From NCBI RefSeq assembly GCF_003334355.1, contig NZ_QOWP01000012.1: 64,000 nucleotides of DNA. The stretch is one strand, 5' to 3'. A model generated the notes under the pieces. The model saw only the letters and a list, made by a program, of their open reading frames with translations. It ran no database searches and was not told the DNA's origin. Made by a program: the position numbers and the translations under genes. Positions within the stretch are counted from its first letter, which is position 1. Each line of letters starts with the position of its first letter. This document shows positions 1-64,000 of this stretch, piece by piece. This DNA comes from Escherichia coli (lineage in GTDB: Bacteria > Pseudomonadota > Gammaproteobacteria > Enterobacterales > Enterobacteriaceae).

Positions 1-95
1 CTAATTTTTCAGGACGTATTGCAACGATCCAGTCTGGTACTTTGATACCGTAAAATCTGGAGCGTCCATCTCATTATCCCTGTAAAACGCGCCCT

Positions 96-117
96 CAGCC
101 CACATCCATGTGGGCTG
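96..117. other. Perfect inverted repeat CAGCCCACAT-cc-ATGTGGGCTG about 210 bp upstream of lysO
   Basis: Read directly: 10-nt arms at 96-105 and 108-117 are exact reverse complements. No clear U-run follows on either strand. Function unknown. Confidence 0.4.
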
Positions 118-329
118 CCCCGGCCTTCAGGGAACGCCTCGGCGATTTTGACGCCACCAACATCGGTGCAGTTTGTAATTAAAGCGCAAGAATATCTTTA
201 AATGAAAACGAATACTCTACTGCTCCTTATGCATAACATTTCCTTTTAATTGCAACTTTACTCGTCCTTCCGCTTTCAGTAGTGTGTCATCGCGCATTTC
301 GACTTCATCTTTGCAAGGACTGGGTTTTC

Positions 330-1229
330 ATGTTTTCTGGGCTGTTAATCATTCTGGTTCCCCTGATTGTGGGTTACCTCATTCCGCTTCGCCAACAAGC
401 TGCGTTAAAAGTTATTAATCAGCTATTAAGCTGGATGGTTTACCTTATTCTCTTTTTTATGGGTATCAGTCTGGCGTTTCTCGATAACCTCGCCAGTAAC
501 CTGTTGGCGATTCTGCATTATTCTGCCGTCAGTATTACCGTTATTTTACTGTGTAATATTGCCGCCCTGATGTGGCTGGAGCGAGGCCTGCCGTGGCGCA
601 ACCACCATCAGCAAGAAAAACTCCCGTCGCGTATTGCGATGGCGCTGGAGTCGCTAAAACTGTGCGGCGTAGTAGTGATTGGTTTTGCCATTGGTCTGAG
701 TGGACTGGCTTTCTTACAACACGCGACCGAAGCCAGTGAATACACGTTAATTTTGCTACTTTTCCTCGTTGGTATTCAGTTGCGCAATAATGGCATGACC
801 TTAAAGCAGATTGTCCTTAATCGCCGGGGAATGATTGTCGCCGTGGTGGTGGTTGTCAGTTCATTAATTGGTGGTTTAATTAACGCCTTTATTCTTGATC
901 TCCCCATCAATACCGCGCTGGCAATGGCCTCCGGTTTCGGCTGGTATTCTCTTTCCGGTATTTTATTGACCGAATCTTTTGGTCCGGTAATCGGGAGTGC
1001 GGCGTTTTTTAATGATCTGGCCCGTGAACTGATTGCTATTATGTTGATCCCTGGGCTGATTCGCCGCAGCCGCTCTACTGCACTGGGCTTATGCGGTGCC
1101 ACATCAATGGATTTCACCCTGCCCGTTCTTCAACGTACTGGCGGGCTGGATATGGTCCCAGCGGCAATTGTTCACGGTTTTATTCTTAGCCTGTTAGTGC
1201 CGATCCTCATCGCCTTTTTCTCTGCGTAA
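330..1229 (+). CDS. lysO: Lysine exporter LysO (YbjE), inner membrane protein
   Basis: ORF 282..1229 trimmed to the ATG at 330, preceded by AAGGA; N-terminus MFSGLLIILVPLIVGY and 299 aa match my memory of YbjE; hydrophobic throughout. Confidence 0.9.
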   Translation: MFSGLLIILVPLIVGYLIPLRQQAALKVINQLLSWMVYLILFFMGISLAFLDNLASNLLAILHYSAVSITVILLCNIAALMWLERGLPWRNHHQQEKLPSRIAMALESLKLCGVVVIGFAIGLSGLAFLQHATEASEYTLILLLFLVGIQLRNNGMTLKQIVLNRRGMIVAVVVVVSSLIGGLINAFILDLPINTALAMASGFGWYSLSGILLTESFGPVIGSAAFFNDLARELIAIMLIPGLIRRSRSTALGLCGATSMDFTLPVLQRTGGLDMVPAAIVHGFILSLLVPILIAFFSA

Positions 1230-1262
1230 TACCTCTCTGGCGGTAGATCCCTGCCGCCAAAA

Positions 1263-1276
1263 TTGCGCTAAATCAA
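1263..1276 (+). promoter_or_regulatory. Candidate FNR box TTGCG-N4-ATCAA upstream of hcp
   Basis: Matches 8 of 10 consensus positions of TTGAT-N4-ATCAA; centred about 100 bp upstream of the hcp start. hcp-hcr is a known FNR-activated anaerobic operon. Confidence 0.4.
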
Positions 1277-1334
1277 TCTCCCTTAAAGTTGCATGAAAAA
1301 TCCCTTTTATCCCCGCGTTAAGCGTCTTAACCTT

Positions 1335-1360
1335 AAACATGTATATTAAATATAACTTTA
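1335..1360 (+). promoter_or_regulatory. Candidate NsrR operator, AT-rich imperfect palindrome in the hcp promoter
   Basis: AACATGTATATTAAATATAACTTT resembles the NsrR inverted-repeat consensus (AAGATGCATTT-N-AAATGCATCTT type); hcp is a known NsrR target. Exact boundaries uncertain. Confidence 0.4.
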
Positions 1361-1372
1361 AAAGGTGTGATC

Positions 1373-3025
1373 ATGTTTTGTGTGCAATGTGAACAAACTA
1401 TCCGTACTCCGGCAGGAAACGGCTGCTCATACGCGCAGGGGATGTGTGGTAAAACGGCGGAAACTTCTGACCTTCAGGATTTACTCATCGCGGCGCTGCA
1501 AGGGCTTTCTGCCTGGGCGGTAAAAGCGCGTGAATACGGCATCATCAACCACGATGTTGACAGCTTCGCGCCACGTGCCTTTTTCTCAACCCTGACCAAC
1601 GTTAACTTCGATTCTCCGCGTATTGTCGGCTACGCTCGTGAAGCGATTGCCCTGCGCGAGGCGCTGAAAGCGCAATGCCTGGCTGTAGATGCCAACGCGC
1701 GCGTCGATAACCCGATGGCTGACCTGCAACTGGTGAGCGACGATCTCGGCGAGCTGCAACGTCAGGCAGCAGAATTTACCCCTAACAAAGATAAAGCGGC
1801 GATTGGCGAAAACATTCTCGGCCTGCGTCTGCTGTGCCTGTATGGCCTGAAAGGTGCGGCGGCCTATATGGAACACGCGCATGTTCTCGGTCAATACGAC
1901 AACGATATTTATGCCCAGTACCATAAAATCATGGCGTGGCTGGGGACCTGGCCTGCCGATATGAACGCGCTTCTTGAGTGTTCAATGGAAATCGGCCAGA
2001 TGAACTTCAAAGTGATGAGCATTCTGGATGCAGGCGAAACCGGTAAATACGGTCACCCGACGCCAACCCAGGTCAACGTCAAAGCGACGGCGGGTAAATG
2101 CATTCTGATTTCCGGTCACGATCTCAAAGATCTCTACAACCTGCTGGAACAGACCGAAGGCACGGGCGTTAATGTCTACACCCACGGCGAAATGCTGCCT
2201 GCGCATGGCTACCCGGAGCTGCGTAAATTCAAGCATCTGGTCGGTAACTACGGCAGCGGCTGGCAGAATCAGCAAGTGGAGTTCGCTCGTTTCCCTGGCC
2301 CCATCGTGATGACCTCGAACTGCATCATCGACCCAACCGTAGGCGCTTATGACGATCGTATCTGGACCCGCAGCATTGTTGGCTGGCCTGGCGTGCGTCA
2401 TCTGGACGGTGATGATTTCTCTGCGGTTATCACCCAGGCGCAACAGATGGCAGGCTTCCCGTACAGCGAAATTCCGCACCTTATCACCGTGGGTTTTGGT
2501 CGCCAGACGCTGCTTGGCGCTGCTGATACGCTGATTGATCTGGTGAGCCGTGAAAAACTGCGTCATATCTTCCTGCTTGGTGGCTGTGACGGCGCACGCG
2601 GCGAGCGCCACTACTTCACCGATTTCGCCACCAGCGTGCCGGATGACTGCCTGATCCTGACCCTCGCCTGTGGTAAATATCGCTTTAACAAACTTGAGTT
2701 TGGCGATATCGAAGGTCTGCCGCGTCTGGTAGATGCAGGTCAATGTAACGATGCTTACTCAGCGATTATTCTGGCTGTCACTCTGGCAGAGAAACTGGGC
2801 TGTGGTGTGAACGATCTGCCGCTGTCGCTGGTGCTCTCCTGGTTTGAACAGAAAGCGATCGTCATTCTGCTGACGCTGCTTTCTCTGGGCGTGAAAAATA
2901 TCGTCACCGGCCCGACTGCACCTGGTTTCCTGACACCAGACCTGCTGGCGGTGCTGAACGAGAAATTCGGCCTGCGTTCTATCACCACTGTTGAAGAAGA
3001 CATGAAGCAACTGTTGAGCGCGTAA
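1373..3025 (+). CDS. hcp: Hybrid-cluster protein (hydroxylamine reductase / NO-stress protein)
   Basis: 550-aa ORF from the ATG at 1373; N-terminus MFCVQCEQT with a Cys-rich cluster-binding motif; followed directly by hcr. Confidence 0.95.
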
Positions 3026-3036
3026 GGAGTTTGTCG

Positions 3037-4005
3037 ATGACGATGCCAACGAATCAATGCCCGTGGCGGATGCAGGTTCATCACATTACGCAAGAAACGC
3101 CGGATGTGTGGACGATTTCCCTGATTTGCCACGATTACTACCCATATCGCGCCGGGCAATATGCACTGGTCAGCGTGCGAAACTCAGCGGAAACGCTGCG
3201 TGCTTACACCATTTCCTCCACGCCAGGCGTGAGTGAATATATCACCCTGACCGTGCGGCGGATTGATGACGGTGTCGGCTCCCAGTGGCTGACGCGCGAT
3301 GTAAAACGCGGTGATTATCTCTGGCTTTCGGACGCGATGGGGGAATTTACCTGCGACGATAAAGCAGAAGATAAATTCCTGTTGCTGGCGGCAGGCTGCG
3401 GCGTCACGCCGATTATGTCGATGCGTCGCTGGCTGGCGAAGAACTGTCCACAGGCCGATGTACAGGTGATCTACAACGTGCGCACGCCGCAGGATGTTAT
3501 TTTCGCCGATGAGTGGCGTAACTATCCGGTAACGCTGGTGGCGGAAAATAACGTTACCGAAGGCTTTATCGCTGGTCGTCTCACTCGCGAACTGCTGACT
3601 CGCGTTCCTGACTTAGCTTCACGTACCGTGATGACCTGCGGCCCGGCTCCGTATATGGATTGGGTAGAGCAGGAAGTGAAAGCGCTCGGCGTGACGCGTT
3701 TCTTTAAAGAGAAATTCTTCACCCCAGTAGCGGAAGCAGCGACCAGCGGTCTGAAATTCACCAAACTGCAACCGGCACGAGAATTTTACGCCCCGGTTGG
3801 CACCACGCTACTGGAGGCGCTGGAAAGCAATAACGTTCCGGTTGTCGCCGCCTGCCGTGCGGGTGTTTGCGGCTGCTGTAAGACAAAAGTGGTTTCCGGT
3901 GAATATACGGTGAGCAGCACAATGACGCTGACCGACGCCGAAATCGCTGAAGGTTACGTACTGGCCTGCTCCTGCCATCCGCAGGGGGATTTGGTTCTCG
4001 CATAA
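3037..4005 (+). CDS. hcr: NADH oxidoreductase for Hcp (FAD and 2Fe-2S ferredoxin-reductase-like)
   Basis: 322 aa from the ATG at 3037 with TAAGGAG 7 nt upstream; C-terminal CRAGVCGCC 2Fe-2S motif; starts 12 nt after the hcp stop. Confidence 0.93.
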   Translation: MTMPTNQCPWRMQVHHITQETPDVWTISLICHDYYPYRAGQYALVSVRNSAETLRAYTISSTPGVSEYITLTVRRIDDGVGSQWLTRDVKRGDYLWLSDAMGEFTCDDKAEDKFLLLAAGCGVTPIMSMRRWLAKNCPQADVQVIYNVRTPQDVIFADEWRNYPVTLVAENNVTEGFIAGRLTRELLTRVPDLASRTVMTCGPAPYMDWVEQEVKALGVTRFFKEKFFTPVAEAATSGLKFTKLQPAREFYAPVGTTLLEALESNNVPVVAACRAGVCGCCKTKVVSGEYTVSSTMTLTDAEIAEGYVLACSCHPQGDLVLA

Positions 4006-4137
4006 TCGCCTTATGCTCGATGATATTCCTTTCATCGGGCTATTTAACCGTTAGTGCCTCCTTTCTCTCCCATCCCTTCCCCCTCCGTCAGATGAACTAA
4101 ACTTGTTACCGTTATCACATTCAGGAGATGGAGAACC

Positions 4138-5856
4138 ATGAAACAAACGGTTGCAGCTTATATCGCCAAAACACTCGAATCGGCAGGGGTGAAACGCATC
4201 TGGGGAGTCACAGGCGACTCTCTGAACGGTCTTAGTGACAGTCTTAATCGCATGGGCACCATCGAGTGGATGTCCACCCGCCACGAAGAAGTGGCGGCCT
4301 TTGCCGCTGGCGCTGAAGCACAACTTAGCGGAGAACTGGCGGTCTGCGCCGGATCGTGCGGCCCCGGCAACCTGCACTTAATCAACGGCCTGTTCGATTG
4401 CCACCGCAATCACGTTCCGGTACTGGCGATTGCCGCTCATATTCCCTCCAGCGAAATTGGCAGCGGCTATTTCCAGGAAACCCACCCACAAGAGCTATTC
4501 CGCGAATGTAGTCACTATTGCGAGCTGGTTTCCAGCCCGGAGCAGATCCCACAAGTACTGGCGATTGCCATGCGCAAAGCGGTGCTTAACCGTGGCGTTT
4601 CGGTTGTCGTGTTACCAGGCGACGTGGCGTTAAAACCTGCGCCAGAAGGGGCAACCATGCACTGGTATCATGCGCCACAACCAGTCGTGACGCCGGAAGA
4701 AGAAGAGTTACGCAAACTGGCGCAACTGCTGCGTTATTCCAGCAATATCGCCCTGATGTGTGGCAGCGGCTGCGCGGGGGCGCATAAAGAGTTAGTTGAG
4801 TTTGCCGGGAAAATTAAAGCGCCTATTGTTCATGCCCTGCGCGGTAAAGAACATGTCGAATACGATAATCCGTATGATGTTGGAATGACCGGGTTAATCG
4901 GCTTCTCGTCAGGTTTCCATACCATGATGAACGCCGACACGTTAGTGCTACTCGGCACGCAATTTCCCTACCGCGCCTTCTACCCGACCGATGCCAAAAT
5001 CATTCAGATTGATATCAACCCAGCCAGCATCGGCGCTCACAGCAAGGTGGATATGGCACTGGTCGGCGATATCAAGTCGACTCTGCGTGCATTGCTTCCA
5101 TTGGTGGAAGAAAAAGCCGATCGCAAGTTTCTGGATAAAGCGCTGGAAGATTACCGCGACGCCCGCAAAGGGCTGGACGATTTAGCTAAACCGAGCGAGA
5201 AAGCCATTCACCCGCAATATCTGGCGCAGCAAATTAGTCATTTTGCCGCCGATGACGCTATTTTCACCTGTGACGTTGGTACGCCAACGGTGTGGGCGGC
5301 ACGTTATCTAAAAATGAACGGCAAGCGTCGCCTGTTAGGTTCGTTTAACCACGGTTCGATGGCTAACGCCATGCCGCAGGCGCTGGGTGCGCAGGCGACA
5401 GAGCCAGAACGTCAGGTGGTCGCCATGTGCGGCGATGGCGGTTTTAGCATGTTGATGGGCGATTTCCTCTCAGTAGTGCAGATGAAACTGCCAGTGAAAA
5501 TTGTCGTCTTTAACAACAGCGTGCTGGGCTTTGTGGCGATGGAGATGAAAGCTGGTGGCTATTTGACTGACGGCACCGAACTACACGACACAAACTTTGC
5601 CCGCATTGCCGAAGCGTGCGGCATTACGGGTATCCGTGTAGAAAAAGCGTCTGAAGTTGATGAAGCCCTGCAACGCGCCTTCTCCATCGACGGTCCGGTG
5701 CTGGTGGATGTGGTGGTCGCCAAAGAAGAGTTAGCCATTCCACCGCAGATCAAACTCGAACAGGCCAAAGGATTTAGCTTGTATATGTTGCGCGCAATCA
5801 TCAGCGGACGCGGCGATGAAGTGATCGAACTGGCGAAAACGAACTGGCTAAGGTAA
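4138..5856 (+). CDS. poxB: Pyruvate oxidase (ubiquinone-dependent, thiamine-diphosphate and FAD enzyme)
   Basis: 572 aa; N-terminus [31 protein letters not shown]; GDG thiamine-diphosphate motif ([10 protein letters not shown]). Confidence 0.95.
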
Positions 5857-5892
5857 AAAGGGTGGCATTTCCCGTCATAATAAGGACATGCC

Positions 5893-6894
5893 ATGATTGA
5901 TTTACGCAGTGATACCGTTACCCGACCGAGCCGCGCCATGCTCGAAGCAATGATGGCCGCCCCGGTTGGGGACGACGTTTACGGAGACGACCCTACCGTT
6001 AATGCTCTGCAGGACTACGCCGCAGAGCTTTCCGGTAAAGAAGCCGCCATTTTTCTGCCGACCGGCACTCAGGCCAACCTGGTCGCTCTGCTCAGTCACT
6101 GCGAACGTGGCGAAGAGTATATTGTCGGTCAGGCCGCGCATAACTATCTGTTTGAAGCCGGTGGCGCAGCGGTGCTGGGCAGTATTCAGCCGCAACCCAT
6201 CGACGCGGCTGCCGACGGCACGCTACCGCTGGATAAAGTGGCGATGAAAATCAAACCCGACGATATCCATTTCGCCCGCACCAAATTACTCAGTCTGGAA
6301 AACACCCACAACGGCAAAGTGCTGCCGCGTGAATACCTGAAAGAAGCATGGGAATTTACCCGCGAGCGCAATCTGGCGCTGCATGTTGACGGTGCGCGCA
6401 TCTTTAATGCCGTGGTGGCTTACGGCTGCGAACTGAAAGAGATCACGCAATATTGTGATTCGTTCACCATTTGCCTGTCGAAAGGTCTTGGGACGCCAGT
6501 CGGTTCATTACTCGTCGGTAATCGTGATTACATTAAACGTGCCATCCGCTGGCGGAAAATGGCCGGTGGCGGGATGCGTCAGTCCGGGATTCTGGCTGCC
6601 GCCGGGATGTATGCCCTGAAAAATAACGTCGCACGGTTGCAGGAAGATCACGACAACGCCGCCTGGATGGCGGAGCAACTGCGTGAAGCAGGCGCGGATG
6701 TGATGCGTCAGGACACTAATATGCTGTTTGTTCGCGTCGGGGAAGAAAATGCTGCCGCGTTAGGCGAATACATGAAAGCGAGAAACGTGCTGATTAACGC
6801 CTCGCCGATTGTCCGCCTGGTGACGCATCTTGACGTCTCGCGCGAACAACTGGCGGAAGTCGCCGCCCACTGGCGCGCATTCCTGGCGCGTTAA
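5893..6894 (+). CDS. ltaE: Low-specificity L-threonine aldolase (PLP-dependent)
   Basis: 333 aa; [14 protein letters not shown]-terminus typical of threonine aldolases. Confidence 0.93.
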
Positions 6895-6904
6895 GGAGAG
6901 AGAC

Positions 6905-8335
6905 GTGCCGCAACGCATTTTAGTTCTCGGTGCCAGTGGCTACATTGGTCAGCATCTGGTGCGCACACTCAGCCAGCAAGGGCATCAGATCCTGGCGGCG
7001 GCACGTCATGTCGACAGGCTTGCAAAGCTGCAACTGGCAAACGTCAGTTGCCATAAAGTCGATCTCAGCTGGCCGGATAACCTTCCGGCCCTGTTGCAGG
7101 ATATCGATACCGTCTATTTTCTGGTGCACAGCATGGGCGAAGGCGGCGATTTTATCGCTCAGGAGCGCCAGGTGGCTCTCAACGTCCGCGATGCGCTACG
7201 TGAAGTATCAGTTAAGCAATTAATCTTTCTCAGTTCGTTGCAGGCCCCGCCACATGAGCAGTCGGATCATCTGCGTGCTCGTCAGGCTACGGCGGACATT
7301 CTTCGTGAAGCGAATGTACCTGTGACCGAACTTCGGGCCGGAATTATCGTTGGCGCAGGTTCAGCGGCGTTCGAAGTCATGCGCGATATGGTCTACAACC
7401 TGCCAGTGTTAACGCCGCCACGCTGGGTACGTTCACGCACCACGCCCATCGCGCTGGAAAACTTGCTGCACTATCTGGTGGCGTTGTTAGATCATCCGGC
7501 CAGCGAACACCGCATCTTCGAAGCCGCCGGACCAGAGGTGCTCAGTTATCAGCAACAGTTTGAACATTTTATGGCGGTGAGCGGTAAGCGCCGCTGGTTG
7601 ATCCCCATCCCCCTCCCCACCCGCTGGATTTCGGTGTGGTTTCTCAATGTGATTACTTCCGTACCGCCCACCACCGCCAGGGCGTTGATTCAGGGGCTGA
7701 AACACGATCTGCTGGCGGATGATACCGCGCTACGTGCACTCATCCCACAACGGCTGATCGCTTTCGATGACGCGGTACGTAGCACGTTGAAAGAGGAGGA
7801 AAAACTGGTCAACTCCAGCGACTGGGGCTACGACGCTCAGGCCTTTGCCCGCTGGCGACCGGAGTACGGTTATTTTGCCAAACAGGCGGGGTTTACCGTT
7901 AAAACGTCCGCCAGCCTTGCTGCTTTATGGCAGGTAGTGAACCAAATCGGCGGTAAAGAGCGTTATTTCTTTGGCAATATTTTGTGGCAGACACGGGTGT
8001 TGATGGACCGCGCGATCGGTCATAAGCTGGCGAAAGGCCGCCCGGAGCGCGAATATTTACAGACTGGCGATGCGGTAGATAGCTGGAAAGTGATTGTCGT
8101 TGAACCGGAAAAACAACTTACGTTGTTATTTGGCATGAAAGCGCCGGGGCTGGGACGACTGTGTTTTAGCCTGGAAGATAAAGGCGACTATCGTACTATC
8201 GATGTCCGCGCTTTCTGGCATCCGCACGGTATGCCGGGGCTGTTTTACTGGTTATTGATGATCCCCGCGCATCTGTTTATTTTTCGCGGAATGGCAAAAC
8301 AAATCGCCAGACTGGCAGAACAAAGCACAGATTAA
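6905..8335 (+). CDS. ybjT: Uncharacterised NAD(P)-binding Rossmann protein with C-terminal domain of unknown function
   Basis: 476 aa from a GTG at 6905 with GGAGAG upstream (longest ORF begins at a TTG at 6830 inside ltaE); VLGASGYIG dinucleotide-binding motif; called by synteny. Confidence 0.85.
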
Positions 8336-8433
8336 TCGACAAAACCTGCGTTATTCTTTCATGTTTCCCATTGCATCATGGGGGAAATCACGGAAGAATG
8401 CGCACGTTATTTTCTCAACAACAGTGGATTGAT

Positions 8434-9447
8434 ATGAAGGTACTGGTTACCGGCGCCACCAGCGGCTTAGGTCGAAACGCGGTAGAGTTTTTATGCCAGA
8501 AAGGCATCAGCGTGCGAGCGACCGGTCGCAACGAGGCAATGGGCAAATTGCTGGAAAAAATGGGCGCAGAGTTTGTTCCGGCGGATCTGACCGAGCTGGT
8601 TTCATCACAAGCTAAAGTGATGCTCGCGGGCATTGATACGCTGTGGCACTGCTCCAGCTTTACCTCACCCTGGGGGACACAACAGGCTTTCGATCTGGCT
8701 AACGTTCGCGCCACTCGCCGCCTGGGTGAATGGGCTGTCGCCTGGGGTGTGCGTAACTTTATTCATATCTCTTCCCCCTCCCTGTACTTCGATTATCACC
8801 ACCATCGCGATATTAAAGAAGATTTTCGCCCTCACCGCTTCGCCAACGAGTTTGCCCGCAGCAAAGCAGCCAGCGAAGAAGTGATCAATATGCTTTCGCA
8901 GGCGAATCCACAAACGCGCTTTACTATTCTGCGCCCACAAAGTCTGTTCGGACCGCACGATAAAGTCTTTATTCCCCGTCTGGCGCATATGATGCACCAC
9001 TACGGCAGTATTCTGTTACCGCATGGCGGCAGTGCGCTGGTCGATATGACCTACTATGAAAATGCCGTGCACGCAATGTGGCTGGCAAGCCAGGAAGCCT
9101 GCGATAAGCTACCTTCCGGGCGTGTGTACAACATCACCAACGGCGAGCATCGCACACTGCGCAGCATCGTGCAGAAGCTGATCGACGAGTTGAATATTGA
9201 CTGTCGTATTCGTTCCGTCCCCTACCCGATGCTGGATATGATCGCCCGCAGCATGGAGCGTTTAGGCCGCAAGTCAGCAAAAGAGCCGCCGCTGACCCAC
9301 TACGGCGTCTCCAAGTTGAATTTTGACTTTACGCTGGATATTACGCGTGCGCAGGAAGAGTTAGGTTATCAGCCGGTCATCACCCTGGATGAAGGTATCG
9401 AGAAAACTGCCGCCTGGCTACGCGACCACGGAAAACTGCCGCGCTAA
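8434..9447 (+). CDS. ybjS: Uncharacterised NAD-dependent epimerase/dehydratase-family protein
   Basis: 337 aa from the ATG at 8434; VTGATSGLG Rossmann motif; called by synteny. Confidence 0.85.
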
Positions 9448-10274
9448 TCCTGCCCGTATTTCTCCAGCAATGCTTCGGCAATCGCCTGAGTTTCTGCATC
9501 CGCTTCGCCGTTATATAACGTCGGGCGGAAATGCATCTGGAATGCCATAATCACGCGCCGCTGCTCGCGCGGTGTCATATCAGGTTTAACGTCATAACCG
9601 TAGCGCGCCAAAAGCTCCAGCAATGACGCGGTATCTACCGGTGTGTGCGGCGCGCGCCCGGCAAGGTAAAAGTTAACCCGCTGCGCATCCGGCCAGGCAC
9701 CAATCCCCTGCTGCGCCAGTTGCTGCCAGGGAAATAATGGCCCCGGATCGTCTTTGCGCTGCGGTGCGATATCCGCATGTGCCACTACGTTTTCCGGCTT
9801 GATGTGATAACGGGCAATAATATCTTTCGCCAGTGGAATAAGCGCCTGAATCTGTGCCGGTTCAAACGGGGCAAAATATTTCACTCCGGCCGATTTTTGC
9901 CAGCCACGGTTTTCCAGCTCAATGCCAATAGAGGTGTCGTTAAGGCGCGTTGCCCCGCGCCAGGCGCTAATCCCCGCATGCCAGGCCAGTTCTTGTTCCG
10001 GCACCAGTTGCCAGATGCGCGGTTTACCGTTGTATCGCGGTGGTACCGCAGGGACCAGATAATGCGAGCTGACCTGCTTATCGGTCAGTGTCGCCAGCGA
10101 GCTATCAAAATCATCTGCGGTGTAGTGGATCACCAGCACTTTAATGCGCGGATACGCCGCCTGCGCCTGGCGTCGGGTATCAAGCTGATATCCCTCTTTC
10201 TCGACAATGCCTTTTTCGCCTGCACACCCTGCCAATAACAGAGCGGCAGCGACCAGCCAGAAGACTCTTCTCAT
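9444..10274 (-). CDS. amiD: N-acetylmuramoyl-L-alanine amidase AmiD, outer-membrane lipoprotein
   Basis: 276 aa; signal peptide with lipobox LLAGC; amidase_2 fold. Its stop overlaps the ybjS stop in the tetranucleotide CTAA. Confidence 0.9.
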
Positions 10275-10594
10275 CGACGCGTTTTCACCGCCGTACCGCT
10301 GACGCTAACCATCAGCATACTGCCGTTTTGCCCGACCGTTTCGTAGTCGATATCAATACCGACGACGGCATCGGCCCCCAGCGCCCGCGCCTGGGAGCCT
10401 AATTCCTCAAAGGCGATCTCCCGTGCTTTACGCAGTTCTTTTTCATACGCACCGGAACGTCCGCCAACGATATCGCGGATACCGGCAAAGAAATCACGGA
10501 AAATATTGGCACCTAAAATCGCTTCGCCGGTCACCACACCGCAATATTCAACGATGGTCTGGCCTTCCAGAGTTGGGGTTGTAGAAAATTGCAT
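10271..10594 (-). CDS. ybjQ: UPF0145-family small protein
   Basis: 107 aa; stop overlaps the amiD start (ATGA), suggesting translational coupling. Confidence 0.85.
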
Positions 10595-10719
10595 GATCGA
10601 TCTCCTTGTTTGCTAAGCCTTCGATCTCAAAAGCATTATCAGACTGATACGCTATTATTGAAAGGATATCATTATTATCGTAGAACGCTTTCAGAGCGAT
10701 CGCTTATAAGGAAATCATT

Positions 10720-11235
10720 ATGCGCTACAGCAAATTGACAATGCTTATCCCCTGCGCACTGCTCCTCAGTGCCTGCACCACAGTCACTCCAGCTTATAAA
10801 GATAACGGCACACGCAGTGGTCCTTGCGTTGAAGGAGGCCCGGATAACGTGGCCCAGCAATTTTATGACTACCGCATTTTGCACCGCAGCAACGACATCA
10901 CCGCCTTGCGCCCTTATCTGAGCGACAAACTGGCGACACTGCTTAGCGATGCCTCCCGGGATAATAACCATCGGGAACTACTGACCAACGATCCATTCTC
11001 CAGTCGAACCACCTTGCCAGACAGCGCCCACGTTGCCAGTGCATCGACTATCCCTAATCGTGATGCCCGTAACATTCCTTTGCGCGTGGATCTTAAACAG
11101 GGTGACCAGGGCTGGCAGGATGAAGTGTTAATGATTCAGGAAGGCCAGTGTTGGGTCATCGACGATGTGCGTTACTTAGGCGGTAGCGTTCATGCCACGG
11201 CGGGTACGCTCCGTCAGTCCATCGAGAATCGCTAA
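10720..11235 (+). CDS. ybjP: Putative lipoprotein YbjP
   Basis: 171 aa; signal peptide with lipobox LLSAC. Confidence 0.85.
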   Translation: MRYSKLTMLIPCALLLSACTTVTPAYKDNGTRSGPCVEGGPDNVAQQFYDYRILHRSNDITALRPYLSDKLATLLSDASRDNNHRELLTNDPFSSRTTLPDSAHVASASTIPNRDARNIPLRVDLKQGDQGWQDEVLMIQEGQCWVIDDVRYLGGSVHATAGTLRQSIENR

Positions 11236-11381
11236 CGCCTTGATCAACCAATAAACCCCGTAAATTGTCCGGCATTTCGTGAGGAATGCCGACATTTATG
11301 CTCGCCGACCACCGCCCCCGTTATTTTGTGCTATGTTTATTGAATAATGCGCTTTGCTTTTAACTTTTAAAGCAGAAATAT

Positions 11382-11395
11382 TGCATAATTATTCT
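11382..11395 (+). promoter_or_regulatory. ARG-box-like sequence TGCATAATTATTCT in the artP promoter region
   Basis: Resembles the TGAAT-N4-ATTCA core of ArgR boxes (8 of 10). artPIQM is known to be arginine-repressed. A second weaker TGAATAATGC lies at 11341-11350. Confidence 0.35.
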
Positions 11396-11452
11396 GTCAA
11401 AGGTACTATCTTCGACCTCAATAGCTATCAGACTGCCAGTATACGAGTGTCA

Positions 11453-12181
11453 ATGAGTATTCAATTAAACGGCATTAATTGCTTCTACGGCGCGCATCAG
11501 GCGCTGTTCGATATCACGCTGGATTGCCCACAGGGCGAAACGCTGGTGTTACTTGGCCCCAGCGGCGCGGGTAAAAGCTCGCTGCTGCGTGTACTCAATC
11601 TGCTTGAGATGCCGCGCTCCGGTACGCTCAACATTGCAGGCAACCATTTCGATTTCACCAAAACACCCTCTGACAAAGCGATTCGCGATTTGCGTCGTAA
11701 CGTTGGCATGGTGTTTCAGCAATACAACCTGTGGCCGCATCTGACCGTGCAGCAAAACCTGATTGAAGCGCCCTGCCGTGTACTGGGGTTGAGTAAAGAT
11801 CAGGCGCTGGCCCGTGCAGAAAAACTGCTGGAACGTCTGCGTCTCAAACCTTATAGCGATCGTTACCCGCTGCATCTTTCTGGTGGTCAGCAGCAGCGTG
11901 TTGCTATTGCCCGTGCGTTGATGATGGAACCGCAGGTACTGCTGTTCGATGAACCGACCGCCGCACTGGACCCGGAAATTACGGCACAAATCGTCAGCAT
12001 CATTCGTGAGCTGGCAGAAACGAATATTACCCAGGTGATCGTCACCCACGAAGTTGAAGTGGCGCGTAAAACCGCCAGCCGAGTGGTGTATATGGAAAAT
12101 GGTCATATCGTAGAACAAGGCGACGCGAGCTGCTTTACCGAGCCGCAAACCGAAGCATTTAAAAACTATCTCTCTCACTAA
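11453..12181 (+). CDS. artP: Arginine ABC transporter ATP-binding protein
   Basis: 242 aa from the ATG at 11453 ([13 protein letters not shown]); Walker [10 protein letters not shown] and signature LSGGQQQRV. Confidence 0.93.
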
Positions 12182-12198
12182 GATTCGGGATAACAACA

Positions 12199-12930
12199 AT
12201 GAAAAAAGTTCTGATTGCCGCGTTAATTGCAGGTTTTAGTCTTTCCGCCACAGCTGCCGAAACCATTCGTTTTGCTACCGAAGCCTCCTATCCTCCGTTT
12301 GAATCGATTGATGCAAACAACCAGATCGTTGGTTTTGACGTCGACCTGGCACAAGCGCTGTGTAAAGAGATTGATGCAACCTGCACTTTCTCTAACCAGG
12401 CGTTTGACAGCCTGATCCCAAGCCTGAAATTCCGTCGCGTAGAAGCCGTGATGGCGGGCATGGATATCACTCCGGAGCGTGAAAAGCAGGTGCTGTTTAC
12501 CACCCCGTACTATGACAACTCTGCCCTGTTTGTGGGTCAGCAAGGCAAATACACCAGTGTTGATCAGCTGAAAGGCAAAAAAGTCGGCGTACAGAACGGG
12601 ACGACACACCAGAAATTCATTATGGATAAGCACCCGGAAATCACTACCGTTCCGTATGACAGCTACCAGAACGCAAAACTGGATCTGCAAAACGGGCGTA
12701 TCGACGGCGTCTTCGGTGACACCGCAGTGGTCACTGAGTGGCTGAAAGATAACCCGAAACTGGCGGCGGTGGGCGACAAAGTGACCGATAAAGATTACTT
12801 CGGCACTGGCCTCGGCATCGCGGTACGTCAGGGCAACACTGAGCTGCAGCAGAAACTCAACACTGCGCTGGAAAAAGTGAAGAAAGATGGCACTTACGAA
12901 ACCATCTACAACAAATGGTTCCAGAAGTAA
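12199..12930 (+). CDS. artI: Arginine ABC transporter periplasmic binding protein
   Basis: 243 aa; signal peptide; clear paralogue of the downstream artJ product. Confidence 0.93.
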   Translation: MKKVLIAALIAGFSLSATAAETIRFATEASYPPFESIDANNQIVGFDVDLAQALCKEIDATCTFSNQAFDSLIPSLKFRRVEAVMAGMDITPEREKQVLFTTPYYDNSALFVGQQGKYTSVDQLKGKKVGVQNGTTHQKFIMDKHPEITTVPYDSYQNAKLDLQNGRIDGVFGDTAVVTEWLKDNPKLAAVGDKVTDKDYFGTGLGIAVRQGNTELQQKLNTALEKVKKDGTYETIYNKWFQK

Positions 12931-12936
12931 TTCCTG

Positions 12937-13653
12937 ATGAATGAATTTTTTCCTTTAGCAAGCGCCGCCGGGATGACCGTCGGCCTTGCCGTTTGTGCAT
13001 TGATTGTCGGGCTGGCGCTGGCGATGTTCTTTGCGGTATGGGAGTCGGCAAAATGGCGTCCTGTCGCGTGGGCAGGTTCAGCGCTGGTAACCATTCTGCG
13101 TGGCCTGCCAGAAATTCTGGTGGTGCTGTTTATCTATTTTGGCTCCTCGCAGCTGCTGCTGACGCTTTCGGATGGCTTCACTATCAATCTTGGGATTGTA
13201 GAGATCCCGGTGCAGATGCAGATTGAAAACTTCGACGTGAGTCCGTTCCTTTGCGGTGTCATCGCTCTGTCGCTGCTTTATGCCGCCTATGCCTCGCAAA
13301 CGCTGCGCGGCGCGTTGAAAGCGGTGCCGATGGGTCAGTGGGAATCCGGCCAGGCGCTGGGGCTGTCGAAATCGGCTATCTTTTTCCGTCTGGTGATGCC
13401 GCAGATGTGGCGTCATGCGCTGCCTGGCCTCGGTAACCAGTGGCTGGTGCTGCTCAAAGATACCGCGCTGGTCAGTTTGATTAGTGTGAATGATTTAATG
13501 CTACAAACCAAAAGCATTGCTACTCGTACCCAGGAACCATTTACCTGGTACATTGTGGCGGCGGCGATTTACCTGGTGATCACCCTGCTCAGTCAGTACA
13601 TTCTCAAACGCATTGACCTGCGCGCGACACGTTTTGAGCGGAGGCCCAGCTAA
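12937..13653 (+). CDS. artQ: Arginine ABC transporter permease
   Basis: 238 aa; polytopic; operon position. Confidence 0.92.
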
Positions 13654-14321
13654 TGTTTGAGTATTTACCCGAACTGATGAAAGGGCTGCACACCAGCCTG
13701 ACGCTAACCGTTGCCTCGCTGATTGTGGCACTGATTCTGGCATTGATTTTTACCATCATCCTGACGCTGAAAACGCCGGTGCTGGTGTGGCTGGTGCGGG
13801 GTTATATCACGCTGTTTACCGGTACGCCGCTGCTGGTGCAGATCTTCCTGATTTATTACGGGCCGGGCCAGTTTCCGACGTTGCAGGAGTATCCGGCACT
13901 GTGGCATTTGCTGTCAGAACCGTGGTTATGTGCGCTGATTGCGTTGTCGCTGAATAGTGCGGCGTATACCACGCAGCTGTTTTACGGTGCAATTCGTGCG
14001 ATCCCGGAAGGTCAGTGGCAGTCCTGTAGCGCCCTGGGAATGAGCAAAAAAGATACGCTGGCGATCCTGCTGCCGTATGCCTTTAAACGCTCGCTCTCTT
14101 CTTATTCCAACGAAGTGGTGCTGGTATTCAAAAGTACCTCTCTGGCATACACCATTACGCTGATGGAAGTGATGGGATACAGCCAGTTGTTGTACGGACG
14201 CACCTACGATGTAATGGTGTTCGGTGCGGCAGGGATTATTTACCTGGTCGTTAACGGCCTGCTGACGCTGATGATGCGTCTGATCGAGCGCAAAGCGCTG
14301 GCATTCGAACGGCGAAATTAA
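13653..14321 (+). CDS. artM: Arginine ABC transporter permease
   Basis: 222 aa; start overlaps the artQ stop by 1 nt (TAATG). Confidence 0.92.
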   Translation: MFEYLPELMKGLHTSLTLTVASLIVALILALIFTIILTLKTPVLVWLVRGYITLFTGTPLLVQIFLIYYGPGQFPTLQEYPALWHLLSEPWLCALIALSLNSAAYTTQLFYGAIRAIPEGQWQSCSALGMSKKDTLAILLPYAFKRSLSSYSNEVVLVFKSTSLAYTITLMEVMGYSQLLYGRTYDVMVFGAAGIIYLVVNGLLTLMMRLIERKALAFERRN

Positions 14322-14344
14322 TGTGGCTGCGTACATTCGCCGGG

Positions 14345-14442
14345 GGGTTTTGTAGGTCTGATAAGACGCGCCAGCGTCGCATCAGACATCAGCACGGTGC
14401 CTGTGCCGGATGCGGCGGGGACGCCTTATCCGGCCTACATAG
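14345..14442. repeat. REP/BIME cluster (two inverted REP units) downstream of artM
   Basis: GTAGGTCTGATAAGACGCGCCAGCGTCGCATCAGAC and GCCGGATGCGGCGGGGACGCCTTATCCGGCCTAC match the enterobacterial REP consensus. Confidence 0.85.
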
Positions 14443-14463
14443 TGCATAAATTCTTATAATGAA

Positions 14464-14497
14464 GACGGACAACCCACTAAGTTGTCCGTCTTTTTTA
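14464..14497 (+). terminator. Intrinsic terminator (10-bp stem GACGGACAAC/GTTGTCCGTC then T6)
   Basis: Perfect stem followed by TTTTTTATTT; lies between the artM BIME and the artJ promoter. Confidence 0.7.
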
Positions 14498-14526
14498 TTT
14501 CATTTAAATTATTTAATCATGTTTAT

Positions 14527-14540
14527 TGCATATAAATTCA
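14527..14540 (+). promoter_or_regulatory. ARG box TGCATATAAATTCA upstream of artJ
   Basis: 9 of 10 match to the TGAAT-N4-ATTCA core, about 75 bp upstream of the artJ ATG; artJ is a known strongly ArgR-repressed gene. Confidence 0.45.
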
Positions 14541-14611
14541 CTTGATGGCATTGTTATCCCATGCCGCAGACACGGCCAAAAATCATAAGATTGACAGACG
14601 GGAGTTCCATC

Positions 14612-15343
14612 ATGAAAAAGTTAGTTCTTGCCGCTTTACTTGCTTCCTTTACTTTCGGTGCTTCTGCCGCAGAGAAAATCAATTTTGGCGTTTCAGCCAC
14701 CTATCCACCCTTTGAATCTATAGGTGCTAATAATGAGATTGTCGGCTTTGATATCGATCTGGCAAAAGCCTTGTGCAAACAAATGCAGGCAGAATGTACT
14801 TTTACTAATCACGCGTTCGACAGCCTGATCCCGTCCCTGAAATTCAGAAAATATGACGCCGTAATCTCCGGTATGGATATCACCCCGGAGCGTAGCAAAC
14901 AGGTATCGTTTACCACGCCCTACTATGAAAACTCAGCCGTCGTGATTGCCAAAAAAGATACCTACAAAACGTTTGCCGATCTGAAAGGCAAACGTATTGG
15001 GATGGAAAACGGTACTACGCACCAGAAATATATTCAGGATCAGCACCCGGAAGTGAAAACTGTCTCTTATGACAGTTATCAGAATGCCTTTATCGATCTG
15101 AAAAATGGTCGTATTGATGGGGTATTTGGTGACACAGCGGTGGTAAACGAATGGCTGAAAACCAATCCACAACTTGGTGTTGCTACTGAGAAAGTGACCG
15201 ATCCGCAATATTTTGGCACCGGCCTGGGCATCGCTGTACGTCCGGATAACAAAGCCCTGCTGGAAAAACTGAATAACGCGCTGGCAGCAATTAAAGCTGA
15301 CGGTACTTATCAAAAAATCAGTGACCAGTGGTTCCCACAGTAA
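14612..15343 (+). CDS. artJ: Arginine-binding periplasmic protein ArtJ
   Basis: 243 aa from the ATG at 14612 (MKKLVLAALLASFTFGASA signal peptide). Confidence 0.93.
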   Translation: MKKLVLAALLASFTFGASAAEKINFGVSATYPPFESIGANNEIVGFDIDLAKALCKQMQAECTFTNHAFDSLIPSLKFRKYDAVISGMDITPERSKQVSFTTPYYENSAVVIAKKDTYKTFADLKGKRIGMENGTTHQKYIQDQHPEVKTVSYDSYQNAFIDLKNGRIDGVFGDTAVVNEWLKTNPQLGVATEKVTDPQYFGTGLGIAVRPDNKALLEKLNNALAAIKADGTYQKISDQWFPQ

Positions 15344-15391
15344 GATTCAGAAAGCCGCAACCGCGGCTTGAGACTGATGACAAAGGTAAAA

Positions 15392-15492
<101 letters not shown>

Positions 15493-15521
15493 TAAACAAC
15501 GCGCACTTTGTCAGCAATCTG

Positions 15522-15546
15522 AAGCCGCACATGCGGCTTTTTTATT
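15522..15546 (+). terminator. Intrinsic terminator for artJ (AAGCCGCA-ca-TGCGGCTT then T-run), overlapping the rlmC stop
   Basis: GC-rich hairpin followed by TTTTTTATT. Confidence 0.6.
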
Positions 15547-16669
15547 GCTTCACCAGCAGCGTCAGCACTTCATAGTGCGCGGTATGCGGGAACATATCGA
15601 AAAGCTGCACCCGTTCAATACGAAACCCAGGCAGTTCGCGGATATCTTTCGCCATAGTTTGGGCGTTACAGCTGGAGTAGATGATAAAACGCGGTGCCAT
15701 CGTTGAGAGATAATCACACAGCGGTTTACCAATGCCGCGGCGCGGCGGGTTAACCAGCACCAGCTCCGGCACATCCCCCTGAGCGGTGGCAAACTGAGTG
15801 GAGTCCAGCGCCTGAAATTGCAAACGCGTTAAGCCCAGTTCAGCGGCTGACTGCTTTGCACAGGCAATGGCCTCTGATGCAATTTCGATCCCGGTTAACT
15901 GCATGTCAGGCGTCGCGCAGTGTAAACCAAAGCCCCCCACACCGCAGAACAGATCCCACATATGTTTAACCGGCAGCTGTCGTACCCAGTCGCGCGCGGT
16001 GGCGTACAACTGGCTGGCGACCGCCGGATTAGTCTGGAAGAAACTTTGCGGACGGATCCACAGCGGTACGTCATTAAAACGCTCCGCCAGTGCCTGTTGT
16101 TCGGTCAGGTAGATCTCCGTCTCCCCTTCCATAATCGCCATATGTACCGGCTGAATATTGACGGTAATAACTTTCAGCTGCGGTAGTTGTTCGTGTAACC
16201 ACGGCAGCGCCTTACGCAGTTGCGCCAGCTTGGTATCAGAACGCAGTACAAAGCGCAGCATCATGCCGCCATCACTCTGGCTTTCAGTCAGCAGAATGTA
16301 TTTCAGTTCGCCACGCTTACGCGCCACGTTATAAGGCGTTAGCCCCGCTCGGGCGATAAACGGTTTTAGCGCCGCAAAAACGGGCGCAAATGAGGCAGGA
16401 TAAAGCGGGCAGTCACAAAGGTCTTCCGGTGTGCCGTCGCGATGCAGCATACCGAGCAGTGGTTTTTCAACGCTACCACTCACCACCATTTTGGCTTTAT
16501 TACGAAACCCTTGTTCCGGGCCTGACACCGGCGCGCACCATTCCACGACCGGAAAATCGGCGAGCAGATTTTTAAGATCGGCGGTTTTAGCGGAGAGTTG
16601 CTCTGGAATCGGCTGCGTTATCCACTGACAGGAACGACAGCGACCCGCGTCGTAAAGTGCGCACTGCAT
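15542..16669 (-). CDS. rlmC: 23S rRNA (uracil747-C5)-methyltransferase RlmC (RumB)
   Basis: 375 aa; N-terminal Cys cluster [14 protein letters not shown]; SAM methyltransferase fold. Confidence 0.92.
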
Positions 16670-16709
16670 ACATTGACCTTCACATCATCAGGGCCGACGA
16701 TTATACACA

Positions 16710-17198
16710 TTATTGCAACTGGAAGAACCGCCGACTGGTCGAGGGAACGAACAGCAGCATCAGGATGAGCATATCCGGCAGCTTCTGCAGCATCAGGCTA
16801 TGGAAGATTTCACGTTTTGATTCACCGGGAATGCTGAACAGCTCCGGATAACCATACCCCAGCGAAGCCGCCCACAAGTAACTTGCGGCGGTGATTTGTG
16901 TCAGCAGATATAGCCAGCGCGCCCAGCGACGCCCTTTCACCAGTGAAAACGCACACCAGATCTCGATAAAAACCAGCACCAGACTGCTTAAAAAGACCAG
17001 CGTTAAGCTCCAGGTTTGTACGCTGCGATGAATGAACTCGCCAATACCGCGCACGCCCAGCGTATTGAAAATCATCAGCACGTCGAGGCCACGGATCATA
17101 ATAATGGCGAGCGCCGCTACCTGCACCAGCGCAGGCACATTCAGGCGAGCATGAGATGAAGATGTTTTCTTAAAAAATCCCAACGTTTCGTCTTCCAT
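16710..17198 (-). CDS. ybjO: Uncharacterised inner membrane protein YbjO
   Basis: 162 aa; several hydrophobic segments. Confidence 0.85.
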   Translation of the reverse strand: MEDETLGFFKKTSSSHARLNVPALVQVAALAIIMIRGLDVLMIFNTLGVRGIGEFIHRSVQTWSLTLVFLSSLVLVFIEIWCAFSLVKGRRWARWLYLLTQITAASYLWAASLGYGYPELFSIPGESKREIFHSLMLQKLPDMLILMLLFVPSTSRRFFQLQ

Positions 17199-17257
17199 GA
17201 AAACAATGCCGCGGCATGCGCGGCATTATGTAGCCAGGTTGGCAAATTTTAGTGTCT

Positions 17258-18103
17258 TCAGCCACGTCTTGCACGCTGGATATCGCGTATCCGCTGTTTT
17301 TCTGCGCGAGCCATCAGATACCAGGCGATAAATCCGACAATTCCGACCGCACCGAGAATTAACGTTGCAAGGGCGTTGATTTCCGGATTCACCCCCATCC
17401 GCACGCTGGAAAAGACCAGCATCGGTAACGTGGTGGCTCCCGGCCCAGAAACAAAGCTGGCGATCACCAGATCATCAAGCGACAAAGTAAAAGCCAGTAA
17501 CCAGCCAGAAATGATCGCGGGCATGATCATCGGTAGCGTAATGACGAAAAATACTTTCAGCGGCGTCGCACCGAGATCCATCGCTGCTTCTTCTATCGAG
17601 CGATCCAGTTCCCGCAATCTTGAAGAAATAACGACCGCCACATAAGCCGTACAAAAAGTGACATGCGCCAGCCAGATGGTGAGCATACCGCGGTCCGCAG
17701 GCCAGCCAATGGCATGAGCAAGCGCGACGAATAATAACAACAGCGACAAGCCCGTGATGACATCTGGCATCACCAGCGGCGCGGTGATCATAAAGGCAAA
17801 ACCATTTGATCCGCGAAACCTGCCAAAACGCACCAGCACCACCGCTGCAATAGTCCCGAGGATCGCCGCCGCCGTTGCCGCACAGGCAGCAATTGTCAGG
17901 CTTAAACCAACCGCACTCATCATCGCGTCATCGCGCAATAACTCACCATACCAGCGCGTTGACCAGCCGGCCCACACCGTCACCAGCTTCGAGCTGTTAA
18001 ACGAATAGATAACCAGCATCAGCATTGGCGCGTAGAGAAAGGTAAAGCCCAGCAGCAAAATCACAATCCGCCAGGGCGAACGAACTACCGGTAAATTATT
18101 CAT
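17258..18103 (-). CDS. potI: Putrescine ABC transporter permease
   Basis: 281 aa from the ATG whose complement is at 18101-18103; start overlaps the potH stop. Confidence 0.92.
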   Translation of the reverse strand: MNNLPVVRSPWRIVILLLGFTFLYAPMLMLVIYSFNSSKLVTVWAGWSTRWYGELLRDDAMMSAVGLSLTIAACAATAAAILGTIAAVVLVRFGRFRGSNGFAFMITAPLVMPDVITGLSLLLLFVALAHAIGWPADRGMLTIWLAHVTFCTAYVAVVISSRLRELDRSIEEAAMDLGATPLKVFFVITLPMIMPAIISGWLLAFTLSLDDLVIASFVSGPGATTLPMLVFSSVRMGVNPEINALATLILGAVGIVGFIAWYLMARAEKQRIRDIQRARRG

Positions 18104-19053
18104 CCGTGTTCTCCCACGCTTTTTTGCTGGTGTTTGTGGAACCACATTATCGGCACAATTAGCAGCAGCAACATGATGATCGCTACCGCCGAGGCCACCG
18201 GCCAGTCGCGGTTATTGAAAAACTCTTGCCATAGCACGCGCCCGATCATGATGCTGTCCGGGCCACCGAGCAGTTCCGGGATCACAAACTCGCCCACAGC
18301 CGGGATAAACACCAGCATCGATCCGGCAATAATCCCACCTTTAGTCAGCGGCACGATCACAGTAAAGAACGTTTTCAGCGGTCGTGCACCGAGATCCAGC
18401 GCTGCTTCCACCAGCGAATAATCAATACGAATCAACGCGGTATAAATCGGCAGTACCATAAACGGCACGTAAGCGTAAACAATGCCGATATAAACGGCCA
18501 GATTGGTATGCAGAATGGTCAGCGGTTGATCGATAACCCCCAGCCACAGCAGAAAATTATTCAGCACACCGTTGTTTTTTAATATTCCCATCCAGGCGTA
18601 GACACGAATCAGAAACGAGGTCCACGACGGCAGGATCACCAGTAGTAATAAGATATTACGGGTCGAAGGCTTACTGTGCGCCACTGCCCACGCCAGCGGA
18701 TAGCCGATCAGTAAACAGCAAAATGTCGAAATCGCAGCCACCTGTAGCGACTGGAGATAAGCATCGAAATAGAGCGGATCGTCGGTCAGTTGCAGGAAAT
18801 TACCGAGATTAAGAGTGATGGACAGTTGCCCGTCAGCCCACTCCATCAGTTCGGTATAAGGCGGAATGGCGCGCGCCATCTCCGCCAGACTTATTTTAAA
18901 GACGATCAGAAATGGCAGCAGAAACAGCAAGATCAACCAGATATATGGCAACGCAATGACCAGTTTGCGCCCATGCTTCATTTGCAGCTGCGACAACCAC
19001 AGCTTAAATCCGCCCGGCGGTTTCGACTGGGCAGCAGGTTCAAGTGTATTCAT
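18100..19053 (-). CDS. potH: Putrescine ABC transporter permease
   Basis: 317 aa; polytopic permease. Confidence 0.92.
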   Translation of the reverse strand: MNTLEPAAQSKPPGGFKLWLSQLQMKHGRKLVIALPYIWLILLFLLPFLIVFKISLAEMARAIPPYTELMEWADGQLSITLNLGNFLQLTDDPLYFDAYLQSLQVAAISTFCCLLIGYPLAWAVAHSKPSTRNILLLLVILPSWTSFLIRVYAWMGILKNNGVLNNFLLWLGVIDQPLTILHTNLAVYIGIVYAYVPFMVLPIYTALIRIDYSLVEAALDLGARPLKTFFTVIVPLTKGGIIAGSMLVFIPAVGEFVIPELLGGPDSIMIGRVLWQEFFNNRDWPVASAVAIIMLLLLIVPIMWFHKHQQKSVGEHG

Positions 19054-19062
19054 CTTTGCTCC

Positions 19063-20196
19063 TTAAACCGTCAGCACCACACAGCTGTCCACTTCCCAGC
19101 ACAAACGCACTTCGTCGCCCCAGGTCGGTAACCCTTTACGATGACGATGGGCGTTTTGTAGCTGGGCGCTAATCATCTGCCCACTTTTCAGACGAACGTG
19201 ATACACCGAAAGATCGCCGAGATAGGCAATATGTATCACCTCCCCCACCGCGAAGTTACAACCATTGGCGGGCGGCTCTTCGCAAAGCATGATTTTTTCC
19301 GGGCGCAGAGCCACATGTACCGGCACGTTATCGACCACCGAGGCATCCGCGTCGACTTTCAGTGGATGCACCAGCCCCGGCGAATCAAGCACCAGGCCAT
19401 CTTCCTGACGCTCTTTGAGTACGCCTTCAAAGACGTTTACCGAGCCAATAAATTCGGCGCTATAGCGGGTAGTCGGATGCTCGTAGATCTCTTCCGGTTC
19501 GCCAATCTGGACAAATTTCCCACGATTCATAATGGCGATGCGCCCCGCCATGGTCATCGCCTCTTCCTGATCGTGAGTAACCATCACGCAGGTCACACCG
19601 ACGCGCTCCAGAATATCCACCACTTCAAGCTGCATCCGGTCACGCAATTTTTTATCCAGCGCGCCCATCGGTTCGTCGAGCAGCAGAAGTTTTGGGCGCT
19701 TGGCAAGGCTTCGGGCCAGCGCCACACGCTGTCTCTGACCGCCGGAAAGCTGATGCGGTTTGCGTTTGGCGAACTCCTGCATGTGCACCAGGCCGAGCAT
19801 CTCATTGACCCGACTGGCAATTTCCGCTTTCGGTAGTTTGTCCTGTTTCAGGCCAAAAGCGATGTTCTGTTCCACGGTCATATGCGGAAACAGCGCGTAA
19901 GACTGAAACATCATATTGATGGGGCGCAGGTAAGGCGGAACCTGTGACAAATCGACGCCATCAAGCATTATCTGTCCGGCAGAAGGTTGTTCGAAACCTG
20001 CCAGCATACGCAGCAGCGTGGACTTGCCACAGCCGGATGCGCCCAGCAGCGCGAAGATTTCACCTTTGTAGATAGTCAGGCTGACATCATCCACCGCATG
20101 TTGACCATCGTAGGATTTGGTGAGGTTGCGGATTTCTAATAGCGGCGTCAACGCCTTACGGGTTTTCGCCTGCGGGCGAGGGATAGCGTCATTCAC
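19063..20196 (-). CDS. potG: Putrescine ABC transporter ATP-binding protein
   Basis: 377 aa from a GTG start (complement of CAC at 20194-20196; longest ORF runs to 20277); Walker A GASGCGKST and signature LSGGQRQRV. Confidence 0.9.
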   Translation of the reverse strand: MNDAIPRPQAKTRKALTPLLEIRNLTKSYDGQHAVDDVSLTIYKGEIFALLGASGCGKSTLLRMLAGFEQPSAGQIMLDGVDLSQVPPYLRPINMMFQSYALFPHMTVEQNIAFGLKQDKLPKAEIASRVNEMLGLVHMQEFAKRKPHQLSGGQRQRVALARSLAKRPKLLLLDEPMGALDKKLRDRMQLEVVDILERVGVTCVMVTHDQEEAMTMAGRIAIMNRGKFVQIGEPEEIYEHPTTRYSAEFIGSVNVFEGVLKERQEDGLVLDSPGLVHPLKVDADASVVDNVPVHVALRPEKIMLCEEPPANGCNFAVGEVIHIAYLGDLSVYHVRLKSGQMISAQLQNAHRHRKGLPTWGDEVRLCWEVDSCVVLTV

Positions 20197-20290
20197 GGCT
20201 GCTCTCCGGCATTGAATGTGTGCAAGCGCACCATGATGGTGCGAATTGCCGGCGTGTGTGGTGCACCCGTCCGGCATCTACGACTGCGGA

Positions 20291-21403
20291 TTATTTTCCG
20301 CTCTTCACTTTGGTCCACGCGCGGGTGCGCACACGGTCGATTTTCGGGTCCTGCACTTTCAGAGTGAACAGCTTCGCACGGACATCCGCAGGCGGATAAA
20401 TACCCGGGTTATCACGAACTTCCGCACTCACCAGCGGCGTGGCTGCTTTATTGGCGTTAGCATAGAACACATGGTCAGAGATATGTGCCACCACATCCGG
20501 ACGCAGCAGGTAATTCAGGAACTGATAGGCTTCGTCTTTATTTTTGGCATCGGCAGGCATGGCGAATACATCAAAGAACGCCATCGCCCCTTCTTTTGGA
20601 ATCGAGAACGAGACATTCACGCCATTCTTCGCTTCCTTCGCGCGGTTTGACGCCTGCCAGACATCACCTGCCCAACCAATCGCCACGCAGATGTCACCAT
20701 TCGCCAGGTCATTAATATATTGAGATGAATGGAAATAACGAATGTTCGGGCGCAGCTTTAACAGCAGATCGGTAGCAGGTCCGGTGTAATCATCCGCTTT
20801 AGTGCTGTTGGGATCTTTGCCGAGATAATTCAGCACGGTAGCAAAAACTTCTTCTGGCGCATCGAGGAAAGAGACACCGCAGCTTTTCAGTTTTTCCAGA
20901 TTTTCAGGCTTGAGGATCAAGTCCCAGCTATCGACGGGCGCGTTTTCGCCCAGCACCGCTTTGACTTTATCGACGTTATAGCCAATCCCGGTCGTCGCCC
21001 ACATATAGGGCATAGCAAATTTATTGTCGGGATCGTGTTTGGCGACCAACTTCAGCAGTTCCGGGTCGAGATTCTTCCACTCCGGCAATTTGCTTTTATC
21101 CAGCGGCTGGAAAACTCCCGCTGTCAGCTGGCGTTCAAGAAAGCTTGCTGACGGCACCACCAGGTCAAAGCCGGTGCTCCCGGCCATTAATTTGCCTTCC
21201 AGTACTTCGTTAGAGTCGAAAACATCGTAGACGACTTTAATACCGGTTTCTTTTTCAAAGTTAGCCACCGTGTCGGGGGCGATATAATCAGACCAGTTAT
21301 AAATGTGGAGTGTTTTTTGTTCAGCCGCGAGCGTGCCGACAGAGACGGCCATCAGAGCACCCGCAACCAGACCCGAAAGCCATTTTTTATTTAAGGCGGT
21401 CAT
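20291..21403 (-). CDS. potF: Putrescine-binding periplasmic protein
   Basis: 370 aa from the ATG (MTALNKKWLSGLVAGALMA signal peptide); longest ORF runs to 21553. Confidence 0.92.
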   Translation of the reverse strand: MTALNKKWLSGLVAGALMAVSVGTLAAEQKTLHIYNWSDYIAPDTVANFEKETGIKVVYDVFDSNEVLEGKLMAGSTGFDLVVPSASFLERQLTAGVFQPLDKSKLPEWKNLDPELLKLVAKHDPDNKFAMPYMWATTGIGYNVDKVKAVLGENAPVDSWDLILKPENLEKLKSCGVSFLDAPEEVFATVLNYLGKDPNSTKADDYTGPATDLLLKLRPNIRYFHSSQYINDLANGDICVAIGWAGDVWQASNRAKEAKNGVNVSFSIPKEGAMAFFDVFAMPADAKNKDEAYQFLNYLLRPDVVAHISDHVFYANANKAATPLVSAEVRDNPGIYPPADVRAKLFTLKVQDPKIDRVRTRAWTKVKSGK

Positions 21404-21753
21404 ATCTCTTTCCTTCTGAAAGTTCGTTAACAAACGAACAAAAGTTGTCACACTGAAAGATATGCAATAAACGTGCATATTTTTTATCGGCGCGGTGTAA
21501 GAAAAGAGAACTCTCTCCCGGCCAGCACTGCTCGCTATATAAAAGCATCGCAAGAATAACTTTAGCCAGGGTTTGAGACTATAGCTCGGATTAAAAAACG
21601 GTATTTAACAAATTTTTATGCGTATTTGCTCTATGTGATAAAGCCAAATCGACACAAGAGAAGTGAAATAATCTTTAAGAAAAGGTTAAAAACAGCAGAT
21701 AATTTTGCAGCGCGCAGCCACTGCACCAGCGACTGCGTGCTCGAAAGGAGTTA

Positions 21754-22230
21754 TCAGTGGAGGAAATAGTTTTCGGTAACGTTGTTTTGCCCTTCATCGT
21801 CAGTCGGTAACAGCAGTTGATGGGCATTAGCTTCAAGAATGACCATCGAAATCTGCTCTTCGCTCTGACGCACGAACCATGCAAACTGCTCATAGGTTAC
21901 GCCCTGCATAACGGATAAAGACTGGCAAACCACCAGCTTTGGCAGATTATCATCCTGCATATCAAGAAATGCTTTCACGGTCAGCGAACTGGCATTGATG
22001 GCAGATAAATCCGCCGCCAGCGGCAATACGGCTGAAGGTCGGACTTCCGCCATGGCAGAAAACAGGATCGTGTTATCGATCAGATCGATTTTGGCATCAA
22101 AGACACCGTCGAAATTCTGCATATGGGGCAGATGCAGAGCCTGACAGTTATCACATTCAAAAAAACTCATCCCCAGGTCATCGAGCCATTGACGCAGCGT
22201 ATCCAGACCAGGAACGACCAGCGATGTCAT
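21754..22230 (-). CDS. ybjN: YbjN, putative sensory-transduction regulator family
   Basis: 158 aa from the ATG (MTSLVVPGLDTLRQWL); last gene of the ybjC-nfsA-rimK-ybjN cluster. Confidence 0.88.
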   Translation of the reverse strand: MTSLVVPGLDTLRQWLDDLGMSFFECDNCQALHLPHMQNFDGVFDAKIDLIDNTILFSAMAEVRPSAVLPLAADLSAINASSLTVKAFLDMQDDNLPKLVVCQSLSVMQGVTYEQFAWFVRQSEEQISMVILEANAHQLLLPTDDEGQNNVTENYFLH

Positions 22231-22317
22231 AATTTTGTACAACCTCTTTCGATAAAAAGACCGGCACAGCTTACGCAAAAAGCGCAGGCAAAACCATGAT
22301 CAGTAATGTGATTGCGA

Positions 22318-23220
22318 CTAACCACCCGTTTTCAGGCAATATTCTGTCGTAGCGTGGCGTTCGATCCAGCGGATCATTTTACCCGCGATGTCGATACCAG
22401 TGGTTTTTTCTATTCCTTCCAGCCCCGGCGACGCATTCACTTCCATCACCAACGGCCCGCGATTAGCACGCAGAATATCCACACCAGCAACGTCCAGCGC
22501 CATCGTTCGCGCGGCTTTTATCGCGATTTCACGCTCCTGTGGTGTGATACTGGCGACGCTTGCCGCGCCGCCACGATGCAAATTGGAACGAAAATCGCCC
22601 TCTTTCGCCCGCCGTTCAATCGCAGCGACCACTTCATCGCCAACAACCAGACAGCGGATATCGCACCCTTGCGCCTCTTTGATATATTCCTGCACCAGAA
22701 TATGCGCGTTCAGACCGCGGAAAGCGTCAATCACGCTTTCCGCCGCCTGACGCGTCTCCGCCAGCACGACGCCAATTCCCTGCGTGCCTTCAACCAACTT
22801 GACCACCAGCGGCGCACCACCGACCATGTCGATTAAATCGCTGGTATCATCCGGCGAATGCGCAATGCCCGTGACAGGCAGGTCGATGCCCTGACGCGCC
22901 AGCAGTTGCATGGAACGCAATTTGTCACGCGCCCGGGCAATGGCGACCGACTCATTGAGCGGATAGCTCCCCAGCATCTCGAACTGGCGCAGTGCCGCCG
23001 TCCCATAAAAGGTAATGGCGGTGCCAATACGCGGGATCACTGCGTCAAAATGGGGTAACTTGCGGCCTTTGTAGTGAATAGAAGACGCCGCAGGATTTAT
23101 GTTCATGTAGCAAGAAAGCGGATCAAGAATTTCAACCAGGTGACCGCGCTGTATAGCGGCTTCACGCAGCCGCTTACACGAATAGAGCGTTCCATCCCGG
23201 GACAATATGGCAATTTTCAC
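22318..23220 (-). CDS. rimK: Ribosomal protein S6 L-glutamate ligase (ATP-grasp)
   Basis: 300 aa; [18 protein letters not shown]; ATP-grasp fold. Confidence 0.93.
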
Positions 23221-23280
23221 CCTGCACCTCTCTGTCAGACCTGGTCAAAAGCCCGCGTATCATACATCGACGTGGCGGTT

Positions 23281-24003
23281 TTAGCGCGTCGCCCAACCCT
23301 GTTTGTGCAAATAATCCAGAATAAATGGGCGGCTTTCTTTAATGATTGTTCGGCGGATATGATCGCTCCAGGTATCCCGGCGATTATTGCTGCCACGGGT
23401 GAGGTAATATTCAGCCAGTTGTTCGTCATACTGCGCCAGTGCGTCTTTATCCAGCGGTTGATAGCTGTTTTCATGCACCAAAATGGAGGACGGTAAACGC
23501 GGCTTAAGATCCGGATTATCCGCAGGCCAGCCAAGGCACAGCCCAAACAGCGGCAGAACATGCTGCGGTAATTTCAGCAGTTTCGTCACCGCTTCAATAT
23601 TATTGCGCAGGCCGCCGATATATACGCCGCCCAATCCCAGCGATTCCGCTGCGATTAATGCATTCTGCGCCATCATTGCCGTATCAACGACACCGAGCAA
23701 CAGTTGTTCCGCCAGGCCGAGCTGAGCATCCGGACAGATCTGTAAATGGCGGTTAAAGTCGGCACAGAACACCCAGAACTCCGCCGCTTGCGCTACGTGT
23801 TTTTGCCCGCCGGTCAGCGTCACCAGTTCTTCACGTAACGCTTTGTCGGTAATGCGAATAATGCTACTGCACTGCAAAAAACTGGAACTGGACGTCGCAC
23901 GGGCGCTGTTAATAATCGCCTCACGCTGCGCTTCGGAAATGGGTTCATCAGTGAAATGGCGAATGGAGCGATGGCCACAAATAAGTTCAATGGTTGGCGT
24001 CAT
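23281..24003 (-). CDS. nfsA: Oxygen-insensitive NADPH nitroreductase NfsA
   Basis: 240 aa; MTPTIELICGHRSIRHFTDEPIS. Confidence 0.93.
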   Translation of the reverse strand: MTPTIELICGHRSIRHFTDEPISEAQREAIINSARATSSSSFLQCSSIIRITDKALREELVTLTGGQKHVAQAAEFWVFCADFNRHLQICPDAQLGLAEQLLLGVVDTAMMAQNALIAAESLGLGGVYIGGLRNNIEAVTKLLKLPQHVLPLFGLCLGWPADNPDLKPRLPSSILVHENSYQPLDKDALAQYDEQLAEYYLTRGSNNRRDTWSDHIRRTIIKESRPFILDYLHKQGWATR

Positions 24004-24274
24004 TATCTTTTTCTCTTTCTGAACGTGAATATTGCGGTGGACGGTTCATCAGCTGTGGGGCAAGACGTTTTGCCACCTGAAGAATAACCACCACCGCAGC
24101 GGGAAGCATGAGCAAAACACCGAGAAAAATCATCAGAATCTGCACTTCTGGCCGAGAAAATGGCTCAGGCAGCGACAGGGAGTCACTTACCGACAGCAGC
24201 GCCACCGCCAGTAGCATCATTCCGATAAATTCCAGTATCAACACGCCTTTAGGCAATTTACCGATCGCGCGCAT
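23987..24274 (-). CDS. ybjC: Small inner-membrane protein YbjC
   Basis: 95 aa; two hydrophobic helices; 3' end overlaps the nfsA start by 17 nt. Confidence 0.85.
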   Translation of the reverse strand: MRAIGKLPKGVLILEFIGMMLLAVALLSVSDSLSLPEPFSRPEVQILMIFLGVLLMLPAAVVVILQVAKRLAPQLMNRPPQYSRSEREKDNDANH

Positions 24275-24433
24275 ACGCTTCCCTCTGCAAAGTGAGCCTT
24301 CAGTCTAAAACTTTTCACTGTATTGTGTTTAACAGTTATAGCTTTTAGCAATTAATGCAACAGGTTAAACCTACTTTCAGCGAATACATTTTAGCGTGAT
24401 CATTACAGGCATAAATCTATGAGGAGAGAAATA

Positions 24434-24691
24434 ATGCAAACCGTTATTTTTGGTCGTCCGGGTTGCCCTTACTGTGTGCGTGCAAAAGATCTGGCTGAGA
24501 AATTGAGCAATGAACACGATGATTTTCAGTATCACTATGTAGATATTCGTGCGGAAGGGATCACTAAAGAAGATCTACAACAAAAGGCAGGTAAACCCGT
24601 AGAAACCGTGCCGCAGATTTTTGTCGATCAGCAACATATCGGCGGCTATACCGATTTTGCTGCATGGGTGAAAGAAAATCTGGACGCCTGA
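24434..24691 (+). CDS. grxA: Glutaredoxin 1
   Basis: 85 aa from the ATG at 24434; CPYC active site (GRPGCPYCVRAK). Confidence 0.93.
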   Translation: MQTVIFGRPGCPYCVRAKDLAEKLSNEHDDFQYHYVDIRAEGITKEDLQQKAGKPVETVPQIFVDQQHIGGYTDFAAWVKENLDA

Positions 24692-24701
24692 TCGTCTGAC
24701 A

Positions 24702-24736
24702 AGCCCTCGCGTTGAGGGCTTTACTGATTTTTTCTG
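24702..24736. terminator. Bidirectional intrinsic terminator between convergent grxA and ybjM
   Basis: Hairpin AGCCCTCGCG-ttg-AGGGCT followed by TTACTGATTTTTT. Confidence 0.55.
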
Positions 24737-25098
24737 TGCTGTGGTTTAAACAAACTACTGATAAATAAGAAACACAGTGCCCCCAGCGCACACCAGAACA
24801 CCGCACTTAATAACCATGCCAGCTCTTGCCAGAATGAGCGCGTCGGTGAAAAAAACAGCCGCATAATGAGCATCGAACAGGGTGCCGCCAGCATTGCGCC
24901 AAACAGAGGTTTCAGGACTTCTCTACGCTGTGAAAAGAAGCTGGCGACTGCTCCAGGAAGAATGAAAAATAGCAAGCCGATTTCAGGATGCCCGGCAGCC
25001 CGAAAAGCGCCTTTCATGTGCGTCGCCAGAAAAAGGCACACCACAATGAAGAGGACAAAACAGCAGATTGCCCCCGCCCAACGTTGTTTATGTTTCAC
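24721..25098 (-). CDS. ybjM: Uncharacterised inner membrane protein YbjM
   Basis: 125 aa; four hydrophobic segments. Confidence 0.85.
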   Translation of the reverse strand: MKHKQRWAGAICCFVLFIVVCLFLATHMKGAFRAAGHPEIGLLFFILPGAVASFFSQRREVLKPLFGAMLAAPCSMLIMRLFFSPTRSFWQELAWLLSAVFWCALGALCFLFISSLFKPQHRKNQ

Positions 25099-25367
25099 TC
25101 GTTCCTCCTGACACTGCGTCTATCGAACACATTTTTCGCCAGTGTGGCGTTCAGTAAGATAAAGCCGCTTCGCATTCCATGCTAATATAGGCCAACGCAA
25201 TTCATATAGCCGTTGATACCTAATGTGATTACACTAGTAAAATATATTGTTACTTTACTATCGTTTAGGTGCGCTGAATGAATCTGCGCCCTGAATTCTG
25301 GTAAAAAACATTATCGTAAATTACCATTTCTTTCAACAGCTTACTAGTAAACAAGAAGTTAGCCTCC

Positions 25368-27053
25368 GTGAATATAAACGTCGCCGAATTGTTAAATGGG
25401 AATTACATTCTGTTATTATTTGTGGTCCTCGCGCTTGGGCTATGTCTCGGAAAGTTACGACTTGGTTCGATCCAACTGGGTAATTCCATTGGCGTTTTAG
25501 TCGTATCGCTGTTATTAGGCCAACAACATTTCAGCATTAACACCGATGCGCTTAATCTTGGCTTTATGCTGTTTATTTTCTGTGTTGGGGTTGAAGCCGG
25601 ACCGAACTTTTTTTCCATTTTTTTTCGCGATGGGAAAAATTACCTAATGTTAGCACTGGTGATGGTTGGCAGTGCGCTGGTGATCGCCTTAGGGTTAGGT
25701 AAGCTGTTTGGCTGGGATATTGGCCTGACGGCCGGTATGTTAGCAGGCTCTATGACGTCGACACCGGTTCTGGTCGGTGCTGGCGATACACTGCGTCATT
25801 CCGGCATGGAAAGCAGGCAGCTCTCACTGGCACTGGATAATCTGAGCCTCGGGTATGCCTTAACCTATTTAATCGGTCTGGTGAGTTTGATTGTTGGTGC
25901 GCGTTACTTGCCGAAATTGCAGCATCAGGACTTACAGACCAGCGCCCAGCAAATCGCCCGCGAACGTGGCCTGGACACTGATGCCAACCGTAAGGTTTAT
26001 TTACCGGTGATCCGCGCCTATCGCGTCGGCCCGGAGCTGGTGGCCTGGACCGACGGCAAAAATCTGCGTGAACTGGGTATTTATCGACAAACCGGCTGCT
26101 ACATTGAACGTATTCGACGTAACGGGATTCTGGCAAATCCAGACGGTGATGCCGTGCTACAAATGGGCGATGAAATAGCGTTGGTAGGCTATCCCGACGC
26201 CCATGCCCGACTCGATCCCAGCTTCCGTAACGGTAAAGAAGTTTTCGATCGTGACCTTCTCGACATGCGTATCGTCACTGAAGAAGTGGTCGTTAAAAAC
26301 CATAACGCTGTAGGTAAACGTCTCGCACAACTGAAGTTGACCGATCACGGTTGCTTCCTTAACCGCGTCATTCGTAGCCAGATTGAGATGCCGATAGATG
26401 ACAACGTCGTGCTTAACAAAGGTGACGTTTTACAAGTCAGCGGTGATGCCCGTCGCGTAAAAACCATCGCCGATCGCATCGGCTTTATCTCGATTCACAG
26501 CCAGGTCACTGACCTGCTGGCATTTTGCGCCTTCTTTGTTATTGGGCTGATGATCGGGATGATCACCTTCCAGTTCAGCACATTCAGTTTCGGCATGGGG
26601 AACGCTGCCGGGTTGTTATTCGCCGGAATTATGCTGGGCTTTATGCGTGCTAACCACCCGACCTTCGGTTACATTCCGCAGGGTGCATTAAGCATGGTGA
26701 AAGAGTTCGGCTTGATGGTGTTTATGGCAGGCGTTGGTCTGAGCGCCGGTAGCGGTATTAATAACGGCCTGGGCGCGATTGGCGGTCAGATGTTGATTGC
26801 CGGATTGATTGTCAGTCTGGTGCCCGTGGTTATCTGTTTCTTGTTCGGTGCTTATGTATTGCGAATGAACCGCGCGCTGTTGTTCGGCGCAATGATGGGC
26901 GCACGTACCTGCGCGCCGGCAATGGAGATCATCAGTGATACAGCTCGCAGTAACATCCCGGCGCTGGGCTATGCGGGCACCTATGCAATCGCCAACGTCC
27001 TGCTGACGCTGGCAGGGACAATCATCGTCATGGTATGGCCAGGATTAGGATAA
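25368..27053 (+). CDS. ybjL: Putative AAE-family transporter YbjL with two TrkA-C (RCK_C) domains
   Basis: 561 aa from an apparent GTG start at 25368; hydrophobic N- and C-terminal halves around a soluble central region. Confidence 0.88.
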
Positions 27054-27165
27054 AACTGAAGTTGCCCTGAAAATGAAATTTTTTTGCACAACCGCAGAAC
27101 TTTTCCGCAGGGCATCAGTCTTAATTAGTGCCACTGCTTTTCTTTGATGTCCCCATTTTGTGGAG

Positions 27166-27209
27166 CCCATCAACCCCGCCATTTCGGTTCAAGGTTGATG
27201 GGTTTTTTG
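27166..27209 (+). terminator. Intrinsic terminator downstream of ybjL
   Basis: CCCATCAACC...GGTTGATGGG 10-bp stem followed by TTTTTTG. Confidence 0.55.
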
Positions 27210-27227
27210 TTATCTAAAATTTATCTA

Positions 27228-27764
27228 CTACCCTGCAACCCTCTCAACCATCCTCAAAATCTCCTCGCGCGATAGCGGCTTACGGTCGGTGACAAAATGC
27301 AGCGTCATCCCCTCAATAAACGCATCAAGCGCGCGGGCGGTTCCGGGTTCAAACCATTGTTCGAGCGTTTGCTGACTGCGCTGCATCCAGTTTTGCATTA
27401 CCGTTTTTAATAGCGGTTTTCGGCTAGCCAGCGCGTAGAGCTGGTACATCAGCTCCATATTATCCGGCGTTGCAACCTGTGAGCTGTAGATCATATCGGT
27501 GATAGCCTGGCATGCGCCTTGAGCATCACTAACATCGCTAAAAAATGCCTGATATTGCCGGGACATAATCTCAGTAAAACTGCTGAACGCCTCCAGCAAC
27601 AACTCATCAATTCCTGAAAAATAGTAGGTCATCGATCCCAACGGTACCCCGGCAAGGGTAGCAATTTTGCGGTGCGTAACAGCATGTATTCCGTAAAGTT
27701 TCACCGCCTCCAGCGTGGCCTGGATAATTTTTTCTCGCCGTTGCGGATCGTTAGCGCGACGCAT
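27228..27764 (-). CDS. rcdA: TetR-family transcriptional regulator RcdA (YbjK)
   Basis: 178 aa from the ATG (complement at 27762-27764) with GAGGA upstream; TetR-type N-terminal helix-turn-helix. Confidence 0.88.
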
Positions 27765-27847
27765 GTCATTTCCTCTGTCTGCAATTGTGTACAAATGTAC
27801 ACAACCTTGCTAATGTTGTCTTCCCTCTTCTTATTTTGACGTGATCT

Positions 27848-29056
27848 ATGACCGTAAATTCTTCACGTAATGCATTGAAACGCCGAACCTGGGCGCTGTT
27901 TATGTTCTTCTTTTTGCCAGGCCTGTTAATGGCGTCCTGGGCAACCCGTACGCCTGCTATCCGCGATATTCTCTCTGTCTCGATCGCTGAAATGGGCGGT
28001 GTTCTCTTTGGTCTGTCGATCGGTTCGATGAGCGGTATTCTCTGCTCGGCGTGGTTAGTGAAACGCTTTGGGACACGTAATGTCATCCTGGTCACGATGT
28101 CCTGCGCATTGATCGGGATGATGATATTAAGTCTGGCACTCTGGCTGACATCGCCCCTGCTCTTTGCCGTTGGTCTCGGCGTCTTTGGGGCAAGTTTTGG
28201 TTCTGCGGAAGTGGCGATAAACGTTGAAGGTGCCGCCGTTGAGCGAGAAATGAATAAAACGGTTTTGCCGATGATGCACGGTTTTTATAGCCTGGGCACG
28301 CTGGCAGGCGCTGGTGTCGGGATGGCACTGACGGCCTTTGGCGTTCCGGCAACGGTGCACATTTTATTGGCGGCGCTGGTAGGTATCGCGCCTATTTATA
28401 TCGCCATTCAGGCAATCCCTGACGGTACGGGCAAAAATGCTGCCGATGGCACCCAGCATGGCGAAAAAGGCGTACCTTTTTATCGCGATATCCAGTTGCT
28501 GCTGATTGGTGTTGTGGTGCTGGCGATGGCCTTTGCCGAAGGTTCTGCCAACGACTGGTTACCCTTATTAATGGTTGACGGTCACGGTTTTAGCCCCACT
28601 TCCGGCTCGCTGATTTATGCCGGTTTTACCCTGGGGATGACCGTTGGACGCTTCACTGGCGGTTGGTTCATCGACCGTTACAGTCGCGTTGCCGTGGTTC
28701 GGGCCAGTGCGCTAATGGGGGCGTTGGGTATTGGGCTGATTATTTTTGTCGATAGCGCCTGGGTCGCTGGGGTGTCTGTTGTACTCTGGGGAATGGGTGC
28801 CTCGCTGGGCTTCCCGCTGACCATTTCTGCCGCCAGCGATACCGGCCCCGATGCACCAACCCGCGTCAGTGTGGTAGCAACGACCGGTTATCTGGCTTTC
28901 CTCGTCGGGCCGCCGCTGCTGGGCTATCTCGGCGAACATTATGGATTACGTAGTGCAATGCTGGTTGTACTGGCGCTGGTTATTCTCGCGGCTATTGTCG
29001 CGAAAGCCGTCGCCAAACCCGATACCAAAACGCAGACGGCGATGGAGAATAGTTGA
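27848..29056 (+). CDS. ybjJ: MFS transporter YbjJ
   Basis: 402 aa; 12 predicted transmembrane segments. Confidence 0.88.
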
Positions 29057-29871
29057 TGAGCATTAAATTAATTGCGGTAGACATGGATGGTACTTTCTTA
29101 AGCGATCAAAAAACCTATAACCGTGAGCGGTTTATGGCTCAGTATCAGCAAATGAAAGCACAAGGCATTCGCTTTGTGGTCGCCAGCGGGAATCAATATT
29201 ATCAGTTGATCTCTTTCTTCCCTGAAATTGCTAATGAAATTGCCTTTGTGGCTGAAAACGGCGGCTGGGTAGTGAGTGAAGGCAAAGATGTTTTTAATGG
29301 CGAGCTGTCGAAGGATGCCTTTACTACTGTCGTGGAACATTTGCTGACGCGCCCGGAAGTGGAAATTATTGCCTGCGGAAAAAATAGCGCCTATACGCTC
29401 AAAAAATATGACGATGCCATGAAAACGGTGGCGGAAATGTATTATCACCGTCTGGAATACGTCGATAACTTTGACAACTTAGAAGATATTTTCTTTAAGT
29501 TTGGCCTGAATCTTTCCGATGAACTGATTCCACAAGTACAAAAAGCATTACATGAGGCCATCGGCGATATTATGGTGCCAGTCCACACCGGCAACGGCAG
29601 CATCGATCTGATTATCCCCGGCGTACATAAAGCCAATGGCCTTCGCCAACTGCAGAAATTATGGGGAATAGACGACAGCGAAGTGGTGGTCTTTGGCGAT
29701 GGCGGTAACGATATTGAGATGCTGCGTCAGGCAGGCTTTAGTTTTGCAATGGAAAATGCCGGCAGCGCGGTCGTCGCAGCGGCAAAATACCGGGCAGGCT
29801 CCAATAACCGTGAAGGCGTACTGGATGTGATCGATAAAGTGCTTAAACACGAAGCGCCATTTGACCAATAA
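29056..29871 (+). CDS. ybjI: HAD-superfamily Cof-like phosphatase YbjI
   Basis: 271 aa; [14 protein letters not shown] with DxDGT HAD motif I; clear paralogue of ybiV at 55262; start overlaps the ybjJ stop. Confidence 0.9.
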   Translation: MSIKLIAVDMDGTFLSDQKTYNRERFMAQYQQMKAQGIRFVVASGNQYYQLISFFPEIANEIAFVAENGGWVVSEGKDVFNGELSKDAFTTVVEHLLTRPEVEIIACGKNSAYTLKKYDDAMKTVAEMYYHRLEYVDNFDNLEDIFFKFGLNLSDELIPQVQKALHEAIGDIMVPVHTGNGSIDLIIPGVHKANGLRQLQKLWGIDDSEVVVFGDGGNDIEMLRQAGFSFAMENAGSAVVAAAKYRAGSNNREGVLDVIDKVLKHEAPFDQ

Positions 29872-29956
29872 AAACGGCAGCACGCCCGGCAACACAATAC
29901 CTGAATGAAGGCTGCATAATTCGCGGAAATTAACCCGCTGCATTATTTCAGGCGAA

Positions 29957-30241
29957 ATGATTATGAAAAATTGTCTACTGTTGGGCGCGCTTTTAATGGG
30001 CTTTACTGGTGTGGCGATGGCGCAAAGTGTCACCGTCGATGTGCCGAGTGGATACAAAGTGGTTGTAGTTCCTGATTCAGTCAGCGTTCCACAAGCGGTC
30101 AGCGTCGCGACTGTGCCGCAAACCGTCTATGTGGCTCCTGCGCCAGCTCCGGCTTACCGCCCGCATCCTTATGCTCGCCATCTTGCCAGCGTAGGTGAAG
30201 GGATGGTTATCGAACACCAGATTGACGACCATCACCATTAA
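29957..30241 (+). CDS. ybjH: Small secreted protein YbjH
   Basis: 94 aa; signal peptide MKNCLLLGALLMGFTGVAMA. Confidence 0.85.
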   Translation: MIMKNCLLLGALLMGFTGVAMAQSVTVDVPSGYKVVVVPDSVSVPQAVSVATVPQTVYVAPAPAPAYRPHPYARHLASVGEGMVIEHQIDDHHH

Positions 30242-30281
30242 TTCGAGAATGCCTGATCGCACAAAGCAGTCAGGCATTTTT

Positions 30282-31514
30282 TTACCCTTCGTGAGAATTT
30301 CCCATCTGTTTATCTTTTAAAAAGATAACCATCAGCGACAGCCACAAAATTCCGTTGACAAGGTTGAAGAGATTAAACTGTCCGTTGCCCCCGTTCAGCC
30401 AGGCATGTTTGCTGATTTCAATACCAACGGTAAAGATCAGCATTTGCAGCATTCCCATCGCCGCAGAAACCGTACCTTTACTCATATCGCTGGCAAACAG
30501 GGTTAATCGCACCAGTCCCGCATTCGCCAGACCAATACCGAAAGCATAAATACTTAACCCGGCAGTCATCCATAAATACGCGTGCGATGAGATAACCGTT
30601 GCCGCAGCAGCGACCAACAGACCAATCATAATCGGCCAGCCGCCCATAATTATCAGCGAACGTACGGTGCGGCGCGAGGTCAGACGCGCTAACAGCAAGT
30701 TACCCGCAATTAACGCCCCGAAAATAGGCACTTGCAGCAAGCCATATTCATAGCTGCTCAACTGCTCGCCGGTAATGATGATAATCGGCGACTGGGCGAT
30801 CCACGCCAGCAATGGCAGGCTAACGAATCCCAGCGCCAGCGCCCCCGCCACAAAGCGGCCGTTCTTCAGCACCAGCTTATAGTCACGACCGAGTTCTTTC
30901 AGTGACAGTTTCTCGCCTATACGCGTGGCGGTTTCAGGCATGGCTCGTTGCAGACCGAAAAAGGAGATCGCTGCCAATGCGGCAAACAAAACAAACATCC
31001 CCTCCCAGGGCAGCACATGGATCCACGCCGCGCCCACCAGCGGACCAAGTAGCGGAGCAATCAGCGCCACGTTCGCCATCAGCGCGGTGATCTTGATACA
31101 AACCGCCTCTTCGAAGGATTCCTGAATTGCGGCGTATCCCACAGCGCCAATGAAACAGAGGCTTATGCCCTGCAAGAAGCGCAACAGGGTGAATTGTTCA
31201 ATGTTTTGCGCCAGCAATATTGCCAGACAGGTGACGATAAACCACACCACTCCCGCCAGCATCACCGGACGGCGACCAATACGATCCGACAGCGGCCCCA
31301 GCAGCCATTGTAAAAACATCCCGCCCGCCAGATACGCGGTCATCGAAGTAGGAACCCAATCAATGCCCGCCTGATATTGTTCCACCACGGCCAACATACC
31401 GGGTTGAATCATATCGTTGCCGATATAGGTTGAAAATTCGTAAAGCACCAGACAGAGAGGGAAAAGTAACGCCTGACGTCCAAGCCTGGCACCGGAAGCT
31501 AATTTATTTTGCAT
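30282..31514 (-). CDS. mdfA: MFS multidrug efflux pump MdfA (Cmr)
   Basis: 410 aa; 12 transmembrane segments; [20 protein letters not shown]. Confidence 0.93.
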
Positions 31515-31798
31515 GCAATTTCTTCGCCAATAATAATCGCGCAGAGTTTAATAAAAGCGCAGCTAACGAGAAAGCGAATTTTGTAGCTGAAACCACGGTT
31601 AAGCACATTCTTACATTATTGCGAGTATAGCTACGCTTTCTTTAAGTTTTATTTAACCTATGCCCGTTACAATCACCCACCGTAAACAGGCCGCTTGAGG
31701 GAAATAAGACGATGCCGCTTTACCCAGTTTAACCTGCACTTTATTCTCAACGACTTGCCTGTATTGGCTCCCTTTTAATCACTTTGCGTCGGGAAGTT

Positions 31799-32395
31799 AT
31801 GCTGGAAAATTTGAATCTCTCTCTATTCTCTCTTATTAACGCGACGCCAGACTCGGCTCCGTGGATGATCTCGTTGGCGATTTTTATTGCTAAAGATTTG
31901 ATTACCGTGGTGCCGTTGCTGGCCGTGGTACTTTGGTTGTGGGGGCTTACAGCACAACGGCAACTGGTGATAAAAATCGCTATCGCGCTGGCGGTCAGCC
32001 TGTTTGTGTCCTGGACGATGGGACATCTTTTTCCGCACGACCGACCCTTTGTCGAAAATATCGGCTATAACTTCCTGCATCATGCGGCGGATGACTCATT
32101 CCCAAGCGATCACGGTACGGTGATTTTCACCTTTGCACTGGCATTTTTATGCTGGCATCGCCTGTGGTCCGGCTCACTTTTAATGGTGCTGGCCGTCGTC
32201 ATTGCCTGGTCGCGCGTTTATCTTGGCGTCCACTGGCCGCTGGATATGCTCGGTGGATTGCTGGCAGGTATGATTGGCTGCCTTAGTGCCCAGATTATCT
32301 GGCAAGCGATGGGGCATAAACTCTATCAACGTCTGCAATCGTGGTATCGCGTCTGTTTTGCATTACCGATCCGCAAAGGCTGGGTGCGTGACTGA
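31799..32395 (+). CDS. ybjG: Undecaprenyl-diphosphate phosphatase (PAP2 family)
   Basis: 198 aa from the ATG at 31799; PAP2 motifs (PSDH, SRVYLGVHWPLD). Confidence 0.9.
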   Translation: MLENLNLSLFSLINATPDSAPWMISLAIFIAKDLITVVPLLAVVLWLWGLTAQRQLVIKIAIALAVSLFVSWTMGHLFPHDRPFVENIGYNFLHHAADDSFPSDHGTVIFTFALAFLCWHRLWSGSLLMVLAVVIAWSRVYLGVHWPLDMLGGLLAGMIGCLSAQIIWQAMGHKLYQRLQSWYRVCFALPIRKGWVRD

Positions 32396-32452
32396 TCTCT
32401 GCTAAAAAGTGTAGTATTGAGCGGCTCGCTTCAATAACTATTCAGAGGGATT

Positions 32453-33211
32453 ATGGAAACACGTCGCGAAGAGCGTATCGGGCAGCTGCTGCAAGAATTA
32501 AAACGCAGCGATAAGTTACATCTTAAAGACGCCGCCGCCCTGCTTGGGGTTTCGGAGATGACGATTCGTCGCGATCTGAACAACCACAGTGCGCCCGTCG
32601 TTTTGCTCGGCGGCTATATTGTTCTGGAACCGCGCAGTGCCAGCCATTACCTGTTAAGCGATCAAAAATCCCGCCTGGTGGAAGAAAAACGCCGGGCGGC
32701 AAAACTGGCTGCGACGCTGGTAGAACCCGATCAGACCCTCTTTTTTGACTGTGGCACCACCACGCCGTGGATTATTGAAGCGATTGATAATGAAATCCCT
32801 TTTACCGCCGTTTGTTATTCGCTAAATACCTTTCTGGCGCTGAAAGAGAAACCCCATTGCCGCGCGTTTCTTTGCGGTGGTGAATTTCACGCCAGCAACG
32901 CCATTTTCAAACCCATCGATTTTCAGCAAACGCTGAATAATTTTTGCCCGGATATCGCTTTCTATTCTGCGGCGGGCGTGCATGTCAGTAAAGGCGCTAC
33001 CTGTTTTAATCTTGAAGAGTTGCCGGTAAAACACTGGGCCATGTCGATGGCGCAAAAGCATGTGCTGGTTGTCGACCACAGTAAATTTGGCAAGGTGCGT
33101 CCGGCGCGCATGGGTGACCTGAAACGCTTTGATATTGTGGTGAGCGATTGTTGCCCGGAAGATGAGTATGTGAAGTACGCGCAGACGCAGCGCATTAAGT
33201 TGATGTATTAA
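32453..33211 (+). CDS. deoR: DeoR transcriptional repressor of the deo operon
   Basis: 252 aa; N-terminal helix-turn-helix and DeoR C-terminal sugar-binding domain. Confidence 0.93.
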   Translation: METRREERIGQLLQELKRSDKLHLKDAAALLGVSEMTIRRDLNNHSAPVVLLGGYIVLEPRSASHYLLSDQKSRLVEEKRRAAKLAATLVEPDQTLFFDCGTTTPWIIEAIDNEIPFTAVCYSLNTFLALKEKPHCRAFLCGGEFHASNAIFKPIDFQQTLNNFCPDIAFYSAAGVHVSKGATCFNLEELPVKHWAMSMAQKHVLVVDHSKFGKVRPARMGDLKRFDIVVSDCCPEDEYVKYAQTQRIKLMY

Positions 33212-33217
33212 TGACGT

Positions 33218-33250
33218 ATAACCGGATGACGTTTCGCGCCATCCGGTTAT
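33218..33250. other. 11-bp-stem inverted repeat between convergent deoR and dacC
   Basis: ATAACCGGATG...CATCCGGTTAT; no clear U-run; possible bidirectional terminator. Confidence 0.4.
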
Positions 33251-33257
33251 CAGAAGA

Positions 33258-34460
33258 TTAAGAGAACCAGCTGCCGAACCACTGATGGAATTTCATCATC
33301 ACGAAATCCCACACCCGACCAAAGAATCCGCCCTCTTCCACATTTTCCATCACGATCAGCGGACGCTGCTCAATGGATTTACCGTTAAGCTGGAAATCAA
33401 TGGTCCCGACAACCTGACCTTTTTTCAGCGGTGCGGTAAGCTGCGGTTCCGTTAACGTATAACTCGCTTTCAGGTTTTTCAGCTGCCCACGCGGTATGGT
33501 CACTGAGCCCGCTTCACCTGCCCCGAGATTCACTTCGCTCTTATCACCAAACCAGACGCGCTGAGTCACAAAGGTGGCATCAGGTTTAATTGGCGTCACG
33601 GTTTCAAAGAAGCGGAAACCCCAGGTCAATAATTTCTCAGACTCATTAAAACGGATACGGTCAGTTTTCGCCCCCAGCACTACGGAGATTAAACGCATAT
33701 CACCCTGGGTAGCCGAAGCAACCAGATTATATCCCGCACCTGCCGTGGTTCCTGTCTTCATGCCATCAACATTCAGATTGCTGCTCCACAGCAGACGGTT
33801 ACGGTTAGGCTGACGAATTTTGTTGAAGGTGAACTCTTTCTCTTTATGAATGGCGTACTCTTCCGGCACATCGTGGATCAATGCTTTACCCAGCAATGCC
33901 ATATCGCGCGCGGTACTGAACTGCCCCGGCGCATCCAGACCGTGCACCGTCTGGAAGGTAGTGTTGGTCAGACCCAGTTTTTTGGCATAACCATTCATCA
34001 AACCAATAAATGACTCCTGGCTCCCGGCAACGTAATCGGCCAGCGCAATACAGGCGTCATTACCGGACTGGATAATCACACCTTTGTTCAAGTCTGCCAC
34101 CGAAACCTGATCGCCCGGTTTGAGGAACATTACCGATGAACCACGCAGTGCCGGATTTCCCGTCGCCCAGGCATCTTTACCGACCGTCACCATATCGGTG
34201 AGTTTAATCTTATCGGCCTTAAGCGCCTGCCCAACCACATAGCTGGTCATGATTTTAGTCAGGCTCGCGGGATCCAGTTTCTCATCCGCGTTGCCTTCTG
34301 CCAGCACTTTACCGCTGGCGTAATCCATTAAAATCCATGCACGCGCATCCACGCTCGGCGCTTCAACGGTTTGTTCCGCCGCGAATGCCGTTGGGGCAAA
34401 AAGGAATAAAAATGCAGAACCCGCTGCAAGACCACGAAGGAGAGAGGAGTATTGCGTCAT
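33258..34460 (-). CDS. dacC: D-alanyl-D-alanine carboxypeptidase PBP6
   Basis: 400 aa from the ATG (complement at 34458-34460); signal peptide; SxxK motif (SLTK). Confidence 0.93.
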
Positions 34461-34706
34461 AAATGCCACCCGAGTATCCATTCAAAAAAAATACGTTATA
34501 TCGCCGTATGATAAGTTCGGTGATTAATAACGCACACACAAACTTAAAGAAACCGTAAGTTGGTAAAGTTTTTAAAGTTTATGCAATATCCTGCCGCTTC
34601 GCTGCTTCTGGTGTCATTTTTTTGCCAGCTGTTGCTTAAAAGTTAACTTTACTTCACCATCGGAGTCCTGTTCAGCCTGTGGCTGCCTGTCGGAAAAGGG
34701 GTGAGT

Positions 34707-35333
34707 ATGATTACGCTGTGGGGTCGGAATAATTCAACTAACGTAAAAAAAGTATTGCTGACGCTCGAAGAACTGGAACTACCTTATGAGCAAATTCTCG
34801 CGGGCCGTGAGTTTGGGATAAATCACGATGCTGATTTTCTGGCGATGAACCCTAACGGGCTGGTGCCGTTGTTGCGTGACGACGAAAGTGATCTCATTCT
34901 TTGGGAATCAAACGCCATTGTCCGCTATCTGGCGGCACAGTACGGGCAAAAACGCCTGTGGATCGACTCACCGGCACGTCGTGCGGAAGCGGAAAAATGG
35001 ATGGACTGGGCAAACCAGACGCTCAGTAATGCTCATCGCGGGATCCTGATGGGATTAGTCAGAACACCACCGGAAGAGCGCGATCAGGCCGCCATTGATG
35101 CCAGTTGCAAAGAGTGCGACGCCCTGTTTGCCCTGCTCGATGCGGAACTGGCAAAAGTAAAATGGTTCTCTGGCGACGAGTTTGGTGTGGGCGATATCGC
35201 TATCGCACCGTTCATCTACAATTTGTTTAACGTTGGCCTGACCTGGACACCGCGTCCAAATCTGCAACGCTGGTATCAGCAACTCACTGAACGCCCCGCA
35301 GTGCGCAAAGTGGTGATGATTCCCGTTAGCTAA
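34707..35333 (+). CDS. gstB: Glutathione S-transferase GstB (YliJ)
   Basis: 208 aa from the ATG at 34707; GST N- and C-domain pattern. Confidence 0.9.
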
Positions 35334-36445
35334 TTGCGTGGGCTAACTTTAAGTAATTCCCCACTGGACTCGTCGGTGAGAACGTATAAATAACCGTCGG
35401 GTCCAGTGCGAACATCACGAATTCGCTGCCCTCTGTCCGTTAAAATACGGCCATCTTCTGTCACTTTGTCGCCGTTGACGCTCATCACAATGACATCTTT
35501 ATCTTTCAGCGCGCCAATAAATAATTTTTGCTGCCACTGGGGGAATTTATCGCTGTTATAGAAGGCCATGCCGCTCACAGCGGGCGAATCTTTCCAGTAA
35601 AAAACAGGTTGCTCGGTCCCGGCGACGATCTCCCCTTTCGCTTCCGGTATCTTAAAGCCTGAATAGTTGATTCCCCAGGTTGCCAGCGGCCAGCCGTAGT
35701 TTTTGCCTTTTTGCGGGATATTAATTTCATCACCACCGCGCGGGCCATGTTCATTCAGCCACAGTGCATTACTCCACGGATTCATCGCCATTCCTTGCGG
35801 ATTACGAATGCCATAAGACCAGATCTCGGCGCGCGCACCGGATTCCTTTATAAAAGGATTATCATCCGGGATTTCGCCCTGGTCGGTCAGACGCACCAGT
35901 TTGCCCTGTAATTTATCCAGATCCTGCGCCGTCGGGCGCTGATTGTTTTCGCCCAGAGCAATAAAAAGATAACCTTTACCGTCGAATACCAGCCGCCCGC
36001 CAAAATGGTTGCCGGTAGACAGTTTTGGCATCTGGCGAAAGACGGTGCGGAAGTCGGTCACTTTTGAGAGATCATCACTTAAGCGGCCATAACCCACAGC
36101 AGTTCCGGCTTTGCCATCATCGCCAACTTCGGAATAACTTAACCAGATGCGGCGAGACTGAGCAAAATCAGGCGCTAAAACCACGTCCAGCAGGCCGCCC
36201 TGCCCGTGCGCCCAAACGTCCGGCACTCCGGAAAGCGGCGCAGATAATCCTTTTCCTGCTTGCCAGTGACGCAACTCGCCGCCGCGCAGAGTGATTAACA
36301 TACCGTGATTATCGGGTAAAAAGGCCAGTGACCAGGGATGGTCGAGTTTGTCTTGCAGTACTTCGACATTTACCGTTGCAGGAGCCGCCCAGAGAGCGGA
36401 AGAAAGACAAATAAGGGGCACAAGGAAAAAGAATGGTCGATGCAT
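35330..36445 (-). CDS. yliI: Soluble aldose sugar dehydrogenase (PQQ-dependent beta-propeller)
   Basis: 371 aa; signal peptide; stop overlaps the gstB stop in CTAA. Confidence 0.9.
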
Positions 36446-36508
36446 AACGCCTCCGGATTGACTCTGGCTTAAAGCGTAGTCAGTGGAGGAGATAACAAAT
36501 TCATTTTT

Positions 36509-36550
36509 ACAAAAACTTAAACATGAAGGGGGAGACGCTTTCTCCCCCTT
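36509..36550 (-). terminator. Intrinsic terminator for bssR
   Basis: AAGGGGGAGA-cgctt-TCTCCCCCTT hairpin immediately after the bssR stop, followed on the minus strand by a T-rich tract. Confidence 0.5.
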
Positions 36551-36555
36551 AGTTT

Positions 36556-36939
36556 TCAGGCCTTCTCAAGCATGGCGTGCTTCTGCAGGCTCTGGATACT
36601 CAGCGTTAAGCTCATCAGACAATTTTCAAGCTTATCGGCGTTGACGGTAATAACAGTCGGGCAATCATGGTGCCCACTCATCAAACATACTGCGGCTGTC
36701 GCTAATGCTTCTTCAGCATGATGAAGAGCACTCCACTCTTCCTGATCCAGATGAAGATTCAACCGCAGCGATTTATCGTGCAGTTCGCGATTCAGTTTAA
36801 AAAAGTTATCTCGTAGATGATTGCTTTCGCTGACGGACATGTATCCTTTTGCCTTCCTCAGTTGCACGTATGCGGCGAGGTCAACGCGTGCGTCGATCAA
36901 CCGGTTCAGCAGATCGATTCGCTGTCTGTCAACGAACAT
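36556..36939 (-). CDS. bssR: Biofilm regulator BssR (YliH)
   Basis: 127 aa from the ATG (MFVDRQRIDLLNRLIDARVDLAAY). Confidence 0.9.
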   Translation of the reverse strand: MFVDRQRIDLLNRLIDARVDLAAYVQLRKAKGYMSVSESNHLRDNFFKLNRELHDKSLRLNLHLDQEEWSALHHAEEALATAAVCLMSGHHDCPTVITVNADKLENCLMSLTLSIQSLQKHAMLEKA

Positions 36940-37151
36940 ACTTCGATCCTCCTCTTTCCAGCCTTGTTGCAATTAAATAGTATGGCTATTTTTTGAGCAA
37001 AATGCTGTCCAGGATCAATTCTTCACGCCGAATTAACAAAATTTACATTTCCTTCGCCTCCACCAGCGAATGAGATTGCGATACAAATTTTATCCAGAAC
37101 TCTGTAGAATCCCTGCCCTGACCTTTCCTGTAACTGAATATTTTTTAAGCT

Positions 37152-38477
37152 ATGAGCAAAGTAACTCCCCAGCCGAAAATCGGCTTTGTTTCCCTTGGCT
37201 GTCCGAAAAACCTTGTTGATTCAGAGCGTATTCTCACCGAACTCCGCACTGAAGGTTATGACGTGGTACCGAGCTATGACGATGCGGACATGGTGATCGT
37301 CAACACCTGCGGCTTTATTGACAGCGCGGTACAAGAATCACTGGAAGCCATTGGTGAAGCGTTGAATGAAAACGGCAAGGTTATTGTGACCGGTTGTCTG
37401 GGGGCAAAAGAAGATCAGATCCGCGAAGTCCACCCGAAAGTGCTGGAAATCACCGGGCCTCATAGCTATGAGCAGGTTCTGGAGCACGTTCATCACTACG
37501 TGCCGAAACCGAAACACAACCCATTCCTGAGCCTGGTGCCAGAACAAGGTGTGAAACTGACGCCGCGTCATTATGCCTATCTGAAAATTTCTGAAGGCTG
37601 TAATCACCGCTGCACCTTCTGCATTATTCCGTCTATGCGCGGCGACCTGGTGAGCCGTCCGATTGGCGAAGTGTTAAGTGAAGCGAAACGTCTGGTAGAT
37701 GCGGGCGTTAAAGAGATTCTGGTGATCTCGCAGGATACTTCCGCCTATGGCGTTGATGTTAAACATCGTACTGGCTTCCACAACGGCGAGCCGGTAAAAA
37801 CCAGCATGGTCAGCCTGTGCGAACAGTTATCGAAACTGGGGATCTGGACACGTCTGCACTACGTTTACCCTTATCCGCATGTGGACGACGTCATCCCACT
37901 GATGGCAGAAGGCAAAATCCTGCCGTATCTGGACATTCCGTTGCAGCACGCCAGCCCGCGCATTCTCAAACTGATGAAGCGTCCGGGTTCTGTAGATCGC
38001 CAACTGGCGCGCATCAAACAGTGGCGCGAAATCTGCCCGGAACTGACCCTACGCTCAACCTTTATTGTCGGCTTCCCTGGCGAGACGGAAGAAGATTTCC
38101 AGATGCTACTCGACTTCCTGAAAGAAGCGCGTCTGGATCGCGTTGGCTGCTTTAAATACAGCCCGGTTGAAGGTGCAGACGCCAATGCCCTGCCTGACCA
38201 GGTTCCGGAAGAAGTGAAAGAAGAACGCTGGAACCGTTTCATGCAGCTGCAGCAGCAGATTTCCGCCGAGCGCCTGCAAGAGAAAGTGGGCCGTGAAATT
38301 CTGGTGATTATCGACGAAGTGGACGAAGAAGGCGCAATTGGTCGCAGCATGGCAGATGCACCGGAAATCGACGGCGCGGTTTATCTCAATGGTGAAACCA
38401 ACGTTAAGCCGGGTGATATCCTGCGTGTGAAAGTCGAGCACGCCGATGAGTACGATTTGTGGGGTAGCCGGGTTTAA
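37152..38477 (+). CDS. rimO: Ribosomal protein S12 methylthiotransferase (radical SAM, MiaB family)
   Basis: 441 aa; radical-SAM CNHRCTFC motif and N-terminal MTTase Cys. Confidence 0.93.
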
Positions 38478-38484
38478 TTAATTC

Positions 38485-38512
38485 AGGCCGGGCAAAATCA
38501 TTTGTCCGGCCT
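38485..38512. other. Inverted repeat AGGCCGG...CCGGCCT between convergent rimO and dgcI
   Basis: Read directly; no U-run; possible bidirectional terminator. Confidence 0.35.
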
Positions 38513-38523
38513 GCGAATAATGA

Positions 38524-39852
38524 TTACTGCCAGCTAATCTGTGCCCTGCCGTTTTTCTTACTCTTATACAGCCGCTCATCCGCCAGCATTTTCAAGCGTT
38601 CGACGGTAGGACATTCATTTGAATGTGCTACACCGATACTGGTACTTAAATTAATGCTTCCCACCTGGAAATGAACGATTTCTTTTAGAATCGATAGCAA
38701 CTCTTCCAGCGTTCCACCCGTATAAATCACCGCAAATTCGTCACCGCCGAAGCGGTAGACTTTACCTTTATCTACCGGGATCTGTGATTTAAGGATTTTC
38801 ACCACTTTCATCAACACTTCATCGCCCAGCAAATGACCGAAGGTGTCGTTAATGTTTTTGAATTTATCGACGTCAAACAGGCACAAATAACCGCCTTTTT
38901 CCGGCAGCGCTTTTAAATCTTCGTCAAAGGATTTTCTGCCCATTGCTTTGGTCAGGTCGTCCAGGAACGCCGAGTTATACATACTGTAGAGTTTTTTGAC
39001 ATCGGCAGCCGAAAAGAAAAGCCCGCCATCCAGTACGCGTTCAAAATGGTTATTAATGATGGCTTCTTTCTCCACAATACCACGATTAATCACTCTGCGT
39101 ACCAGATAGAGGCAACTGGCACCCGATATCACTGCCACCAATGCGGCAAAGAAAATAATCAATGTACAAACCCGCAAATAAACATCTTTTTTATACGCAA
39201 ATACATACAATCCGGTCGGCAAATAGGCGAAGTGCTCCATCGCTTCCGAAACGGTGAAGATGGCGTTTTTAGCATTATATTCATCACCGGTCACCGGTTT
39301 ACCGTTCTTAAATAGAGAGAACATCAGGTTCTCGCTGTCCATCGCCAGCGATTTTGACAGTAAAGAAAAACGCTCCAGACCAAGCAAAAATATCAGACTA
39401 CGATTGTGAGTTACCGGATAGAGGTAATAGACGAAGGTTTTACCGTCAAAAGAGATAAACCCTGTATTTTTGACATGTCGATACTTCACAACCTGCATAA
39501 TATCTGCACAATAATTTTTCTCGAACTCCTTTACCTGAATACATTCGTCACTGGAAATCAGATAAGGACCGACATCGTACAAATAAGAGGGGGAAACCGA
39601 GTCGGCGTAAGCTGTGCGCAAACCAACCAACAGCTGTTCCTCCGTGGGATTTAGCGTGTTGATAAGATCAATTGCCACGCTACGCCGATATTCAGCAATA
39701 TTTGCCACCGCAAAAGCAGTATCAATAACGGACTGTTTCAGGCTATACACCCGTTCCTTTACCATTTGAGTGTAGATCCCGCAGGCAACTGCTGAAATCA
39801 TGATAAAAATCAGCAGACTGACTGTAAGTACGAACTTATTGATTCTGGACAT
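38524..39852 (-). CDS. dgcI: Membrane-anchored diguanylate cyclase (GGDEF)
   Basis: 442 aa; N-terminal transmembrane segment, periplasmic region, second transmembrane segment, then GGDEF domain (RFGGDEF). Confidence 0.9.
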
Positions 39853-39859
39853 ACGTAAA

Positions 39860-42208
39860 CTACTCTTTTACTAATTTTCCACTTTTATCCCAGGCGGAGA
39901 ATGGCATGGGTTTCTGGTACAGATACCCCTGAGCCTGAACACATCCTAATTTAATTAATTCGCGCGCAACGTCTTCGCTCTCTACGCCTTCCGCAATCAC
40001 CGGGATCCGGTTATAGCGTGCCAGATCGAAAATAATGCGCACAATTTTTCCCGCAGTACCGAAAATATCGCCGGTAAATTGCGAGTCCACCTTTATGCTG
40101 TCTGGATTAATTTCATAAAAACGTTTCAGGTTTGACAAACCGGTGCCAAAGTCATCAATCGATATCCGTACCCCTTGTTTACGCAGTTGTTCAATATTGA
40201 GATAAAAATGTTCATTAATTCGCTCGATCACGGTTTCAGTGATCTCAACACAGAGGCTGTTCGCCTTCAGGCCATTTTCTTTCATGATGGTGGTAAAACA
40301 CTCATGAAAGTGCGGTTCGTTTAACTGCCAGGGCGAAACATTAATATGCAGTAAGAAATCATCCTTCAGCGACGCACGCTGACTAAAATGTCTGAATTCA
40401 CCCATTGCCGTTTTAATAATCTGATAACCCAGCTCATTGATAAACCCGATATCTTCAGCAATGGTAATGAACTTCAGCGGTGAAATGATCCCCCGCTCCG
40501 CAGAAACCCAACGGCACAACGCCTCCGCGCCCAGAATGGCGCGGGTGTTAATATCAACGATCGGTTGATAGACGAGGAATAGTTCGCCAATTTCCATTGC
40601 ATGGCGAATATTACGCGCAATCCAGATATTCTCTTCTATTTCGTTGAGTTTCGCGTCATCACAGAAAATAAACTCGGAGAACATATGGTCACGGATACTG
40701 GAAATCGCCAGTTTCAGTTTTTCTGCGTAACTCCAGGCGTTTTCCCCCTGCAAAGGTTCACAAATGGCAGACTTATGGATGCGCAGATTGCGGTAGCCAA
40801 AGCTGCTGTCAAAATCGTTTACCATCGCTATTTTACGGGTAAATGTCTGTACATTTTCCCGACACAGAAGTAAATAGAGATCGGCATTGAATGTCACGAT
40901 ATCGCAGCATTGCGCATATTTCTCGGCAATTCGCTGACACAATTTCCTGACGATTTTATTGCGTTCATCAACACCAAACACCGCTTCCACGGCTTCCAGA
41001 CCACACAGTTTGATGATCCCCACAGCCAGATACTGATTATTGTTGGACTCAATAATCGCCATATTTTTAATAAAACCGCTTTCCTGATCGTAAGAGATCA
41101 GTGAGAGCAATTTATTTGACCGTTCAATTTCGGCATCTTTCATTTCCGCGATCGAATTTTTGATGCTGATAATCTCTTTCGCATCGCCTTCGCGAATTTT
41201 CAGAGCCTCGATCTGATCCGTTGAGTCGGGCAAAAACGCCAGCGTATTAACCAGCTCGGTCATTTCAGAAAATTGCCGACGGAACACACGAGTGGTCATG
41301 AAATATACCACCAGCAACACGATAATAATGAACGCAAACGGTAGATAAAAAAGTTTATCTGATGCGTTCAATAAATTACCGCCAGGATAATAAAAATAGA
41401 TTTCGAACAATGCATTATTTGGCACTGCTGATGTCTTTGCAATATACTCCGTATCGACAGAATCAATAATATTATAATTACCTTCGCTATTATAAATAAT
41501 CAGTTTTTCACGAGCGAGTTGATTCTTGGCAATGATCTCATGACCTTGTTTCAAAAATAGAACTTCATCATTAGCGCTGATTTGATCAAGATACTCGTTC
41601 AGATACCGCCAGTTTAAATCGACATGAATTTTATCTACCGCTAACAAATCGTGATCTTTGCCGTTGATACGTAGCGTAAAAGAGATACATTTTTTACCCG
41701 GACGATCAAAGCAATTGTATGCCGGATTCCAGCTGTTGTTAGAGTCATCTGAAGCCACCGACCACGGTCGTTTCGATGGGTTAAAATCGGCAAAAATAAC
41801 CCGCCCTGACTCGTCGACAAGCGGTCCATTTACTTGTTCCTGATGATAAACAACGATTTTATCATTCGCCCTCCGCGAAAAGAGATAATATTTATTATCA
41901 TCAAGTACCAGTCCCACCGAGTCTAAAAATGGCATCATTTCCATTTTCAGAATCACGGCGCGTTGAATCTCCTCTGTATTTTTTAATAAATACAGTGAGT
42001 CCTTTAATGTCAGGGCCGAACGTTCAATATCTTTAAAGAAATAGCCAACGTTTTTCTGAATAAGTTCAAAGCGGCTATCGGCACGTTTTACCGCGCGTTC
42101 CGATACCAGTTGATAGTTAATGATGAAAAAAAGACCAATAAATGACAGTGCTGCCAATAAAAATAAAATTATCAGCCTTATCTTTATCTTTTCGTATAAA
42201 CTCAGCAT
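39860..42208 (-). CDS. pdeI: Membrane-anchored c-di-GMP phosphodiesterase (EAL)
   Basis: 782 aa from the ATG (complement at 42206-42208); periplasmic sensor region, degenerate GGDEF-like segment, C-terminal EAL domain. Confidence 0.88.
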
Positions 42209-42385
42209 GTTAATACATTTAACAAAATAACTATCTGAACGCTGTGCCGCTGCAAAAATAGTCCCTTGCTGCGGCTTTTTAACCAAATTACCCGATTCTA
42301 CAAAATCAGCAGAAAGTTACAACACTTGCTTAGGGCAATAATTTCCTGTGAGGTGATTACCCTTTCAAGCAATATTCAAACGTAA

Positions 42386-43297
42386 CTATCCTTTAATTTT
42401 CGGATCCAGCGCATCGCGTAAACCATCGCCCAACAAATTGAACGCCAGTACGGTCAGAAAAATAGCCAGGGCCGGAAAAACAGCGACATGCGGCGCGATA
42501 ACCATATCCGCTCGTGCCTCATTGAGCATTGCTCCCCACTCTGGTGTCGGCGGCTGCGCACCGAGGCCGAGAAATGACAGGCTGGCGGCAGAGATAATCG
42601 AGGTGCCAATGCGCATGGTGAAAAACACCACGATAGACGAGACGGTCCCAGGCAAGATATGACGCAATAAAATGGTCATATCGCTGGCACCAATACTGCG
42701 TGCTGACTCAATAAAGGTTTGCTGTTTCAACACCAGCGTGTTGCCGCGCACCAGTCGGGCAAACGCGGGGATGGAAAAAATGGCGACTGCGATAATCACG
42801 TTAGCAATGCCGCTTCCCAACACCGCAACAACAGCGATCGCCAGTAAAATACCCGGGAAGGCAAACAGCACATCGCAAATGCGCATGATCAGCCGATCCC
42901 ACCAGCCTTCATAATATCCAGCCAACAAGCCCAGCAACGTCCCGATCGCCGCACCGATAAACACGGCAAACACGCCCGCCGCCAGCGAGATTTGCGCACC
43001 AACCAGGACACGGCTGAAAATGTCGCGCCCCAGTGAATCGACGCCAAACCAGTGCTGCAAAGAAGGTCCGTTATTCAGGTTGTCATAATCAAAATAATTT
43101 TCGGCGTCATAGGGAGCGATCCAGCGTGCAAAAATGGCCACCACAATCAATAAAATAACGAATAATGCGGCGGTCATCGCCATATGCTGACGGCGAAATC
43201 GTCGCCAGAATTCATGCCACGGTGTACGCACCTGGTCAGGTTTGACCAGTGGCATGGCGTTTAACACCGCCTGACGTCGCCAGTTAAATAGTCGCAT
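42386..43297 (-). CDS. gsiD: Glutathione ABC transporter permease
   Basis: 303 aa; DppC/OppC-type permease. Confidence 0.92.
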
Positions 43298-43299
43298 CC

Positions 43300-44220
43300 T
43301 TACTTGTACCTGATAGCCGGGTTAATGGCGGCGTAAAGCACATCCACCACTAAGTTGATAAGAATAAATTCCAGCGAGAAAAGCAGAATTTCCGCCTGAA
43401 TCACCGGGTAATCGCGCATTTCTACGGAGTCAACGAGTAAGCGTCCAAGTCCGGGCCAGTTGAAAACTTTCTCCACCACGATAGATCCACCGAGCAAAAA
43501 GCCAAACTGTAAGCCCATCATGGTCACTACCGGGATCATCGCGTTGCGTAGCCCGTGTTTGAGGACAACCCAGGTTTCGCTCACCCCTTTCGCCCTCGCG
43601 GTACGCATATAATCTTCGCTTAAAACGTCGACAAATGACGCACGGGTAAAGCGCGCCATCACGGCGGCCACTGCCGCGCCGAGCGTCAGGGAGGGTAAAA
43701 TGTAGTGCTGCCAACTGTCTGCTCCCACAGTAGGCAGCCAGCCCAGTTCAACGGAGAATACCTGAATTAAAAGCATCCCCAGAGCAAATGCCGGAAACGA
43801 GATCCCCGACACCGCAATGGTCATACTCAATCGATCCGGCCAACGATTACGCCAGACGGCGGCGATAATTCCCGCCGCCATACCAAATATCACCGCCCAG
43901 ACCATACTGGTTATGGTCAGCCACAGCGTTGGCATAAAGCGGCTGGCAATCTCATCGGCAACCGGACGACGCGACACCATCGACAGGCCAAAATCCCCCT
44001 GCACAGCATTGCTGATATAGTGCCAGAACTGGTGATACAGCGGCTGATCCAACCCCAGCTGCTGACGCACCAGTTCTATAACCTGCGCATCAGCTTCGGG
44101 CCCGGCAATCAATCGCGCCGGATCGCCGGGCAGCATATGGACAAATAAAAACACCAGCACCGAGACGATAAACAGCGTCGGAATCAACCCCAGCAAGCGT
44201 TTGATAACGTAATTAAGCAT
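43300..44220 (-). CDS. gsiC: Glutathione ABC transporter permease
   Basis: 306 aa; DppB/OppB-type permease. Confidence 0.92.
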
Positions 44221-44237
44221 TCCACTCCCTGCGTTGC

Positions 44238-45776
44238 TTATTGCAAATCCGCGTCTTCAAAGCTAAAGCCGGTGTCTGGCATGATCCAAAAACCGGTCAG
44301 GTTTTTACTGTGTGCCGACACCAGTTTTTCTACCACCAGCGGGATCCACGGCGACTCTTGCCAGATGATATCCTGCGCCGCCTTATATAAGCGGGTCTTT
44401 TCCGCCGGATCATTAGTTTTCAGTGCCTGAGCCAGGAAGTCATCCACCTGTTTATTGCTGTAAAACGCGGTATTAAACAGCGTCGGTGGCCAGTTCTGCG
44501 AGGCAAACAGCGGCGATAGTGCCCAGTCCGCTTCGCCGGTTGAAGCCGACCAGCCAGTGTAGAACATCCGCACGCCGCTCTCTTTTTGCCCTTTACCTTC
44601 AACTTCTGCCGCCCGCTGTCCGGCATCCATCGCAGTCACCTGGGCTTTAATCCCGACCTGCGCTAACTGCTGCTGGGTAAATTGCAGCACTTTCTGCGCG
44701 GTGCTGTGGTTATGTGACGACCACAGCGTGGTACTGAAACCGTTGGGATATCCCGCCTCTTTCAGTAATTCGCGCGCTTTCACTGGATCGTAAGGCCACG
44801 GTTTATAACTTTGCGCGTAGGCGATACTTGGCGGTACCACACCAGTAGCTGGCGTTGCATAGCCCGCAAAGGCAACTTTCACCAGCGCCGGACGGTTAAT
44901 GGCGTAATTCAGCGCCTCACGGACCTTCGGGTTATCGAACGGCTTTTGCGTCACGTTCATACTGATATAACGCTGCATAATTGACGGACTGGCCATCAAC
45001 TCGATATTTTTGTTTTTCTCCAGCAGTGTGGCCTGCTCGTAAGGAATGGGGAAAGCAAACTGCGCTTCACCGGTTTGCAGCATTGCCGCGCGGGTGTTGT
45101 TATCCGCCACCGGACGCCAGGTTATGCTGTCCAGTTTGGGCAATCCTGGCTGCCAGTAACCCGCGAATTTTTTCACCTTCACAAAATCGGTCTGATTCCA
45201 GGTATCCAGTTCATACGGTCCGGTTCCCACCGGATAAAAACCAATCTCCTTGCCATATTTTTCCAGCGCTGGCGGTGAAATCATCGCGGTCGCCGGATGG
45301 GCAAGAATATTAATAAACGCTGAGAACGGCTGTTTGAGGGTAATCTTTACCGTTGTCGGATCGATCGCTTCCGTTTTAGCAATATTCTTATACAGGTTAT
45401 AGCGTTTAAGATGATTCGCCGGATCGCTGGCCCGGTCCAGATTCGCTTTCACCGCCGCGGCGTTGAAATCGGTGCCATCCTGGAATTTAATGCCTTCCCG
45501 CAATTTCACGGTGTAAGTAATGCCGTCATCGGAAACGGTATAACTCTCCGCCAGCACGTTTTTCAGTTTCATCTCTTTATCCAGACCGAACAGCCCCTGG
45601 TAAAACGATTTCGCTACGGCCTGAGATAACGTGTCATTTGCGTCATACGGATCGAGCGTGGTGAAATTCGATCCTACCGCCACCACCACATCTTTGGCAG
45701 CGAATGCACAAGATGCCATCAACGCTGTCGCAATGCCCAGCGCCACTAACCCACTACGGTGTACAGCTCTTGCCAT
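44238..45776 (-). CDS. gsiB: Glutathione-binding periplasmic protein
   Basis: 512 aa from the ATG (complement at 45774-45776; [26 protein letters not shown]); longest ORF runs to 46043 into gsiA. Confidence 0.92.
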
Positions 45777-45795
45777 TTTATTCTCCGCCTGAATG

Positions 45796-47667
45796 TTATC
45801 TACGCATGAATGCGTATTCTGATTGTGGTTGTGCGACGTAATGCCCCGGCCCGACGCATTGCAACGAGACGGCTGCCACCTCTTCGCCACGCAGATGAAT
45901 ATTGCTGGGAAGATCGTCCGACAGCAGTACACGCTGCGGTCGTTGTCGGGACGGTTCAGCGACCGGAACTGCCGCCAGTAATTTACGCGTATAAGGATGC
46001 TGCGGGTTTTCGAAGACCGCGCGCCGTGGACCAATTTCAACAATTTGCCCGAGATACATCACCGCCACACGATGACTAATCCGCTCTACCACGGCCATAT
46101 CGTGGGAGATAAACAGATACGCAATGCCGAAATCACGCTGGAGATCGAGCAACAAGTTGATAATCTGCCCGCGAATAGAAACATCCAGCGCCGAAACGGC
46201 TTCGTCGGCAATGATCACTTTTGGATTCAATGCCAACGCGCGAGCAATGCAGATGCGCTGGCGCTGACCGCCGGAAAACTCATGCGGGTAACGCCAGGCA
46301 TGTTCAGGTAACAGGCCCACGCGCTCCAGCAACCACGCAACGCGTGCAGCCGCGTCTTTACCTGGCAATAAACCGTGTACACGCAGCGGTTCGATAATCG
46401 AATCACCGATGGTCTGACGTGGGTCCAGCGAAGCGTAAGGGTCCTGAAAAATAAACTGAATATCCCGGCGCAATGCCTGAAGTTTGCCGGGTGACAAGGT
46501 ATCGATTCTCTGACCGTTAAAGATAATTTCGCCGCCCTGCGATTCGACCAGGCGCAGCAACGCCCGCCCGGTAGTGGATTTACCGCTGCCAGACTCGCCC
46601 ACCAGCGATAGCGTTTCGCCAGGCCAGAGATCAAAACTGACTTTCTCAACGGCATGCACTTCCCGCGTTACGCGATTCAACAAACCGCTGCGCAAAGGGA
46701 AACGGGTGACAAGATTACGCACTCGTAAAACAGGTTCGCCATCCACCACCGTTTTCTGCTCGATGGGGGGGGCCTGTTTCGCTGGATGTTCAAGCGATAT
46801 CAACGGGAAACGTCGGGGATAATCTAACCCTTTCATCGCACCAAGTTGCGGAACAGCAGCTAACAGCGCACGGGTGTAAGGATGTTGCGGTGCATGAAAA
46901 ATCTGTTCGACGGTACCCGTTTCCACCGCCTCGCCCTGATACATCACCAGTACCCGATCGGCAATCTCTGCCACCACGCCCATATCGTGAGTGATAAAGA
47001 TAACGCCCATCGACATCTCTTTTTGCAATACTTTGATTAATTGCAGGATCTGCGCCTGAATAGTGACATCCAGCGCGGTGGTTGGCTCATCGGCAATCAG
47101 CACCGCCGGGCGGCATGACAGCGCCATCGCAATCATCACTCGCTGGCGCATCCCGCCAGAGAGTTGATGCGGATAACGTGAAAGAATGGTTTGTGCCTCA
47201 GGAATGCGTACCTGATCCAGCATCCGCTTCGCCTCGACCATCGCTTCTTCACGACTGGCGTTCTGATGCAGACGAATTGATTCGGCAATCTGTTCACCCA
47301 CAGTAAATACCGGGTTCAGCGATGTCATCGGCTCCTGAAATATCATCGCCATATCCGCACCGCGAACATGGCGCATTTGTGCAGCGTTCTGCTCGCTAAG
47401 TTCAATCACTTCGCGACTGCGCCGCTGCAACAGCATTTTATCGCACTGTACTAAACCGCCCGCCTGTTCCAACAGGCGCATCAATGCCAACGCAGTCACT
47501 GACTTACCGGAGCCGGATTCGCCAACAATTGCCAGCGTCTCACCGCGTTGCAGACTAAAAGAGAGATTGCGGACCGCAGCTATTTTCTGCTGGTCCTGCA
47601 TAAAGGCAATATTCAGATTTTCAACCGCCAGCACATTACCGGCATCAAGTTCATCACTGTGTGGCAA
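45796..47667 (-). CDS. gsiA: Glutathione ABC transporter ATP-binding protein (two fused ATPase domains)
   Basis: 623 aa from an apparent TTG start (complement of CAA at 47665-47667); two Walker A (GESGSGKS) and two LSGG signature motifs. Confidence 0.88.
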
Positions 47668-48619
47668 CGGTGTCCCCTTTTTCACGGTAGATACCGGTGA
47701 TTGGCGTATCGCCTGCGTAGCCCCAGGCGCGATACATTCCTTCGGTGTTAAACGGTAGCGCGACATTCCCTTCATGGTCGATAGCGATTAAGCCACCGCT
47801 ACCGCCAAGCGCAGGGAGTTTTTCCATTACTACCCGCTCGCAGGCTTCCGCGAGACTTAATCCGCCGTAATCCATTAACGCGGCGATGTCATATGCCGCC
47901 AGCGCGCGGATGAAGACTTCGCCCGTGCCGGTACAAGAAACCGCCACACTGGCGTTATTGGCGTAGCATCCGGCACCCACTAAGGGACTATCGCCAACTC
48001 GTCCGGGTAATTTATTGGTCATTCCGCCTGTGGACGTGGCTGCCGCCAAATTGCCGTCTAAATCCAACGCCACGGCCCCCACGGTGCCCATTTTCTGTTT
48101 TTCATCCAGTGGCGCACCGCTATGGTCGAGGACGGTTGCCCCTTCCTTGCGCGCTGCCAGTAGTTGTTCATAACGCAAAGGCGTGGAGAAAATCTCCGGC
48201 GAGACGCGCTCCATGCCACGAGCAAACGCAAAATTTTCTGCCCCTTCGCCAATCATCATCACATGCGGGCTTTGCTCCATCACCAGCCGGGCGGCAAGAA
48301 CCGGATTACGCAGATGACTAACGCCCGCCACCGCACCGGCTTTCAGGGTGTTACCATCCATCACACAGGCGTCCAGTTCATGGGTTTCATCACGCGTAAA
48401 GACAGCGCCAATTCCGGCGTTAAACAGTGGACACTCTTCCAGCAGACGCACCGCTTCCGTCACCACATCCAGCGCACTTTCGCCCGCTTCCAGCATTTTC
48501 TGCCCGGTTTCAACAATGGCAGACAACGCCTCAATGTAGCGTAATTCCTGTTGCAGACTCATCTGCGCGCGGCTAATTGCACCTGCGCCACCATGAATTG
48601 CAATGACTGCTTTGCCCAT
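47654..48619 (-). CDS. iaaA: Isoaspartyl dipeptidase / L-asparaginase-like Ntn hydrolase
   Basis: 321 aa; autoprocessing GT motif (GTVGAVALD); 3' end overlaps the gsiA start by 14 nt. Confidence 0.92.
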
Positions 48620-48822
48620 AGTATTCGTCCATTAAGGGTGGCTCGCCACTTTTGCTATAAATATCAGAATTTTTATGAATTACTCATTCAATTTTTGAAT
48701 ATAGAAAGATGGATATGGCATGTAAAGGCAGGAGCCAACGCTACGCCCGAGGTGGCATACAGTCTGTGGCGTTTTTCTGACATAATAGGCAAATTCGATT
48801 TTGCCTCCGCAGGAGTGTTTTC

Positions 48823-50058
48823 ATGGAATTTACCACCGGATTGATGTCGCTCGACACCGCGCTTAATGAGATGCTTTCTCGCGTTACCCCATTGACCACC
48901 CAGGAAACGCTGCCACTGGTACAGTGTTTTGGTCGTATTCTGGCGAGCGATGTCGTTTCGCCGCTTGATGTTCCGGGGTTTGACAACTCCGCAATGGACG
49001 GCTACGCGGTGCGTTTAGCCGATATTGCCTCCGGGCAACCGCTGCCCGTTGCCGGTAAATCCTTTGCCGGTCAGCCATACCATGGTGAATGGCCTGCGGG
49101 CACCTGCATTCGTATTATGACCGGTGCGCCGGTGCCGGAAGGCTGCGAAGCGGTGGTGATGCAGGAGCAGACTGAACAAACGGACAATGGCGTGCGTTTT
49201 ACTGCTGAAGTGCGTAGCGGGCAAAATATTCGCCGTCGCGGTGAAGATATCTCTGCAGGTGCGGTTGTTTTCCCGGCGGGAACTCGCCTGACTACCGCTG
49301 AACTGCCAGTGATTGCTTCACTGGGGATTGCCGAAGTTCCGGTGATTCGTAAAGTGCGTGTAGCGCTTTTTTCTACCGGTGATGAACTCCAGTTGCCCGG
49401 TCAGCCACTGGGCGATGGCCAAATCTACGATACCAACCGTCTCGCCGTACACCTGATGTTAGAACAGCTGGGTTGCGAGGTAATCAACTTAGGGATTATC
49501 CGCGACGATCCCCATGCCCTGCGCGCCGCATTTATTGAAGCCGACAGCCAGGCGGATGTAGTGATCAGTTCCGGCGGTGTTTCAGTGGGTGAAGCGGATT
49601 ACACCAAAACGATTCTTGAAGAGCTGGGGGAGATCGCCTTCTGGAAGCTGGCGATTAAACCAGGTAAACCGTTCGCGTTCGGTAAACTCAGCAATAGCTG
49701 GTTCTGCGGCCTGCCGGGCAACCCGGTTTCAGCGACGCTGACCTTCTATCAACTGGTACAGCCTTTGCTGGCAAAACTAAGCGGCAACACCGCCAGCGGC
49801 CTGCCCGCGCGCCAGCGCGTACGCACAGCGTCCCGCCTGAAAAAAACGCCAGGACGTCTTGATTTCCAGCGCGGCGTGCTGCACCGCAACGCCGATGGCG
49901 AACTGGAAGTGACGACCACCGGACATCAGGGCTCACATATATTCAGCTCCTTTAGCCTCGGCAACTGCTTTATCGTACTGGAACGCGATCGCGGCAATGT
50001 GGAAGTGGGCGAATGGGTGGAAGTAGAACCGTTTAACGCGTTGTTCGGAGGCCTGTAA
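48823..50058 (+). CDS. moeA: Molybdopterin molybdenumtransferase
   Basis: 411 aa; [18 protein letters not shown]. Confidence 0.93.
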
Positions 50059-50807
50059 TGGCGGAACTCAGCGATCAGGAGATGCTGCGCTACAACCGGC
50101 AAATCATTCTGCGCGGTTTTGATTTTGACGGTCAGGAGGCGCTAAAAGATTCTCGTGTGCTGGTAGTCGGCCTCGGTGGACTCGGCTGCGCAGCTTCGCA
50201 GTATCTGGCAAGCGCCGGTGTCGGCAACCTGACGCTGCTCGACTTCGACTCGGTTTCGCTCTCGAATCTGCAACGCCAGACGCTGCACAGTGATGCCACG
50301 GTCGGGCAACCGAAGGTGGAATCCGCCCGTGACGCCCTGGCGCGGATCAATCCACATATCGCGATTACGCCAGTCAATGCACTGCTGGATGACGCAGAAC
50401 TTGCAGCATTGATTGCTGAACACGATCTGGTGCTCGACTGTACGGATAACGTTGCGGTACGTAATCAACTGAACGCAGGCTGTTTTGCCGCGAAGGTGCC
50501 GCTGGTTTCCGGCGCGGCAATTCGTATGGAAGGGCAAATCACGGTCTTCACTTATCAGGACGGCGAACCGTGCTATCGCTGCCTTAGCCGTTTGTTTGGC
50601 GAGAACGCATTAACCTGCGTAGAAGCAGGCGTGATGGCACCGTTGATCGGCGTAATTGGTTCGTTGCAGGCAATGGAAGCGATCAAACTGCTGGCAGGTT
50701 ATGGCAAACCGGCCAGCGGGAAAATCGTCATGTACGATGCGATGACCTGTCAGTTTCGCGAAATGAAACTGATGCGCAATCCGGGGTGTGAGGTGTGCGG
50801 GCAGTAA
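50058..50807 (+). CDS. moeB: Molybdopterin-synthase adenylyltransferase (ThiF/MoeB family)
   Basis: 249 aa; GLGGLGC nucleotide motif and CxxC pairs; start overlaps the moeA stop (TAATG). Confidence 0.93.
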   Translation: MAELSDQEMLRYNRQIILRGFDFDGQEALKDSRVLVVGLGGLGCAASQYLASAGVGNLTLLDFDSVSLSNLQRQTLHSDATVGQPKVESARDALARINPHIAITPVNALLDDAELAALIAEHDLVLDCTDNVAVRNQLNAGCFAAKVPLVSGAAIRMEGQITVFTYQDGEPCYRCLSRLFGENALTCVEAGVMAPLIGVIGSLQAMEAIKLLAGYGKPASGKIVMYDAMTCQFREMKLMRNPGCEVCGQ

Positions 50808-50817
50808 TTGCCACCTC

Positions 50818-50900
50818 CAGGCCTGATAAGACGCGACAAGCGTCGCATCAGGCATTTGCTCCAGACGCCAGATGCGGCGTGAACGCCTTATCTGGCCTAC
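50818..50900. repeat. REP/BIME cluster between convergent moeB and fsaA
   Basis: GCCTGATAAGACGCGACAAGCGTCGCATCAGGC and CAGATGCGGCGTGAACGCCTTATCTGGCCTAC. Confidence 0.85.
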
Positions 50901-50985
50901 GGTTCGGGCACAGATTTCCAAGCGCGGCAGGCATCGGTGCACTCCGCCACGTCATCAGCAATTTATGAGGATGCAGAACGTCCGG

Positions 50986-51648
50986 TTAAATCGACGTTCT
51001 GCCAAACGCTCCCTGCCAGTCCTGCTCAAACTTCGCCACAGCGGCTTCCACCGCCGGATAGCTAATCATCTGTTGTGCCACATCCAGTGGCAGAGTAATT
51101 GATTCACATCCTGCCAGTAAGCAGTCCAGCGCCTGACGCGGGGTTTTGAAACTCGCTGCCAGCACTTTCGCCTGCGGCGCATGCATTTTCAATAACTGGT
51201 GTAAGTCGGTCACAGTCTGAATGCCGCTACCGCCCTGAGCATCAATACGATTAACGTAAGGCGCAACATATTCCGCACCTGCCAGCGCCGACAGCAGCCC
51301 TTGTGCTGCGCCATATACCGCGGTTCCCAGCGTTGGAATCCCTTCCGCTTTTAACATCTTAATAGCTGCCAGCCCCTCGGCGGTCACCGGAACTTTCACC
51401 ACGATATCCGCAATAATAGAACGCAATTTACGTGCGTCATTCACCATCCCTTCAGCAGTGGTAGCCATTACCTGGGCAAACAGACGCCCCTGACCGCCCA
51501 TCGCTTCATGAAGTTGCGGAAGCACAACATCCAGCGGTTTTTTACCCGCGGCGATAATGCTTGGGTTAGTGGTCACACCCGCCAGCGGAAAAATACGTGA
51601 CAGCGCCTTCACCGCAACAACGTCTGAAGTATCCAGATACAGTTCCAT
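50986..51648 (-). CDS. fsaA: Fructose-6-phosphate aldolase 1
   Basis: 220 aa from the ATG ([30 protein letters not shown]); transaldolase-like fold. Confidence 0.92.
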
Positions 51649-51778
51649 AACCATCCTCAAAATGTACTTTTTGTCTGAATGTAGACTATCACGGGAAAAC
51701 TCTCTGAACAGTTGACGCACATCAATCTAACTTTCATTCGAAAGTATTTTAATGCTTGAACGAAATAGAGAGGCAACT

Positions 51779-52678
51779 ATGATTTTCAATATTCAGCGCT
51801 ACTCGACCCATGATGGCCCCGGTATCCGCACGGTCGTATTTCTTAAAGGCTGTTCGCTGGGCTGCCGCTGGTGTCAGAACCCGGAAAGCCGCGCCCGCAC
51901 GCAGGATCTGCTGTATGACGCACGACTGTGTCTGGAAGGCTGCGAGCTGTGCGCTAAGGCCGCGCCGGAAGTGATTGAGCGCGCGCTGAATGGTTTGCTT
52001 ATTCATCGGGAAAAGTTAACCCCGGAGCATCTGACGGCGTTAACCGACTGCTGTCCGACACAGGCATTAACCGTGTGTGGTGAAGTGAAAAGCGTTGAGG
52101 AGATCATGACGACCGTTCTGCGCGATAAACCGTTTTACGATCGCAGCGGCGGCGGTTTAACGCTTTCGGGTGGTGAGCCCTTTATGCAGCCGGAAATGGC
52201 GATGGCGCTACTGCAAGCCAGCCACGAGGCAGGCATTCATACTGCGGTAGAAACCTGTCTGCATGTGCCGTGGAAATATATCGCCCCTTCTCTGCCCTAT
52301 ATCGATCTGTTTCTTGCCGATTTAAAACACGTTGCCGACGCGCCGTTTAAACAGTGGACCGACGGTAACGCCGCCAGAGTGCTGGATAACCTGAAAAAAC
52401 TCGCCGCAGCGGGCAAAAAAATCATTATCCGCGTGCCGCTGATTCAGGGCTTTAATGCCGACGAAACCTCTGTAAAAGCCATTACCGATTTTGCCGCCGA
52501 CGAGCTGCACGTTGGCGAAATTCATTTTCTGCCCTACCACACGCTGGGCATCAACAAATATCACTTACTTAATCTGCCCTATGACGCCCCGGAAAAACCG
52601 CTTGATGCGCCAGAACTGCTCGACTTTGCCCAGCAGTATGCCTGCCAGAAAGGGTTAACCGCGACCTTACGAGGATAA
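51779..52678 (+). CDS. ybiY: Glycyl-radical-enzyme activating enzyme (radical SAM)
   Basis: 299 aa from the ATG at 51779; CxxxCxxC radical-SAM motif ([10 protein letters not shown]) and a ferredoxin-like Cys-rich insert. Confidence 0.9.
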
Positions 52679-52683
52679 CAACC

Positions 52684-55116
52684 ATGACCACACTGAAACT
52701 GGACACGCTCAGCGACCGCATTAAAGCGCACAAAAATGCGCTGGTGCATATTGTGAAACCGCCAGTCTGTACCGAGCGCGCGCAGCACTATACCGAGATG
52801 TATCAACAACATCTCGATAAGCCGATCCCGGTACGTCGCGCGCTGGCACTGGCGCATCACCTGGCGAATCGCACCATCTGGATCAAACACGATGAGTTGA
52901 TCATTGGCAACCAGGCAAGCGAAGTTCGCGCCGCGCCGATCTTCCCGGAATATACTGTCTCGTGGATCGAAAAAGAGATTGATGATCTGGCAGATCGTCC
53001 CGGTGCTGGCTTTGCGGTGAGCGAAGAGAACAAACGCGTTCTGCATGAAGTGTGCCCGTGGTGGCGCGGTCAGACCGTACAGGATCGCTGCTACGGCATG
53101 TTTACCGATGAGCAAAAAGGTCTGCTGGCGACCGGAATCATTAAAGCGGAAGGCAATATGACCTCCGGCGATGCGCACCTGGCGGTGAATTTCCCGCTGC
53201 TGCTGGAAAAAGGGCTTGATGGTCTGCGCGAGAAAGTAGCGGAACGTCGCTCGCGCATCAACCTGACGGTGCTGGAAGATTTACACGGTGAGCAATTCCT
53301 GAAAGCGATTGATATCGTGCTGGTGGCAGTCAGTGAACACATTGAACGTTTCGCTGCCCTGGCGCGTGAAATGGCCGCGACCGAAACCCGCGAAAGCCGT
53401 CGCGATGAACTGCTGGCGATGGCAGAAAACTGCGATCTTATCGCCCACCAGCCGCCGCAGACTTTCTGGCAGGCGCTGCAACTGTGTTACTTCATCCAGT
53501 TGATTTTGCAGATCGAATCTAACGGTCACTCAGTATCGTTTGGTCGTATGGACCAGTATCTCTACCCGTACTATCGCCGCGACGTTGAACTCAACCAGAC
53601 GCTGGATCGCGAACACGCCATCGAGATGCTGCATAGCTGCTGGCTGAAACTGCTGGAAGTGAACAAGATCCGCTCCGGCTCACACTCAAAAGCCTCTGCG
53701 GGAAGTCCGCTGTATCAGAACGTCACTATTGGCGGGCAAAATCTGGTTGATGGTCAACCAATGGACGCGGTGAATCCACTCTCTTACGCGATCCTCGAAT
53801 CCTGCGGTCGCCTGCGTTCCACTCAGCCTAACCTCAGCGTGCGTTACCATGCAGGAATGAGCAACGATTTCCTCGACGCCTGCGTACAGGTGATCCGTTG
53901 CGGCTTCGGGATGCCGGCGTTCAACAACGACGAAATCGTGATCCCGGAATTTATTAAACTCGGTATTGAACCGCAGGACGCTTATGACTACGCAGCGATT
54001 GGTTGTATAGAAACCGCCGTCGGTGGCAAATGGGGCTATCGCTGTACCGGCATGAGCTTTATCAACTTCGCCCGCGTGATGCTGGCGGCGCTGGAAGGCG
54101 GGCATGATGCCACCAGCGGCAAAGTGTTCCTGCCACAAGAAAAAGCGTTGTCGGCAGGTAACTTCAACAACTTCGATGAAGTGATGGACGCGTGGGATAC
54201 GCAAATCCGTTACTACACCCGCAAATCAATCGAAATCGAATATGTCGTCGACACCATGCTGGAAGAGAACGTGCACGATATTCTCTGCTCGGCGCTGGTG
54301 GATGACTGTATTGAGCGAGCGAAAAGTATCAAGCAAGGCGGCGCGAAATATGACTGGGTTTCTGGCCTGCAGGTCGGCATTGCCAACCTCGGCAACAGCC
54401 TGGCGGCAGTGAAGAAACTGGTGTTTGAACAAGGTGCGATTGGTCAGCAACAGCTTGCTGCCGCACTGGCAGATGACTTCGACGGCCTGACTCACGAGCA
54501 GCTGCGTCAGCGGCTGATTAACGGTGCGCCGAAGTACGGCAACGACGATGATACTGTCGATACGCTGCTGGCTCGCGCTTATCAGACCTATATCGACGAA
54601 CTGAAACAGTACCATAATCCGCGCTACGGTCGTGGTCCGGTTGGCGGCAACTATTACGCGGGTACGTCATCAATCTCCGCTAACGTACCGTTTGGCGCGC
54701 AGACTATGGCAACACCGGACGGGCGTAAAGCCCACACCCCGCTGGCAGAAGGCGCAAGCCCGGCCTCCGGTACTGACCATCTTGGCCCTACTGCGGTCAT
54801 TGGCTCAGTGGGTAAACTGCCTACGGCAGCGATTCTCGGCGGCGTGTTGCTCAACCAGAAACTGAATCCGGCAACGCTGGAGAACGAATCTGACAAGCAG
54901 AAACTGATGATCCTGCTGCGTACCTTCTTTGAAGTGCATAAAGGCTGGCATATTCAGTACAACATCGTTTCCCGCGAAACGCTGCTGGATGCGAAAAAAC
55001 ATCCCGATCAGTATCGCGATCTGGTAGTGCGTGTCGCGGGCTATTCCGCGTTCTTCACCGCGCTCTCTCCAGACGCTCAGGACGATATCATCGCCCGTAC
55101 TGAACATATGCTGTAA
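52684..55116 (+). CDS. ybiW: Pyruvate-formate-lyase-like glycyl radical enzyme, substrate unassigned
   Basis: 810 aa; C-terminal glycyl-radical signature VVRVAGYSAFF; starts 6 nt after ybiY. Confidence 0.9.
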   Translation: MTTLKLDTLSDRIKAHKNALVHIVKPPVCTERAQHYTEMYQQHLDKPIPVRRALALAHHLANRTIWIKHDELIIGNQASEVRAAPIFPEYTVSWIEKEIDDLADRPGAGFAVSEENKRVLHEVCPWWRGQTVQDRCYGMFTDEQKGLLATGIIKAEGNMTSGDAHLAVNFPLLLEKGLDGLREKVAERRSRINLTVLEDLHGEQFLKAIDIVLVAVSEHIERFAALAREMAATETRESRRDELLAMAENCDLIAHQPPQTFWQALQLCYFIQLILQIESNGHSVSFGRMDQYLYPYYRRDVELNQTLDREHAIEMLHSCWLKLLEVNKIRSGSHSKASAGSPLYQNVTIGGQNLVDGQPMDAVNPLSYAILESCGRLRSTQPNLSVRYHAGMSNDFLDACVQVIRCGFGMPAFNNDEIVIPEFIKLGIEPQDAYDYAAIGCIETAVGGKWGYRCTGMSFINFARVMLAALEGGHDATSGKVFLPQEKALSAGNFNNFDEVMDAWDTQIRYYTRKSIEIEYVVDTMLEENVHDILCSALVDDCIERAKSIKQGGAKYDWVSGLQVGIANLGNSLAAVKKLVFEQGAIGQQQLAAALADDFDGLTHEQLRQRLINGAPKYGNDDDTVDTLLARAYQTYIDELKQYHNPRYGRGPVGGNYYAGTSSISANVPFGAQTMATPDGRKAHTPLAEGASPASGTDHLGPTAVIGSVGKLPTAAILGGVLLNQKLNPATLENESDKQKLMILLRTFFEVHKGWHIQYNIVSRETLLDAKKHPDQYRDLVVRVAGYSAFFTALSPDAQDDIIARTEHML

Positions 55117-55261
55117 TCTCCTCGGCCCGGCGGCGTCGTCGCCGGGCTAAATCATTCACATCATCAATTTCATCCTTACTTTCATTCGAAATATAATTTG
55201 TGCTCTGCGTCACATTGTTATTACACTGTTACGGTTTCATTTTCGAGCCAGGAGCACACCT

Positions 55262-56077
55262 ATGAGCGTAAAAGTTATCGTCACAGACATGGACGGTACT
55301 TTTCTTAACGACGCCAAAACGTACAACCAACCACGTTTTATGGCGCAATATCAGGAACTGAAAAAGCGCGGCATTAAGTTCGTTGTTGCCAGCGGTAATC
55401 AGTATTACCAGCTTATTTCATTCTTTCCTGAGCTAAAGGATGAGATCTCTTTTGTCGCGGAAAACGGCGCACTGGTTTACGAACATGGCAAGCAGTTGTT
55501 CCACGGCGAACTAACCCGACATGAATCGCGGATTGTTATTGGCGAGTTGCTAAAAGATAAGCAACTCAATTTTGTCGCCTGCGGTCTGCAAAGTGCATAT
55601 GTCAGCGAAAATGCCCCCGAAGCATTTGTCGCACTGATGGCAAAACACTACCATCGCCTGAAACCTGTAAAAGATTATCAGGAGATTGACGACGTACTGT
55701 TCAAGTTTTCGCTCAACCTGCCGGATGAACAAATCCCGTTAGTGATCGACAAACTGCACGTAGCGCTCGATGGCATTATGAAACCCGTTACCAGTGGTTT
55801 TGGCTTTATCGACCTGATTATTCCCGGTCTACATAAAGCAAACGGTATTTCGCGGTTACTGAAACGCTGGGATCTGTCACCGCAAAATGTGGTAGCGATT
55901 GGCGACAGCGGTAACGATGCGGAGATGCTGAAAATGGCGCGTTATTCCTTTGCGATGGGCAATGCTGCGGAAAACATTAAACAAATCGCCCGTTACGCTA
56001 CCGATGATAATAATCATGAAGGCGCGCTGAATGTGATTCAGGCGGTGCTGGATAACACATCCCCTTTTAACAGCTGA
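55262..56077 (+). CDS. ybiV: HAD-superfamily Cof-like sugar phosphatase
   Basis: 271 aa; [14 protein letters not shown]; strongly similar to ybjI at 29056. Confidence 0.9.
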
Positions 56078-56228
56078 CCTCTCTACCGGAGCCGTGCGCT
56101 CCGGTTTTCCCTTCTTTTTACATCCTGTACATCACATCAAATCATTAAACTTGCATTAACTTATTTATAACTTATATTGTCACATGCAAATCAGAATGGT
56201 TTCGAATGAAAGTTAATGAGAGGTGGTT

Positions 56229-57494
56229 ATGGCTTCTACTTTTACCAGCGACACATTGCCTGCCGATCACAAAGCAGCTATCCGTCAGATGAAGCACGCG
56301 CTGCGGGCGCAGCTTGGCGACGTCCAGCAGATCTTTAATCAGCTAAGCGATGACATTGCCACGCGAGTGGCTGAAATCAACGCACTCAAAGCACAGGGCG
56401 ATGCCGTCTGGCCGGTGCTGTCTTATGCCGATATCAAAGCAGGTCATGTTACTGCAGAGCAGCGCGAACAGATTAAACGTCGCGGTTGTGCGGTGATAAA
56501 AGGCCATTTCCCCCGCGAACAAGCGCTAGGCTGGGATCAGTCGATGCTGGACTATCTGGACCGCAACCGCTTTGACGAGGTCTACAAAGGCCCCGGCGAT
56601 AATTTCTTCGGGACGCTCAGCGCTTCACGTCCCGAGATTTACCCCATCTACTGGTCGCAGGCGCAAATGCAGGCCCGCCAGAGTGAAGAAATGGCGAATG
56701 CGCAGTCGTTTCTCAATCGTCTGTGGACATTTGAAAGTGATGGAAAGCAATGGTTTAACCCGGATGTGAGCGTCATCTACCCTGACCGTATCCGCCGCCG
56801 TCCGCCCGGAACGACCTCCAAAGGTCTTGGAGCGCATACCGACTCCGGGGCACTGGAACGCTGGCTGCTTCCAGCGTATCAGCGCGTTTTCGCCAACGTC
56901 TTTAATGGCAATCTGGCGCAATATGATCCCTGGCATGCGGCACATCGTACGGAAGTTGAAGAGTACACGGTGGACAACACCACCAAATGTTCCGTGTTTC
57001 GGACATTCCAGGGCTGGACAGCGCTCTCTGATATGCTGCCTGGTCAGGGGCTGCTGCACGTCGTGCCCATTCCTGAAGCTATGGCGTACGTACTGTTACG
57101 TCCGCTGCTTGATGATGTGCCGGAGGATGAACTGTGCGGCGTAGCGCCCGGAAGAGTATTGCCGGTATCAGAGCAATGGCATCCACTGTTGATTGAGGCG
57201 TTAACCAGCATTCCAAAACTCGAAGCCGGAGACTCCGTCTGGTGGCACTGCGACGTCATCCATTCCGTTGCCCCCGTTGAAAATCAACAAGGTTGGGGCA
57301 ACGTGATGTACATTCCTGCGGCACCGATGTGCGAGAAAAATCTTGCCTACGCGCACAAGGTGAAGGCCGCACTGGAAAAAGGCGCATCGCCGGGCGACTT
57401 CCCGCGCGAGGACTATGAAACAAACTGGGAAGGACGCTTTACGCTTGCCGACCTCAACATTCACGGTAAGCGAGCGTTGGGCATGGATGTTTGA
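56229..57494 (+). CDS. ybiU: Uncharacterised DUF1479-family protein
   Basis: 421 aa from the ATG at 56229 (longest ORF begins at a GTG at 56223). Confidence 0.85.
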   Translation: MASTFTSDTLPADHKAAIRQMKHALRAQLGDVQQIFNQLSDDIATRVAEINALKAQGDAVWPVLSYADIKAGHVTAEQREQIKRRGCAVIKGHFPREQALGWDQSMLDYLDRNRFDEVYKGPGDNFFGTLSASRPEIYPIYWSQAQMQARQSEEMANAQSFLNRLWTFESDGKQWFNPDVSVIYPDRIRRRPPGTTSKGLGAHTDSGALERWLLPAYQRVFANVFNGNLAQYDPWHAAHRTEVEEYTVDNTTKCSVFRTFQGWTALSDMLPGQGLLHVVPIPEAMAYVLLRPLLDDVPEDELCGVAPGRVLPVSEQWHPLLIEALTSIPKLEAGDSVWWHCDVIHSVAPVENQQGWGNVMYIPAAPMCEKNLAYAHKVKAALEKGASPGDFPREDYETNWEGRFTLADLNIHGKRALGMDV

Positions 57495-57572
57495 GAATTA
57501 ATGGAAGTGAATTGATGTGGGATTAAGAAAATCGATTCGACGTTACTCAGATTGCTGACAAATGCGCTTTGT

Positions 57573-57676
57573 TAATGCCTGATGCGGCGTTAACGCCTTA
57601 TCCGGCCTACAAAGTCCTGCAGATTCAATATATTGCAGGTACTGCGTAGGCCTGATAAGCGTAGCGCATCAGGCTA
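57573..57676. repeat. REP/BIME cluster between ybiU and ybiT
   Basis: GCCTGATGCGGCGTTAACGCCTTATCCGGCCTAC and GTAGGCCTGATAAGCGTAGCGCATCAGGC, with an internal CCTGCA...TGCAGG hairpin. Confidence 0.85.
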
Positions 57677-57734
57677 TTTTGCATTTGTCATCAGCCGCCG
57701 TCACCCCGACAGTATCGGGGTGACGGATAATCAC

Positions 57735-59327
57735 TTACTCGATCCCTTTACTACGCAGGTAATCTTCGTAATTACCGCTAAAGTCGATCACGCGTTCCGG
57801 GGTGATTTCCAGAATGCGGGTCGCCAGGGAGCTTACGAACTCACGGTCGTGTGAAACAAAGATCAGCGTGCCCTGATACAGTTCCAGTGCCATGTTCAGC
57901 GACTCAATGGATTCCATATCCAGGTGGTTGGTCGGTTCGTCCATGATCAGAATGTTCGGCTTCTGCATCATTAACTTACCAAACAGCATCCGCCCTTTTT
58001 CCCCACCGGAAAGCACTTTAGCTGGCTTTTTGATGTCGTCCTGGCTGAACAGCAAACGACCGAGAATACTGCGTACCGCCTGCTCGTCATCGCCTTCCTG
58101 CTTCCACTGGCTCATCCATTCGAACACGGTCAGATCATTTTCAAACTCATATTCGTGGTCCTGAGCATAGTAACCAATGCGCGCGTTCTCAGACCATTTT
58201 ACGGTGCCGCTGTCCGGTTGCAGATCGCCCACCAGCGTTTTCAGCAGCGTTGATTTACCGACGCCGTTGGTACCCAGTACCGCCAGTTTTTCACCCACTT
58301 CCAGCAGCAGGTTGAGATTTTTAAACAGCGGACCGTTATCAAACCCTTTGGTCAGACCTTCCACTTCCAGCGCGTTACGGAACAGTTTCTTATCCTGTTC
58401 AAAACGGATGAACGGGTTCTGACGGCTGGAGGCTTTCACCTCTTCCAGTTTGATTTTATCAATCTGGCGCGCGCGCGAAGTTGCCTGGCGAGATTTCGAG
58501 GCGTTGGCGCTAAAGCGGCTAACGAAAGATTGCAACTCAGCAATCTGCGCTTTCTTCTTGGCGTTATCGGCCAGCAGACGTTCACGCGCCTGGGTCGCCG
58601 CCGTCATGTACTCATCGTAGTTACCCGGATAAACGCGCAGCTCGCCGTAATCCAGATCCGCCATGTGGGTACAGACCATGTTAAGGAAGTGACGGTCGTG
58701 CGAGATGATGATCATGGTGCTGTCACGCTCGTTCAGCACCTGTTCCAGCCAGCGAATGGTGTCGATGTCGAGGTTGTTGGTCGGTTCGTCGAGCAGGAGA
58801 ATATCCGGATCAGCAAACAGCGCCTGCGCCAGAAGCACACGCAGCTTCCAGCCAGGAGCAACTTCACTCATCGGGCCGTAGTGCTGTTCCACTGGAATTC
58901 CCACGCCAAGCAACAGTTCACCGGCGCGAGCTTCCGCAGAGTAACCGTCCATTTCGCCGTATTTAACTTCCAGATCGGCCACTTTATAGCCGTCTTCTTC
59001 ACTCATTTCCGGCAAAGCATAGATGCGGTCGCGCTCCTGCTTCACTTCCCACAACTCTTTATGCCCCATGATCACCGTATCCAGCACAGTGAACTCTTCA
59101 AAGGCAAACTGATCCTGACGCAGTTTACCAATGCGCTCGTTGGGATCGAGGGAAACGTTACCCAGCGTCGGCTCAAGGTCGCCGCCGAGGATCTTCATAA
59201 AGGTGGATTTACCACTACCGTTCGCGCCAATCAGGCCGTAACGGTTGCCGCCGCCAAATTTGACGGAAATGTTTTCAAACAACGGCTTACTGCCGAACTG
59301 CATGGTGACGTTACTGGAAACTAACAC
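57735..59327 (-). CDS. ybiT: ABC-F family ATPase (two ATP-binding cassettes, no transmembrane domain)
   Basis: 530 aa; two Walker A motifs ([18 protein letters not shown]) and two LSGGE signatures. Confidence 0.9.
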
Positions 59328-59545
59328 AGGCGTATCCTGAAAAGAGATATGACAAACCGCGCATTATGCCATAAGTCTGAAAGAAGATCCTGCTCCTCGC
59401 TTAAGGTCTACACTCAAGCCAAAGGCAAAAAATGTGATTTCGTACACATCTGATTTCACTGTGAGCTGGAATGAACTTATAATGCGCTTCCAATACTCTA
59501 ATATTCTCAACCCAATGGCCTGCCAGGCACAAAATCTCGCTTAAC

Positions 59546-60466
59546 ATGAATATGAAATTGAAAACATTATTCGCAGCGGCCTTCGCTGTTGTCGGCTTTT
59601 GCAGTACCGCCTCTGCGGTAACTTATCCTCTGCCAACCGACGGGAGTCGCCTGGTTGGTCAGAATCAGGTGATCACCATTCCTGAAGGTAACACTCAGCC
59701 GCTGGAGTATTTTGCCGCCGAGTACCAGATGGGGCTTTCCAATATGATGGAAGCGAACCCGGGTGTGGATACCTTCCTGCCGAAAGGCGGTACTGTACTG
59801 AACATTCCGCAGCAGCTGATCCTGCCGGATACCGTTCATGAAGGCATCGTCATTAACAGTGCTGAGATGCGTCTTTATTACTATCCGAAAGGGACCAACA
59901 CCGTTATCGTGCTGCCGATCGGCATTGGTCAGTTAGGCAAAGATACGCCTATCAACTGGACCACCAAAGTTGAGCGTAAAAAAGCAGGCCCGACCTGGAC
60001 GCCGACCGCCAAAATGCACGCAGAGTACCGCGCTGCGGGCGAACCGCTTCCGGCTGTCGTTCCGGCAGGTCCGGATAACCCGATGGGGCTGTATGCACTC
60101 TATATCGGTCGCCTGTATGCTATCCATGGCACCAACGCCAACTTCGGTATCGGCCTGCGTGTAAGTCATGGTTGTGTGCGTCTGCGTAACGAAGACATCA
60201 AATTCCTGTTCGAGAAAGTACCGGTCGGTACCCGCGTACAGTTTATTGATGAGCCGGTAAAAGCGACCACCGAGCCAGACGGCAGCCGTTATATTGAAGT
60301 CCATAACCCGCTGTCTACCACCGAAGCCCAGTTTGAAGGTCAGGAAATTGTGCCAATTACCCTGACGAAGAGCGTGCAGACAGTGACCGGTCAGCCAGAT
60401 GTTGACCAGGTTGTTCTTGATGAAGCGATTAAAAACCGCTCCGGGATGCCGGTTCGTCTGAATTAA
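59546..60466 (+). CDS. ldtB: L,D-transpeptidase (Lpp-peptidoglycan linking, YkuD domain)
   Basis: 306 aa; signal peptide; catalytic SHGCVRL motif. Confidence 0.92.
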
Positions 60467-60483
60467 TCTTCAAAACTTAAAGC

Positions 60484-60514
60484 AAAAGGCGGACTCATAA
60501 TCCGCCTTTTTTAT
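60484..60514. terminator. Bidirectional intrinsic terminator between convergent ldtB and ybiR
   Basis: AAAAGGCGGA-ctcataa-TCCGCCTTTT: A-run, stem, T-run symmetric on both strands. Confidence 0.7.
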
Positions 60515-60524
60515 TTGCCAGACC

Positions 60525-61643
60525 CTAGTTGGCCGGGAGTATAACTAACAAAACATATCCCACCAACGCCGCCCACAACAGCATCGGTATTGAATAGAGA
60601 TGGAAACGCCACCAGATGCGGCGATCGTTCGCCATACGTAGCGCAATCAAATTTGCCAGCGATCCGGGTAATAACCCAAAGCCACCTACGTTTACCGCCC
60701 ATACCAGTAATAAAGACGGCGGCACATAGTTCAGCAACAATATGGTACTCGGCACGTTACTGATCACCTGCGATAAACCGATTGCCGTTAACCATAACCC
60801 GGGTTCAGATAGATGACTCACGTTACCCAACACGCCTTGCAACGCTGGAAGCTGGGTCAGTAAATGGACGTCGATAAACATCGCCATAAACACCAGCAGC
60901 AGCGTCCAGTCCACACTGAGCACCACGCGACGTGCCAGCAGCGCAAAGCCTGCCGCCACAATCACCAGTCCCCACAGCTCTTGTTTGAACTCCAGCGCCG
61001 TCAGAAAGACGATATACAGCCCCAGACAACTCCACACCAGCCGCGGTTTCCACTCCGGTGTTTGCACCCCCGTATGGTATTGCAGCGCCTTTCCAGGGAA
61101 ACAACACCAGCACAGGAGCAGGAGCGTCAGCATCATTGCGCCAGCCAGCGGTGCCATTTGGGCAATAAATCCGGCAAACGAAAGACCAGAACGTCCCCAG
61201 ATAAGAATATTTTGCGGGTTGCCAATTGGCGTCAGTAGCGAACCAGCGTTGACTGCCAGCGCCTCAAAAATAATCAGCCGATTAACCGGGATCTCACACA
61301 GTCTTTTTAGCGTGATAGTCAGCGGAACAACAATAAACAGCGCGACATCGTTGGTCAGAAAGGTAGAAAGCAGCGCCGCCGCCAGCACCATAAACATCGC
61401 CAGCCGACGCTCCGTAGCAAAGCGGCGCACCATTTTGCGCCCCAGCACATCAAAATAACCGCTTAACTCCACACCTTTGGTCAGCAGCATCAGGCCGCTT
61501 AAGGTGATGATGGTGTGCCAGTCGATAGCAGCAGGCCAGGATTTCGGTGCAAAGGGCACGAAAAAGCTTAATCCGATACCAACAAGAATTAATAACTGAA
61601 AAAAACGATCGCCTTGCAGCGTGCGTAAAAAAGGCAGACTCAT
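60525..61643 (-). CDS. ybiR: Putative anion permease (ArsB/NhaD superfamily)
   Basis: 372 aa; polytopic; start overlaps the mntR stop (ATGA). Confidence 0.88.
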
Positions 61644-62107
61644 TTGGCACCGTGTTTCTGGGTAAACAAACGAAAAGCGTCGAGCGTCTCTTCACTAACA
61701 TGGTGCTCCATGCCTTCCGCGTCGCGACGGGCGATTTCCGGACTGACGCCCAACACCAACAAGAAATTTTCGACTATCTGATGTCGCTCGCGGCTTTCCT
61801 GCGCCAGCTTCTCTCCTTCTGCCGTTAAAAACACGCCACGCCAGGGGATCATTTCAATCAGCCCCATGGTTGCCAGCCGCTTAAGCATTTTAGCCACCGT
61901 CGGTTGCGAAACTCCCAGACGAGCAGCCATGTCCACCTGACGAGCTTCCCCCACTTCCCTGATCAAGTCAGAAATCAGCTCAACGTAATCATCAATAAGC
62001 TCGCGCCGATGCGCCTCTCTGACCTGGCGGAACCCTTCAACGTGCTCTTCCACGTTCACTAACTGCGTCACTTTTTTTGCTGTTGGCGTACCTGCGCGAC
62101 GACTCAT
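61640..62107 (-). CDS. mntR: Manganese-responsive DtxR-family repressor
   Basis: 155 aa; [28 protein letters not shown]. Confidence 0.92.
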
Positions 62108-62216
62108 TGTGCTTCCTCATTATGGTGACGCATACATAGCGTTCTCATTTCGTGCGCACATTGTAAACCAGAGTTGCGAAGGTACAAAAAATTAACGTTT
62201 TAGCAATAGCTATATA

Positions 62217-62234
62217 ATATAGCCTGTGCTATAT
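62217..62234. promoter_or_regulatory. Candidate MntR operator ATATAGC-ctgt-GCTATAT in the mntS promoter
   Basis: Perfect 7-nt inverted arms with a 4-nt spacer about 60 bp upstream of mntS; resembles the MntR box half-site ATAGC. mntS is a known MntR-repressed gene. Confidence 0.5.
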
Positions 62235-62292
62235 CTGTATGTAATGCAATCATCCCTCAAGGATCGACGGGATTAGCAAGTCAGGAGGTCTT

Positions 62293-62421
62293 ATGAATGA
62301 GTTCAAGAGGTGTATGCGCGTGTTTAGTCATTCTCCCTTTAAAGTACGGTTAATGCTGCTCTCTATGTTGTGCGATATGGTCAACAACAAACCGCAGCAA
62401 GATAAACCTTCCGATAAATAG
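62293..62421 (+). CDS. mntS: Small manganese-homeostasis protein MntS (RybA locus)
   Basis: 42-aa ORF MNEFKRCMRVFSHSPFKVRLMLLSMLCDMVNNKPQQDKPSDK read directly; AGGAGG 5 nt upstream of the ATG; below the length cut-off of the supplied ORF track. Confidence 0.8.
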   Translation: MNEFKRCMRVFSHSPFKVRLMLLSMLCDMVNNKPQQDKPSDK

Positions 62422-62692
62422 CGGCGTCGCGGTACGCCGCTTCACTCCTGCTTTCATGCAGGCATAACGCGTTTTGGTCTGAAAAACCCCACTTTTTGTC
62501 GGATTTGCAATCCCCTTCGCAAAAGATTTGTTCGTCAGTAGTTGACCTGAACGGCGGCTCGCTCTATCTTCTTGCAGCCCTGCGTATATTGCGGCTCGCG
62601 GATGCGGACCCCTTTCCACTCTTCACGCACTCTTGCAGGTATTGACCCTTGACGCCAGGGTAAGCACATGGCGTTTGTTACGATAGTGGCAT

Positions 62693-64000
62693 ATGAATTT
62701 AACCCTCAAAGAATCGCTTGTTACCCGTAGCCGGGTATTTAGCCCGTGGACTGCGTTCTACTTTTTACAGTCGCTATTAATTAACCTCGGCTTAGGTTAC
62801 CCCTTCAGTTTGCTCTACACCGCTGCGTTTACGGCTATTTTGCTTTTGCTATGGCGAACATTGCCTCGCGTACAAAAAGTTCTGGTCGGTGTCAGTTCGC
62901 TGGTGGCGGCTTGTTATTTCCCTTTTGCTCAGGCCTACGGCGCGCCTAATTTCAATACATTGCTGGCATTGCACTCCACCAATATGGAAGAGTCGACCGA
63001 AATCCTGACGATTTTTCCGTGGTACAGCTACCTGGTCGGCTTATTTATTTTTGCGCTCGGCGTAATAGCAATCAGGCGAAAAAAAGAGAATGAAAAAGCG
63101 CGCTGGAATACCTTCGACAGCCTGTGTCTGGTATTCAGTGTGGCGACATTTTTTGTTGCTCCCGTGCAAAACCTGGCCTGGGGTGGCGTATTTAAACTGA
63201 AAGATACTGGCTATCCGGTATTTCGTTTTGCTAAGGATGTCATCGTCAATAATAACGAGGTGATTGAAGAGCAAGAACGGATGGCAAAACTTTCCGGAAT
63301 GAAAGATACCTGGACGGTCACTGCCGTTAAGCCGAAGTATCAGACCTATGTGGTGGTGATCGGTGAAAGCGCGCGTCGCGATGCCCTCGGTGCCTTTGGC
63401 GGTCACTGGGACAATACCCCGTTTGCCAGCAGCGTTAACGGTTTGATATTTGCTGACTACATTGCCGCCAGTGGCTCCACGCAGAAATCGCTTGGCTTAA
63501 CGCTCAATCGCGTTGTCGATGGCAAACCACAGTTTCAGGATAACTTTGTCACCCTGGCAAATCGCGCGGGCTTCCAGACCTGGTGGTTTTCCAACCAGGG
63601 TCAAATCGGCGAATACGATACCGCTATCGCCAGCATCGCCAAACGAGCAGATGAAGTGTACTTCCTGAAAGAAGGTAATTTTGAAGCAGATAAAAACACC
63701 AAAGACGAAGCGTTACTGGATATGACCGCTCAAGTGCTGGCGCAAGAGCACTCGCAACCGCAGCTGATTGTTCTACATCTGATGGGCTCACATCCGCAGG
63801 CCTGCGACAGGACACAAGGAAAATACGAAACCTTTGTGCAATCGAAAGAAACGTCGTGCTATCTCTATACCATGACGCAAACGGACGATTTACTGCGCAA
63901 GCTGTACGATCAGTTACGCAACAGCGGCAGCAGCTTCTCGCTGGTTTACTTTTCTGACCACGGTCTGGCCTTTAAAGAGCGCGGTAAAGACGTGCAATAC
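62693..64000 (+). CDS. opgE: Phosphoethanolamine transferase for periplasmic glucans (partial, 3' end beyond window)
   Basis: Open frame from the ATG at 62693 to the window end (436 codons, no stop); MNLTLKESLVTRSRVFSPW; N-terminal transmembrane helices then sulfatase-like domain. Confidence 0.85.
   Translation, partial: MNLTLKESLVTRSRVFSPWTAFYFLQSLLINLGLGYPFSLLYTAAFTAILLLLWRTLPRVQKVLVGVSSLVAACYFPFAQAYGAPNFNTLLALHSTNMEESTEILTIFPWYSYLVGLFIFALGVIAIRRKKENEKARWNTFDSLCLVFSVATFFVAPVQNLAWGGVFKLKDTGYPVFRFAKDVIVNNNEVIEEQERMAKLSGMKDTWTVTAVKPKYQTYVVVIGESARRDALGAFGGHWDNTPFASSVNGLIFADYIAASGSTQKSLGLTLNRVVDGKPQFQDNFVTLANRAGFQTWWFSNQGQIGEYDTAIASIAKRADEVYFLKEGNFEADKNTKDEALLDMTAQVLAQEHSQPQLIVLHLMGSHPQACDRTQGKYETFVQSKETSCYLYTMTQTDDLLRKLYDQLRNSGSSFSLVYFSDHGLAFKERGKDVQY

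Follow-up and report, generated by a model that had tools for sequence, protein, structure and literature searches.

Two convergent gene pairs of Escherichia coli sharing their stop codons in a CTAA tetramer: very probably ordinary four-nucleotide overlaps with Rho-terminated read-through

When two convergent genes end inside the same four bases, one may ask whether the arrangement is a regulatory device, through which each transcript interferes with the gene it runs into, or simply one of the ordinary states in which facing genes come to lie. The stretch of Escherichia coli DNA considered here (64,000 nucleotides of contig NZ_QOWP01000012.1, hereafter the window) raises this question twice, with ybjS and amiD at junction 1, and with gstB and yliI at junction 2. 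A first-pass annotation claimed that both pairs share their stops in a CTAA tetranucleotide, and at each of the two places the sequence, the open reading frames and the gene annotation agree with it. The identity of the four genes is given by the PGAP annotation of near-identical E. coli genomes and by the curated record of strain MG1655.

The letters at window positions 9440-9449 are cgcgCTAAtc, and those at 35330-35339 are CTAAttgcgt (Table 1). Mechanically called open reading frames meet at the same places, with 8371..9447 (+) facing 9444..10274 (-) at junction 1, and 34701..35333 (+) facing 35330..36445 (-) at junction 2; the longest frame of ybjS begins at 8371, and PGAP places its start at 8434. 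Both plus-strand genes, ybjS and gstB, stop with TAA, and both minus-strand genes, amiD and yliI, stop with TAG, which appears as CTA on the plus strand, so that what the two genes of a pair have in common is limited to both stops and the wobble position of either gene's final sense codon. MG1655, when reverse-complemented, is collinear with the window (window position x lies at 915187 - x in MG1655), and at both loci the two are 99.5-99.6% identical and gapless. In the curated MG1655 record, amiD (904913..905743, +) and ybjS (905740..906753, -) overlap by 4 nt, as do yliI (878742..879857, +) and gstB (879854..880480, -). At its other end, amiD starts within the stop of ybjQ in a classic same-strand 4-nt overlap, ATGA (10271-10274, -), and is therefore overlapped at both ends; similar co-directional 4-nt overlaps are annotated at potH/potI and mntR/ybiR.

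Table 1. Positions of the genes, shared tetramers, hairpin and published Rho regions at the two junctions.
Feature	Position in window	Strand	Remarks
ybjS CDS	8434..9447	+	NAD-dependent epimerase/dehydratase family, 337 aa, tail ...GKLPR*; PGAP start
amiD CDS	9444..10274	-	N-acetylmuramoyl-L-alanine amidase, 276 aa, tail ...KYGQD*
gstB CDS	34707..35333	+	glutathione S-transferase, 208 aa, tail ...MIPVS*
yliI CDS	35330..36445	-	PQQ-dependent aldose sugar dehydrogenase, 371 aa, tail ...VSPRN*
CTAA tetramer, junction 1	9444..9447		ybjS TAA 9445-9447 (+); amiD TAG 9446 down to 9444 (-)
CTAA tetramer, junction 2	35330..35333		gstB TAA 35331-35333 (+); yliI TAG 35332 down to 35330 (-)
Hairpin	35362..35408	+	imperfect inverted repeat (stem 11+4 bp, loop 15 nt) lacking a U tract; 29 nt past gstB stop, within 3' end of yliI
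Rho region, amiD direction	9069 (MG1655 906118, +)	-	375 nt past amiD stop, antisense in ybjS, score 4.27 (Adams et al. 2021)
Rho region, ybjS direction	10098 (MG1655 905089, -)	+	651 nt past ybjS stop, antisense in amiD, score 3.90 (Adams et al. 2021)
Rho region, gstB direction	35781 (MG1655 879406, -)	+	448 nt past gstB stop, antisense in yliI, score 3.76 (Adams et al. 2021)

Regarding how unusual such junctions are, the window holds 490 YTAR tetramers, and the two CTAA sites are the only ones at which open frames of at least 100 codons converge, which marks them as real gene junctions. Their length is the smallest possible one, since the codon sequences do not allow two stops on opposite strands to overlap by 1-3 nt. 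Overlaps of this tail-to-tail kind are reportedly treated by Fukuda (2003), Johnson and Chisholm (2004) and Kingsford (2007) as well, and the last of these is said to contain a model of convergent offsets. That both sites are CTAA and not TTAG reflects only that the TAA-ending gene lies on the plus strand of the window in both cases, as the two tetramers are reverse complements of each other. In the survey of Lillo & Krakauer 2007 (PMC2174442), CTAA, TTAA, CTAG and TTAG figure as the four tetramers that permit such an overlap; E. coli has 58 convergent overlaps, and 672 of the 1890 convergent overlaps found across 58 genomes are of at most 4 nt, leaving 1218 without them. According to the same survey, convergent overlappers are enriched in TAG stops (19% vs 8%).

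A direct rate was obtained from four arbitrary 50-kb pieces of MG1655 (200 kb) under its current annotation. These contain four annotated 4-nt overlaps among about 27 convergent CDS pairs (~15%), namely sieB/ydaF (TTAG) and ydbJ/hslJ, yedP/dgcQ and xseA/yfgJ (all TTAA), together with one convergent overlap of 12 nt, yedA/vsr, and one of the pieces has two 4-nt overlaps of its own. At 1 per 50 kb, 1.28 are expected in 64 kb and the probability of finding two or more is 0.37, so two junctions in the window are no more than chance would bring. A mild clustering had appeared with an earlier rate of ~20 sites per genome, taken from the 2007 literature, and it vanished with the direct 200-kb rate, which is about four times higher.

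The history of the junctions can be followed in related bacteria. Within E. coli both are almost invariant: the 2.1 kb around junction 1 are matched in 5424 of 5426 complete genomes, the 60-nt junctions themselves in 5418 and 5421 of the same 5426, and the annotated 4-nt overlap is still present in the three most divergent E. coli genomes examined. Across Enterobacteriaceae, one genome per species was taken for junction 1, which gave 80 loci encoding YbjS, 56 of them with amiD convergent downstream. The 4-nt overlap (the -4 state) occurs in 24 of these 56 (14 TTAA, 8 CTAA, 1 TTAG and 1 CTAG), a spacer of 0 to +7 nt in 16 and a longer spacer in the other 16, and no overlap of more than 4 nt was found among the 56 loci. 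CTAA is found in all Escherichia representatives, and TTAA in most Citrobacter and in the representatives of both Salmonella subspecies; Klebsiella has either CTAA or TTAA; and the spacer is +2 or +3 in Kluyvera, +7 in Raoultella and 0 in Lelliottia. In four Citrobacter species (L010, L011, L014 and L021; ~3505-3630), a BIME-like REP doublet of ~100 nt sits exactly at the ybjS/amiD tetramer, flanked by a duplicated GCGTTA[A/G] in such a way that each gene keeps its own stop, and the 4-nt overlap has become a spacer of 100-113 nt with hairpins, while the sister species L012 and L015 keep the uninterrupted GCGTTAACC.

Junction 2 shows a comparable range. The CTAA overlap of 4 nt is found in E. 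coli, Salmonella bongori, S. enterica, C. koseri and a genome labelled C. freundii; E. fergusonii has TAA-agca-TCA, that is, a +4 spacer; Cronobacter has TGA|TCA, with a spacer of 0; and in C. sedlakii and Intestinirhabdus another neighbour stands at this position. The tails of YliI vary in sequence and in length (SPRN*, SPRP*, SPRA*, SPAATR*) and all run up to the same backstop, and such varied tails with a single end point are what would be expected if the gstB stop acts as the backstop. Downstream of gstB in S. enterica (contig L086, locus 2624-3311), yliI consists of three short fragments of 57, 52 and 51 aa, which suggests a pseudogene on this contig; in S. bongori (L087), the gene is intact with 373 aa, and the CTAA junction is present in both.

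Taken as a whole, both junctions are very probably ordinary 4-nt tail-to-tail overlaps, the zero-spacer state of convergent genes, with read-through that is terminated by Rho. Where the TAA or TAG of a plus-strand gene is preceded by C or T, the opposite strand carries TAG or TAA shifted by one base, and a facing gene in that frame ends exactly at the tetramer. The overlap carries no protein-coding cost, because only the stops and the last-codon wobble bases are shared. The comparative pattern suggests that deletion bias and small indels move junctions into and out of the -4 state, and point changes in the stops and the insertion of REP sequences may be further routes of entry and exit. The sequences compared are consistent with junctions that are either pressed into tightness or free to lose their spacer, and with the avoidance of overlaps at the expense of amino acids. 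The -4 state would then be a cost-free resting point. A TAR stop with a pyrimidine before it offers one of the three antisense frames a stop that is already in place. Against this explanation count the near-invariance of the junctions in E. coli and the sharing of the -4 state by several genera, which could reflect selection rather than inertia, as well as the class-level statistics on excludons, a missing Rho entry for yliI transcripts in gstB, and the lack of evident rut sites, all of which are taken up below.

The same explanation has consequences for transcription. Intergenic DNA is absent at both junctions, so any terminator must sit inside the partner gene, and Lillo & Krakauer 2007 (PMC2174442) state the same for convergent overlappers in general, with rho-independent terminators predicted for only 23 of 116 such genes. 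Consensus scans for intrinsic terminators past the four stops remained at the level of shuffled sequences or chance. The first-pass view that no room is left for a terminator between the genes is thus borne out, in that there is no spacer and none of the four stops is followed by a structure resembling an intrinsic terminator, and for these two reasons each RNA polymerase is expected to run on into the partner gene. The read-through RNA would be untranslated antisense RNA, which Rho would end a few hundred nucleotides in.

For the Rho step, published data from K-12 are available in Supplementary file 2 of Adams et al. 2021 (PMC7815308), which compares DirectRNA-seq with and without bicyclomycin at the coarse resolution of 800-nt windows; the order of its columns was verified by recomputing the Rho scores from the read counts. 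For three directions out of the four, bicyclomycin-sensitive regions are reported within the partner (Table 1), and they lie more than 50 nt past the upstream stop, which is where Rho that loads on untranslated RNA would be expected to act. The same data have no entry for yliI transcripts entering gstB, where Rho termination may be supposed, and the curated Term-seq 3'-end tables of that study contain no entry under the names of the four genes. With these regions, and with both pairs listed in the published excludome, the further claim that the transcripts run antisense into the partner gene finds backing in published data. The read counts at both loci are low (between tens and a few hundred in 800 nt; PMC7815308), and interference between sense and antisense transcription would probably be a small side effect at such low expression of these genes. 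Mutual interference, which the first-pass annotation had suggested, is not needed to explain the arrangement.

Read-through of this kind is not confined to the two pairs. Over MG1655 863-908 kb, within the window, Adams et al. 2021 (PMC7815308) also report Rho regions antisense to fsaA, dacC, deoR, mdfA and ybjT. Three of the convergent pairs concerned, deoR/dacC, ybjH/mdfA and moeB/fsaA, have spacers of 40-87 nt, with a strong hairpin in the two shortest, and antisense Rho regions lie in the partner there too. Running on into the facing gene, with sensitivity to bicyclomycin, thus seems to be the rule throughout the window and no speciality of overlapping pairs, and, since convergent pairs with spacers have antisense Rho regions as well, the overlap is not what sets the two pairs apart. 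A search of the four 3' extensions for a rut-like C-rich, G-poor tract found no clear one, and their C/G ratios over 800 nt (1.13, 0.86, 1.22 and 1.13) lie within the window background of 1.01 +/- 0.16.

An Rfam scan of the whole window found no RNA families at either junction. Elsewhere it placed the sRNA RybB (105 bits) at 27133-27211 (+), in the convergent spacer of ybjL and rcdA, and Adams et al. 2021 (PMC7815308) class the RybB 3' end as "primary, antisense" to rcdA. The moeB/fsa spacer measures 178 nt in the window (50808-50985) vs 87 nt in strain 120899, and the extra ~74 nt (~50846-50919) partly overlap an element of REP origin with a match to Rfam naRNA4 (50820-50897); naRNA4 is matched a second time at 14355-14435, between artM and artJ. 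In strain 120899, moreover, an IS621 element (IS110-like) has inserted between ybiU and ybiT (L002 25532-26808). The window (57600-57700) lacks it, and its empty site consists of a REP sequence, which scores as Rfam ES036 too (57611-57653).

Among the other explanations, the one that survives best, and is still improbable, holds that the overlaps are selected regulatory devices, i.e., convergent excludons, in which obligatory antisense read-through lets only one partner of each pair, ybjS or amiD and gstB or yliI, be expressed at a time through polymerase collision and cleavage of the duplex by RNase III. Both pairs do belong to the published E. coli excludome: Table 1 of the ExcludonFinder study (Sanmartin et al. 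2025, PMC12288877) has yliI-gstB and amiD-ybjS among its 165 convergent pairs, a list that requires 50% or more of the 58 RNA-seq samples of MG1655 to show overlapping transcripts, along with mdfA-ybjH and fsaA-moeB, which are also in the window. At the level of the class, excludon pairs show co-expression in single cells less often than other neighbours do, and their synteny is higher (PMC12288877), and the -4 state is shared across Escherichia, Salmonella and Citrobacter. However, a coverage criterion must call any expressed pair of overlapping CDSs, so the listing is automatic and adds no functional evidence, and its authors state that p19 capture of dsRNA is not feasible as a validation of convergent excludons (PMC12288877). 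In addition, the partners have no evident functional link, read counts are low, and the junction is easily lost, as seen from the spacers of E. fergusonii (+4), Kluyvera (+2/+3) and Raoultella (+7) and from the REP insertion of some Citrobacter, whereas S. enterica has kept CTAA despite a fragmented yliI.

A stronger form of this proposal, in which the stop overlap has been selected in Escherichia, Salmonella and Citrobacter and read-through turns each pair into a bistable either/or switch, a true excludon, is slightly less credible again. If it held, the Citrobacter REP insertion and the +4 spacer of E. fergusonii would mark lineages that uncoupled the partners, and the two loci, with the Citrobacter REP variants, would offer a convenient natural experiment on regulation by stop-overlap excludons.

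Next comes termination driven by collision, as Ju et al. 2019 describe it, in which hairpins of the coding regions, such as that at 35362-35408, would act as pause elements and set overlapping 3' ends in both directions. This proposal draws on the stable hairpin close behind the gstB stop and on Ju/Wang et al., who describe Rho-independent, non-canonical bidirectional terminators between hundreds of E. coli convergent pairs. The hairpin region is the only one of the four downstream regions to beat its shuffles: fold z values for the 150-nt 3' extensions are -2.3 (-2.28) for gstB, -1.2 for yliI, -0.9 for ybjS and +1.4 for amiD, and junction 1, with the last two values, has no comparable hairpin. 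A weak 5-bp hairpin at 9426..9409 (-) was considered and rejected, as it lies outside the minimum free energy fold of a region that folds worse than shuffled sequences. As for the gstB-side stem, its outer 4-5 pairs are specific to E. coli and its core is broken in Salmonella and Cronobacter with no compensatory changes, so that the stem probably just follows from the coding sequence. What is found at the CTAA junctions also differs from an overlapping bidirectional terminator in other respects: no spacer holds a hairpin there, curated sharp Term-seq ends are absent from all four genes (Adams et al. 2021), and in place of Rho independence there is sensitivity to bicyclomycin in three directions of the four, the published Rho scores being 3.8-4.3 and the regions 375-651 nt away from the junction. 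Taken with these observations, collision-driven termination is very unlikely here.

There is next to no chance, finally, that either overlap is an annotation artefact, with one gene per pair unreal or ending elsewhere, a reading for which no support was found beyond the fact that ybjS is functionally uncharacterised, and which is effectively refuted already by the points that follow. A stop is fixed by its reading frame, so that the stops do not depend on the annotation, and the first-pass suggestion that re-annotation might move one of them is unrealistic. In the constructs that were crystallised, AmiD (2bh7 and related entries) extends to its final encoded residue, D276, and YliI (2g8s) to R370 of 371, that is, at the C-terminus and one residue short of it; YbjS has 85-99% identity and a constant length across 80 Enterobacteriaceae species; and GstB homologues of 208 aa are widespread, with the full length conserved across Enterobacteriaceae. 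These constructs and this conservation show that both partners of each pair are real protein-coding genes that end at the stops in question, on which PGAP and the MG1655 curators agree.

The importance of the two junctions as ordinary overlaps is accordingly low: they illustrate a rule of bacterial genome compaction, with both pairs already catalogued, and the reliance of spacer-less convergent genes on Rho inside the partner gene is likewise already documented.

It remains to set the two junctions beside the systems they resemble. With the bidirectional terminators of Ju, Li & Liu 2019 they have in common that the genes converge, but they lack a spacer and a hairpin of that kind, and their termination is Rho-dependent and distal. 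Typical of that system are instead five other pairs of the window, grxA/ybjM, ybjH/mdfA, deoR/dacC, rimO/dgcI and ldtB/ybiR, whose spacers of 29-58 nt are each nearly filled by one strong hairpin. With the convergent excludons of MG1655 (PMC12288877) they share overlapping transcription units and a place in the list, yet the defining feature, mutually exclusive expression with processing by RNase III, is only putative for both, the published single-cell statistics describing the class, and the inclusion of both pairs follows automatically from the overlap of their CDSs. The likeness to termination by Rho of RNA that is antisense or not translated (Peters et al. 2012; Adams et al. 2021, PMC7815308) is closer, with bicyclomycin-sensitive regions antisense in ybjS, amiD and yliI at more than 50 nt past the upstream stop, and the differences are the lack of a yliI-in-gstB entry and of a clear C-rich, G-poor tract. 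Closest of all is the class of 4-nt convergent overlaps described by Lillo & Krakauer 2007, in which opposite-strand stops lie in the same four bases, [CT]TA[AG]: both junctions have such a YTAR tetramer, common to one TAA and one TAG, and no difference from the class is seen, the CTAA of the window being TTAG when read from the other strand. Both are members of a common and long-described class, and both pairs were already known.

Follow-up and report, generated by a model that had tools for sequence, protein, structure and literature searches.

The 64,000-nucleotide stretch of DNA analysed here (the window) is an Escherichia coli chromosome segment with artPIQM and artJ, in which a preliminary description, made from the letters alone, had picked out two 14-bp sequences resembling ArgR half-site pairs, one upstream of each transcription unit, and had proposed arginine repression of both. 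Are these sequences genuine ArgR sites, and if so, do they represent the whole of each operator? We put the probability that both 14-mers are cores of the ArgR operators of artP and artJ at roughly 95%, in support of that interpretation. The biology of ArgR control of artPIQM and artJ, with Lrp competition at artP, is already known; the present case shows that a reader working from sequence only can recover true regulatory sites, and the matrix scan proposed as a check works cleanly.

Locus and transcription units

The operon artP-artI-artQ-artM, encoding an arginine ABC transporter, spans 11453–14321 (+ strand); its four genes were delimited from open reading frames, start and stop codons and RefSeq annotation of identical or near-identical DNA.

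11453–12181, + strand: artP
12199–12930, + strand: artI
12937–13653, + strand: artQ
13653–14321, + strand: artM
14355–14435: REP/BIME element between artM and the artJ control region (Rfam naRNA4, RF02564, 75.5 bits)
14461–14499, + strand: intrinsic terminator of artPIQM (stem-loop 14461–14493, then a T-run; 13-pair stem, 7-nt loop)
14612–15343, + strand: artJ, periplasmic arginine-binding protein (243-aa open reading frame; annotated in K-12 and other genomes)

ArtI and ArtJ share 65% identity over 241 aa (E = 2e-125) and are therefore paralogues, as had been suggested; their assignment to separate units is confirmed by the intrinsic terminator between artM and artJ, which shows compensatory changes at 6/8 consensus stem pairs across 20 genera. 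The REP/BIME element is missing at the same place in most other genera and lies outside the artJ operator. The span originally given for the observation (11341–14540) amounts to the entire artPIQM operon, from one site to the other.

Both 14-mers were found on the + strand where the preliminary description had placed them: TGCATATAAATTCA at 14527–14540, with the artJ ATG (14612) 72 bp downstream, and TGCATAATTATTCT at 11382–11395, with the artP ATG (11453) 58 bp downstream. The latter is given as an ArgR motif for the artI operon in Table 2 of PMC2585105.

Architecture, significance and conservation of the operators

A PWM was built from 16 ARG boxes in eight K-12 arginine operators unrelated to those of art (carAB, argF, argI, argA, argECBH, argD, argR and argG); its consensus, WNTGAATWWWWATTCANW, is an 18-bp imperfect palindrome, and the training boxes score 8.7–22.8 bits. 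When the window was scanned with this matrix, its two best matches fell exactly on the proposed coordinates, so that the outcome named beforehand as refuting the proposal, a lack of matches there, did not occur; each match had a partner at a fixed distance upstream.

14525–14542: artJ promoter-proximal ARG box ATTGCATATAAATTCACT, 20.8 bits, rank 1 of ~64,000 window positions; contains 14527–14540
14504–14521: artJ promoter-distal ARG box TTAAATTATTTAATCATG, 4.2 bits; degenerate in Escherichia
11380–11397: artP promoter-proximal ARG box ATTGCATAATTATTCTGT, 17.8 bits, rank 2 in the window; contains 11382–11395
11359–11376: artP promoter-distal ARG box TTTAACTTTTAAAGCAGA, 6.8 bits; degenerate

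In K-12 coordinates the boxes lie at 903,790–903,828 (artP) and 900,645–900,683 (artJ). The 14-mers are thus real box cores, although each is the core of one promoter-proximal 18-bp ARG box only. That each unit has a box of its own is borne out, but the operator also includes a degenerate second box, which at both artP and artJ lies on the upstream side of the proximal box across a gap of exactly 3 bp; this is the canonical two-box ArgR arrangement (the spacing in ArgR operators is 3 bp, or 2 bp at argR). The distal boxes rank only 117 (artJ) and 50 (artP) in the PWM scan of the window and could not be called singly; under a tandem model (box, 3 bp, box), artJ scores 24.9 (rank 1) and artP 24.7 (rank 2), the next independent site in the window reaching 9.5.

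Matches to the bare 14-mer consensus TGAATWWWWATTCA with two or fewer mismatches numbered seven in the window, when 2.9 were expected and five of 100 shuffles reached seven; as this count is not significant alone, it was replaced by the PWM and tandem model. A random 64-kb sequence is expected to contain 0.05 single boxes of at least 17.8 bits and none of at least 20.8 bits: its best single box scores 14.6 ± 1.7 bits, and the artJ score of 20.8 bits was reached in 0/200 such sequences. The best tandem in 200 random 64-kb sequences averaged 9.9 ± 3.3, with a maximum of 20.8. As a local control, each control region was subjected to 5000 dinucleotide shuffles; the observed single-box score was reached in 4/5000 for artP and 0/5000 for artJ, and the observed tandem score in 0/5000 for either. 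Calibration gave tandem scores of 21.8 for the validated hisJ operator, which lies outside the training set, and −6.7 for argT, which is not ArgR-regulated; leave-one-out tandem scores of the arginine biosynthetic operators ran from 20.4 to 39.6.

Several further candidates were discarded. TGAAT at 11341–11345, where the originally described span begins, scores −1.9 / −7.8 bits as a third artP box and is poorly conserved. Downstream of the artJ proximal box, a second box would score −8.0 at 14546–14563 (3-bp spacer) or 1.7 at 14545–14562 (2-bp spacer); the stretch is instead a conserved extended −10. ARG-like 18-mers over the artP start codon (11448–11465, 11.9 bits; 11452–11469, 11.3 bits) are in or at coding sequence and off the 21-bp register. 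Other PWM matches in the window, at 60457, 34401 and 42202 (13–15 bits), were treated as chance because they fall within the range of the best box in random 64-kb sequence and have no partner box.

Upstream regions were compared across related enterobacterial species (Escherichia, Salmonella, Citrobacter, Klebsiella, Enterobacter, Kosakonia, Buttiauxella, Cedecea and others). The top-scoring tandem was the orthologous operator at 78/79 artJ loci and 74/74 artP loci. The ARG boxes form conservation peaks inside their intergenic regions, with a mean identity across genera of 0.91 for the artJ proximal box and 0.86 for the artP distal box; the artP proximal box is kept in 74/74 loci. Around 60 bp at artP are almost totally conserved, which goes beyond the requirements of a degenerate ArgR site; further constraints (promoter, Lrp) therefore act there as well. 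Upstream of the artP operator, a further conserved block, TTATTTTGTGCTATGTTTA (11321–11339, + strand), has a mean identity of 0.89 among 75 distinct enterobacterial sequences, as against 0.52–0.59 in its flanks.

The low scores of the distal boxes in this strain would suit a reading in which each promoter has one functional ARG box and the distal boxes are non-specific flanking DNA. We regard this as very improbable: at both loci the higher-scoring partner is found upstream, at a spacing of exactly +3 bp; the artJ distal box reaches 8 bits or more in 80% of orthologous loci, with a maximum of 17.4; a weak second box is nothing unusual, those of argD and argR scoring 5.1 and 5.2 in leave-one-out analysis; and two boxes are described at both promoters (PMC6640053).

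The two-box operators compare closely with known ones. The K-12 artJ and artPIQM operators (Caldara et al. 2007, as relayed by Torres Montaguth et al. 2019, PMC6640053) have the same DNA, boxes, genes and terminator-separated units and, with the −35 as predicted here, would share the −35 overlap; no difference from these control regions was detectable in the window strain. The K-12 hisJQMP operon likewise encodes an amino-acid ABC transporter and has a two-box, 3-bp-spaced operator of similar strength (tandem 21.8); unlike those of art, however, its boxes are placed a little upstream of the −35 and give weaker repression, without simple exclusion of RNA polymerase (PMC6640053). The operators of argF, argI, argA, argECBH, carAB P2 and argG share the box consensus and 21-bp centre-to-centre geometry of art. 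Biosynthetic operators usually have two strong boxes (leave-one-out sums 28.6–39.6), whereas those of art pair one strong with one degenerate box (24.7–24.9); unlike art, they also often cover the −10 and show higher repression ratios.

Putative promoters and the route to repression

Putative promoters overlap the operators, and both place a TTGCAT −35 inside the proximal ARG box.

11381–11409, + strand: putative artP sigma-70 promoter (−35 TTGCAT 11381–11386, 17-bp spacer, −10 TACTAT 11404–11409)
14526–14554, + strand: putative artJ promoter (−35 TTGCAT 14526–14531, 17-bp spacer ending TGG, −10 CATTGT 14549–14554)

The artP −10 has a mean identity of 0.93 across genera. At artJ the TGG at the end of the spacer is an extended −10 TGn, and the promoter sequence TGGCATTGT has a mean identity of 0.95 (80 sequences). 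Transcription would probably start near 11414–11419 for artP and at ~14560–14562 for artJ; the G+C-rich stretch of artP from −96 to −116 has 76% G+C only with a start site at 11414, 11418 or 11419. These −35/−10 assignments are predictions from sequence whose geometry agrees with PMC6640053. The TTGCAT promoters were missed by a consensus promoter scan, their −35 matching at only 3/6 positions; the alternative that it offered at artP (TTAACT-18-CATAAT, 11360–11389) was rejected, being at odds with the published geometry and with where the G+C-rich stretch lies.

Because the predicted −35 hexamers sit within the proximal boxes, conservation alone cannot separate promoter from operator constraint; this placement and the near-chance count of simple consensus matches are what favour the view that AT-rich promoter sequence (the −35 region and UP-like DNA) resembles ARG boxes by chance, that only the promoter is conserved and that ArgR acts elsewhere or not at all, a view that is scarcely credible given PWM and tandem scores far above both whole-window and local AT-matched shuffles, the exact 3-bp spacing at both promoters, an artJ distal box in which the ARG-critical positions A6, T7, A12, C15 and A16 hardly vary between genera while W positions drift, and published binding and repression data on identical DNA (PMC6640053).

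Binding and repression by ArgR are taken here from the literature; the sequence match, two-box geometry, significance, cross-genus conservation and identity to K-12 are direct observations. The window strain is 99.45% identical to K-12 over 8.5 kb, and both control regions are 100% identical to those of K-12 MG1655 (0 differences, 220 + 293 bp). The claim that arginine and ArgR repress both units accordingly has published backing for DNA identical to the window, in the account of PMC6640053, which cites Caldara et al. 2007. At K-12 artP and artJ, that paper describes two 18-bp boxes, separated by 3 bp, to which ArgR binds and which overlap the −35 to the same extent at both promoters, with arginine-dependent repression; it includes an ArgR EMSA on the artP region of K-12 and credits footprints and ChIP to Caldara 2007 and Cho 2011/2015. 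Base-by-base equality of our boxes with the published ones is indicated by geometry and by this secondary description.

ArgR blocks RNA polymerase binding at PartJ, whose repressibility is ~9-fold higher than that of PartP; at PartP, ArgR gives a repressibility of 1.5-fold in wild-type cells and 4.4-fold when Lrp is missing, and the two proteins repress this promoter competitively (all PMC6640053). At artP, Lrp protects positions −67 to −95 and −86 to −112, counted from the transcription start site (PMC6640053), and the conserved TTATTTTGTGCTATGTTTA block would lie in this protected zone if transcription starts near 11414–11419.

The most likely mechanism is the following. When arginine is abundant, an arginine-loaded ArgR hexamer would occupy the two boxes from one side of the helix. 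Since the predicted −35 hexamer, TTGCAT at artP and artJ alike, and the greater part of the spacer fall within the proximal box, ArgR bound there would exclude RNA polymerase; this would lower artJ transcription strongly and that of artPIQM more weakly. At artP, Lrp would bind just upstream of the boxes and spread over them, sharing the region with ArgR, so that the two would compete.

A conserved TGCATAA upstream of the artJ operator

The artJ control region contains a further ARG-like sequence.

14441–14458: candidate auxiliary half ARG box AGTGCATAAATTCTTATA, PWM 10.7 bits, rank 11 in the window

The heptamer TGCATAA within it (14443–14449) corresponds to the left half of an ARG box and sits between the REP insertion and the artM terminator; the 18-bp frame starts 63 bp (3 × 21) upstream of the artJ distal box, on the same helical face. 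TGCATA occurs at −61 to −63 from the artJ distal box in 59/80 distinct enterobacterial loci. No equivalent box was found at about −63 in eight other operators, and the presence of TGCATAA showed no association with distal-box strength (Mann-Whitney p = 0.67). For the artM 3′ UTR, no covering Rfam family and no publication were found; a hairpin-position decomposition was too noisy for use.

That TGCATAA is either an undescribed auxiliary ArgR contact or a conserved RNA element of the artM 3′ UTR is a doubtful proposition, which we offer tentatively. As an RNA element, it might serve as a seed or processing site in the 3′ UTR; as an auxiliary contact, it might help DNA to wrap around the hexamer and add to the repression of artJ in vivo, which is much stronger than that of artP. 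If functional, TGCATAA would have a modest bearing on how artJ comes to be repressed ~9-fold more than artP despite similar affinity in vitro.

Organisation of the art locus

The region 11200–14620, annotated as ybjP / artP-artI-artQ-artM / artJ, has a match in every one of the 5,426 complete E. coli genomes. Identity to K-12 across 8.5 kb is 99.45%, indicating a different strain from K-12; two stretches are 100% identical to K-12 MG1655, the 220-bp artP control region and the 293-bp artM–artJ intergenic region. Window position x corresponds to K-12 position 915,187 − x. The preliminary description had treated artI and artJ as paralogues in separate units: ArtI and ArtJ are 65% identical, and the two-unit description is correct because an intrinsic terminator with covariation in six of eight stem pairs (20 genera) parts artM from artJ.

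Features of the art locus (window coordinates)
artP, 11453–12181
artI, 12199–12930
artQ, 12937–13653
artM, 13653–14321
Intrinsic terminator between artM and artJ, 14461–14493 plus T-run
artJ, 14612–15343
Predicted artP promoter: TTGCAT, 17 bp, TACTAT at 11404–11409
Predicted artJ promoter: TTGCAT, 17 bp, CATTGT preceded by TGG as an extended −10, 14546–14554

Paired ARG boxes upstream of artP and artJ

ArgR operators in E. coli consist of paired boxes separated by a 3-bp gap. Two 14-mers had been proposed as ARG-box-like half-site pairs, TGCATAATTATTCT upstream of artP and TGCATATAAATTCA upstream of artJ, and both were located as described, at 11382–11395 and 14527–14540. A match to the bare consensus is evidence of low weight: with ≤2 mismatches, the window holds seven such 14-mers against 2.9 expected. 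A symmetrised 18-bp position weight matrix was built from the 16 boxes of eight classical K-12 ArgR operators (carAB, argF, argI, argA, argECBH, argD, argR and argG), whose box pairs were found by consensus and to which the art locus contributed none. When the window was scanned with this matrix, the check suggested in the preliminary description, its top two matches among ~64,000 positions fell at exactly these sites: the promoter-proximal artJ box holding TGCATATAAATTCA (14525–14542, 20.8 bits) ranked first and the proximal artP box holding TGCATAATTATTCT (11380–11397, 17.8 bits) second. Random 64-kb first-order Markov sequences gave 0.05 matches ≥17.8 bits and none ≥20.8 bits.

We then scored box, 3-bp gap and box together. 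The artJ operator (14504–14542; TTAAATTATTTAATCATG ttt ATTGCATATAAATTCACT) ranked first in the window with a tandem score of 24.9 and the artP operator (11359–11397; TTTAACTTTTAAAGCAGA aat ATTGCATAATTATTCTGT) second with 24.7, the third-best independent tandem scoring 9.5. Across 200 random windows the top score was 20.8, and 5000 dinucleotide shuffles per control region produced no tandem at the observed score. The validated hisJ operator, outside the training set, scored 21.8 as positive control, argT, which is not ArgR-regulated, −6.7 as negative control, and the training operators 20.4–39.6 under leave-one-out. On these tandem, shuffle and control scores the art operators are genuine, lying toward the weaker end of the range; each pairs a strong promoter-proximal box with a degenerate distal one.

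Other ARG-like 18-mers occur in the window. Two overlapping examples straddling the artP start codon (11448–11469; 11.9 and 11.3 bits) are probably due to chance, as they lie within or next to coding sequence and their distance from the operator does not fit the 21-bp register. Another, ~200 bp upstream of potF (21607–21624, 9.7 bits; reverse complement TACGCATAAAAATTTGTT), is without a partner box and scores within chance expectation; a similar K-12 string at potF has been given as a putative ArgR motif (PMC2585105).

Predicted promoters and regulation by ArgR and Lrp

Both proximal boxes start with ATTGCATA. As TTGCAT plus 17 bp leads to each predicted −10, the proximal box would contain the −35 in both cases, in agreement with PMC6640053, where the boxes overlap the −35; the stretch with the predicted artJ extended −10 is 95% conserved. 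The G+C-rich stretch at −96 to −116 (76% G+C; PMC6640053) fits an artP transcription start at 11414, 11418 or 11419. An alternative artP promoter from a consensus scan (TTAACT, 18 bp, CATAAT; 11360–11389) was rejected as at odds with the published geometry and the position of the G+C stretch.

At artJ, artP and hisJ, hexameric arginine-bound ArgR occupies two 18-bp boxes with a 3-bp gap (PMC6640053, summarising Caldara et al. 2007, Cho et al. 2011/2015). ArgR excludes RNA polymerase from PartJ, which is ~9-fold more repressible than PartP at similar in vitro affinity (PMC6640053). PartP is also repressed ~3-fold by Lrp, whose sites lie just upstream and reach over the ARG boxes, so that ArgR and Lrp compete (PMC6640053). 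For the artI operon, TGCATAATTATTCT is independently given as ArgR motif in PMC2585105. Geometry and sequence identity with K-12 suggest that the art boxes are the published ones at base level. The proposed ArgR repression of both units is supported by the operators' place at the top of the matrix and tandem scans and by published repression in K-12 (PMC6640053); ArgR control of artP and artJ is already known biology. A strongly conserved block upstream of the artP ARG boxes, TTATTTTGTGCTATGTTTA (11321–11339), would coincide with the published Lrp-protected zone of the artP control region, given a transcription start near 11414–11419.

Conservation and neighbouring elements

An ArtJ scan using one genome per species yielded 80 loci from ~25 enterobacterial genera. 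Within 250 bp upstream, the orthologous operator was the top tandem in 78 of 79 artJ regions and in all 74 artP regions, despite a shifting start-codon distance (artP: −82 to −236). Boxes of both operators form peaks of conservation in the alignments, mean identity reaching 0.91 in the artJ proximal box versus 0.32–0.56 in upstream intergenic DNA, and 0.94 and 0.86 in the artP proximal and distal boxes versus 0.52–0.59. Within the artJ distal box the ARG-critical A6, T7, A12, C15 and A16 are fixed and the W positions variable. The ~60-bp artP promoter/operator (11359–11415) is nearly invariant over ~25 genera, which goes beyond the needs of ArgR recognition alone.

An inserted REP/BIME element (14355–14435; Rfam naRNA4/CssrE, 75.5 bits) lies between the stop codon of artM and the control region of artJ. 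Most other genera lack it at this position; the window holds another copy at 50820–50897. Between the element at 14355–14435 and the artM terminator sits an ARG-like 18-mer (14441–14458, 10.7 bits), starting 63 bp ahead of the distal artJ box, with TGCATAA (14443–14449) as its left half. Of 80 distinct enterobacterial loci, 59 have TGCATA at −61 to −63, in surroundings that diverge; in genera lacking the REP insertion it lies 1–15 nt past the artM stop codon. Speculatively, TGCATAA might be an auxiliary ArgR contact or else an RNA element of the artM 3′ UTR. Eight other ArgR operators have no comparable box nearby, the presence of the artJ element did not correlate with distal-box strength, no Rfam family covers the region and we found no paper on it.

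Two Rfam ES036 (CssrF) sRNA-family matches barely exceed the gathering score, one directly downstream of artJ (15415–15457, 42.2 bits) and one at 57611–57653 (41.6 bits). The RybB sRNA gene occupies 27133–27211 (Rfam RF00110, 105 bits), and strain 08-00022 differs from the window past ~27,223, having a P2-like prophage at this place.

Follow-up and report, generated by a model that had tools for sequence, protein, structure and literature searches.

The four loci described here (A to D) are best explained as known REP/BIME elements, A and C being minimal BIME-2-type units and B and D BIME-1 elements (probability about 0.93). The finding is an ordinary one: these are textbook elements, with catalogues of E. 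coli REP/BIME sequences going back to the 1980s and 1990s. The window analysed is a 64-kb stretch of the E. coli chromosome from a non-K-12 strain, and it corresponds to K-12 ∼851-915 kb read as the reverse complement. The original prediction had placed REP units at 14345-14442, 15392-15492, 50818-50900 and 57573-57676, and these positions were borne out to within a few bases.

Four inverted pairs of REP units

A search of the 64-kb window with tail and head motifs and a profile revealed eight REP units. They form four pairs, and all four are inverted, in agreement with the orientation that had been predicted. A REP pattern with a fixed 5-nt loop caught a single unit because loop lengths vary between units, and the tail/head motifs and the profile were used in its place. 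With a profile built from the eight units, no ninth copy was found in the 64 kb. The next-best match (positions 54573-54590, inside ybiW, E=0.045) lacked a palindromic partner and was rejected.

The units were aligned with the Y, Z1 and Z2 reference sequences taken from PMC11208160, and 31/35 to 35/35 positions were identical. All eight are imperfect palindromes of 30-40 nt that match Y, Z1 or Z2; a failure to match REP families, named beforehand as the outcome that would count against the prediction, was not observed. A GTAG motif is present at the 5′ stem foot in seven of the eight units, the exception being the Z2 unit of locus C, which has CCAG. In 100 shuffled sequences, no match to a degenerate REP pattern was found, and the predicted RNA folds at the REP loci had z-scores of -2.4 to -9.6. 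No repeat_region features are listed in the corresponding range of K-12 (NC_000913.3), and at three of the four loci the copies are identical to those of K-12.

These sequences are highly repeated. A 2-kb query that carries two BIMEs matched a median of at least 40 places per genome, and all of the 5,426 complete E. coli genomes contain many REP/BIME copies. An exact Y-REP pattern was found in at least 120 stretches across taxa, which gives a minimum for its taxonomic range. We consider it practically certain that loci A to D each hold a copy of the classical enterobacterial REP/BIME repeat. All eight units are extragenic, lying between annotated genes (open reading frames and K-12 annotation), and all four loci are located past stop codons, downstream of genes as had been proposed. 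Locus A separates co-directional genes, and loci B, C and D separate convergent ones.

BIME-2-type pairs and BIME-1 composites

Locus A lies between artM and artJ. Its Z2-type REP (14352-14387, GTAG on the + strand; 34/36 identities to the Z2 reference) begins 31 nt past the artM stop codon, and is followed by a short, S-type linker of 16 nt (14388-14403, by direct reading) and a Y-type REP (14404-14438, GTAG on the - strand; 32/35 identities to Y). An Rfam naRNA4 match extends over 14355-14435. Downstream, on the + strand, the terminator scan and a minimum free energy fold revealed an intrinsic-terminator-like hairpin with a T run (14461-14493), which therefore places the BIME inside the artPIQM 3′UTR.

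Locus C, between moeB and fsaA, has the same arrangement. Its Z2-type REP (50817-50853, + strand; 34/36 identities, pattern match and fold), the unit with CCAG in place of GTAG, has a stem that begins 13 nt downstream of the moeB stop codon (50805-50807). A 13-nt linker (50854-50866, by direct reading) joins it to a Y-type REP (50867-50900, - strand; 31/35 identities; naRNA4 match 50820-50897), in which CCAGAT/ATCTGG replaces CCGGAT/ATCCGG, a compensatory change of the stem. GTAG is needed for TnpA-REP binding in vitro (PMC3333891), and the Z2 of locus C is probably immobile because it has lost this motif.

The short linker is the defining trait of the BIME-2 arrangement (PMC3333891), and both loci consist of Z2, an S linker (16 or 13 nt) and Y. 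Tandem copies, which are usual for BIME-2, are absent at A and C, with one pair each in the window. We conclude that A and C are minimal BIME-2-type units, i.e., single Z2-S-Y pairs.

Locus B is located between artJ and rlmC. The complete composite (GAGA, arm, Z1, L, Y and arm; ∼153 nt) spans 15370-15522 on the + strand. It contains a Z1-type REP (15394-15422, - strand; 29/30 identities to Z1), a 35-nt L linker (15423-15457; ES036 match 15415-15457) with the core CAATGTATTGAAT, and a Y-type REP (15458-15491, + strand) that is identical to the Y reference at 35/35 positions over 15457-15492. The core of this linker is common to 37 of 46 sampled L linkers.

Locus D, between ybiU and ybiT, carries the complete composite in the inverse orientation (57547-57694, - strand; 172 bits with nhmmer), identical in MG1655. 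Its Y-type REP (57577-57610, - strand; 33/35 identities) is followed by a 35-nt L linker (ATTCAATATATTG, 57611-57645; recognised by its core motif and an ES036 match at 57611-57653) and a Z1-type REP (57646-57674, + strand; 30/30 identities). The conserved repeat is wider than the coordinates first given, extending over 15374-15522 at B and 57547-57694 at D, and the two composites are inverted copies, 87% identical over 149 nt. With nhmmer, 45 near-full-length copies of the BIME-1 composite were detected. BIME-1 is characterised by a single Z1 and a single Y, inverted relative to each other and separated by a long L linker, and by its occurrence as a single copy (PMC3333891); these features were found at both loci. 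Hence, B and D belong to BIME-1, also called RIP or RIB elements, in which conserved outer arms enclose Z1-L-Y.

The original prediction had also regarded the REPs as potential insertion hot spots. The sequence supports this only for B and D, where a motif search found the exact IS621 target ATCAGGCCTAC (target sequence from PMC11208160) within Z1, at 15412-15422 in B and on the - strand at 57646-57656 in D.

Strain variation and the hairpin repeats around BIME-1

The comparison of presence and absence across E. coli that had been proposed was carried out on 5,426 complete genomes, and the alleles proved variable at all four loci. Of these genomes, 64% (A), 31% (B), 21% (C) and 42% (D) carry the window-type allele, which is thus missing from 36-79% of them, depending on the locus. 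In the short allele of locus A found in Nissle, GTEN_23 and NRZ14408, Z2 is absent and Y is the sole remaining REP. At locus B, the whole element is present or absent between strains. In MG1655, CFT073 and CEC15, nested deletions have left the first half of Z2 alone at locus C. In O157:H7, Y and the L linker of locus D are deleted between GCCTGAT short direct repeats inside the inverted pair. In an O157-like strain, the intergenic region of locus B has been replaced in its entirety by a 3.5-kb island, an observation relevant to the hot-spot claim.

The REPs had been taken to confirm a core-chromosome context. This claim stood in part: outside enterobacterial chromosomes, REP/BIME DNA is very rare, with 9/50,697 phage records and 92/72,556 plasmid records against 5,426/5,426 E. 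coli genomes. It was overstated, however, in that the REP loci are among the least core sequences of this region, and in that ybiU, which adjoins locus D, is absent from CFT073. This absence and a P2-like prophage break the collinearity of the region in CFT073. Because these elements are so unstable between strains, whether a stretch of DNA carries a REP says little about whether it is "core"; the core context is demonstrated by the synteny of the flanking genes, and not by the REPs themselves. The four loci offer a compact illustration of REP/BIME instability, and REP gain and loss are a plausible source of strain-specific 3′UTR differences. An example is the Z2 hairpin 13 nt past the moeB stop codon, present in 21% of genomes and within the 15-nt range in which hairpins are reported, as cited in a preprint, to affect translation.

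REP/BIMEs are non-coding, non-autonomous palindromic DNA that accumulates just past stop codons, and their spread is thought to be due to a single-copy REP-associated tyrosine transposase, TnpA-REP (yafM), encoded outside the window. Mobilisation by TnpA-REP has been demonstrated in vitro only (PMC3333891).

The flanks of BIME-1 suggest how such a unit might enter a genome. At locus B, a terminator hairpin is present in two copies. The right copy (15523-15539; terminator scan 15521-15540, and allele alignments) is followed by a T run, and the stop codon of rlmC is 2 nt away; the left copy (AAGCCGCAACCGCGGCTT, 15352-15369) is a direct repeat of 15522/15523-15539. Empty alleles of locus B have a single copy of the hairpin. 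BIME-1 is a discrete ∼153-nt unit with imperfect terminal inverted repeats (CTGATGACAAAG / CTTTGTCAGCA), and at locus B and two other loci with empty and filled alleles it stands between direct duplicates (17-21 nt) of the local terminator hairpin. A flank repeat scoring at least 10 was found at 20 of 44 sampled BIME-1 copies, compared with 4 of 400 mismatched controls; its length (17-28 nt) varies with the local hairpin, and one of the duplicated hairpins carries a compensatory stem substitution. Isolated BIME-2-type pairs had no comparable hairpin repeat in their flanks, and the high flank-repeat scores seen around BIME-2-type pairs come from tandem-array periodicity and were set aside. From sequence comparison, the repeats around BIME-1 look like a target-site duplication, i.e., an insertion footprint.

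We therefore tentatively propose, at well below even odds, that BIME-1 is a transposon-like unit that integrates specifically at the feet of terminator hairpins and duplicates the whole hairpin, with the length of the duplication set by the target stem-loop. The anatomy points to arrival of the ∼153-nt unit at the foot of an intrinsic terminator that was already in place; duplication of the terminator hairpin would leave both convergent genes still ending at a hairpin with its own T run. Against this model, the hairpin that adjoins the locus D composite (CCGTCACCCCGACAGTATCGGGGTGACGG, 57698-57726; from reading, folding and the listing of flanks) is found on one side only, with no duplicate. 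The empty alleles at locus B could also be excisions between repeats, since a divergent Escherichia lineage already has BIME-1 at this locus with no left hairpin copy, and insertion polarity could run either way. If the model were true, it would: i) indicate cleavage at both feet of an extruded or single-stranded hairpin, ii) be the first case in which an insertion footprint of a REP-family element is clearly seen in vivo, and iii) explain the presence of BIME-1 at convergent 3′ ends without disrupted termination. No mention of the hairpin duplication was found in the literature searched, which did not include key papers of the 1990s; if undescribed, the duplication would make the mode of REP insertion in vivo directly testable.

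Possible functions and comparison with known systems

The suggestion that these REPs are gyrase or IHF sites agrees with roles published for the classes, once it is divided between them. In BIME-1, IHF sites are frequent within the L linker (PMC3333891), and gyrase cleavage sites are enriched in BIME-2, mostly in Y units (PMC6379681). By analogy with these families, the L linkers of B and D may act on DNA as IHF sites and the Y units of A and C as preferred gyrase sites. Published BIME-2 gyrase sites are mostly in tandem arrays; A and C are single pairs. The L cores match the IHF consensus YAANNNNTTGATW at 8/9 specified positions, a level of near-match that is common by chance. The exact IHF consensus WATCAANNNNTTR has five matches in the window, none of them in the L linkers, and no enrichment. 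No IHF, gyrase or expression data specific to these loci were found in the literature, and the GeF-seq and Topo-seq supplements do not contain these gene names.

The proposed role as mRNA stabiliser likewise agrees with what is published for the class: REPs have a dual terminator/stabiliser role, and can stabilise the upstream mRNA and attenuate read-through (preprint 10.64898/2026.03.23.713779). Judging from the families, the transcribed hairpins would act locally on the upstream gene, slowing 3′-to-5′ mRNA decay and causing partial, largely Rho-dependent termination. At locus A, such a protective effect may be redundant with the intrinsic terminator hairpin 3′ of the BIME. We put at about even the chance that any one of the four loci has a measurable local effect on expression, because a large proportion of strains do without each element.

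The same dispensability is the basis for the strongest alternative, a substantial minority possibility in our judgement, in which the elements would be selfish or near-neutral DNA that the host tolerates and that serves no function for it at any of the four loci; they would persist by landing past stop codons and, for BIME-1, also by regenerating a terminator on each side. The loss of window-type alleles from 36-79% of the genomes argues against a strong selected role for each locus, several independent deletions have left half-REPs or single REPs, and the hairpin duplicate at locus B leaves artJ and rlmC each with a hairpin and a T run. In addition, the effect of REPs on half-life has a large variance and is not uniform (preprint 10.64898/2026.03.23.713779). 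The reported stabilisation and read-through attenuation point in the opposite direction, as do the compensatory stem substitutions in the Y unit of locus C and in a duplicated hairpin, and the artM-artJ spacer, which with its BIME is ∼98% identical to that of a lineage in which the identity of artJ falls to ∼89%.

It is far less probable that the loci are small-RNA genes, naRNA4-like at A and C and ES036/CssrF-like at B and D, which act in trans, e.g., with HU in nucleoid organisation. The Rfam matches exceed the gathering scores: naRNA4 (RF02564; gathering score 59.5) gave 75.5 bits at A and 79.6 bits at C, and ES036 (RF02751; gathering score 37.6) gave 42.2 and 41.6 bits on the L linkers of B and D. 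Furthermore, naRNA4 was described from REP325 (PMC4550694). Both Rfam families were built on REP/BIME sequence, so that a score is expected for every REP pair and every L linker. The matches therefore mean REP/BIME sequence and not an independent small-RNA gene, and this reading of them was rejected as circular. No promoter-like site was found adjoining A or B, and REP325 and naRNAs are reported to act locally in cis, with no measurable nucleoid compaction (preprint 10.64898/2026.03.23.713779).

The units are GC-rich hairpins at gene ends, but that they are chance palindromes or plain intrinsic terminators mistaken for REPs has a negligible probability and is refuted by the alignments to the REP references, by the lack of REP pattern matches in shuffles and by the terminator scan (14200-15700, covering A and B only), which called 0/4 REP units and only separate flanking hairpins (14461-14493 and 15521-15540). 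At C and D, which lie outside the scanned range, no T run was read directly 3′ of a REP unit.

We conclude that the four loci are REP/BIME elements, and they can be compared with known systems on this basis. As in other BIME-1 (RIP or RIB) elements, the L linker of B and D is 35 nt long and contains CAAT(A/G)TATTGAAT, the core typical of the family, and the outer arms are conserved; both elements are single copies located where convergent genes have their 3′ ends, and strains either have or lack them as a whole. The elements themselves do not differ from this family, and what the literature searched lacks is the duplication of the flanking hairpin. A and C resemble BIME-2 (REP325/naRNA4) in their head-to-head Z2 and Y units, their 13-16-nt linker, their naRNA4 match, and a length polymorphism between strains rather than clean presence or absence; they differ from it in having a single pair each, where BIME-2 is usually in tandem.

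BIME-1 resembles bacterial MITEs (ERIC, Correia and others) in that its ends are defined, its terminal inverted repeats are imperfect, it folds into a long hairpin and, at 20 of the 44 sampled copies, it has direct repeats in its flanks. MITEs make a short duplication of fixed length, whereas the repeat around BIME-1 has no fixed length and equals the local hairpin. We know of no DDE transposase partner for BIME-1. A review describes REPs as devoid of MITE signatures (PMC3184786). Transposition of the IS200/IS605 type is not known to make target duplications, whereas BIME-1 is flanked by repeats of 17-28 nt. Finally, as with REPINs and their RAYT transposases (a Pseudomonas model; yafM in E. 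coli), the inverted REP doublet is the repeated unit, and it is non-autonomous and reliant on a single-copy Y1 transposase encoded elsewhere; the E. coli REPs beside the RAYT are of the Y and Z2 types and not of Z1.

REP units at four gene ends

All four places at which the original prediction had located REP clusters contain REP units. Direct reading, with units placed by tail and head motifs, revealed eight units in four inverted pairs, all past stop codons as predicted, and the predicted coordinates were off by a few bases at most. When the loci were aligned to references for the three E. coli REP types (methods of PMC11208160), all eight units fitted Y, Z1 or Z2. Locus A, between artM and artJ, has a Z2 unit at 14352-14387 (34/36 identical to the reference) and a Y unit at 14404-14438 (32/35). 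Locus C, between the convergent moeB and fsaA genes, has a Z2 unit at 50817-50853 (34/36, with GTAG changed to CCAG) and a Y unit at 50867-50900 (31/35, with a compensatory stem change). At locus B (convergent artJ and rlmC) we found Z1 at 15394-15422 (29/30) and Y at 15458-15491 (35/35), and at locus D (convergent ybiU and ybiT) Y at 57577-57610 (33/35) and Z1 at 57646-57674 (30/30). A profile built from these eight units and three published references detected no other copy across the 64-kb window, and a degenerate REP pattern had no match in 100 shuffles; the predicted list of four loci is therefore complete. The next profile match (54573-54590, E = 0.045) lies inside ybiW, lacks a palindromic partner, and was rejected as a ninth REP.

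BIME-1 consists of Z1 and Y joined by a long (L) linker, frequently with an IHF site, and occurs as single copies; BIME-2 consists of Z2 and Y with a short (S) linker and is usually tandem (PMC3333891). By unit class and linker length, loci B and D (35-nt linkers) are assigned to BIME-1, and loci A and C, with linkers of 16 and 13 nt, to BIME-2-type pairs, although each of the latter holds a single pair. Rfam agrees: loci A and C match naRNA4, and the L linkers at B and D match ES036. Since both families are built on REP/BIME sequence, these matches name the repeat and are no proof of a separate gene for an RNA. A single 149-nt unit, with conserved arms beyond its REPs, occurs in opposite orientations at B (15374-15522) and D (57547-57694), the two copies being 87% identical. 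At both of these loci the Z1 unit contains the natural target of IS621, ATCAGGCCTAC, as an exact match; a motif search did not find it in the Z2 units of A and C. The REP identification was thus correct, and the elements are already known and ordinary.

Two other features of the window were recorded. A 151-nt direct repeat (75% identity; 12282-12432 in artI and 14695-14845 in artJ) joins two paralogous binding-protein genes and is not a mobile repeat. The RybB small RNA lies at 27133-27211 on the plus strand (105.3 bits in Rfam); at this position CFT073 has a P2-like prophage with integrase, cI, portal and terminase, directly adjacent to rcdA.

Gene context and possible function

Locus A lies 31 nt past the stop codon of artM, with a terminator-like hairpin (14461-14493) downstream of it, and hence inside the artPIQM 3′UTR. 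Only at C is the gap between a stop codon and a REP stem no more than 15 nt (13 nt, past moeB), a distance at which an effect on translation has been reported, as cited in a preprint. The predicted 3′UTR folds are far stabler than those of shuffled sequence (z-scores -2.4 to -9.6). The L linkers of B and D read CAAT(A/G)TATTGAAT, the majority form (37/46 sampled L linkers), and by motif comparison their core differs at a single position from YAANNNNTTGATW, the IHF consensus.

The published literature and supplements searched yielded no IHF, gyrase or transcript data at the level of these loci, so that their function rests on that of their families. Gyrase cleavage is enriched in BIME-2, mainly at Y units (PMC6379681). 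The model element REP325 acts locally, as a partial Rho-dependent terminator and stabiliser of upstream mRNA, and is no nucleoid organiser, and REP effects genome-wide are context-dependent (2026 preprint 10.64898/2026.03.23.713779). We put the odds that any one of the four loci would have a measurable effect at about even, since a large fraction of strains lacks any given element. The same absence favours a serious rival explanation, namely that the elements are tolerated selfish DNA.

Allelic variation and the core-chromosome claim

The window is the reverse complement of MG1655 (NC_000913.3) from about 851,187 to 915,186, with 99.15% identity over 76-50838 and 99.90% over 50939-64000; its source strain is not K-12. 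Positions 1-75 are unrelated to MG1655 and collinearity begins at about base 76, upstream of lysO, at a strain-specific breakpoint clipped by the window edge. Over 76-64000 the differences are strongly patchy, from 0 to 40 per kb (0 at 14-15 kb and 52-63 kb, up to 40 at 20 kb and 30 at 50 kb), which is the usual recombination mosaic. Locus C, with ~100 bases extra relative to K-12, falls in a highly divergent patch. Strain 504239 (NZ_CP025859.1) is identical to the window over short queries (291-621 nt) around B, C and D.

A 2-kb query around A and B, covering artM, artJ and rlmC, matched all 5,426 complete E. coli genomes. With ~290-nt queries and 80% coverage required, the strain comparison proposed with the original prediction found window-type alleles in just 21-64% of these 5,426 genomes: 3,448 (64%) at A, 1,702 (31%) at B, 1,144 (21%) at C and 2,292 (42%) at D. 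The remaining allele types were read from alignments of representative genomes. At A, the Y unit alone is left in Nissle, GTEN_23 and NRZ14408, from which 66 nt are missing; since a divergent Escherichia lineage (GTDB representative SCPM-O-B-8794, ~90% identical) has the full pair, this short allele is probably a deletion. The artM-artJ spacer including the BIME (14322-14612, compared with locus L135 of that lineage) is ~98% identical and the artJ coding sequence only ~89%, which reflects either strong constraint on the artJ promoter region or recombination import. At C, 103 nt are missing in MG1655, CFT073 and CEC15 and 91 nt in GPEC1258; all four retain the first half of Z2, which identifies these alleles as deletions.

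Locus B occurs in four states among the aligned genomes: the K-12/window form; a form without the left 24 nt (O104:H4, M11, the divergent lineage); an empty state, in which the intergenic region measures 28 nt (Nissle, GTEN_23, NRZ14408); and a sulfatase/PTS island of 3.5 kb in place of the whole spacer (O157-like strain ERL06-2442). This island (comparison loci L006, 2594-2645, and L011, 93-3602) encodes a sulfatase, PTS IIB and PTS IIC, and both BIME-1 and the terminator hairpin are lost. At D, O157:H7 lacks 73 nt, with one Z1 left and the junction in a direct repeat, GCCTGAT, common to both inverted units; CEC15 has Z1-L-Z1, and the Z1 unit of E500002 no longer has GTAG. In CFT073 the BIME is kept but the neighbouring ybiU (56223-57494 in the window) is absent, ybiV being followed directly by BIME-1 and ybiT (L004, 42175-42375); an accessory gene therefore borders D. 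These patterns match the published one (PMC1187871, citing Bachellier 1997), in which BIME-2 varies in length and BIME-1 is either wholly present or wholly absent.

The REPs had also been taken as a sign of core chromosome and against an acquired island. A combined BIME-2 and BIME-1 query matched 9 of 50,697 phage records, for the most part host DNA picked up by transduction, fragments or wrongly labelled contigs. Among 72,556 plasmid records it matched 92, several of which have the size of a chromosome. Given this scarcity, REPs do mark native enterobacterial chromosome, but as a marker of conserved sequence the claim was overstated, since they are among the most variable bases of the window. 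Among the matches listed, the exact Y-REP pattern occurred in species-representative genomes of Citrobacter, E. albertii, Pseudocitrobacter and Escherichia, and in two tiny non-enterobacterial contigs (Desulfosporosinus sp. OT, L069, 262 nt; a Bacteroidales MAG, L070, 3.1 kb), probably through assembly contamination. E. albertii has tandem arrays of four BIME-1 plus hairpin units at ~177-nt spacing (L067, 1243-1919), and Pseudocitrobacter faecalis six Y REPs at ~100-nt spacing (L092, 842-1377). In Citrobacter youngae a REP pair with a 14-nt linker lies directly past the rlmC stop codon, beside a different partner gene (L107, 3918-4000), which suggests that REPs came to occupy this gene end independently.

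Terminator hairpins flanking BIME-1

At locus B, BIME-1 has a copy of one hairpin on either side, the left copy (AAGCCGCAACCGCGGCTT) at 15352-15369 and the right copy (AGCCGCACATGCGGCTT) at 15523-15539. A T run follows the right copy alone, and empty alleles have one copy. The window and loci among the Y-REP matches listed, a sample drawn from a handful of genomes picked by exact Y-REP match, supplied 45 copies of the 149-nt unit at nearly full length, and we compared the two 40-nt flanks of the 44 copies with long enough flanks. A flanking direct repeat scored at least 10 in 20/44 copies, against 4 of 400 mismatched left/right control pairs, and 27/44 exceeded the control 95th percentile. The repeat is locus-specific and mostly a GC-rich stem-loop, and T's often follow the right copy. 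Since the two copies usually share their loop sequence, the duplication is direct and not inverted. A strong hairpin was present in at least one flank at 32 of 38 distinct loci and in both at 16 (shuffled flanks, about 5%); locus D has one on one side only. Duplicated terminator hairpins of 17-28 nt were seen at 15352-15539 in the window and at comparison loci L132 (600-860), L118 (3040-3290), L136, L137 and L138. The flank comparison found no such repeats at isolated BIME-2-type pairs; high scores at other BIME-2-type pairs were due to tandem arrays.

Two further empty/filled pairs confirm the pattern of locus B. The prohibitin-tkt site is filled in 1,214 E. coli genomes, and empty strain E06 has exactly one AGGGCCGCTTTCGCGGCCCTT. 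The yfcC-yfcD site is filled in the divergent lineage alone: the filled query reached 80% coverage in no E. coli genome, every sampled E. coli match fell short by ~166 nt, and 18KM2445, the one match retrieved, has exactly one AGAGCCGCAATTGCGGCTCTT. A conserved T(G/A)GAGA-type junction follows the left hairpin copy and is absent from empty sites, so that the unit is GAGA plus the 149 nt.

The simplest reading of these alignments is that BIME-1 integrated at the feet of a terminator hairpin and that the whole hairpin was duplicated upon integration. As a consequence seen at B, artJ and rlmC each still reach a hairpin and their own T run, though only after crossing the element. The polarity could be the opposite, empty alleles having arisen by excision between the flanking repeats; the divergent lineage, which has BIME-1 at B without the left 24 nt, would fit this. 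The hairpin duplication may be the sole part of this analysis worth further work, and might already stand in papers of the 1990s. REPs lack MITE signatures (PMC3184786), and published work has not established how they insert in vivo. IS200/IS605 elements are reported to make no larger target duplications, whereas about half of the sampled BIME-1 copies are flanked by direct repeats.

Follow-up and report, generated by a model that had tools for sequence, protein, structure and literature searches.

The window analyzed here, a 64,000-nucleotide stretch of an Escherichia coli chromosome, has the gene order ybjO-potIHGF-ybjN-rimK-nfsA-ybjC, grxA, ybjM, ybjL, rybB, rcdA, ybjJ-ybjI-ybjH and mdfA. 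Four of these genes, ybjO, ybjC, ybjM and ybjH, encode small membrane or exported proteins with no assigned function. A first-pass annotation had described them in this way, with open reading frame (ORF) coordinates that agree with ours and names identical to those of RefSeq, and both hydropathy and the RefSeq annotation bear the description out. The features discussed below are collected in Table 1. Protein topologies were derived from hydropathy and the positive-inside rule, and gene distributions from a comparative sample of about 80 species loci; ybjO and ybjM are present in every sampled locus covering their position. Sequence searches of the PDB gave no match for YbjO, YbjC, YbjM or YbjH, and literature searches by b-number returned unrelated papers only.

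Table 1. Positions of the four genes and of associated features in the window
Feature	Coordinates	Strand	Remarks
ybjO, as annotated	16710-17198	-	162 aa; PF10767 family, inner-membrane protein, four predicted helices
ybjO, likely real coding sequence	16710-17183	-	157 aa; TTG 17183-17181; GGAAG Shine-Dalgarno 17196-17192
potI-ybjO intrinsic terminator	17200-17227	-	hairpin 17205-17227, U-tract 17200-17203; between potI stop and ybjO ribosome-binding site
ybjC	23987-24274	-	95 aa; DUF1418 inner-membrane protein, two transmembrane segments; Pfam, NCBIfam
MarA/SoxS box	24344-24358	-	GCATTAATTGCTAAA; within ybjC-grxA divergent promoter region
grxA	24434-24691	+	converges with ybjM
grxA/ybjM hairpin	24701-24721	+	within 29-nt spacer; shaped like an intrinsic terminator of grxA
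ybjM	24721-25098	-	125 aa; GTG start 6 nt past AGGAGG; monocistronic, convergent with grxA
ybjH, as annotated	29957-30241	+	94 aa; likely start ATG 29963, giving 92 aa
YbjH signal peptide	to 30022	+	cleavage between AMA and Q; from sequence read and hydropathy
Mature YbjH peptide	30023-30238	+	72 aa; C-terminal end EHQIDDHHH
ybjH intrinsic terminator	30245-30283	+	core stem 30250-30257 / 30269-30276, U7 30277-30283; abuts stop codon of convergent mdfA

YbjO matches Pfam family PF10767 over its full length (3e-65, model positions 1-140 of 141). The family occurs across Enterobacterales, and ybjO has a dN/dS of 0.03-0.12. Three segments exceed the hydropathy threshold, and AlphaFold2 predicts four helices in a model of low confidence (pLDDT 59.3, pTM 0.48). 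When this model was compared with AFDB50 using Foldseek, only YbjO-family members of other Enterobacterales were recovered and no functional lead was obtained; the next matches (E about 0.1) were uncharacterized proteins, a few of them labeled DUF2127 or DUF7144. The "dehydrogenase-like" label of ybjO is unsupported here. The start codon can be placed with more precision. Published TetRP ribosome profiling assigns the ybjO start to a TTG at +15, 15 nt inside the annotated ORF. A TTG or GTG occupies this inner position in 65/65 species loci, compared to 20/65 for the annotated ATG, and the length of YbjO counted from there is 155-157 aa in all 63 of the 63 distinct orthologue sequences. The true start of ybjO is probably the TTG at 17183, five codons downstream of the RefSeq ATG.

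The terminator hairpin upstream of ybjO has a fold energy of -20.7 kcal/mol (z = -3.45). Among genera the hairpin is maintained by differing sequences, always with TTTTC directly after it. YbjO is predicted to be a TTG-started, four-helix inner-membrane protein encoded immediately behind the potFGHI terminator, and because of this position it is probably a low-level product. Judging from sequence only, its expression may depend on terminator read-through or on a weak local promoter.

YbjM is likewise a full-length family member, matching Pfam PF11045 over model positions 1-116 of 117 (7.7e-53), with four transmembrane segments by hydropathy that mark it as an inner-membrane protein. A secondary Pfam match to Acyl_transf_3 (E = 5.9e-4) is weak and probably stems from hydrophobic composition. 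The gene was found in 81/81 sampled loci at 45-100% identity, with a dN/dS of 0.025-0.14 and the conserved motifs GLLFF.LPG and WQELAW. It has been observed to respond transcriptionally to acetate, and its overexpression gave no acetate tolerance (PMC12093944). The arrangement that best fits the sequence would be a four-segment inner-membrane protein whose gene has a promoter of its own and a strong ribosome-binding site.

The first-pass annotation had ybjM converging on grxA with a shared terminator. The convergence holds, and the spacer contains one hairpin, whose final base doubles as the first letter of the ybjM stop codon, but the second part of the claim does not stand as worded. The hairpin is followed by UUUACUGAUUUUUU on the plus strand and by GUCAGACG on the minus strand; a U-rich tail is present only in the grxA direction, and therefore this is not a symmetric shared terminator, nor a bidirectional intrinsic one. 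A ybjM transcript would run into the grxA terminator hairpin. The GCCCTC...GAGGGC hairpin was found in examined genera with spacers of 26-34 nt and is missing where the spacer is 0-6 nt.

Of the four proteins, YbjH is the least explained, and it alone might repay targeted experimental work. Published TetRP ribosome profiling places its start at +6, and the true start is probably the ATG at 29963, two codons past the RefSeq start. A Fur-box-like stretch noticed by eye across the start agrees at only about 11/19 positions and lacks conservation in Citrobacter; we rejected it. The N-terminal sequence MKNCLLLGALLMGFTGVAMA, followed by QS, has a basic n-region, a hydrophobic h-region and an AxA signal-peptidase I site and contains no lipobox, as expected of a Sec-exported protein. 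The A22-Q23 pair is invariant among 39 YbjH homologues, which share an N-terminal AQxxTVDVPxGY motif and a C-terminal SVxEGMxIEHQxDDHH motif, as members of one orthologous group would; the EHQxDDHH at the C-terminus is invariant. We propose Sec-type export of a mature periplasmic peptide of about 72 aa, rich in valine, proline and alanine, whose invariant C-terminus is acidic and contains many histidines. AlphaFold2, run with the 39-sequence alignment, returned no confident fold (pLDDT 61.7, pTM 0.20).

Searches of Pfam and NCBIfam gave no family match for YbjH, and no description of the family is known. A single UniRef entry carries the label DUF3300, a family that Pfam did not report. Among 5.8 billion proteins, YbjH forms 227 clusters, and all named ones are from Enterobacteriaceae. 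A profile search of 1.84 billion representatives yielded only 20 hits, consisting of family fragments and three long repeat proteins; the latter share a short NVTVxAPxGY strand motif with YbjH and were judged to be motif or composition matches rather than homologues. The gene occupies the ybjI-mdfA gap in 15/52 loci, all of them Escherichia, Citrobacter-type, or an assembly labeled Raoultella (L018), and homologues lie at other loci in Enterobacter and Buttiauxella. Relocation between sites would be unusual for a core-genome orphan such as ybjH. The terminator of ybjH is stable on the plus strand (-20.0 kcal/mol, z = -6.4) and has a weak tail on the minus strand, and the mdfA-ybjH pair has been listed among convergent excludons (PMC12288877). 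The dN/dS of ybjH is about 0.08. It is a stand-alone gene that has its own terminator, and its chromosomal site differs between genera.

One speculative interpretation, which we regard as quite unlikely, is that YbjH is a mini-protein that binds metal in the periplasm and serves as a metallochaperone or a buffer. It is suggested by the invariant C-terminal E-H-Q-x-D-D-H-H(-H) cluster, which could coordinate a divalent metal; by one study in which the ybjH transcript co-varied with the Fur/iron-regulon genes fec, fep, fhu and suf (PMC5294996); and by the movement of ybjH, as a self-contained unit, between three or more positions on Enterobacteriaceae chromosomes.

YbjC matches Pfam PF07214 at full length (1.8e-42 over residues 1-92) and exceeds the threshold of NCBIfam NF007883 (209.6 bits, cut-off 173), with two strong hydrophobic segments by hydropathy. 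As the first-pass annotation had it, ybjC opens the ybjC-nfsA-rimK-ybjN cluster and overlaps nfsA (23281-24003) by 17 nt, at 23987-24003. The overlap is exactly 17 nt in all 42 loci that have ybjC. Of 71 Enterobacteriaceae species loci, 42 carry the gene and 29 do not (it is absent in about 40% of sampled genera). The difference takes the form of a clean indel, about 250-300 nt long. Among Enterobacteriaceae genera, ybjC is an optional gene that shows presence/absence polymorphism. In all 29 loci without it, nfsA and grxA are retained, as is the shared regulatory region.

Within that region, the GCATTAATTGCTAAA box is a marbox, identical to the site assigned to grxA<>ybjC by MarA ChIP (PMC5684230). 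The ybjC-nfsA operon has been described as having a SoxS class I promoter activated by SoxS and MarA (PMC11936445, PMC6375286). A strict marbox regular expression matches only in E. coli-type loci; by alignment, the entire divergent regulatory region is conserved in ybjC-positive and ybjC-negative genera alike. We propose that YbjC is a two-segment inner-membrane protein encoded by the first cistron of a ybjC-nfsA(-rimK-ybjN) transcript activated by SoxS, MarA and Rob. Since the ybjC stop codon lies 17 nt within nfsA, terminating ribosomes may be positioned to reinitiate on nfsA. The geometry for such translational coupling, with the ybjC stop overlapping the nfsA start, is present and conserved, as read from the DNA.

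One rival explanation, that one or more of the four is an annotation artefact or a decaying pseudogene, could draw on the annotated ybjO ATG, which has no Shine-Dalgarno sequence, on the position of that gene behind a terminator and its very low lacZ fusion activity, and on YbjH, which lacks a confident fold and occurs in some E. coli as deletion alleles of 64-72 aa. It is effectively refuted by dN/dS values of 0.03-0.28 over the four genes, which indicate purifying selection, by the constant length of YbjO, and by the start-site peaks of ybjO and ybjH in ribosome profiling. Over 99% of complete E. coli genomes also carry each gene at nearly full length: counting a gene as present when at least 80% of it is aligned, we found ybjH in 5421, ybjC in 5390, ybjM in 5420 and ybjO in 5418 of 5426. 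Neither outcome that the first-pass annotation named as refuting, lack of conservation or absence of translation in ribosome profiling, was observed: all four genes are conserved, under selection and in the E. coli core, and translation start sites are documented for ybjO and ybjH. The four are real genes and more than chance ORFs. A narrower doubt concerns ybjC, which could act mainly in cis as a translated leader that delivers ribosomes to nfsA, the protein itself having little function. The invariant overlap fits this idea, as do the weak Shine-Dalgarno-like GAGAAA that is all that precedes nfsA, the dN/dS of ybjC (0.21-0.28, the highest of the region), the many genera in which the last few ybjC codons are all that remains, and the one documented nitrofuran phenotype of a ybjC insertion (ybjC::kan), which was ascribed to polarity on nfsA (PMC2680486). 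However, a dN/dS in this range is still far below 1, and an alignment of 42 sequences shows little or no variation at residues within both transmembrane segments (P8, E15, the L55-P-A-A stretch and APQL), which points to selection at the protein level. A YbjC-GFP fusion inserts stably into the membrane, where it localizes, and a ybjC knockout altered butanol tolerance (PMC4888631). Moreover, the leader is not required, because genera without ybjC express nfsA directly. We consider a mainly cis-acting role unlikely; YbjC is moderately constrained yet dispensable in many genera.

Another possibility is that the four proteins work together. The first-pass annotation had proposed that they are envelope-stress or redox accessory factors, and they could belong to a common response of that kind, for example by aiding NfsA and GrxA at the membrane. 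The proposal is supported for ybjC alone, and indirectly, through its operon: ybjC and nfsA share one transcript that SoxS and MarA control (PMC5684230, PMC6375286). Nothing ties ybjO or ybjH to redox or envelope stress. The case for ybjM would rest on its position beside grxA, on its induction by deoxycholate in Salmonella (PMC3261920), and on a Salmonella sigma-E ChIP peak in the ybjL/ybjM spacer (PMC4577112). Yet ybjM converges on grxA and is not co-transcribed with it, the Salmonella mutant is not bile-sensitive (PMC3261920), and a scan of both strands of 25099-25367 in E. coli for GGAACTT-N15-17-TCnAA, requiring at least 5/7 in the -35 element plus the -10 core, found no sigma-E promoter upstream of ybjM. 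Even for ybjC, polarity accounts for the insertion phenotype (PMC2680486), the 42-sequence alignment contains no conserved cofactor-binding or Cys motif, and the 29 of 71 loci that lack the gene keep nfsA, grxA and their promoter region. A common response of all four is thus very improbable. The four genes represent four unrelated families in four separate transcription contexts with differing phylogenetic distributions and do not form a module. With high confidence, we interpret them as independent members of the E. coli core genome, each encoding a previously annotated small envelope protein of restricted lineage distribution, and not as a system.

There is no sign of a new kind of system in this region, and the four are among the genes without an assigned role in the bacterial genome that has been studied most. 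Some practical consequences follow. The RefSeq starts of ybjO and ybjH, probably off by five and two codons, respectively, affect tagging and the design of deletions, and the polarity of ybjC insertions on nfsA is relevant to how nitrofurantoin resistance is read.

All four genes had been annotated before and are already known, and each can be compared with its named counterpart. YbjH is 99-100% identical to the RefSeq "protein YbjH", an orphan family without a Pfam or NCBIfam model. The ybjO gene occupies the same position, potI to rlmC, as E. coli ybjO (YbjO_DH-like / DUF2593, PF10767) and shares its full-length Pfam match; it differs in its start, for which both RefSeq and the first-pass annotation probably used a codon five codons too far upstream. 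The ybjM gene shares with E. coli ybjM (PF11045, "putative inner membrane protein of Enterobacteriaceae") the convergence with grxA and the full-length Pfam match. Finally, ybjC agrees with ybjC of E. coli K-12 (b0850, DUF1418 / PF07214) in its position, its 17-nt overlap with nfsA and its marbox, with PF07214 at full length and NF007883 over the cut-off; there is no substantive difference between them, and the two are alleles of the same gene.

We conclude that ybjO, ybjC, ybjM and ybjH are real genes, on four independent lines of evidence. What the first-pass annotation observed is correct, in that all four genes are genuine, conserved and translated, and the coordinates it gave agree exactly with the annotated ORFs (see table). 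The 13.5-kb span was matched in 5424 of 5426 complete Escherichia coli genomes (best match 99.4% identity, full length), and each gene is present at a coverage of at least 80% in 5390-5421 of the 5426. In pairwise comparisons with 80 species-representative loci of Enterobacteriaceae, all anchored on ybjL, an unrelated neighbour, dN/dS was 0.03-0.12 for ybjO, 0.025-0.14 for ybjM, about 0.08 for ybjH and 0.21-0.28 for ybjC; neighbours of known function gave 0.007-0.11. Three of the four proteins have full-length Pfam matches (YbjO, PF10767 at 3e-65; YbjM, PF11045 at 7.7e-53; YbjC, PF07214 at 1.8e-42), and YbjC scores above the curated NCBIfam cut-off. Absence of translation had been named as a result that would count against these genes; the supplement of a tetracycline-inhibited ribosome profiling (TetRP) study reports start-site peaks for ybjO and for ybjH (PMC4909307).

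Positions of the four small envelope genes and two neighbours in the window
Gene	Position	Strand	Type
ybjO	16710-17198	-	annotated ORF
nfsA	23281-24003		
ybjC	23987-24274	-	annotated ORF
grxA	24434-24691	+	
ybjM	24721-25098	-	annotated ORF
ybjH	29957-30241	+	annotated ORF

The RefSeq gene order is rlmC, ybjO, potIHGF, ybjN, rimK, nfsA, ybjC; grxA, ybjM, ybjL, rcdA; ybjJ, ybjI, ybjH, mdfA. RybB, a known sigma-E-dependent sRNA absent from the earlier account, lies between ybjL and rcdA (27133-27211, +; Rfam RF00110, 105 bits, full length), and a match to the Rfam sRNA ES036 (CssrF) lies just downstream of rlmC (15415-15457, -; 42.2 bits versus a gathering score of 37.6). For potG (19063-20277, -), the mechanical ORF has 404 aa versus 377 aa in the RefSeq annotation, and candidate in-frame starts lie upstream of the annotated one. 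Two of the relative loci are anomalous. L077 (CACSKA010000002.1) is labelled Chryseobacterium sp. 18061, yet its whole ybjO-to-mdfA locus is enterobacterial and its YbjL is 93% identical to that of the window; contamination or a wrong label is the probable explanation. L002 (Escherichia sp. MOD1-EC7003) has an identical YbjL (100%), but potF was not detected there, the potI alignment covers only 22%, nfsA and grxA lie 662 nt apart versus 431 nt, and the right flank lacks rcdA through mdfA, which points to local rearrangement or insertions in this genome.

YbjO has three hydropathy segments above threshold and four helices predicted by AlphaFold2. Its annotated ATG has no Shine-Dalgarno sequence, lies 8 nt past a terminator-like hairpin, and is an ATG in only 20 of 65 loci. 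The codon aligned with Leu6 is TTG in 55 of these loci and GTG in 10, is preceded by a conserved GGAAG, and is the sole in-frame start in most genera; starting there, all 63 distinct orthologue sequences are 155-157 aa long. The same TTG was called independently by TetRP (+15 from the annotated start, MGFFKK...; PMC4909307), although the lacZ fusions of those authors were too weak to confirm it. The potI-ybjO hairpin (-20.7 kcal/mol, z = -3.45) is kept by differing sequences across genera, and TTTTC always comes after it. We read it as the potFGHI terminator, in which case ybjO expression would probably be low and need terminator read-through or a weak local promoter. Directly after the potI stop and upstream of this hairpin is a TAAAAT hexamer (17246-17251, -), conserved in nearly all genera aligned, which could be the -10 element of a transcript starting with the terminator or part of the terminator context. 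A Foldseek search with the low-confidence YbjO model found YbjO-family proteins at 32-47% identity in Sodalis, Pantoea (listed as Enterobacter agglomerans), Pectobacterium, Edwardsiella, Erwinia, Serratia and Yersinia, so the family extends across the Enterobacterales. The remaining matches were weak and to uncharacterised proteins only, a few labelled DUF2127 or DUF7144, and the Pfam label "dehydrogenase-like" is unsupported by this model and search.

A redox-stress link exists for ybjC only, and it is indirect. The ybjC promoter is class I SoxS, with nfsA co-transcribed (PMC11936445, PMC6375286); the spacer between the divergent grxA and ybjC contains the exact reported MarA ChIP 15-mer (24344-24358; PMC5684230), and the sRNA SdsN represses both ybjC and nfsA (PMC10953011). 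YbjC has two strong hydrophobic segments, and YbjC-GFP localises to the membrane (PMC4888631). A ybjC knockout raised butanol tolerance (PMC4888631), and ybjC::kan raised the nitrofurantoin MIC 2.25-fold, which its authors explained by polarity on nfsA (PMC2680486). The reported 17-nt overlap with nfsA is borne out by the coordinates. Among 71 loci in which the nfsA start and grxA are both present, ybjC occurs in 42, with an nfsA-to-grxA distance of 431-662 nt and, without exception, an overlap of exactly 17 nt. The other 29, among them loci labelled Enterobacter, Lelliottia, Kosakonia and Leclercia, plus Cedecea and C. sedlakii, have a distance of 166-243 nt, and several retain an ORF tail ...NDAD(Y/D) at the same -17 position. 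Our interpretation, including the direction of change, is that most of an ancestral ybjC has been deleted. This comparison is new to us, but minor. The divergent regulatory region adjoining grxA is conserved with or without ybjC. Both TM segments contain invariant residues in 42 sequences, so selection acts on the protein itself and goes beyond the act of its translation. A published description of YbjC as "thought to be a membrane-bound oxidase" lacks sequence support: its 95 aa include neither a cofactor motif nor a conserved cluster of Cys or His.

The gene ybjM, found in all 81 loci, starts with GTG 6 nt downstream of AGGAGG and encodes a protein with four strong hydrophobic segments. YbjM is fast-evolving (45-100% identity across the 81 loci), with conserved motifs GLLFF.LPG and WQELAW. 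It had been proposed that ybjM and grxA converge on a shared terminator. They do converge, across 29 nt, on an 8-bp hairpin (24701-24721), but "shared" is overstated: read on the grxA strand, the hairpin tail is UUUACUGAUUUUUU; read on that of ybjM, it is GUCAGACG. The GCCCTC...GAGGGC hairpin was seen in examined loci with 26-34 nt spacers and is absent where the spacer is 0-6 nt. From the tails and this dependence on spacer length, the hairpin is grxA's terminator, and for ybjM at most a non-canonical 3' structure. Stress links of ybjM are transcriptional only. In Salmonella it is deoxycholate-induced, with no mutant phenotype (PMC3261920), and the ybjL/ybjM spacer has a sigma-E ChIP peak (PMC4577112), for which we found no matching consensus promoter in the window; an acetate study found modest induction and no benefit of overexpression (PMC12093944).

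Of the four proteins, YbjH is the least well characterised. Neither Pfam nor NCBIfam has a family that matches it, the PDB contains no relative, and AlphaFold2 gave no confident fold. Among 5.8 billion proteins it forms only 227 clusters at 90% identity, all the named clusters being from Enterobacteriaceae, and a profile search of 1.84 billion representatives gave only 20 matches. Hydropathy indicates a signal peptide of the classical n/h/c type that ends in AMA|Q and lacks a lipobox. In the alignment, the mature N-terminus (AQxxTVDVPxGY) and the C-terminus (SVxEGMxIEHQxDDHH) are invariant; the intervening Ala/Pro linker is variable, and the indels cluster in it. Because Met3 is nearly invariant and the +6 ATG was called by TetRP (PMC4909307), YbjH is probably 92 aa long. 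Some E. coli have in-frame deletion alleles of 64-72 aa (64 and 72 aa in proteins P0117, on 176 contigs, and P0077, and in genome match H22, NZ_CP091665.1), from which the conserved PSGYKVV...TVYV segment, bounded by short GTC-(G/T)AT-GTG repeats, is missing.

The location of ybjH varies. Of 52 loci, 15 have the gene between ybjI and mdfA: those of Escherichia, of several Citrobacter (youngae, werkmanii, braakii, portucalensis and unnamed species), and L018, labelled Raoultella. The ybjI-mdfA gap in these 15 is about 415-440 nt in most and up to about 900 nt; in the other 37, Salmonella included, it is below 120 nt in all but one. Clear homologues (66-78% identity) lie at unrelated sites in Enterobacter and Buttiauxella, adjoining a TetR gene in the former and flanked by ispA and a 4HBT thioesterase gene in the latter. 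A strong terminator belonging to ybjH (-20 kcal/mol, z = -6.4, U7) abuts the mdfA stop, and mdfA-ybjH is a listed convergent excludon (PMC12288877). In one study ybjH mRNA co-varied with fec, fep, fhu and suf genes (PMC5294996); we found no convincing Fur box at ybjH. Citrobacter-type 5' UTRs (six loci aligned: L008, L009, L010, L012, L015, L019) contain an inverted repeat of 6-7 bp (CACTGGA...TCCAGTG; variant, GCTGGA...TCCAGT) that lies between a putative -10 element and the ribosome-binding site. The repeat is missing from Escherichia. It could be an operator or leader hairpin. A long antisense ORF (30077-30277, -) has 66 aa here and reaches 90-109 aa in relatives (L003, L005, L006, L008 and others); it probably arises only because the Val/Pro/Ala codons that make up ybjH keep stop codons out of the opposite frame.

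The suggestion that these genes encode redox or envelope-stress accessory factors has support for ybjC alone, and that support is indirect. YbjH, a relocating, exported orphan with an invariant His- and acid-rich tail, is the sole mildly interesting thread, and is unlikely to lead to a metal-related function. The four genes represent four unrelated families that already have names, differ in distribution and are transcribed in separate contexts, and they are nothing new in kind.

Follow-up and report, generated by a model that had tools for sequence, protein, structure and literature searches.

YbjL of Escherichia coli, a member of the aspartate:alanine exchanger family that is probably not an aspartate:alanine antiporter

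The gene ybjL of Escherichia coli is known, named, widely annotated and assigned to a known family, and the question that it raises is which substrate its product carries. In RefSeq the product is called an aspartate:alanine antiporter, a name that PGAP assigns through the model NF003440, while the curated K-12 record for the same gene reads 'putative transport protein'. YbjL is a remaining orphan transporter in the best-studied bacterium, and a substrate for it would close a small gap in the transport inventory of E. coli. It would also be of practical value in producing or tolerating glutarate, adipate, succinate and glutamate. The structure and mechanism of the family were published in 2025 for AspT (PMC12462496). 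What we add is a caution about the RefSeq product name, which looks too specific, and a pair of charged residues, Glu76 and Arg513, as a testable candidate for a specificity determinant.

The ybjL gene and its conservation

The DNA analysed is a stretch of 64,000 nucleotides from an E. coli contig (NZ_QOWP01000012.1), referred to here as the window, and all coordinates are positions within it. The gene occupies the following position.

25368..27053, plus strand: ybjL coding sequence, 561 amino acids, GTG start, TAA stop at 27051-27053 (open reading frame list, RefSeq annotation and NF003440)

A single open reading frame fills exactly this interval, its GTG being the earliest start codon available once the preceding stop is passed, and RefSeq places ybjL at the same coordinates. 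The encoded protein is identical to K-12 YbjL (b0847), the two genes differing by seven synonymous nucleotides and no amino acids, and the name ybjL given in a preliminary description of this DNA, which was made from the sequence alone, is therefore right. The YbjL equivalog model NF003440 (PRK04972) aligns over residues 1-561 of 561 with a score of 1178.1 bits, against a cutoff of 645. The start codon is preceded by AAGAAGTTAGCCTCC (25345-25370, plus strand), in which the Shine-Dalgarno candidate is weak and purine-rich; together with the GTG start this suggests that translation initiation may be low.

A weak start context of this kind, and the absence of a clear single-gene phenotype in standard conditions, would fit a decaying or non-functional paralogue with no present role. 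Conservation effectively refutes that reading, which we regard as extremely remote. Of 5426 complete E. coli genomes, 5419 contain at least 80% of a 2.2-kb query around ybjL, and many E. coli chromosomes are 100% identical to this stretch. The differences from K-12 are all silent, and ybjL knockout phenotypes exist. Across the genera of the Enterobacterales amino acid identity is 88-96%, with the Yersinia, Rahnella and Erwinia orthologues at 88-91% of the E. coli protein, and the pocket residues described below do not vary among the 117 close orthologues. The central soluble domain (S-domain) is 90.8% identical among the Enterobacterales orthologues, compared with approximately 88% for the membrane halves; a soluble domain conserved at least as well as the membrane part argues that it is functionally important. 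For an orphan transporter such conservation is unusually high.

Domain architecture and relation to AspT

The protein divides into two membrane repeat units that flank the soluble domain, as listed here.

25368..25937, plus strand: membrane repeat unit 1, residues 1-190, TM1-5 and re-entrant hairpin HP1 (Pfam, hydropathy, self-alignment, structure model)
25938..26519, plus strand: cytoplasmic soluble (S) domain, residues 191-384 (hydropathy; beta-rich alpha/beta folds in the model)
26052..26213, plus strand: TrkA_C (RCK_C) domain 1, residues 229-282 (PF02080, E = 8e-10; sequence match to the RCK_C domain of BusR in the PDB; structural matches)
26277..26480, plus strand: TrkA_C (RCK_C) domain 2, residues 304-371 (PF02080, E = 4e-9; internal repeat with domain 1)
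26520..27050, plus strand: membrane repeat unit 2, residues 385-561, TM6-10 and hairpin HP2 (Pfam, TIGR01625, structure model)

Mean Kyte-Doolittle hydropathy is +0.88 for residues 1-190 (9.5% charged), -0.30 for residues 191-384 (28% charged) and +1.14 for residues 385-561 (5% charged). The soluble centre is thus about 194 residues long, in agreement with the preliminary description, which had proposed hydrophobic N- and C-terminal halves separated by a soluble region of about 200 residues. The Pfam domain Asp-Al_Ex (PF06826) is found twice, at residues 17-182 (E = 8e-40) and 385-555 (E = 1e-43), and the duplication domain TIGR01625 covers residues 390-541. Membership of the AAE family and a tandem pair of TrkA-C domains had also been proposed; the two Asp-Al_Ex and two TrkA_C matches, and the end-to-end homology with AspT described below, bear both out. 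PF02080 and PF06826 occur together in all 120 YbjL relatives among the matches listed, and the family as a whole amounts to 3915 clusters at 50% identity (E<=1e-3).

Both parts of the protein are internally duplicated. When the protein was aligned with itself, the two soluble sub-domains, already described as containing duplicated segments, were 33% identical over 45 residues (E = 8e-6; Smith-Waterman z = 8.5, equalled in 0 of 300 shuffles). Self-alignment also revealed a duplication of the membrane halves that the earlier description had implied and left unstated: half 1 and half 2 (residues 381-561) are 26% identical over 170 residues (E = 5e-8, z = 5.9, 0 of 300 shuffles). Both duplications exceed chance.

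An AlphaFold2 monomer model built on a 92-sequence family alignment has a mean pLDDT of 92 and a pTM of 0.86. Its helices in the first repeat span residues 5-28, 39-52, 59-114, 118-128/132-143 (HP1) and 149-184, and in the second repeat 383-397, 411-429, 438-497, 502-512/516-526 (HP2) and 530-560. This topology of five helices plus a hairpin, a beta-rich soluble pair and again five helices plus a hairpin is that of AspT. The AspT structures, from Tetragenococcus halophilus, are the only solved relatives of YbjL (PMC12462496). Residues 6-555 of YbjL match the solved AspT sequences with E-values of 9e-47 to 6e-45 (phmmer), the full-length alignment being approximately 26% identical, and the model superposes on the AspT structures over its whole length with a TM-score of 0.71-0.78 (Foldseek). 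The two proteins are similar in length and share the two inverted 5-TM-plus-hairpin repeats and the central tandem RCK_C-like S-domain. The next matches of the model are to the RCK_C proteins GsuK, BusR, KhtT, TrkA and MthK, and to CitS.

AspT is a homodimer that works by an elevator mechanism, in which TM1-3 and TM6-8 form a static dimerisation domain while TM4-5, TM9-10 and the two hairpins form a mobile transport domain (PMC12462496). A single substrate pocket lies between the hairpin tips and is lined by T130, S132, Y167, L431, T496 and S498, and the S-domain, on the cytoplasmic side, forms a dimer and turns in step with the transport cycle (PMC12462496). The equivalent hairpin tips of YbjL are encoded as follows.

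25755..25763, plus strand: HP1 tip, Thr130-Ser131-Thr132, where AspT has T130-Q131-S132, with substrate contacts
26904..26915, plus strand: HP2 tip, Arg513-Thr514-Cys515-Ala516, where AspT has D495-T496-L497-S498, of which T496 and S498 contact the substrate

Much of the pocket scaffold is shared, AspT T130, Y163, Y167, L431, F434, G439 and T496 corresponding to T130, Y163, Y167, L449, F452, G457 and T514 of YbjL.

We consider it reasonably likely that YbjL is a secondary transporter of the Aspartate:Alanine Exchanger family (AAE/AAEx, TC 2.A.81) that acts as a homodimeric, RCK_C-regulated elevator and carries an anionic C4-C6 dicarboxylate or acidic amino acid. The protein would reside in the inner membrane, its chain forming two inverted, homologous five-helix-plus-hairpin repeats, with a single putative substrate pocket made by the hairpin tips T130-S131-T132 and R513-T514-C515-A516 together with Y163/Y167 and L449/F452. 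By analogy with AspT it is most likely a homodimer in which the hairpin-bearing transport domain would slide against a static dimerisation domain. The paired RCK_C domains would face the cytoplasm and, upon binding a ligand, would modulate the protomers or coordinate one with the other. Dimer, elevator motion, cytoplasmic regulation, substrate class, coupling ion and direction of transport are in this scheme all inferred.

Other known systems resemble YbjL in part. CitS of the 2HCT family and other two-hairpin elevators, which have been compared with AspT (PMC12462496), likewise form the substrate site from two re-entrant hairpins within a dimeric elevator, as seen in AspT and presumed for YbjL. 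They differ in having no RCK_C domain, in being coupled to Na+ and in having no detectable sequence similarity to YbjL, and the structural match of CitS to the membrane part is weak (TM-score 0.40-0.42). The halves of the S-domain resemble, by Pfam TrkA_C and by structure, the RCK_C domains of K+ channels and transporters, BusR, KhtT and KtrA, several of which bind c-di-AMP or nucleotides. Synthesis of c-di-AMP is not known from E. coli.

The product name and the substrate

Is YbjL then the aspartate:alanine antiporter of its RefSeq name? Functional equivalence to AspT would be consistent with the name assigned by PGAP, with the full-length homology and common fold, and with a pocket in which four of the six substrate-contacting positions are identical (T130, Y167, L449 and T514) and a fifth, S132 to threonine, is conservatively replaced. 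We nevertheless judge it very unlikely, on the strength of a curated model, the gene context and the remaining pocket residues, in addition to the non-committal K-12 record. The AspT equivalog TIGR03802 scores YbjL at 416.7 bits, 130 bits under its curated cutoff of 546.95, while the comparison sequences P0163, P0155 and P0249 reach 608, 579 and 570 bits.

The genes for P0163 and P0155 each lie 16-34 nucleotides from an aspartate 4-decarboxylase gene (TIGR03801, 775 and 739 bits respectively), a pairing of AspT-class genes with aspD that was seen in these two sampled genes. The neighbours of ybjL (ybjM, grxA, rybB and rcdA) include no aspartate 4-decarboxylase gene, and a tblastn search with AspD found no homologue in the 64-kb window. 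Since the pairing of aspD with aspT is what makes aspartate:alanine exchange useful, the missing aspD counts against such a role for YbjL. We know of no aspartate beta-decarboxylation pathway in E. coli that would make this exchange useful.

The presumed pocket also departs from AspT. Besides Q131 to S131 and S498 to A516, the charge is reversed at two positions, R76 becoming E76 and D495 at the HP2 tip becoming R513. The first of these is encoded here.

25593..25595, plus strand: codon of Glu76 in TM3, where AspT has Arg76 (alignments)

AspT R76 is involved in substrate transport according to the title of a paper, and D495 stands at the tip of HP2 next to the substrate-contacting T496; neither R76 nor D495 is mentioned in the AspT structure paper (PMC12462496). 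All 117 close YbjL orthologues have E76 and R513, as do P0121, P0123 and P0124, NF003440-class members that are 50-60% identical, and the next clade beyond this class has Q76/M513. Within a 109-sequence sample, the five proteins with aspartate or glutamate at position 513 all have lysine or arginine at position 76 (Fisher p = 7e-4, uncorrected for phylogeny). These five are AspT, with R76, and four of four further members with K76, and their scores reach the AspT cutoff or come very close to it. The resulting signature, a basic residue at 76 with an acidic HP2 tip (495 in AspT, 513 in YbjL), was derived here and is not curated; YbjL lacks it, and P0249 is an exception that passes the AspT cutoff with E76/G513. 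The Glu76/Arg513 pair, as the charge reversal of Arg76/Asp495, could thus provide a testable handle on specificity within the family, as judged from the alignments.

RefSeq therefore probably misnames YbjL in calling it an aspartate:alanine antiporter. The name stands on thousands of enterobacterial genomes and finds no support in the AspT equivalog model, the gene context or the pocket residues.

Nor does YbjL belong with its E. coli paralogue. YidE (b3685; NF003007; TC 2.A.81.1.5) is of the same family and domain architecture and is also an orphan, but it is only 24% identical to YbjL and has Q76/M513 with the hairpin tips TNTP and TDPP. The YidE equivalog NF003007 scores YbjL at 209 bits, against a cutoff of 449.

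The preliminary description had called the substrate unknown. This stands in so far as the literature that we searched contains no direct or reconstituted YbjL transport assay, and is slightly outdated in that indirect genetic and engineering evidence exists. Some E. coli lines evolved on glutarate or adipate lost ybjL function by mutation, and growth on both diacids improved further when ybjL was deleted in addition to kgtP (10.1101/634105). The gain in tolerance of external glutarate and adipate upon loss of ybjL suggests that YbjL lets C5/C6 dicarboxylates in. Mutations in proV arose in the same lines (10.1101/634105), and the phenotype may have an indirect cause such as an osmotic or expression burden. 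The paralogue YidE has been used as a glutarate exporter, its overexpression improving export (PMC12861294), and papers from the AspT group describe AAEx members that carry succinate (SucE1) and glutamic acid or glutamate. SucE1, the succinate exporter of Corynebacterium glutamicum, is placed in the AAE family by those papers and carries a dicarboxylate, the class of substrate favoured here for YbjL. The genes around three distant YbjL-like genes, P0121 (60% identity), P0123 (51%) and P0125 (46%), revealed no metabolic partner, the contigs being short and the neighbours (uvrB, a sensor kinase and unannotated open reading frames) uninformative. The glutamate export work of Matsudaira in 2020 and patents from Ajinomoto reportedly used ybjL from E. 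coli or Pantoea, and they are the sources of the claim that E. coli ybjL itself exports glutamate or succinate.

Our best guess is that YbjL transports a C4-C6 dicarboxylate anion or an acidic amino acid, such as glutarate, adipate, succinate or glutamate, rather than aspartate and alanine in exchange. A variant of this places the main function in export, YbjL being chiefly an efflux valve through which the cell releases an anion of its own, such as glutamate or succinate, and taking up glutarate and adipate as a side activity of a reversible carrier. The family includes the succinate exporter SucE1 and the cited glutamate exporter, YidE improves glutarate export when overexpressed, and the RCK_C pair would be a plausible gate for a release valve; the greater tolerance of external diacids after loss of ybjL points instead to a net inward flux in those conditions, and we hold the export reading to be possible but doubtful. 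Returning to the anion carrier in general, a more specific version would make YbjL a ligand-gated carrier of glutamate or C4-C6 dicarboxylates, with specificity set by the clade-specific Glu76/Arg513 pair and with the highly conserved RCK_C domains sensing a cytoplasmic signal other than c-di-AMP, such as K+, a nucleotide or the transported anion. This is speculative, and on present evidence we think it unlikely. If true, it would couple the flux of anions to osmotic and K+-glutamate homeostasis.

Neighbourhood, promoter and transcript ends

The genes around ybjL run in the order rimK, nfsA and ybjC (all minus strand), grxA (plus), ybjM (minus), ybjL (plus), rybB (plus), rcdA (minus), ybjJ (plus) and ybjI (plus). 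The preliminary description had set ybjL between the oxidative-stress genes grxA and ybjC-nfsA and the regulator rcdA; all of these are nearby, and ybjM and rybB, which lie between them and ybjL, had been left out. The following elements lie outside the coding sequence.

25213..25243, plus strand: sigma-70 'constitutive' promoter of ybjL, TTGATA-19-TAAAAT (hexamers as published in PMC3946193, verbatim at 25213-25218 and 25238-25243)
25254..25305, plus strand: predicted hairpin in the putative ybjL 5' UTR (RNA fold, weak evidence)
27097-27123, plus strand: sigma-E-like promoter, GAACTT-N16-TCTTA, upstream of rybB
27130-27208 by transfer of the K-12 annotation, or 27133-27211 by Rfam, plus strand: rybB sRNA gene (RF00110, 105 bits, E = 6.5e-22)

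A simple promoter scan did not report the ybjL promoter, as the scan covers spacers of 16-18 nucleotides and the spacer here is 19. Its position would imply a 5' UTR of about 118 nucleotides. In a massively parallel reporter study the ybjL promoter falls in the (0, 3) class, with no activator sites, three repressor sites and no factor named (PMC7567609). The RNA of 25250-25380 is predicted to fold at -25.9 kcal/mol (z = -2.43), and 5 of 200 shuffles fold as well. An Rfam scan of 24600-27900 (E<=1) found no element upstream of ybjL, riboswitches included; a UCA1 match inside the coding sequence is meaningless at 21.5 bits against a gathering score of 80 bits. An intergenic mutation, A889923G, was fixed in enrofloxacin-adapted E. 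coli lines (PMC6458618). It corresponds to window position 25264, reads T to C in the sense orientation of ybjL and would disrupt a U-A pair predicted in the 5'-UTR hairpin.

Directly 3' of grxA, at 24701-24721 on the plus strand, AAGCCCTCGCGTTGAGGGCTT makes a strong terminator-like hairpin with a T-run behind it. With this hairpin in place grxA and ybjL are probably not co-transcribed in E. coli, despite their conserved adjacency. On the other side comes the sigma-E-dependent sRNA gene rybB, in the same orientation as ybjL and separated from its stop codon by 76 nucleotides (80 if the Rfam boundaries are used). In the interval between the stop and rybB a simple terminator scan gave no convincing candidate. 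A hairpin and T-run at approximately 27168-27208 were considered as a ybjL terminator and rejected, being the terminator of RybB. With no separate terminator evident, the RybB terminator may also be where transcripts of ybjL stop.

The order grxA-ybjL-rybB is kept in Yersinia and Erwinia, where ybjM and rcdA are absent and the next protein-coding genes are PAP2 phosphatases rather than rcdA. On the same strand, rybB lies 99 nucleotides past the ybjL stop in Yersinia enterocolitica (L011, 6788-6868) and 56 nucleotides past it in Erwinia amylovora (L012, 6745-6810). Were YbjL the ligand-gated carrier outlined above, this conserved ybjL-rybB tandem would link the transcript of a transporter to an sRNA of the sigma-E envelope-stress response.

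In E. coli NC101 the prophage NC-MV lies between ybjL and rcdA (PMC12803456). A megablast search with 25100-27300 returned 6557 places in 5430 records, with at most four places in any genome. The extra places may reflect insertions like NC-MV in the ybjL-rcdA spacer (27054-27227), or a repeated segment.
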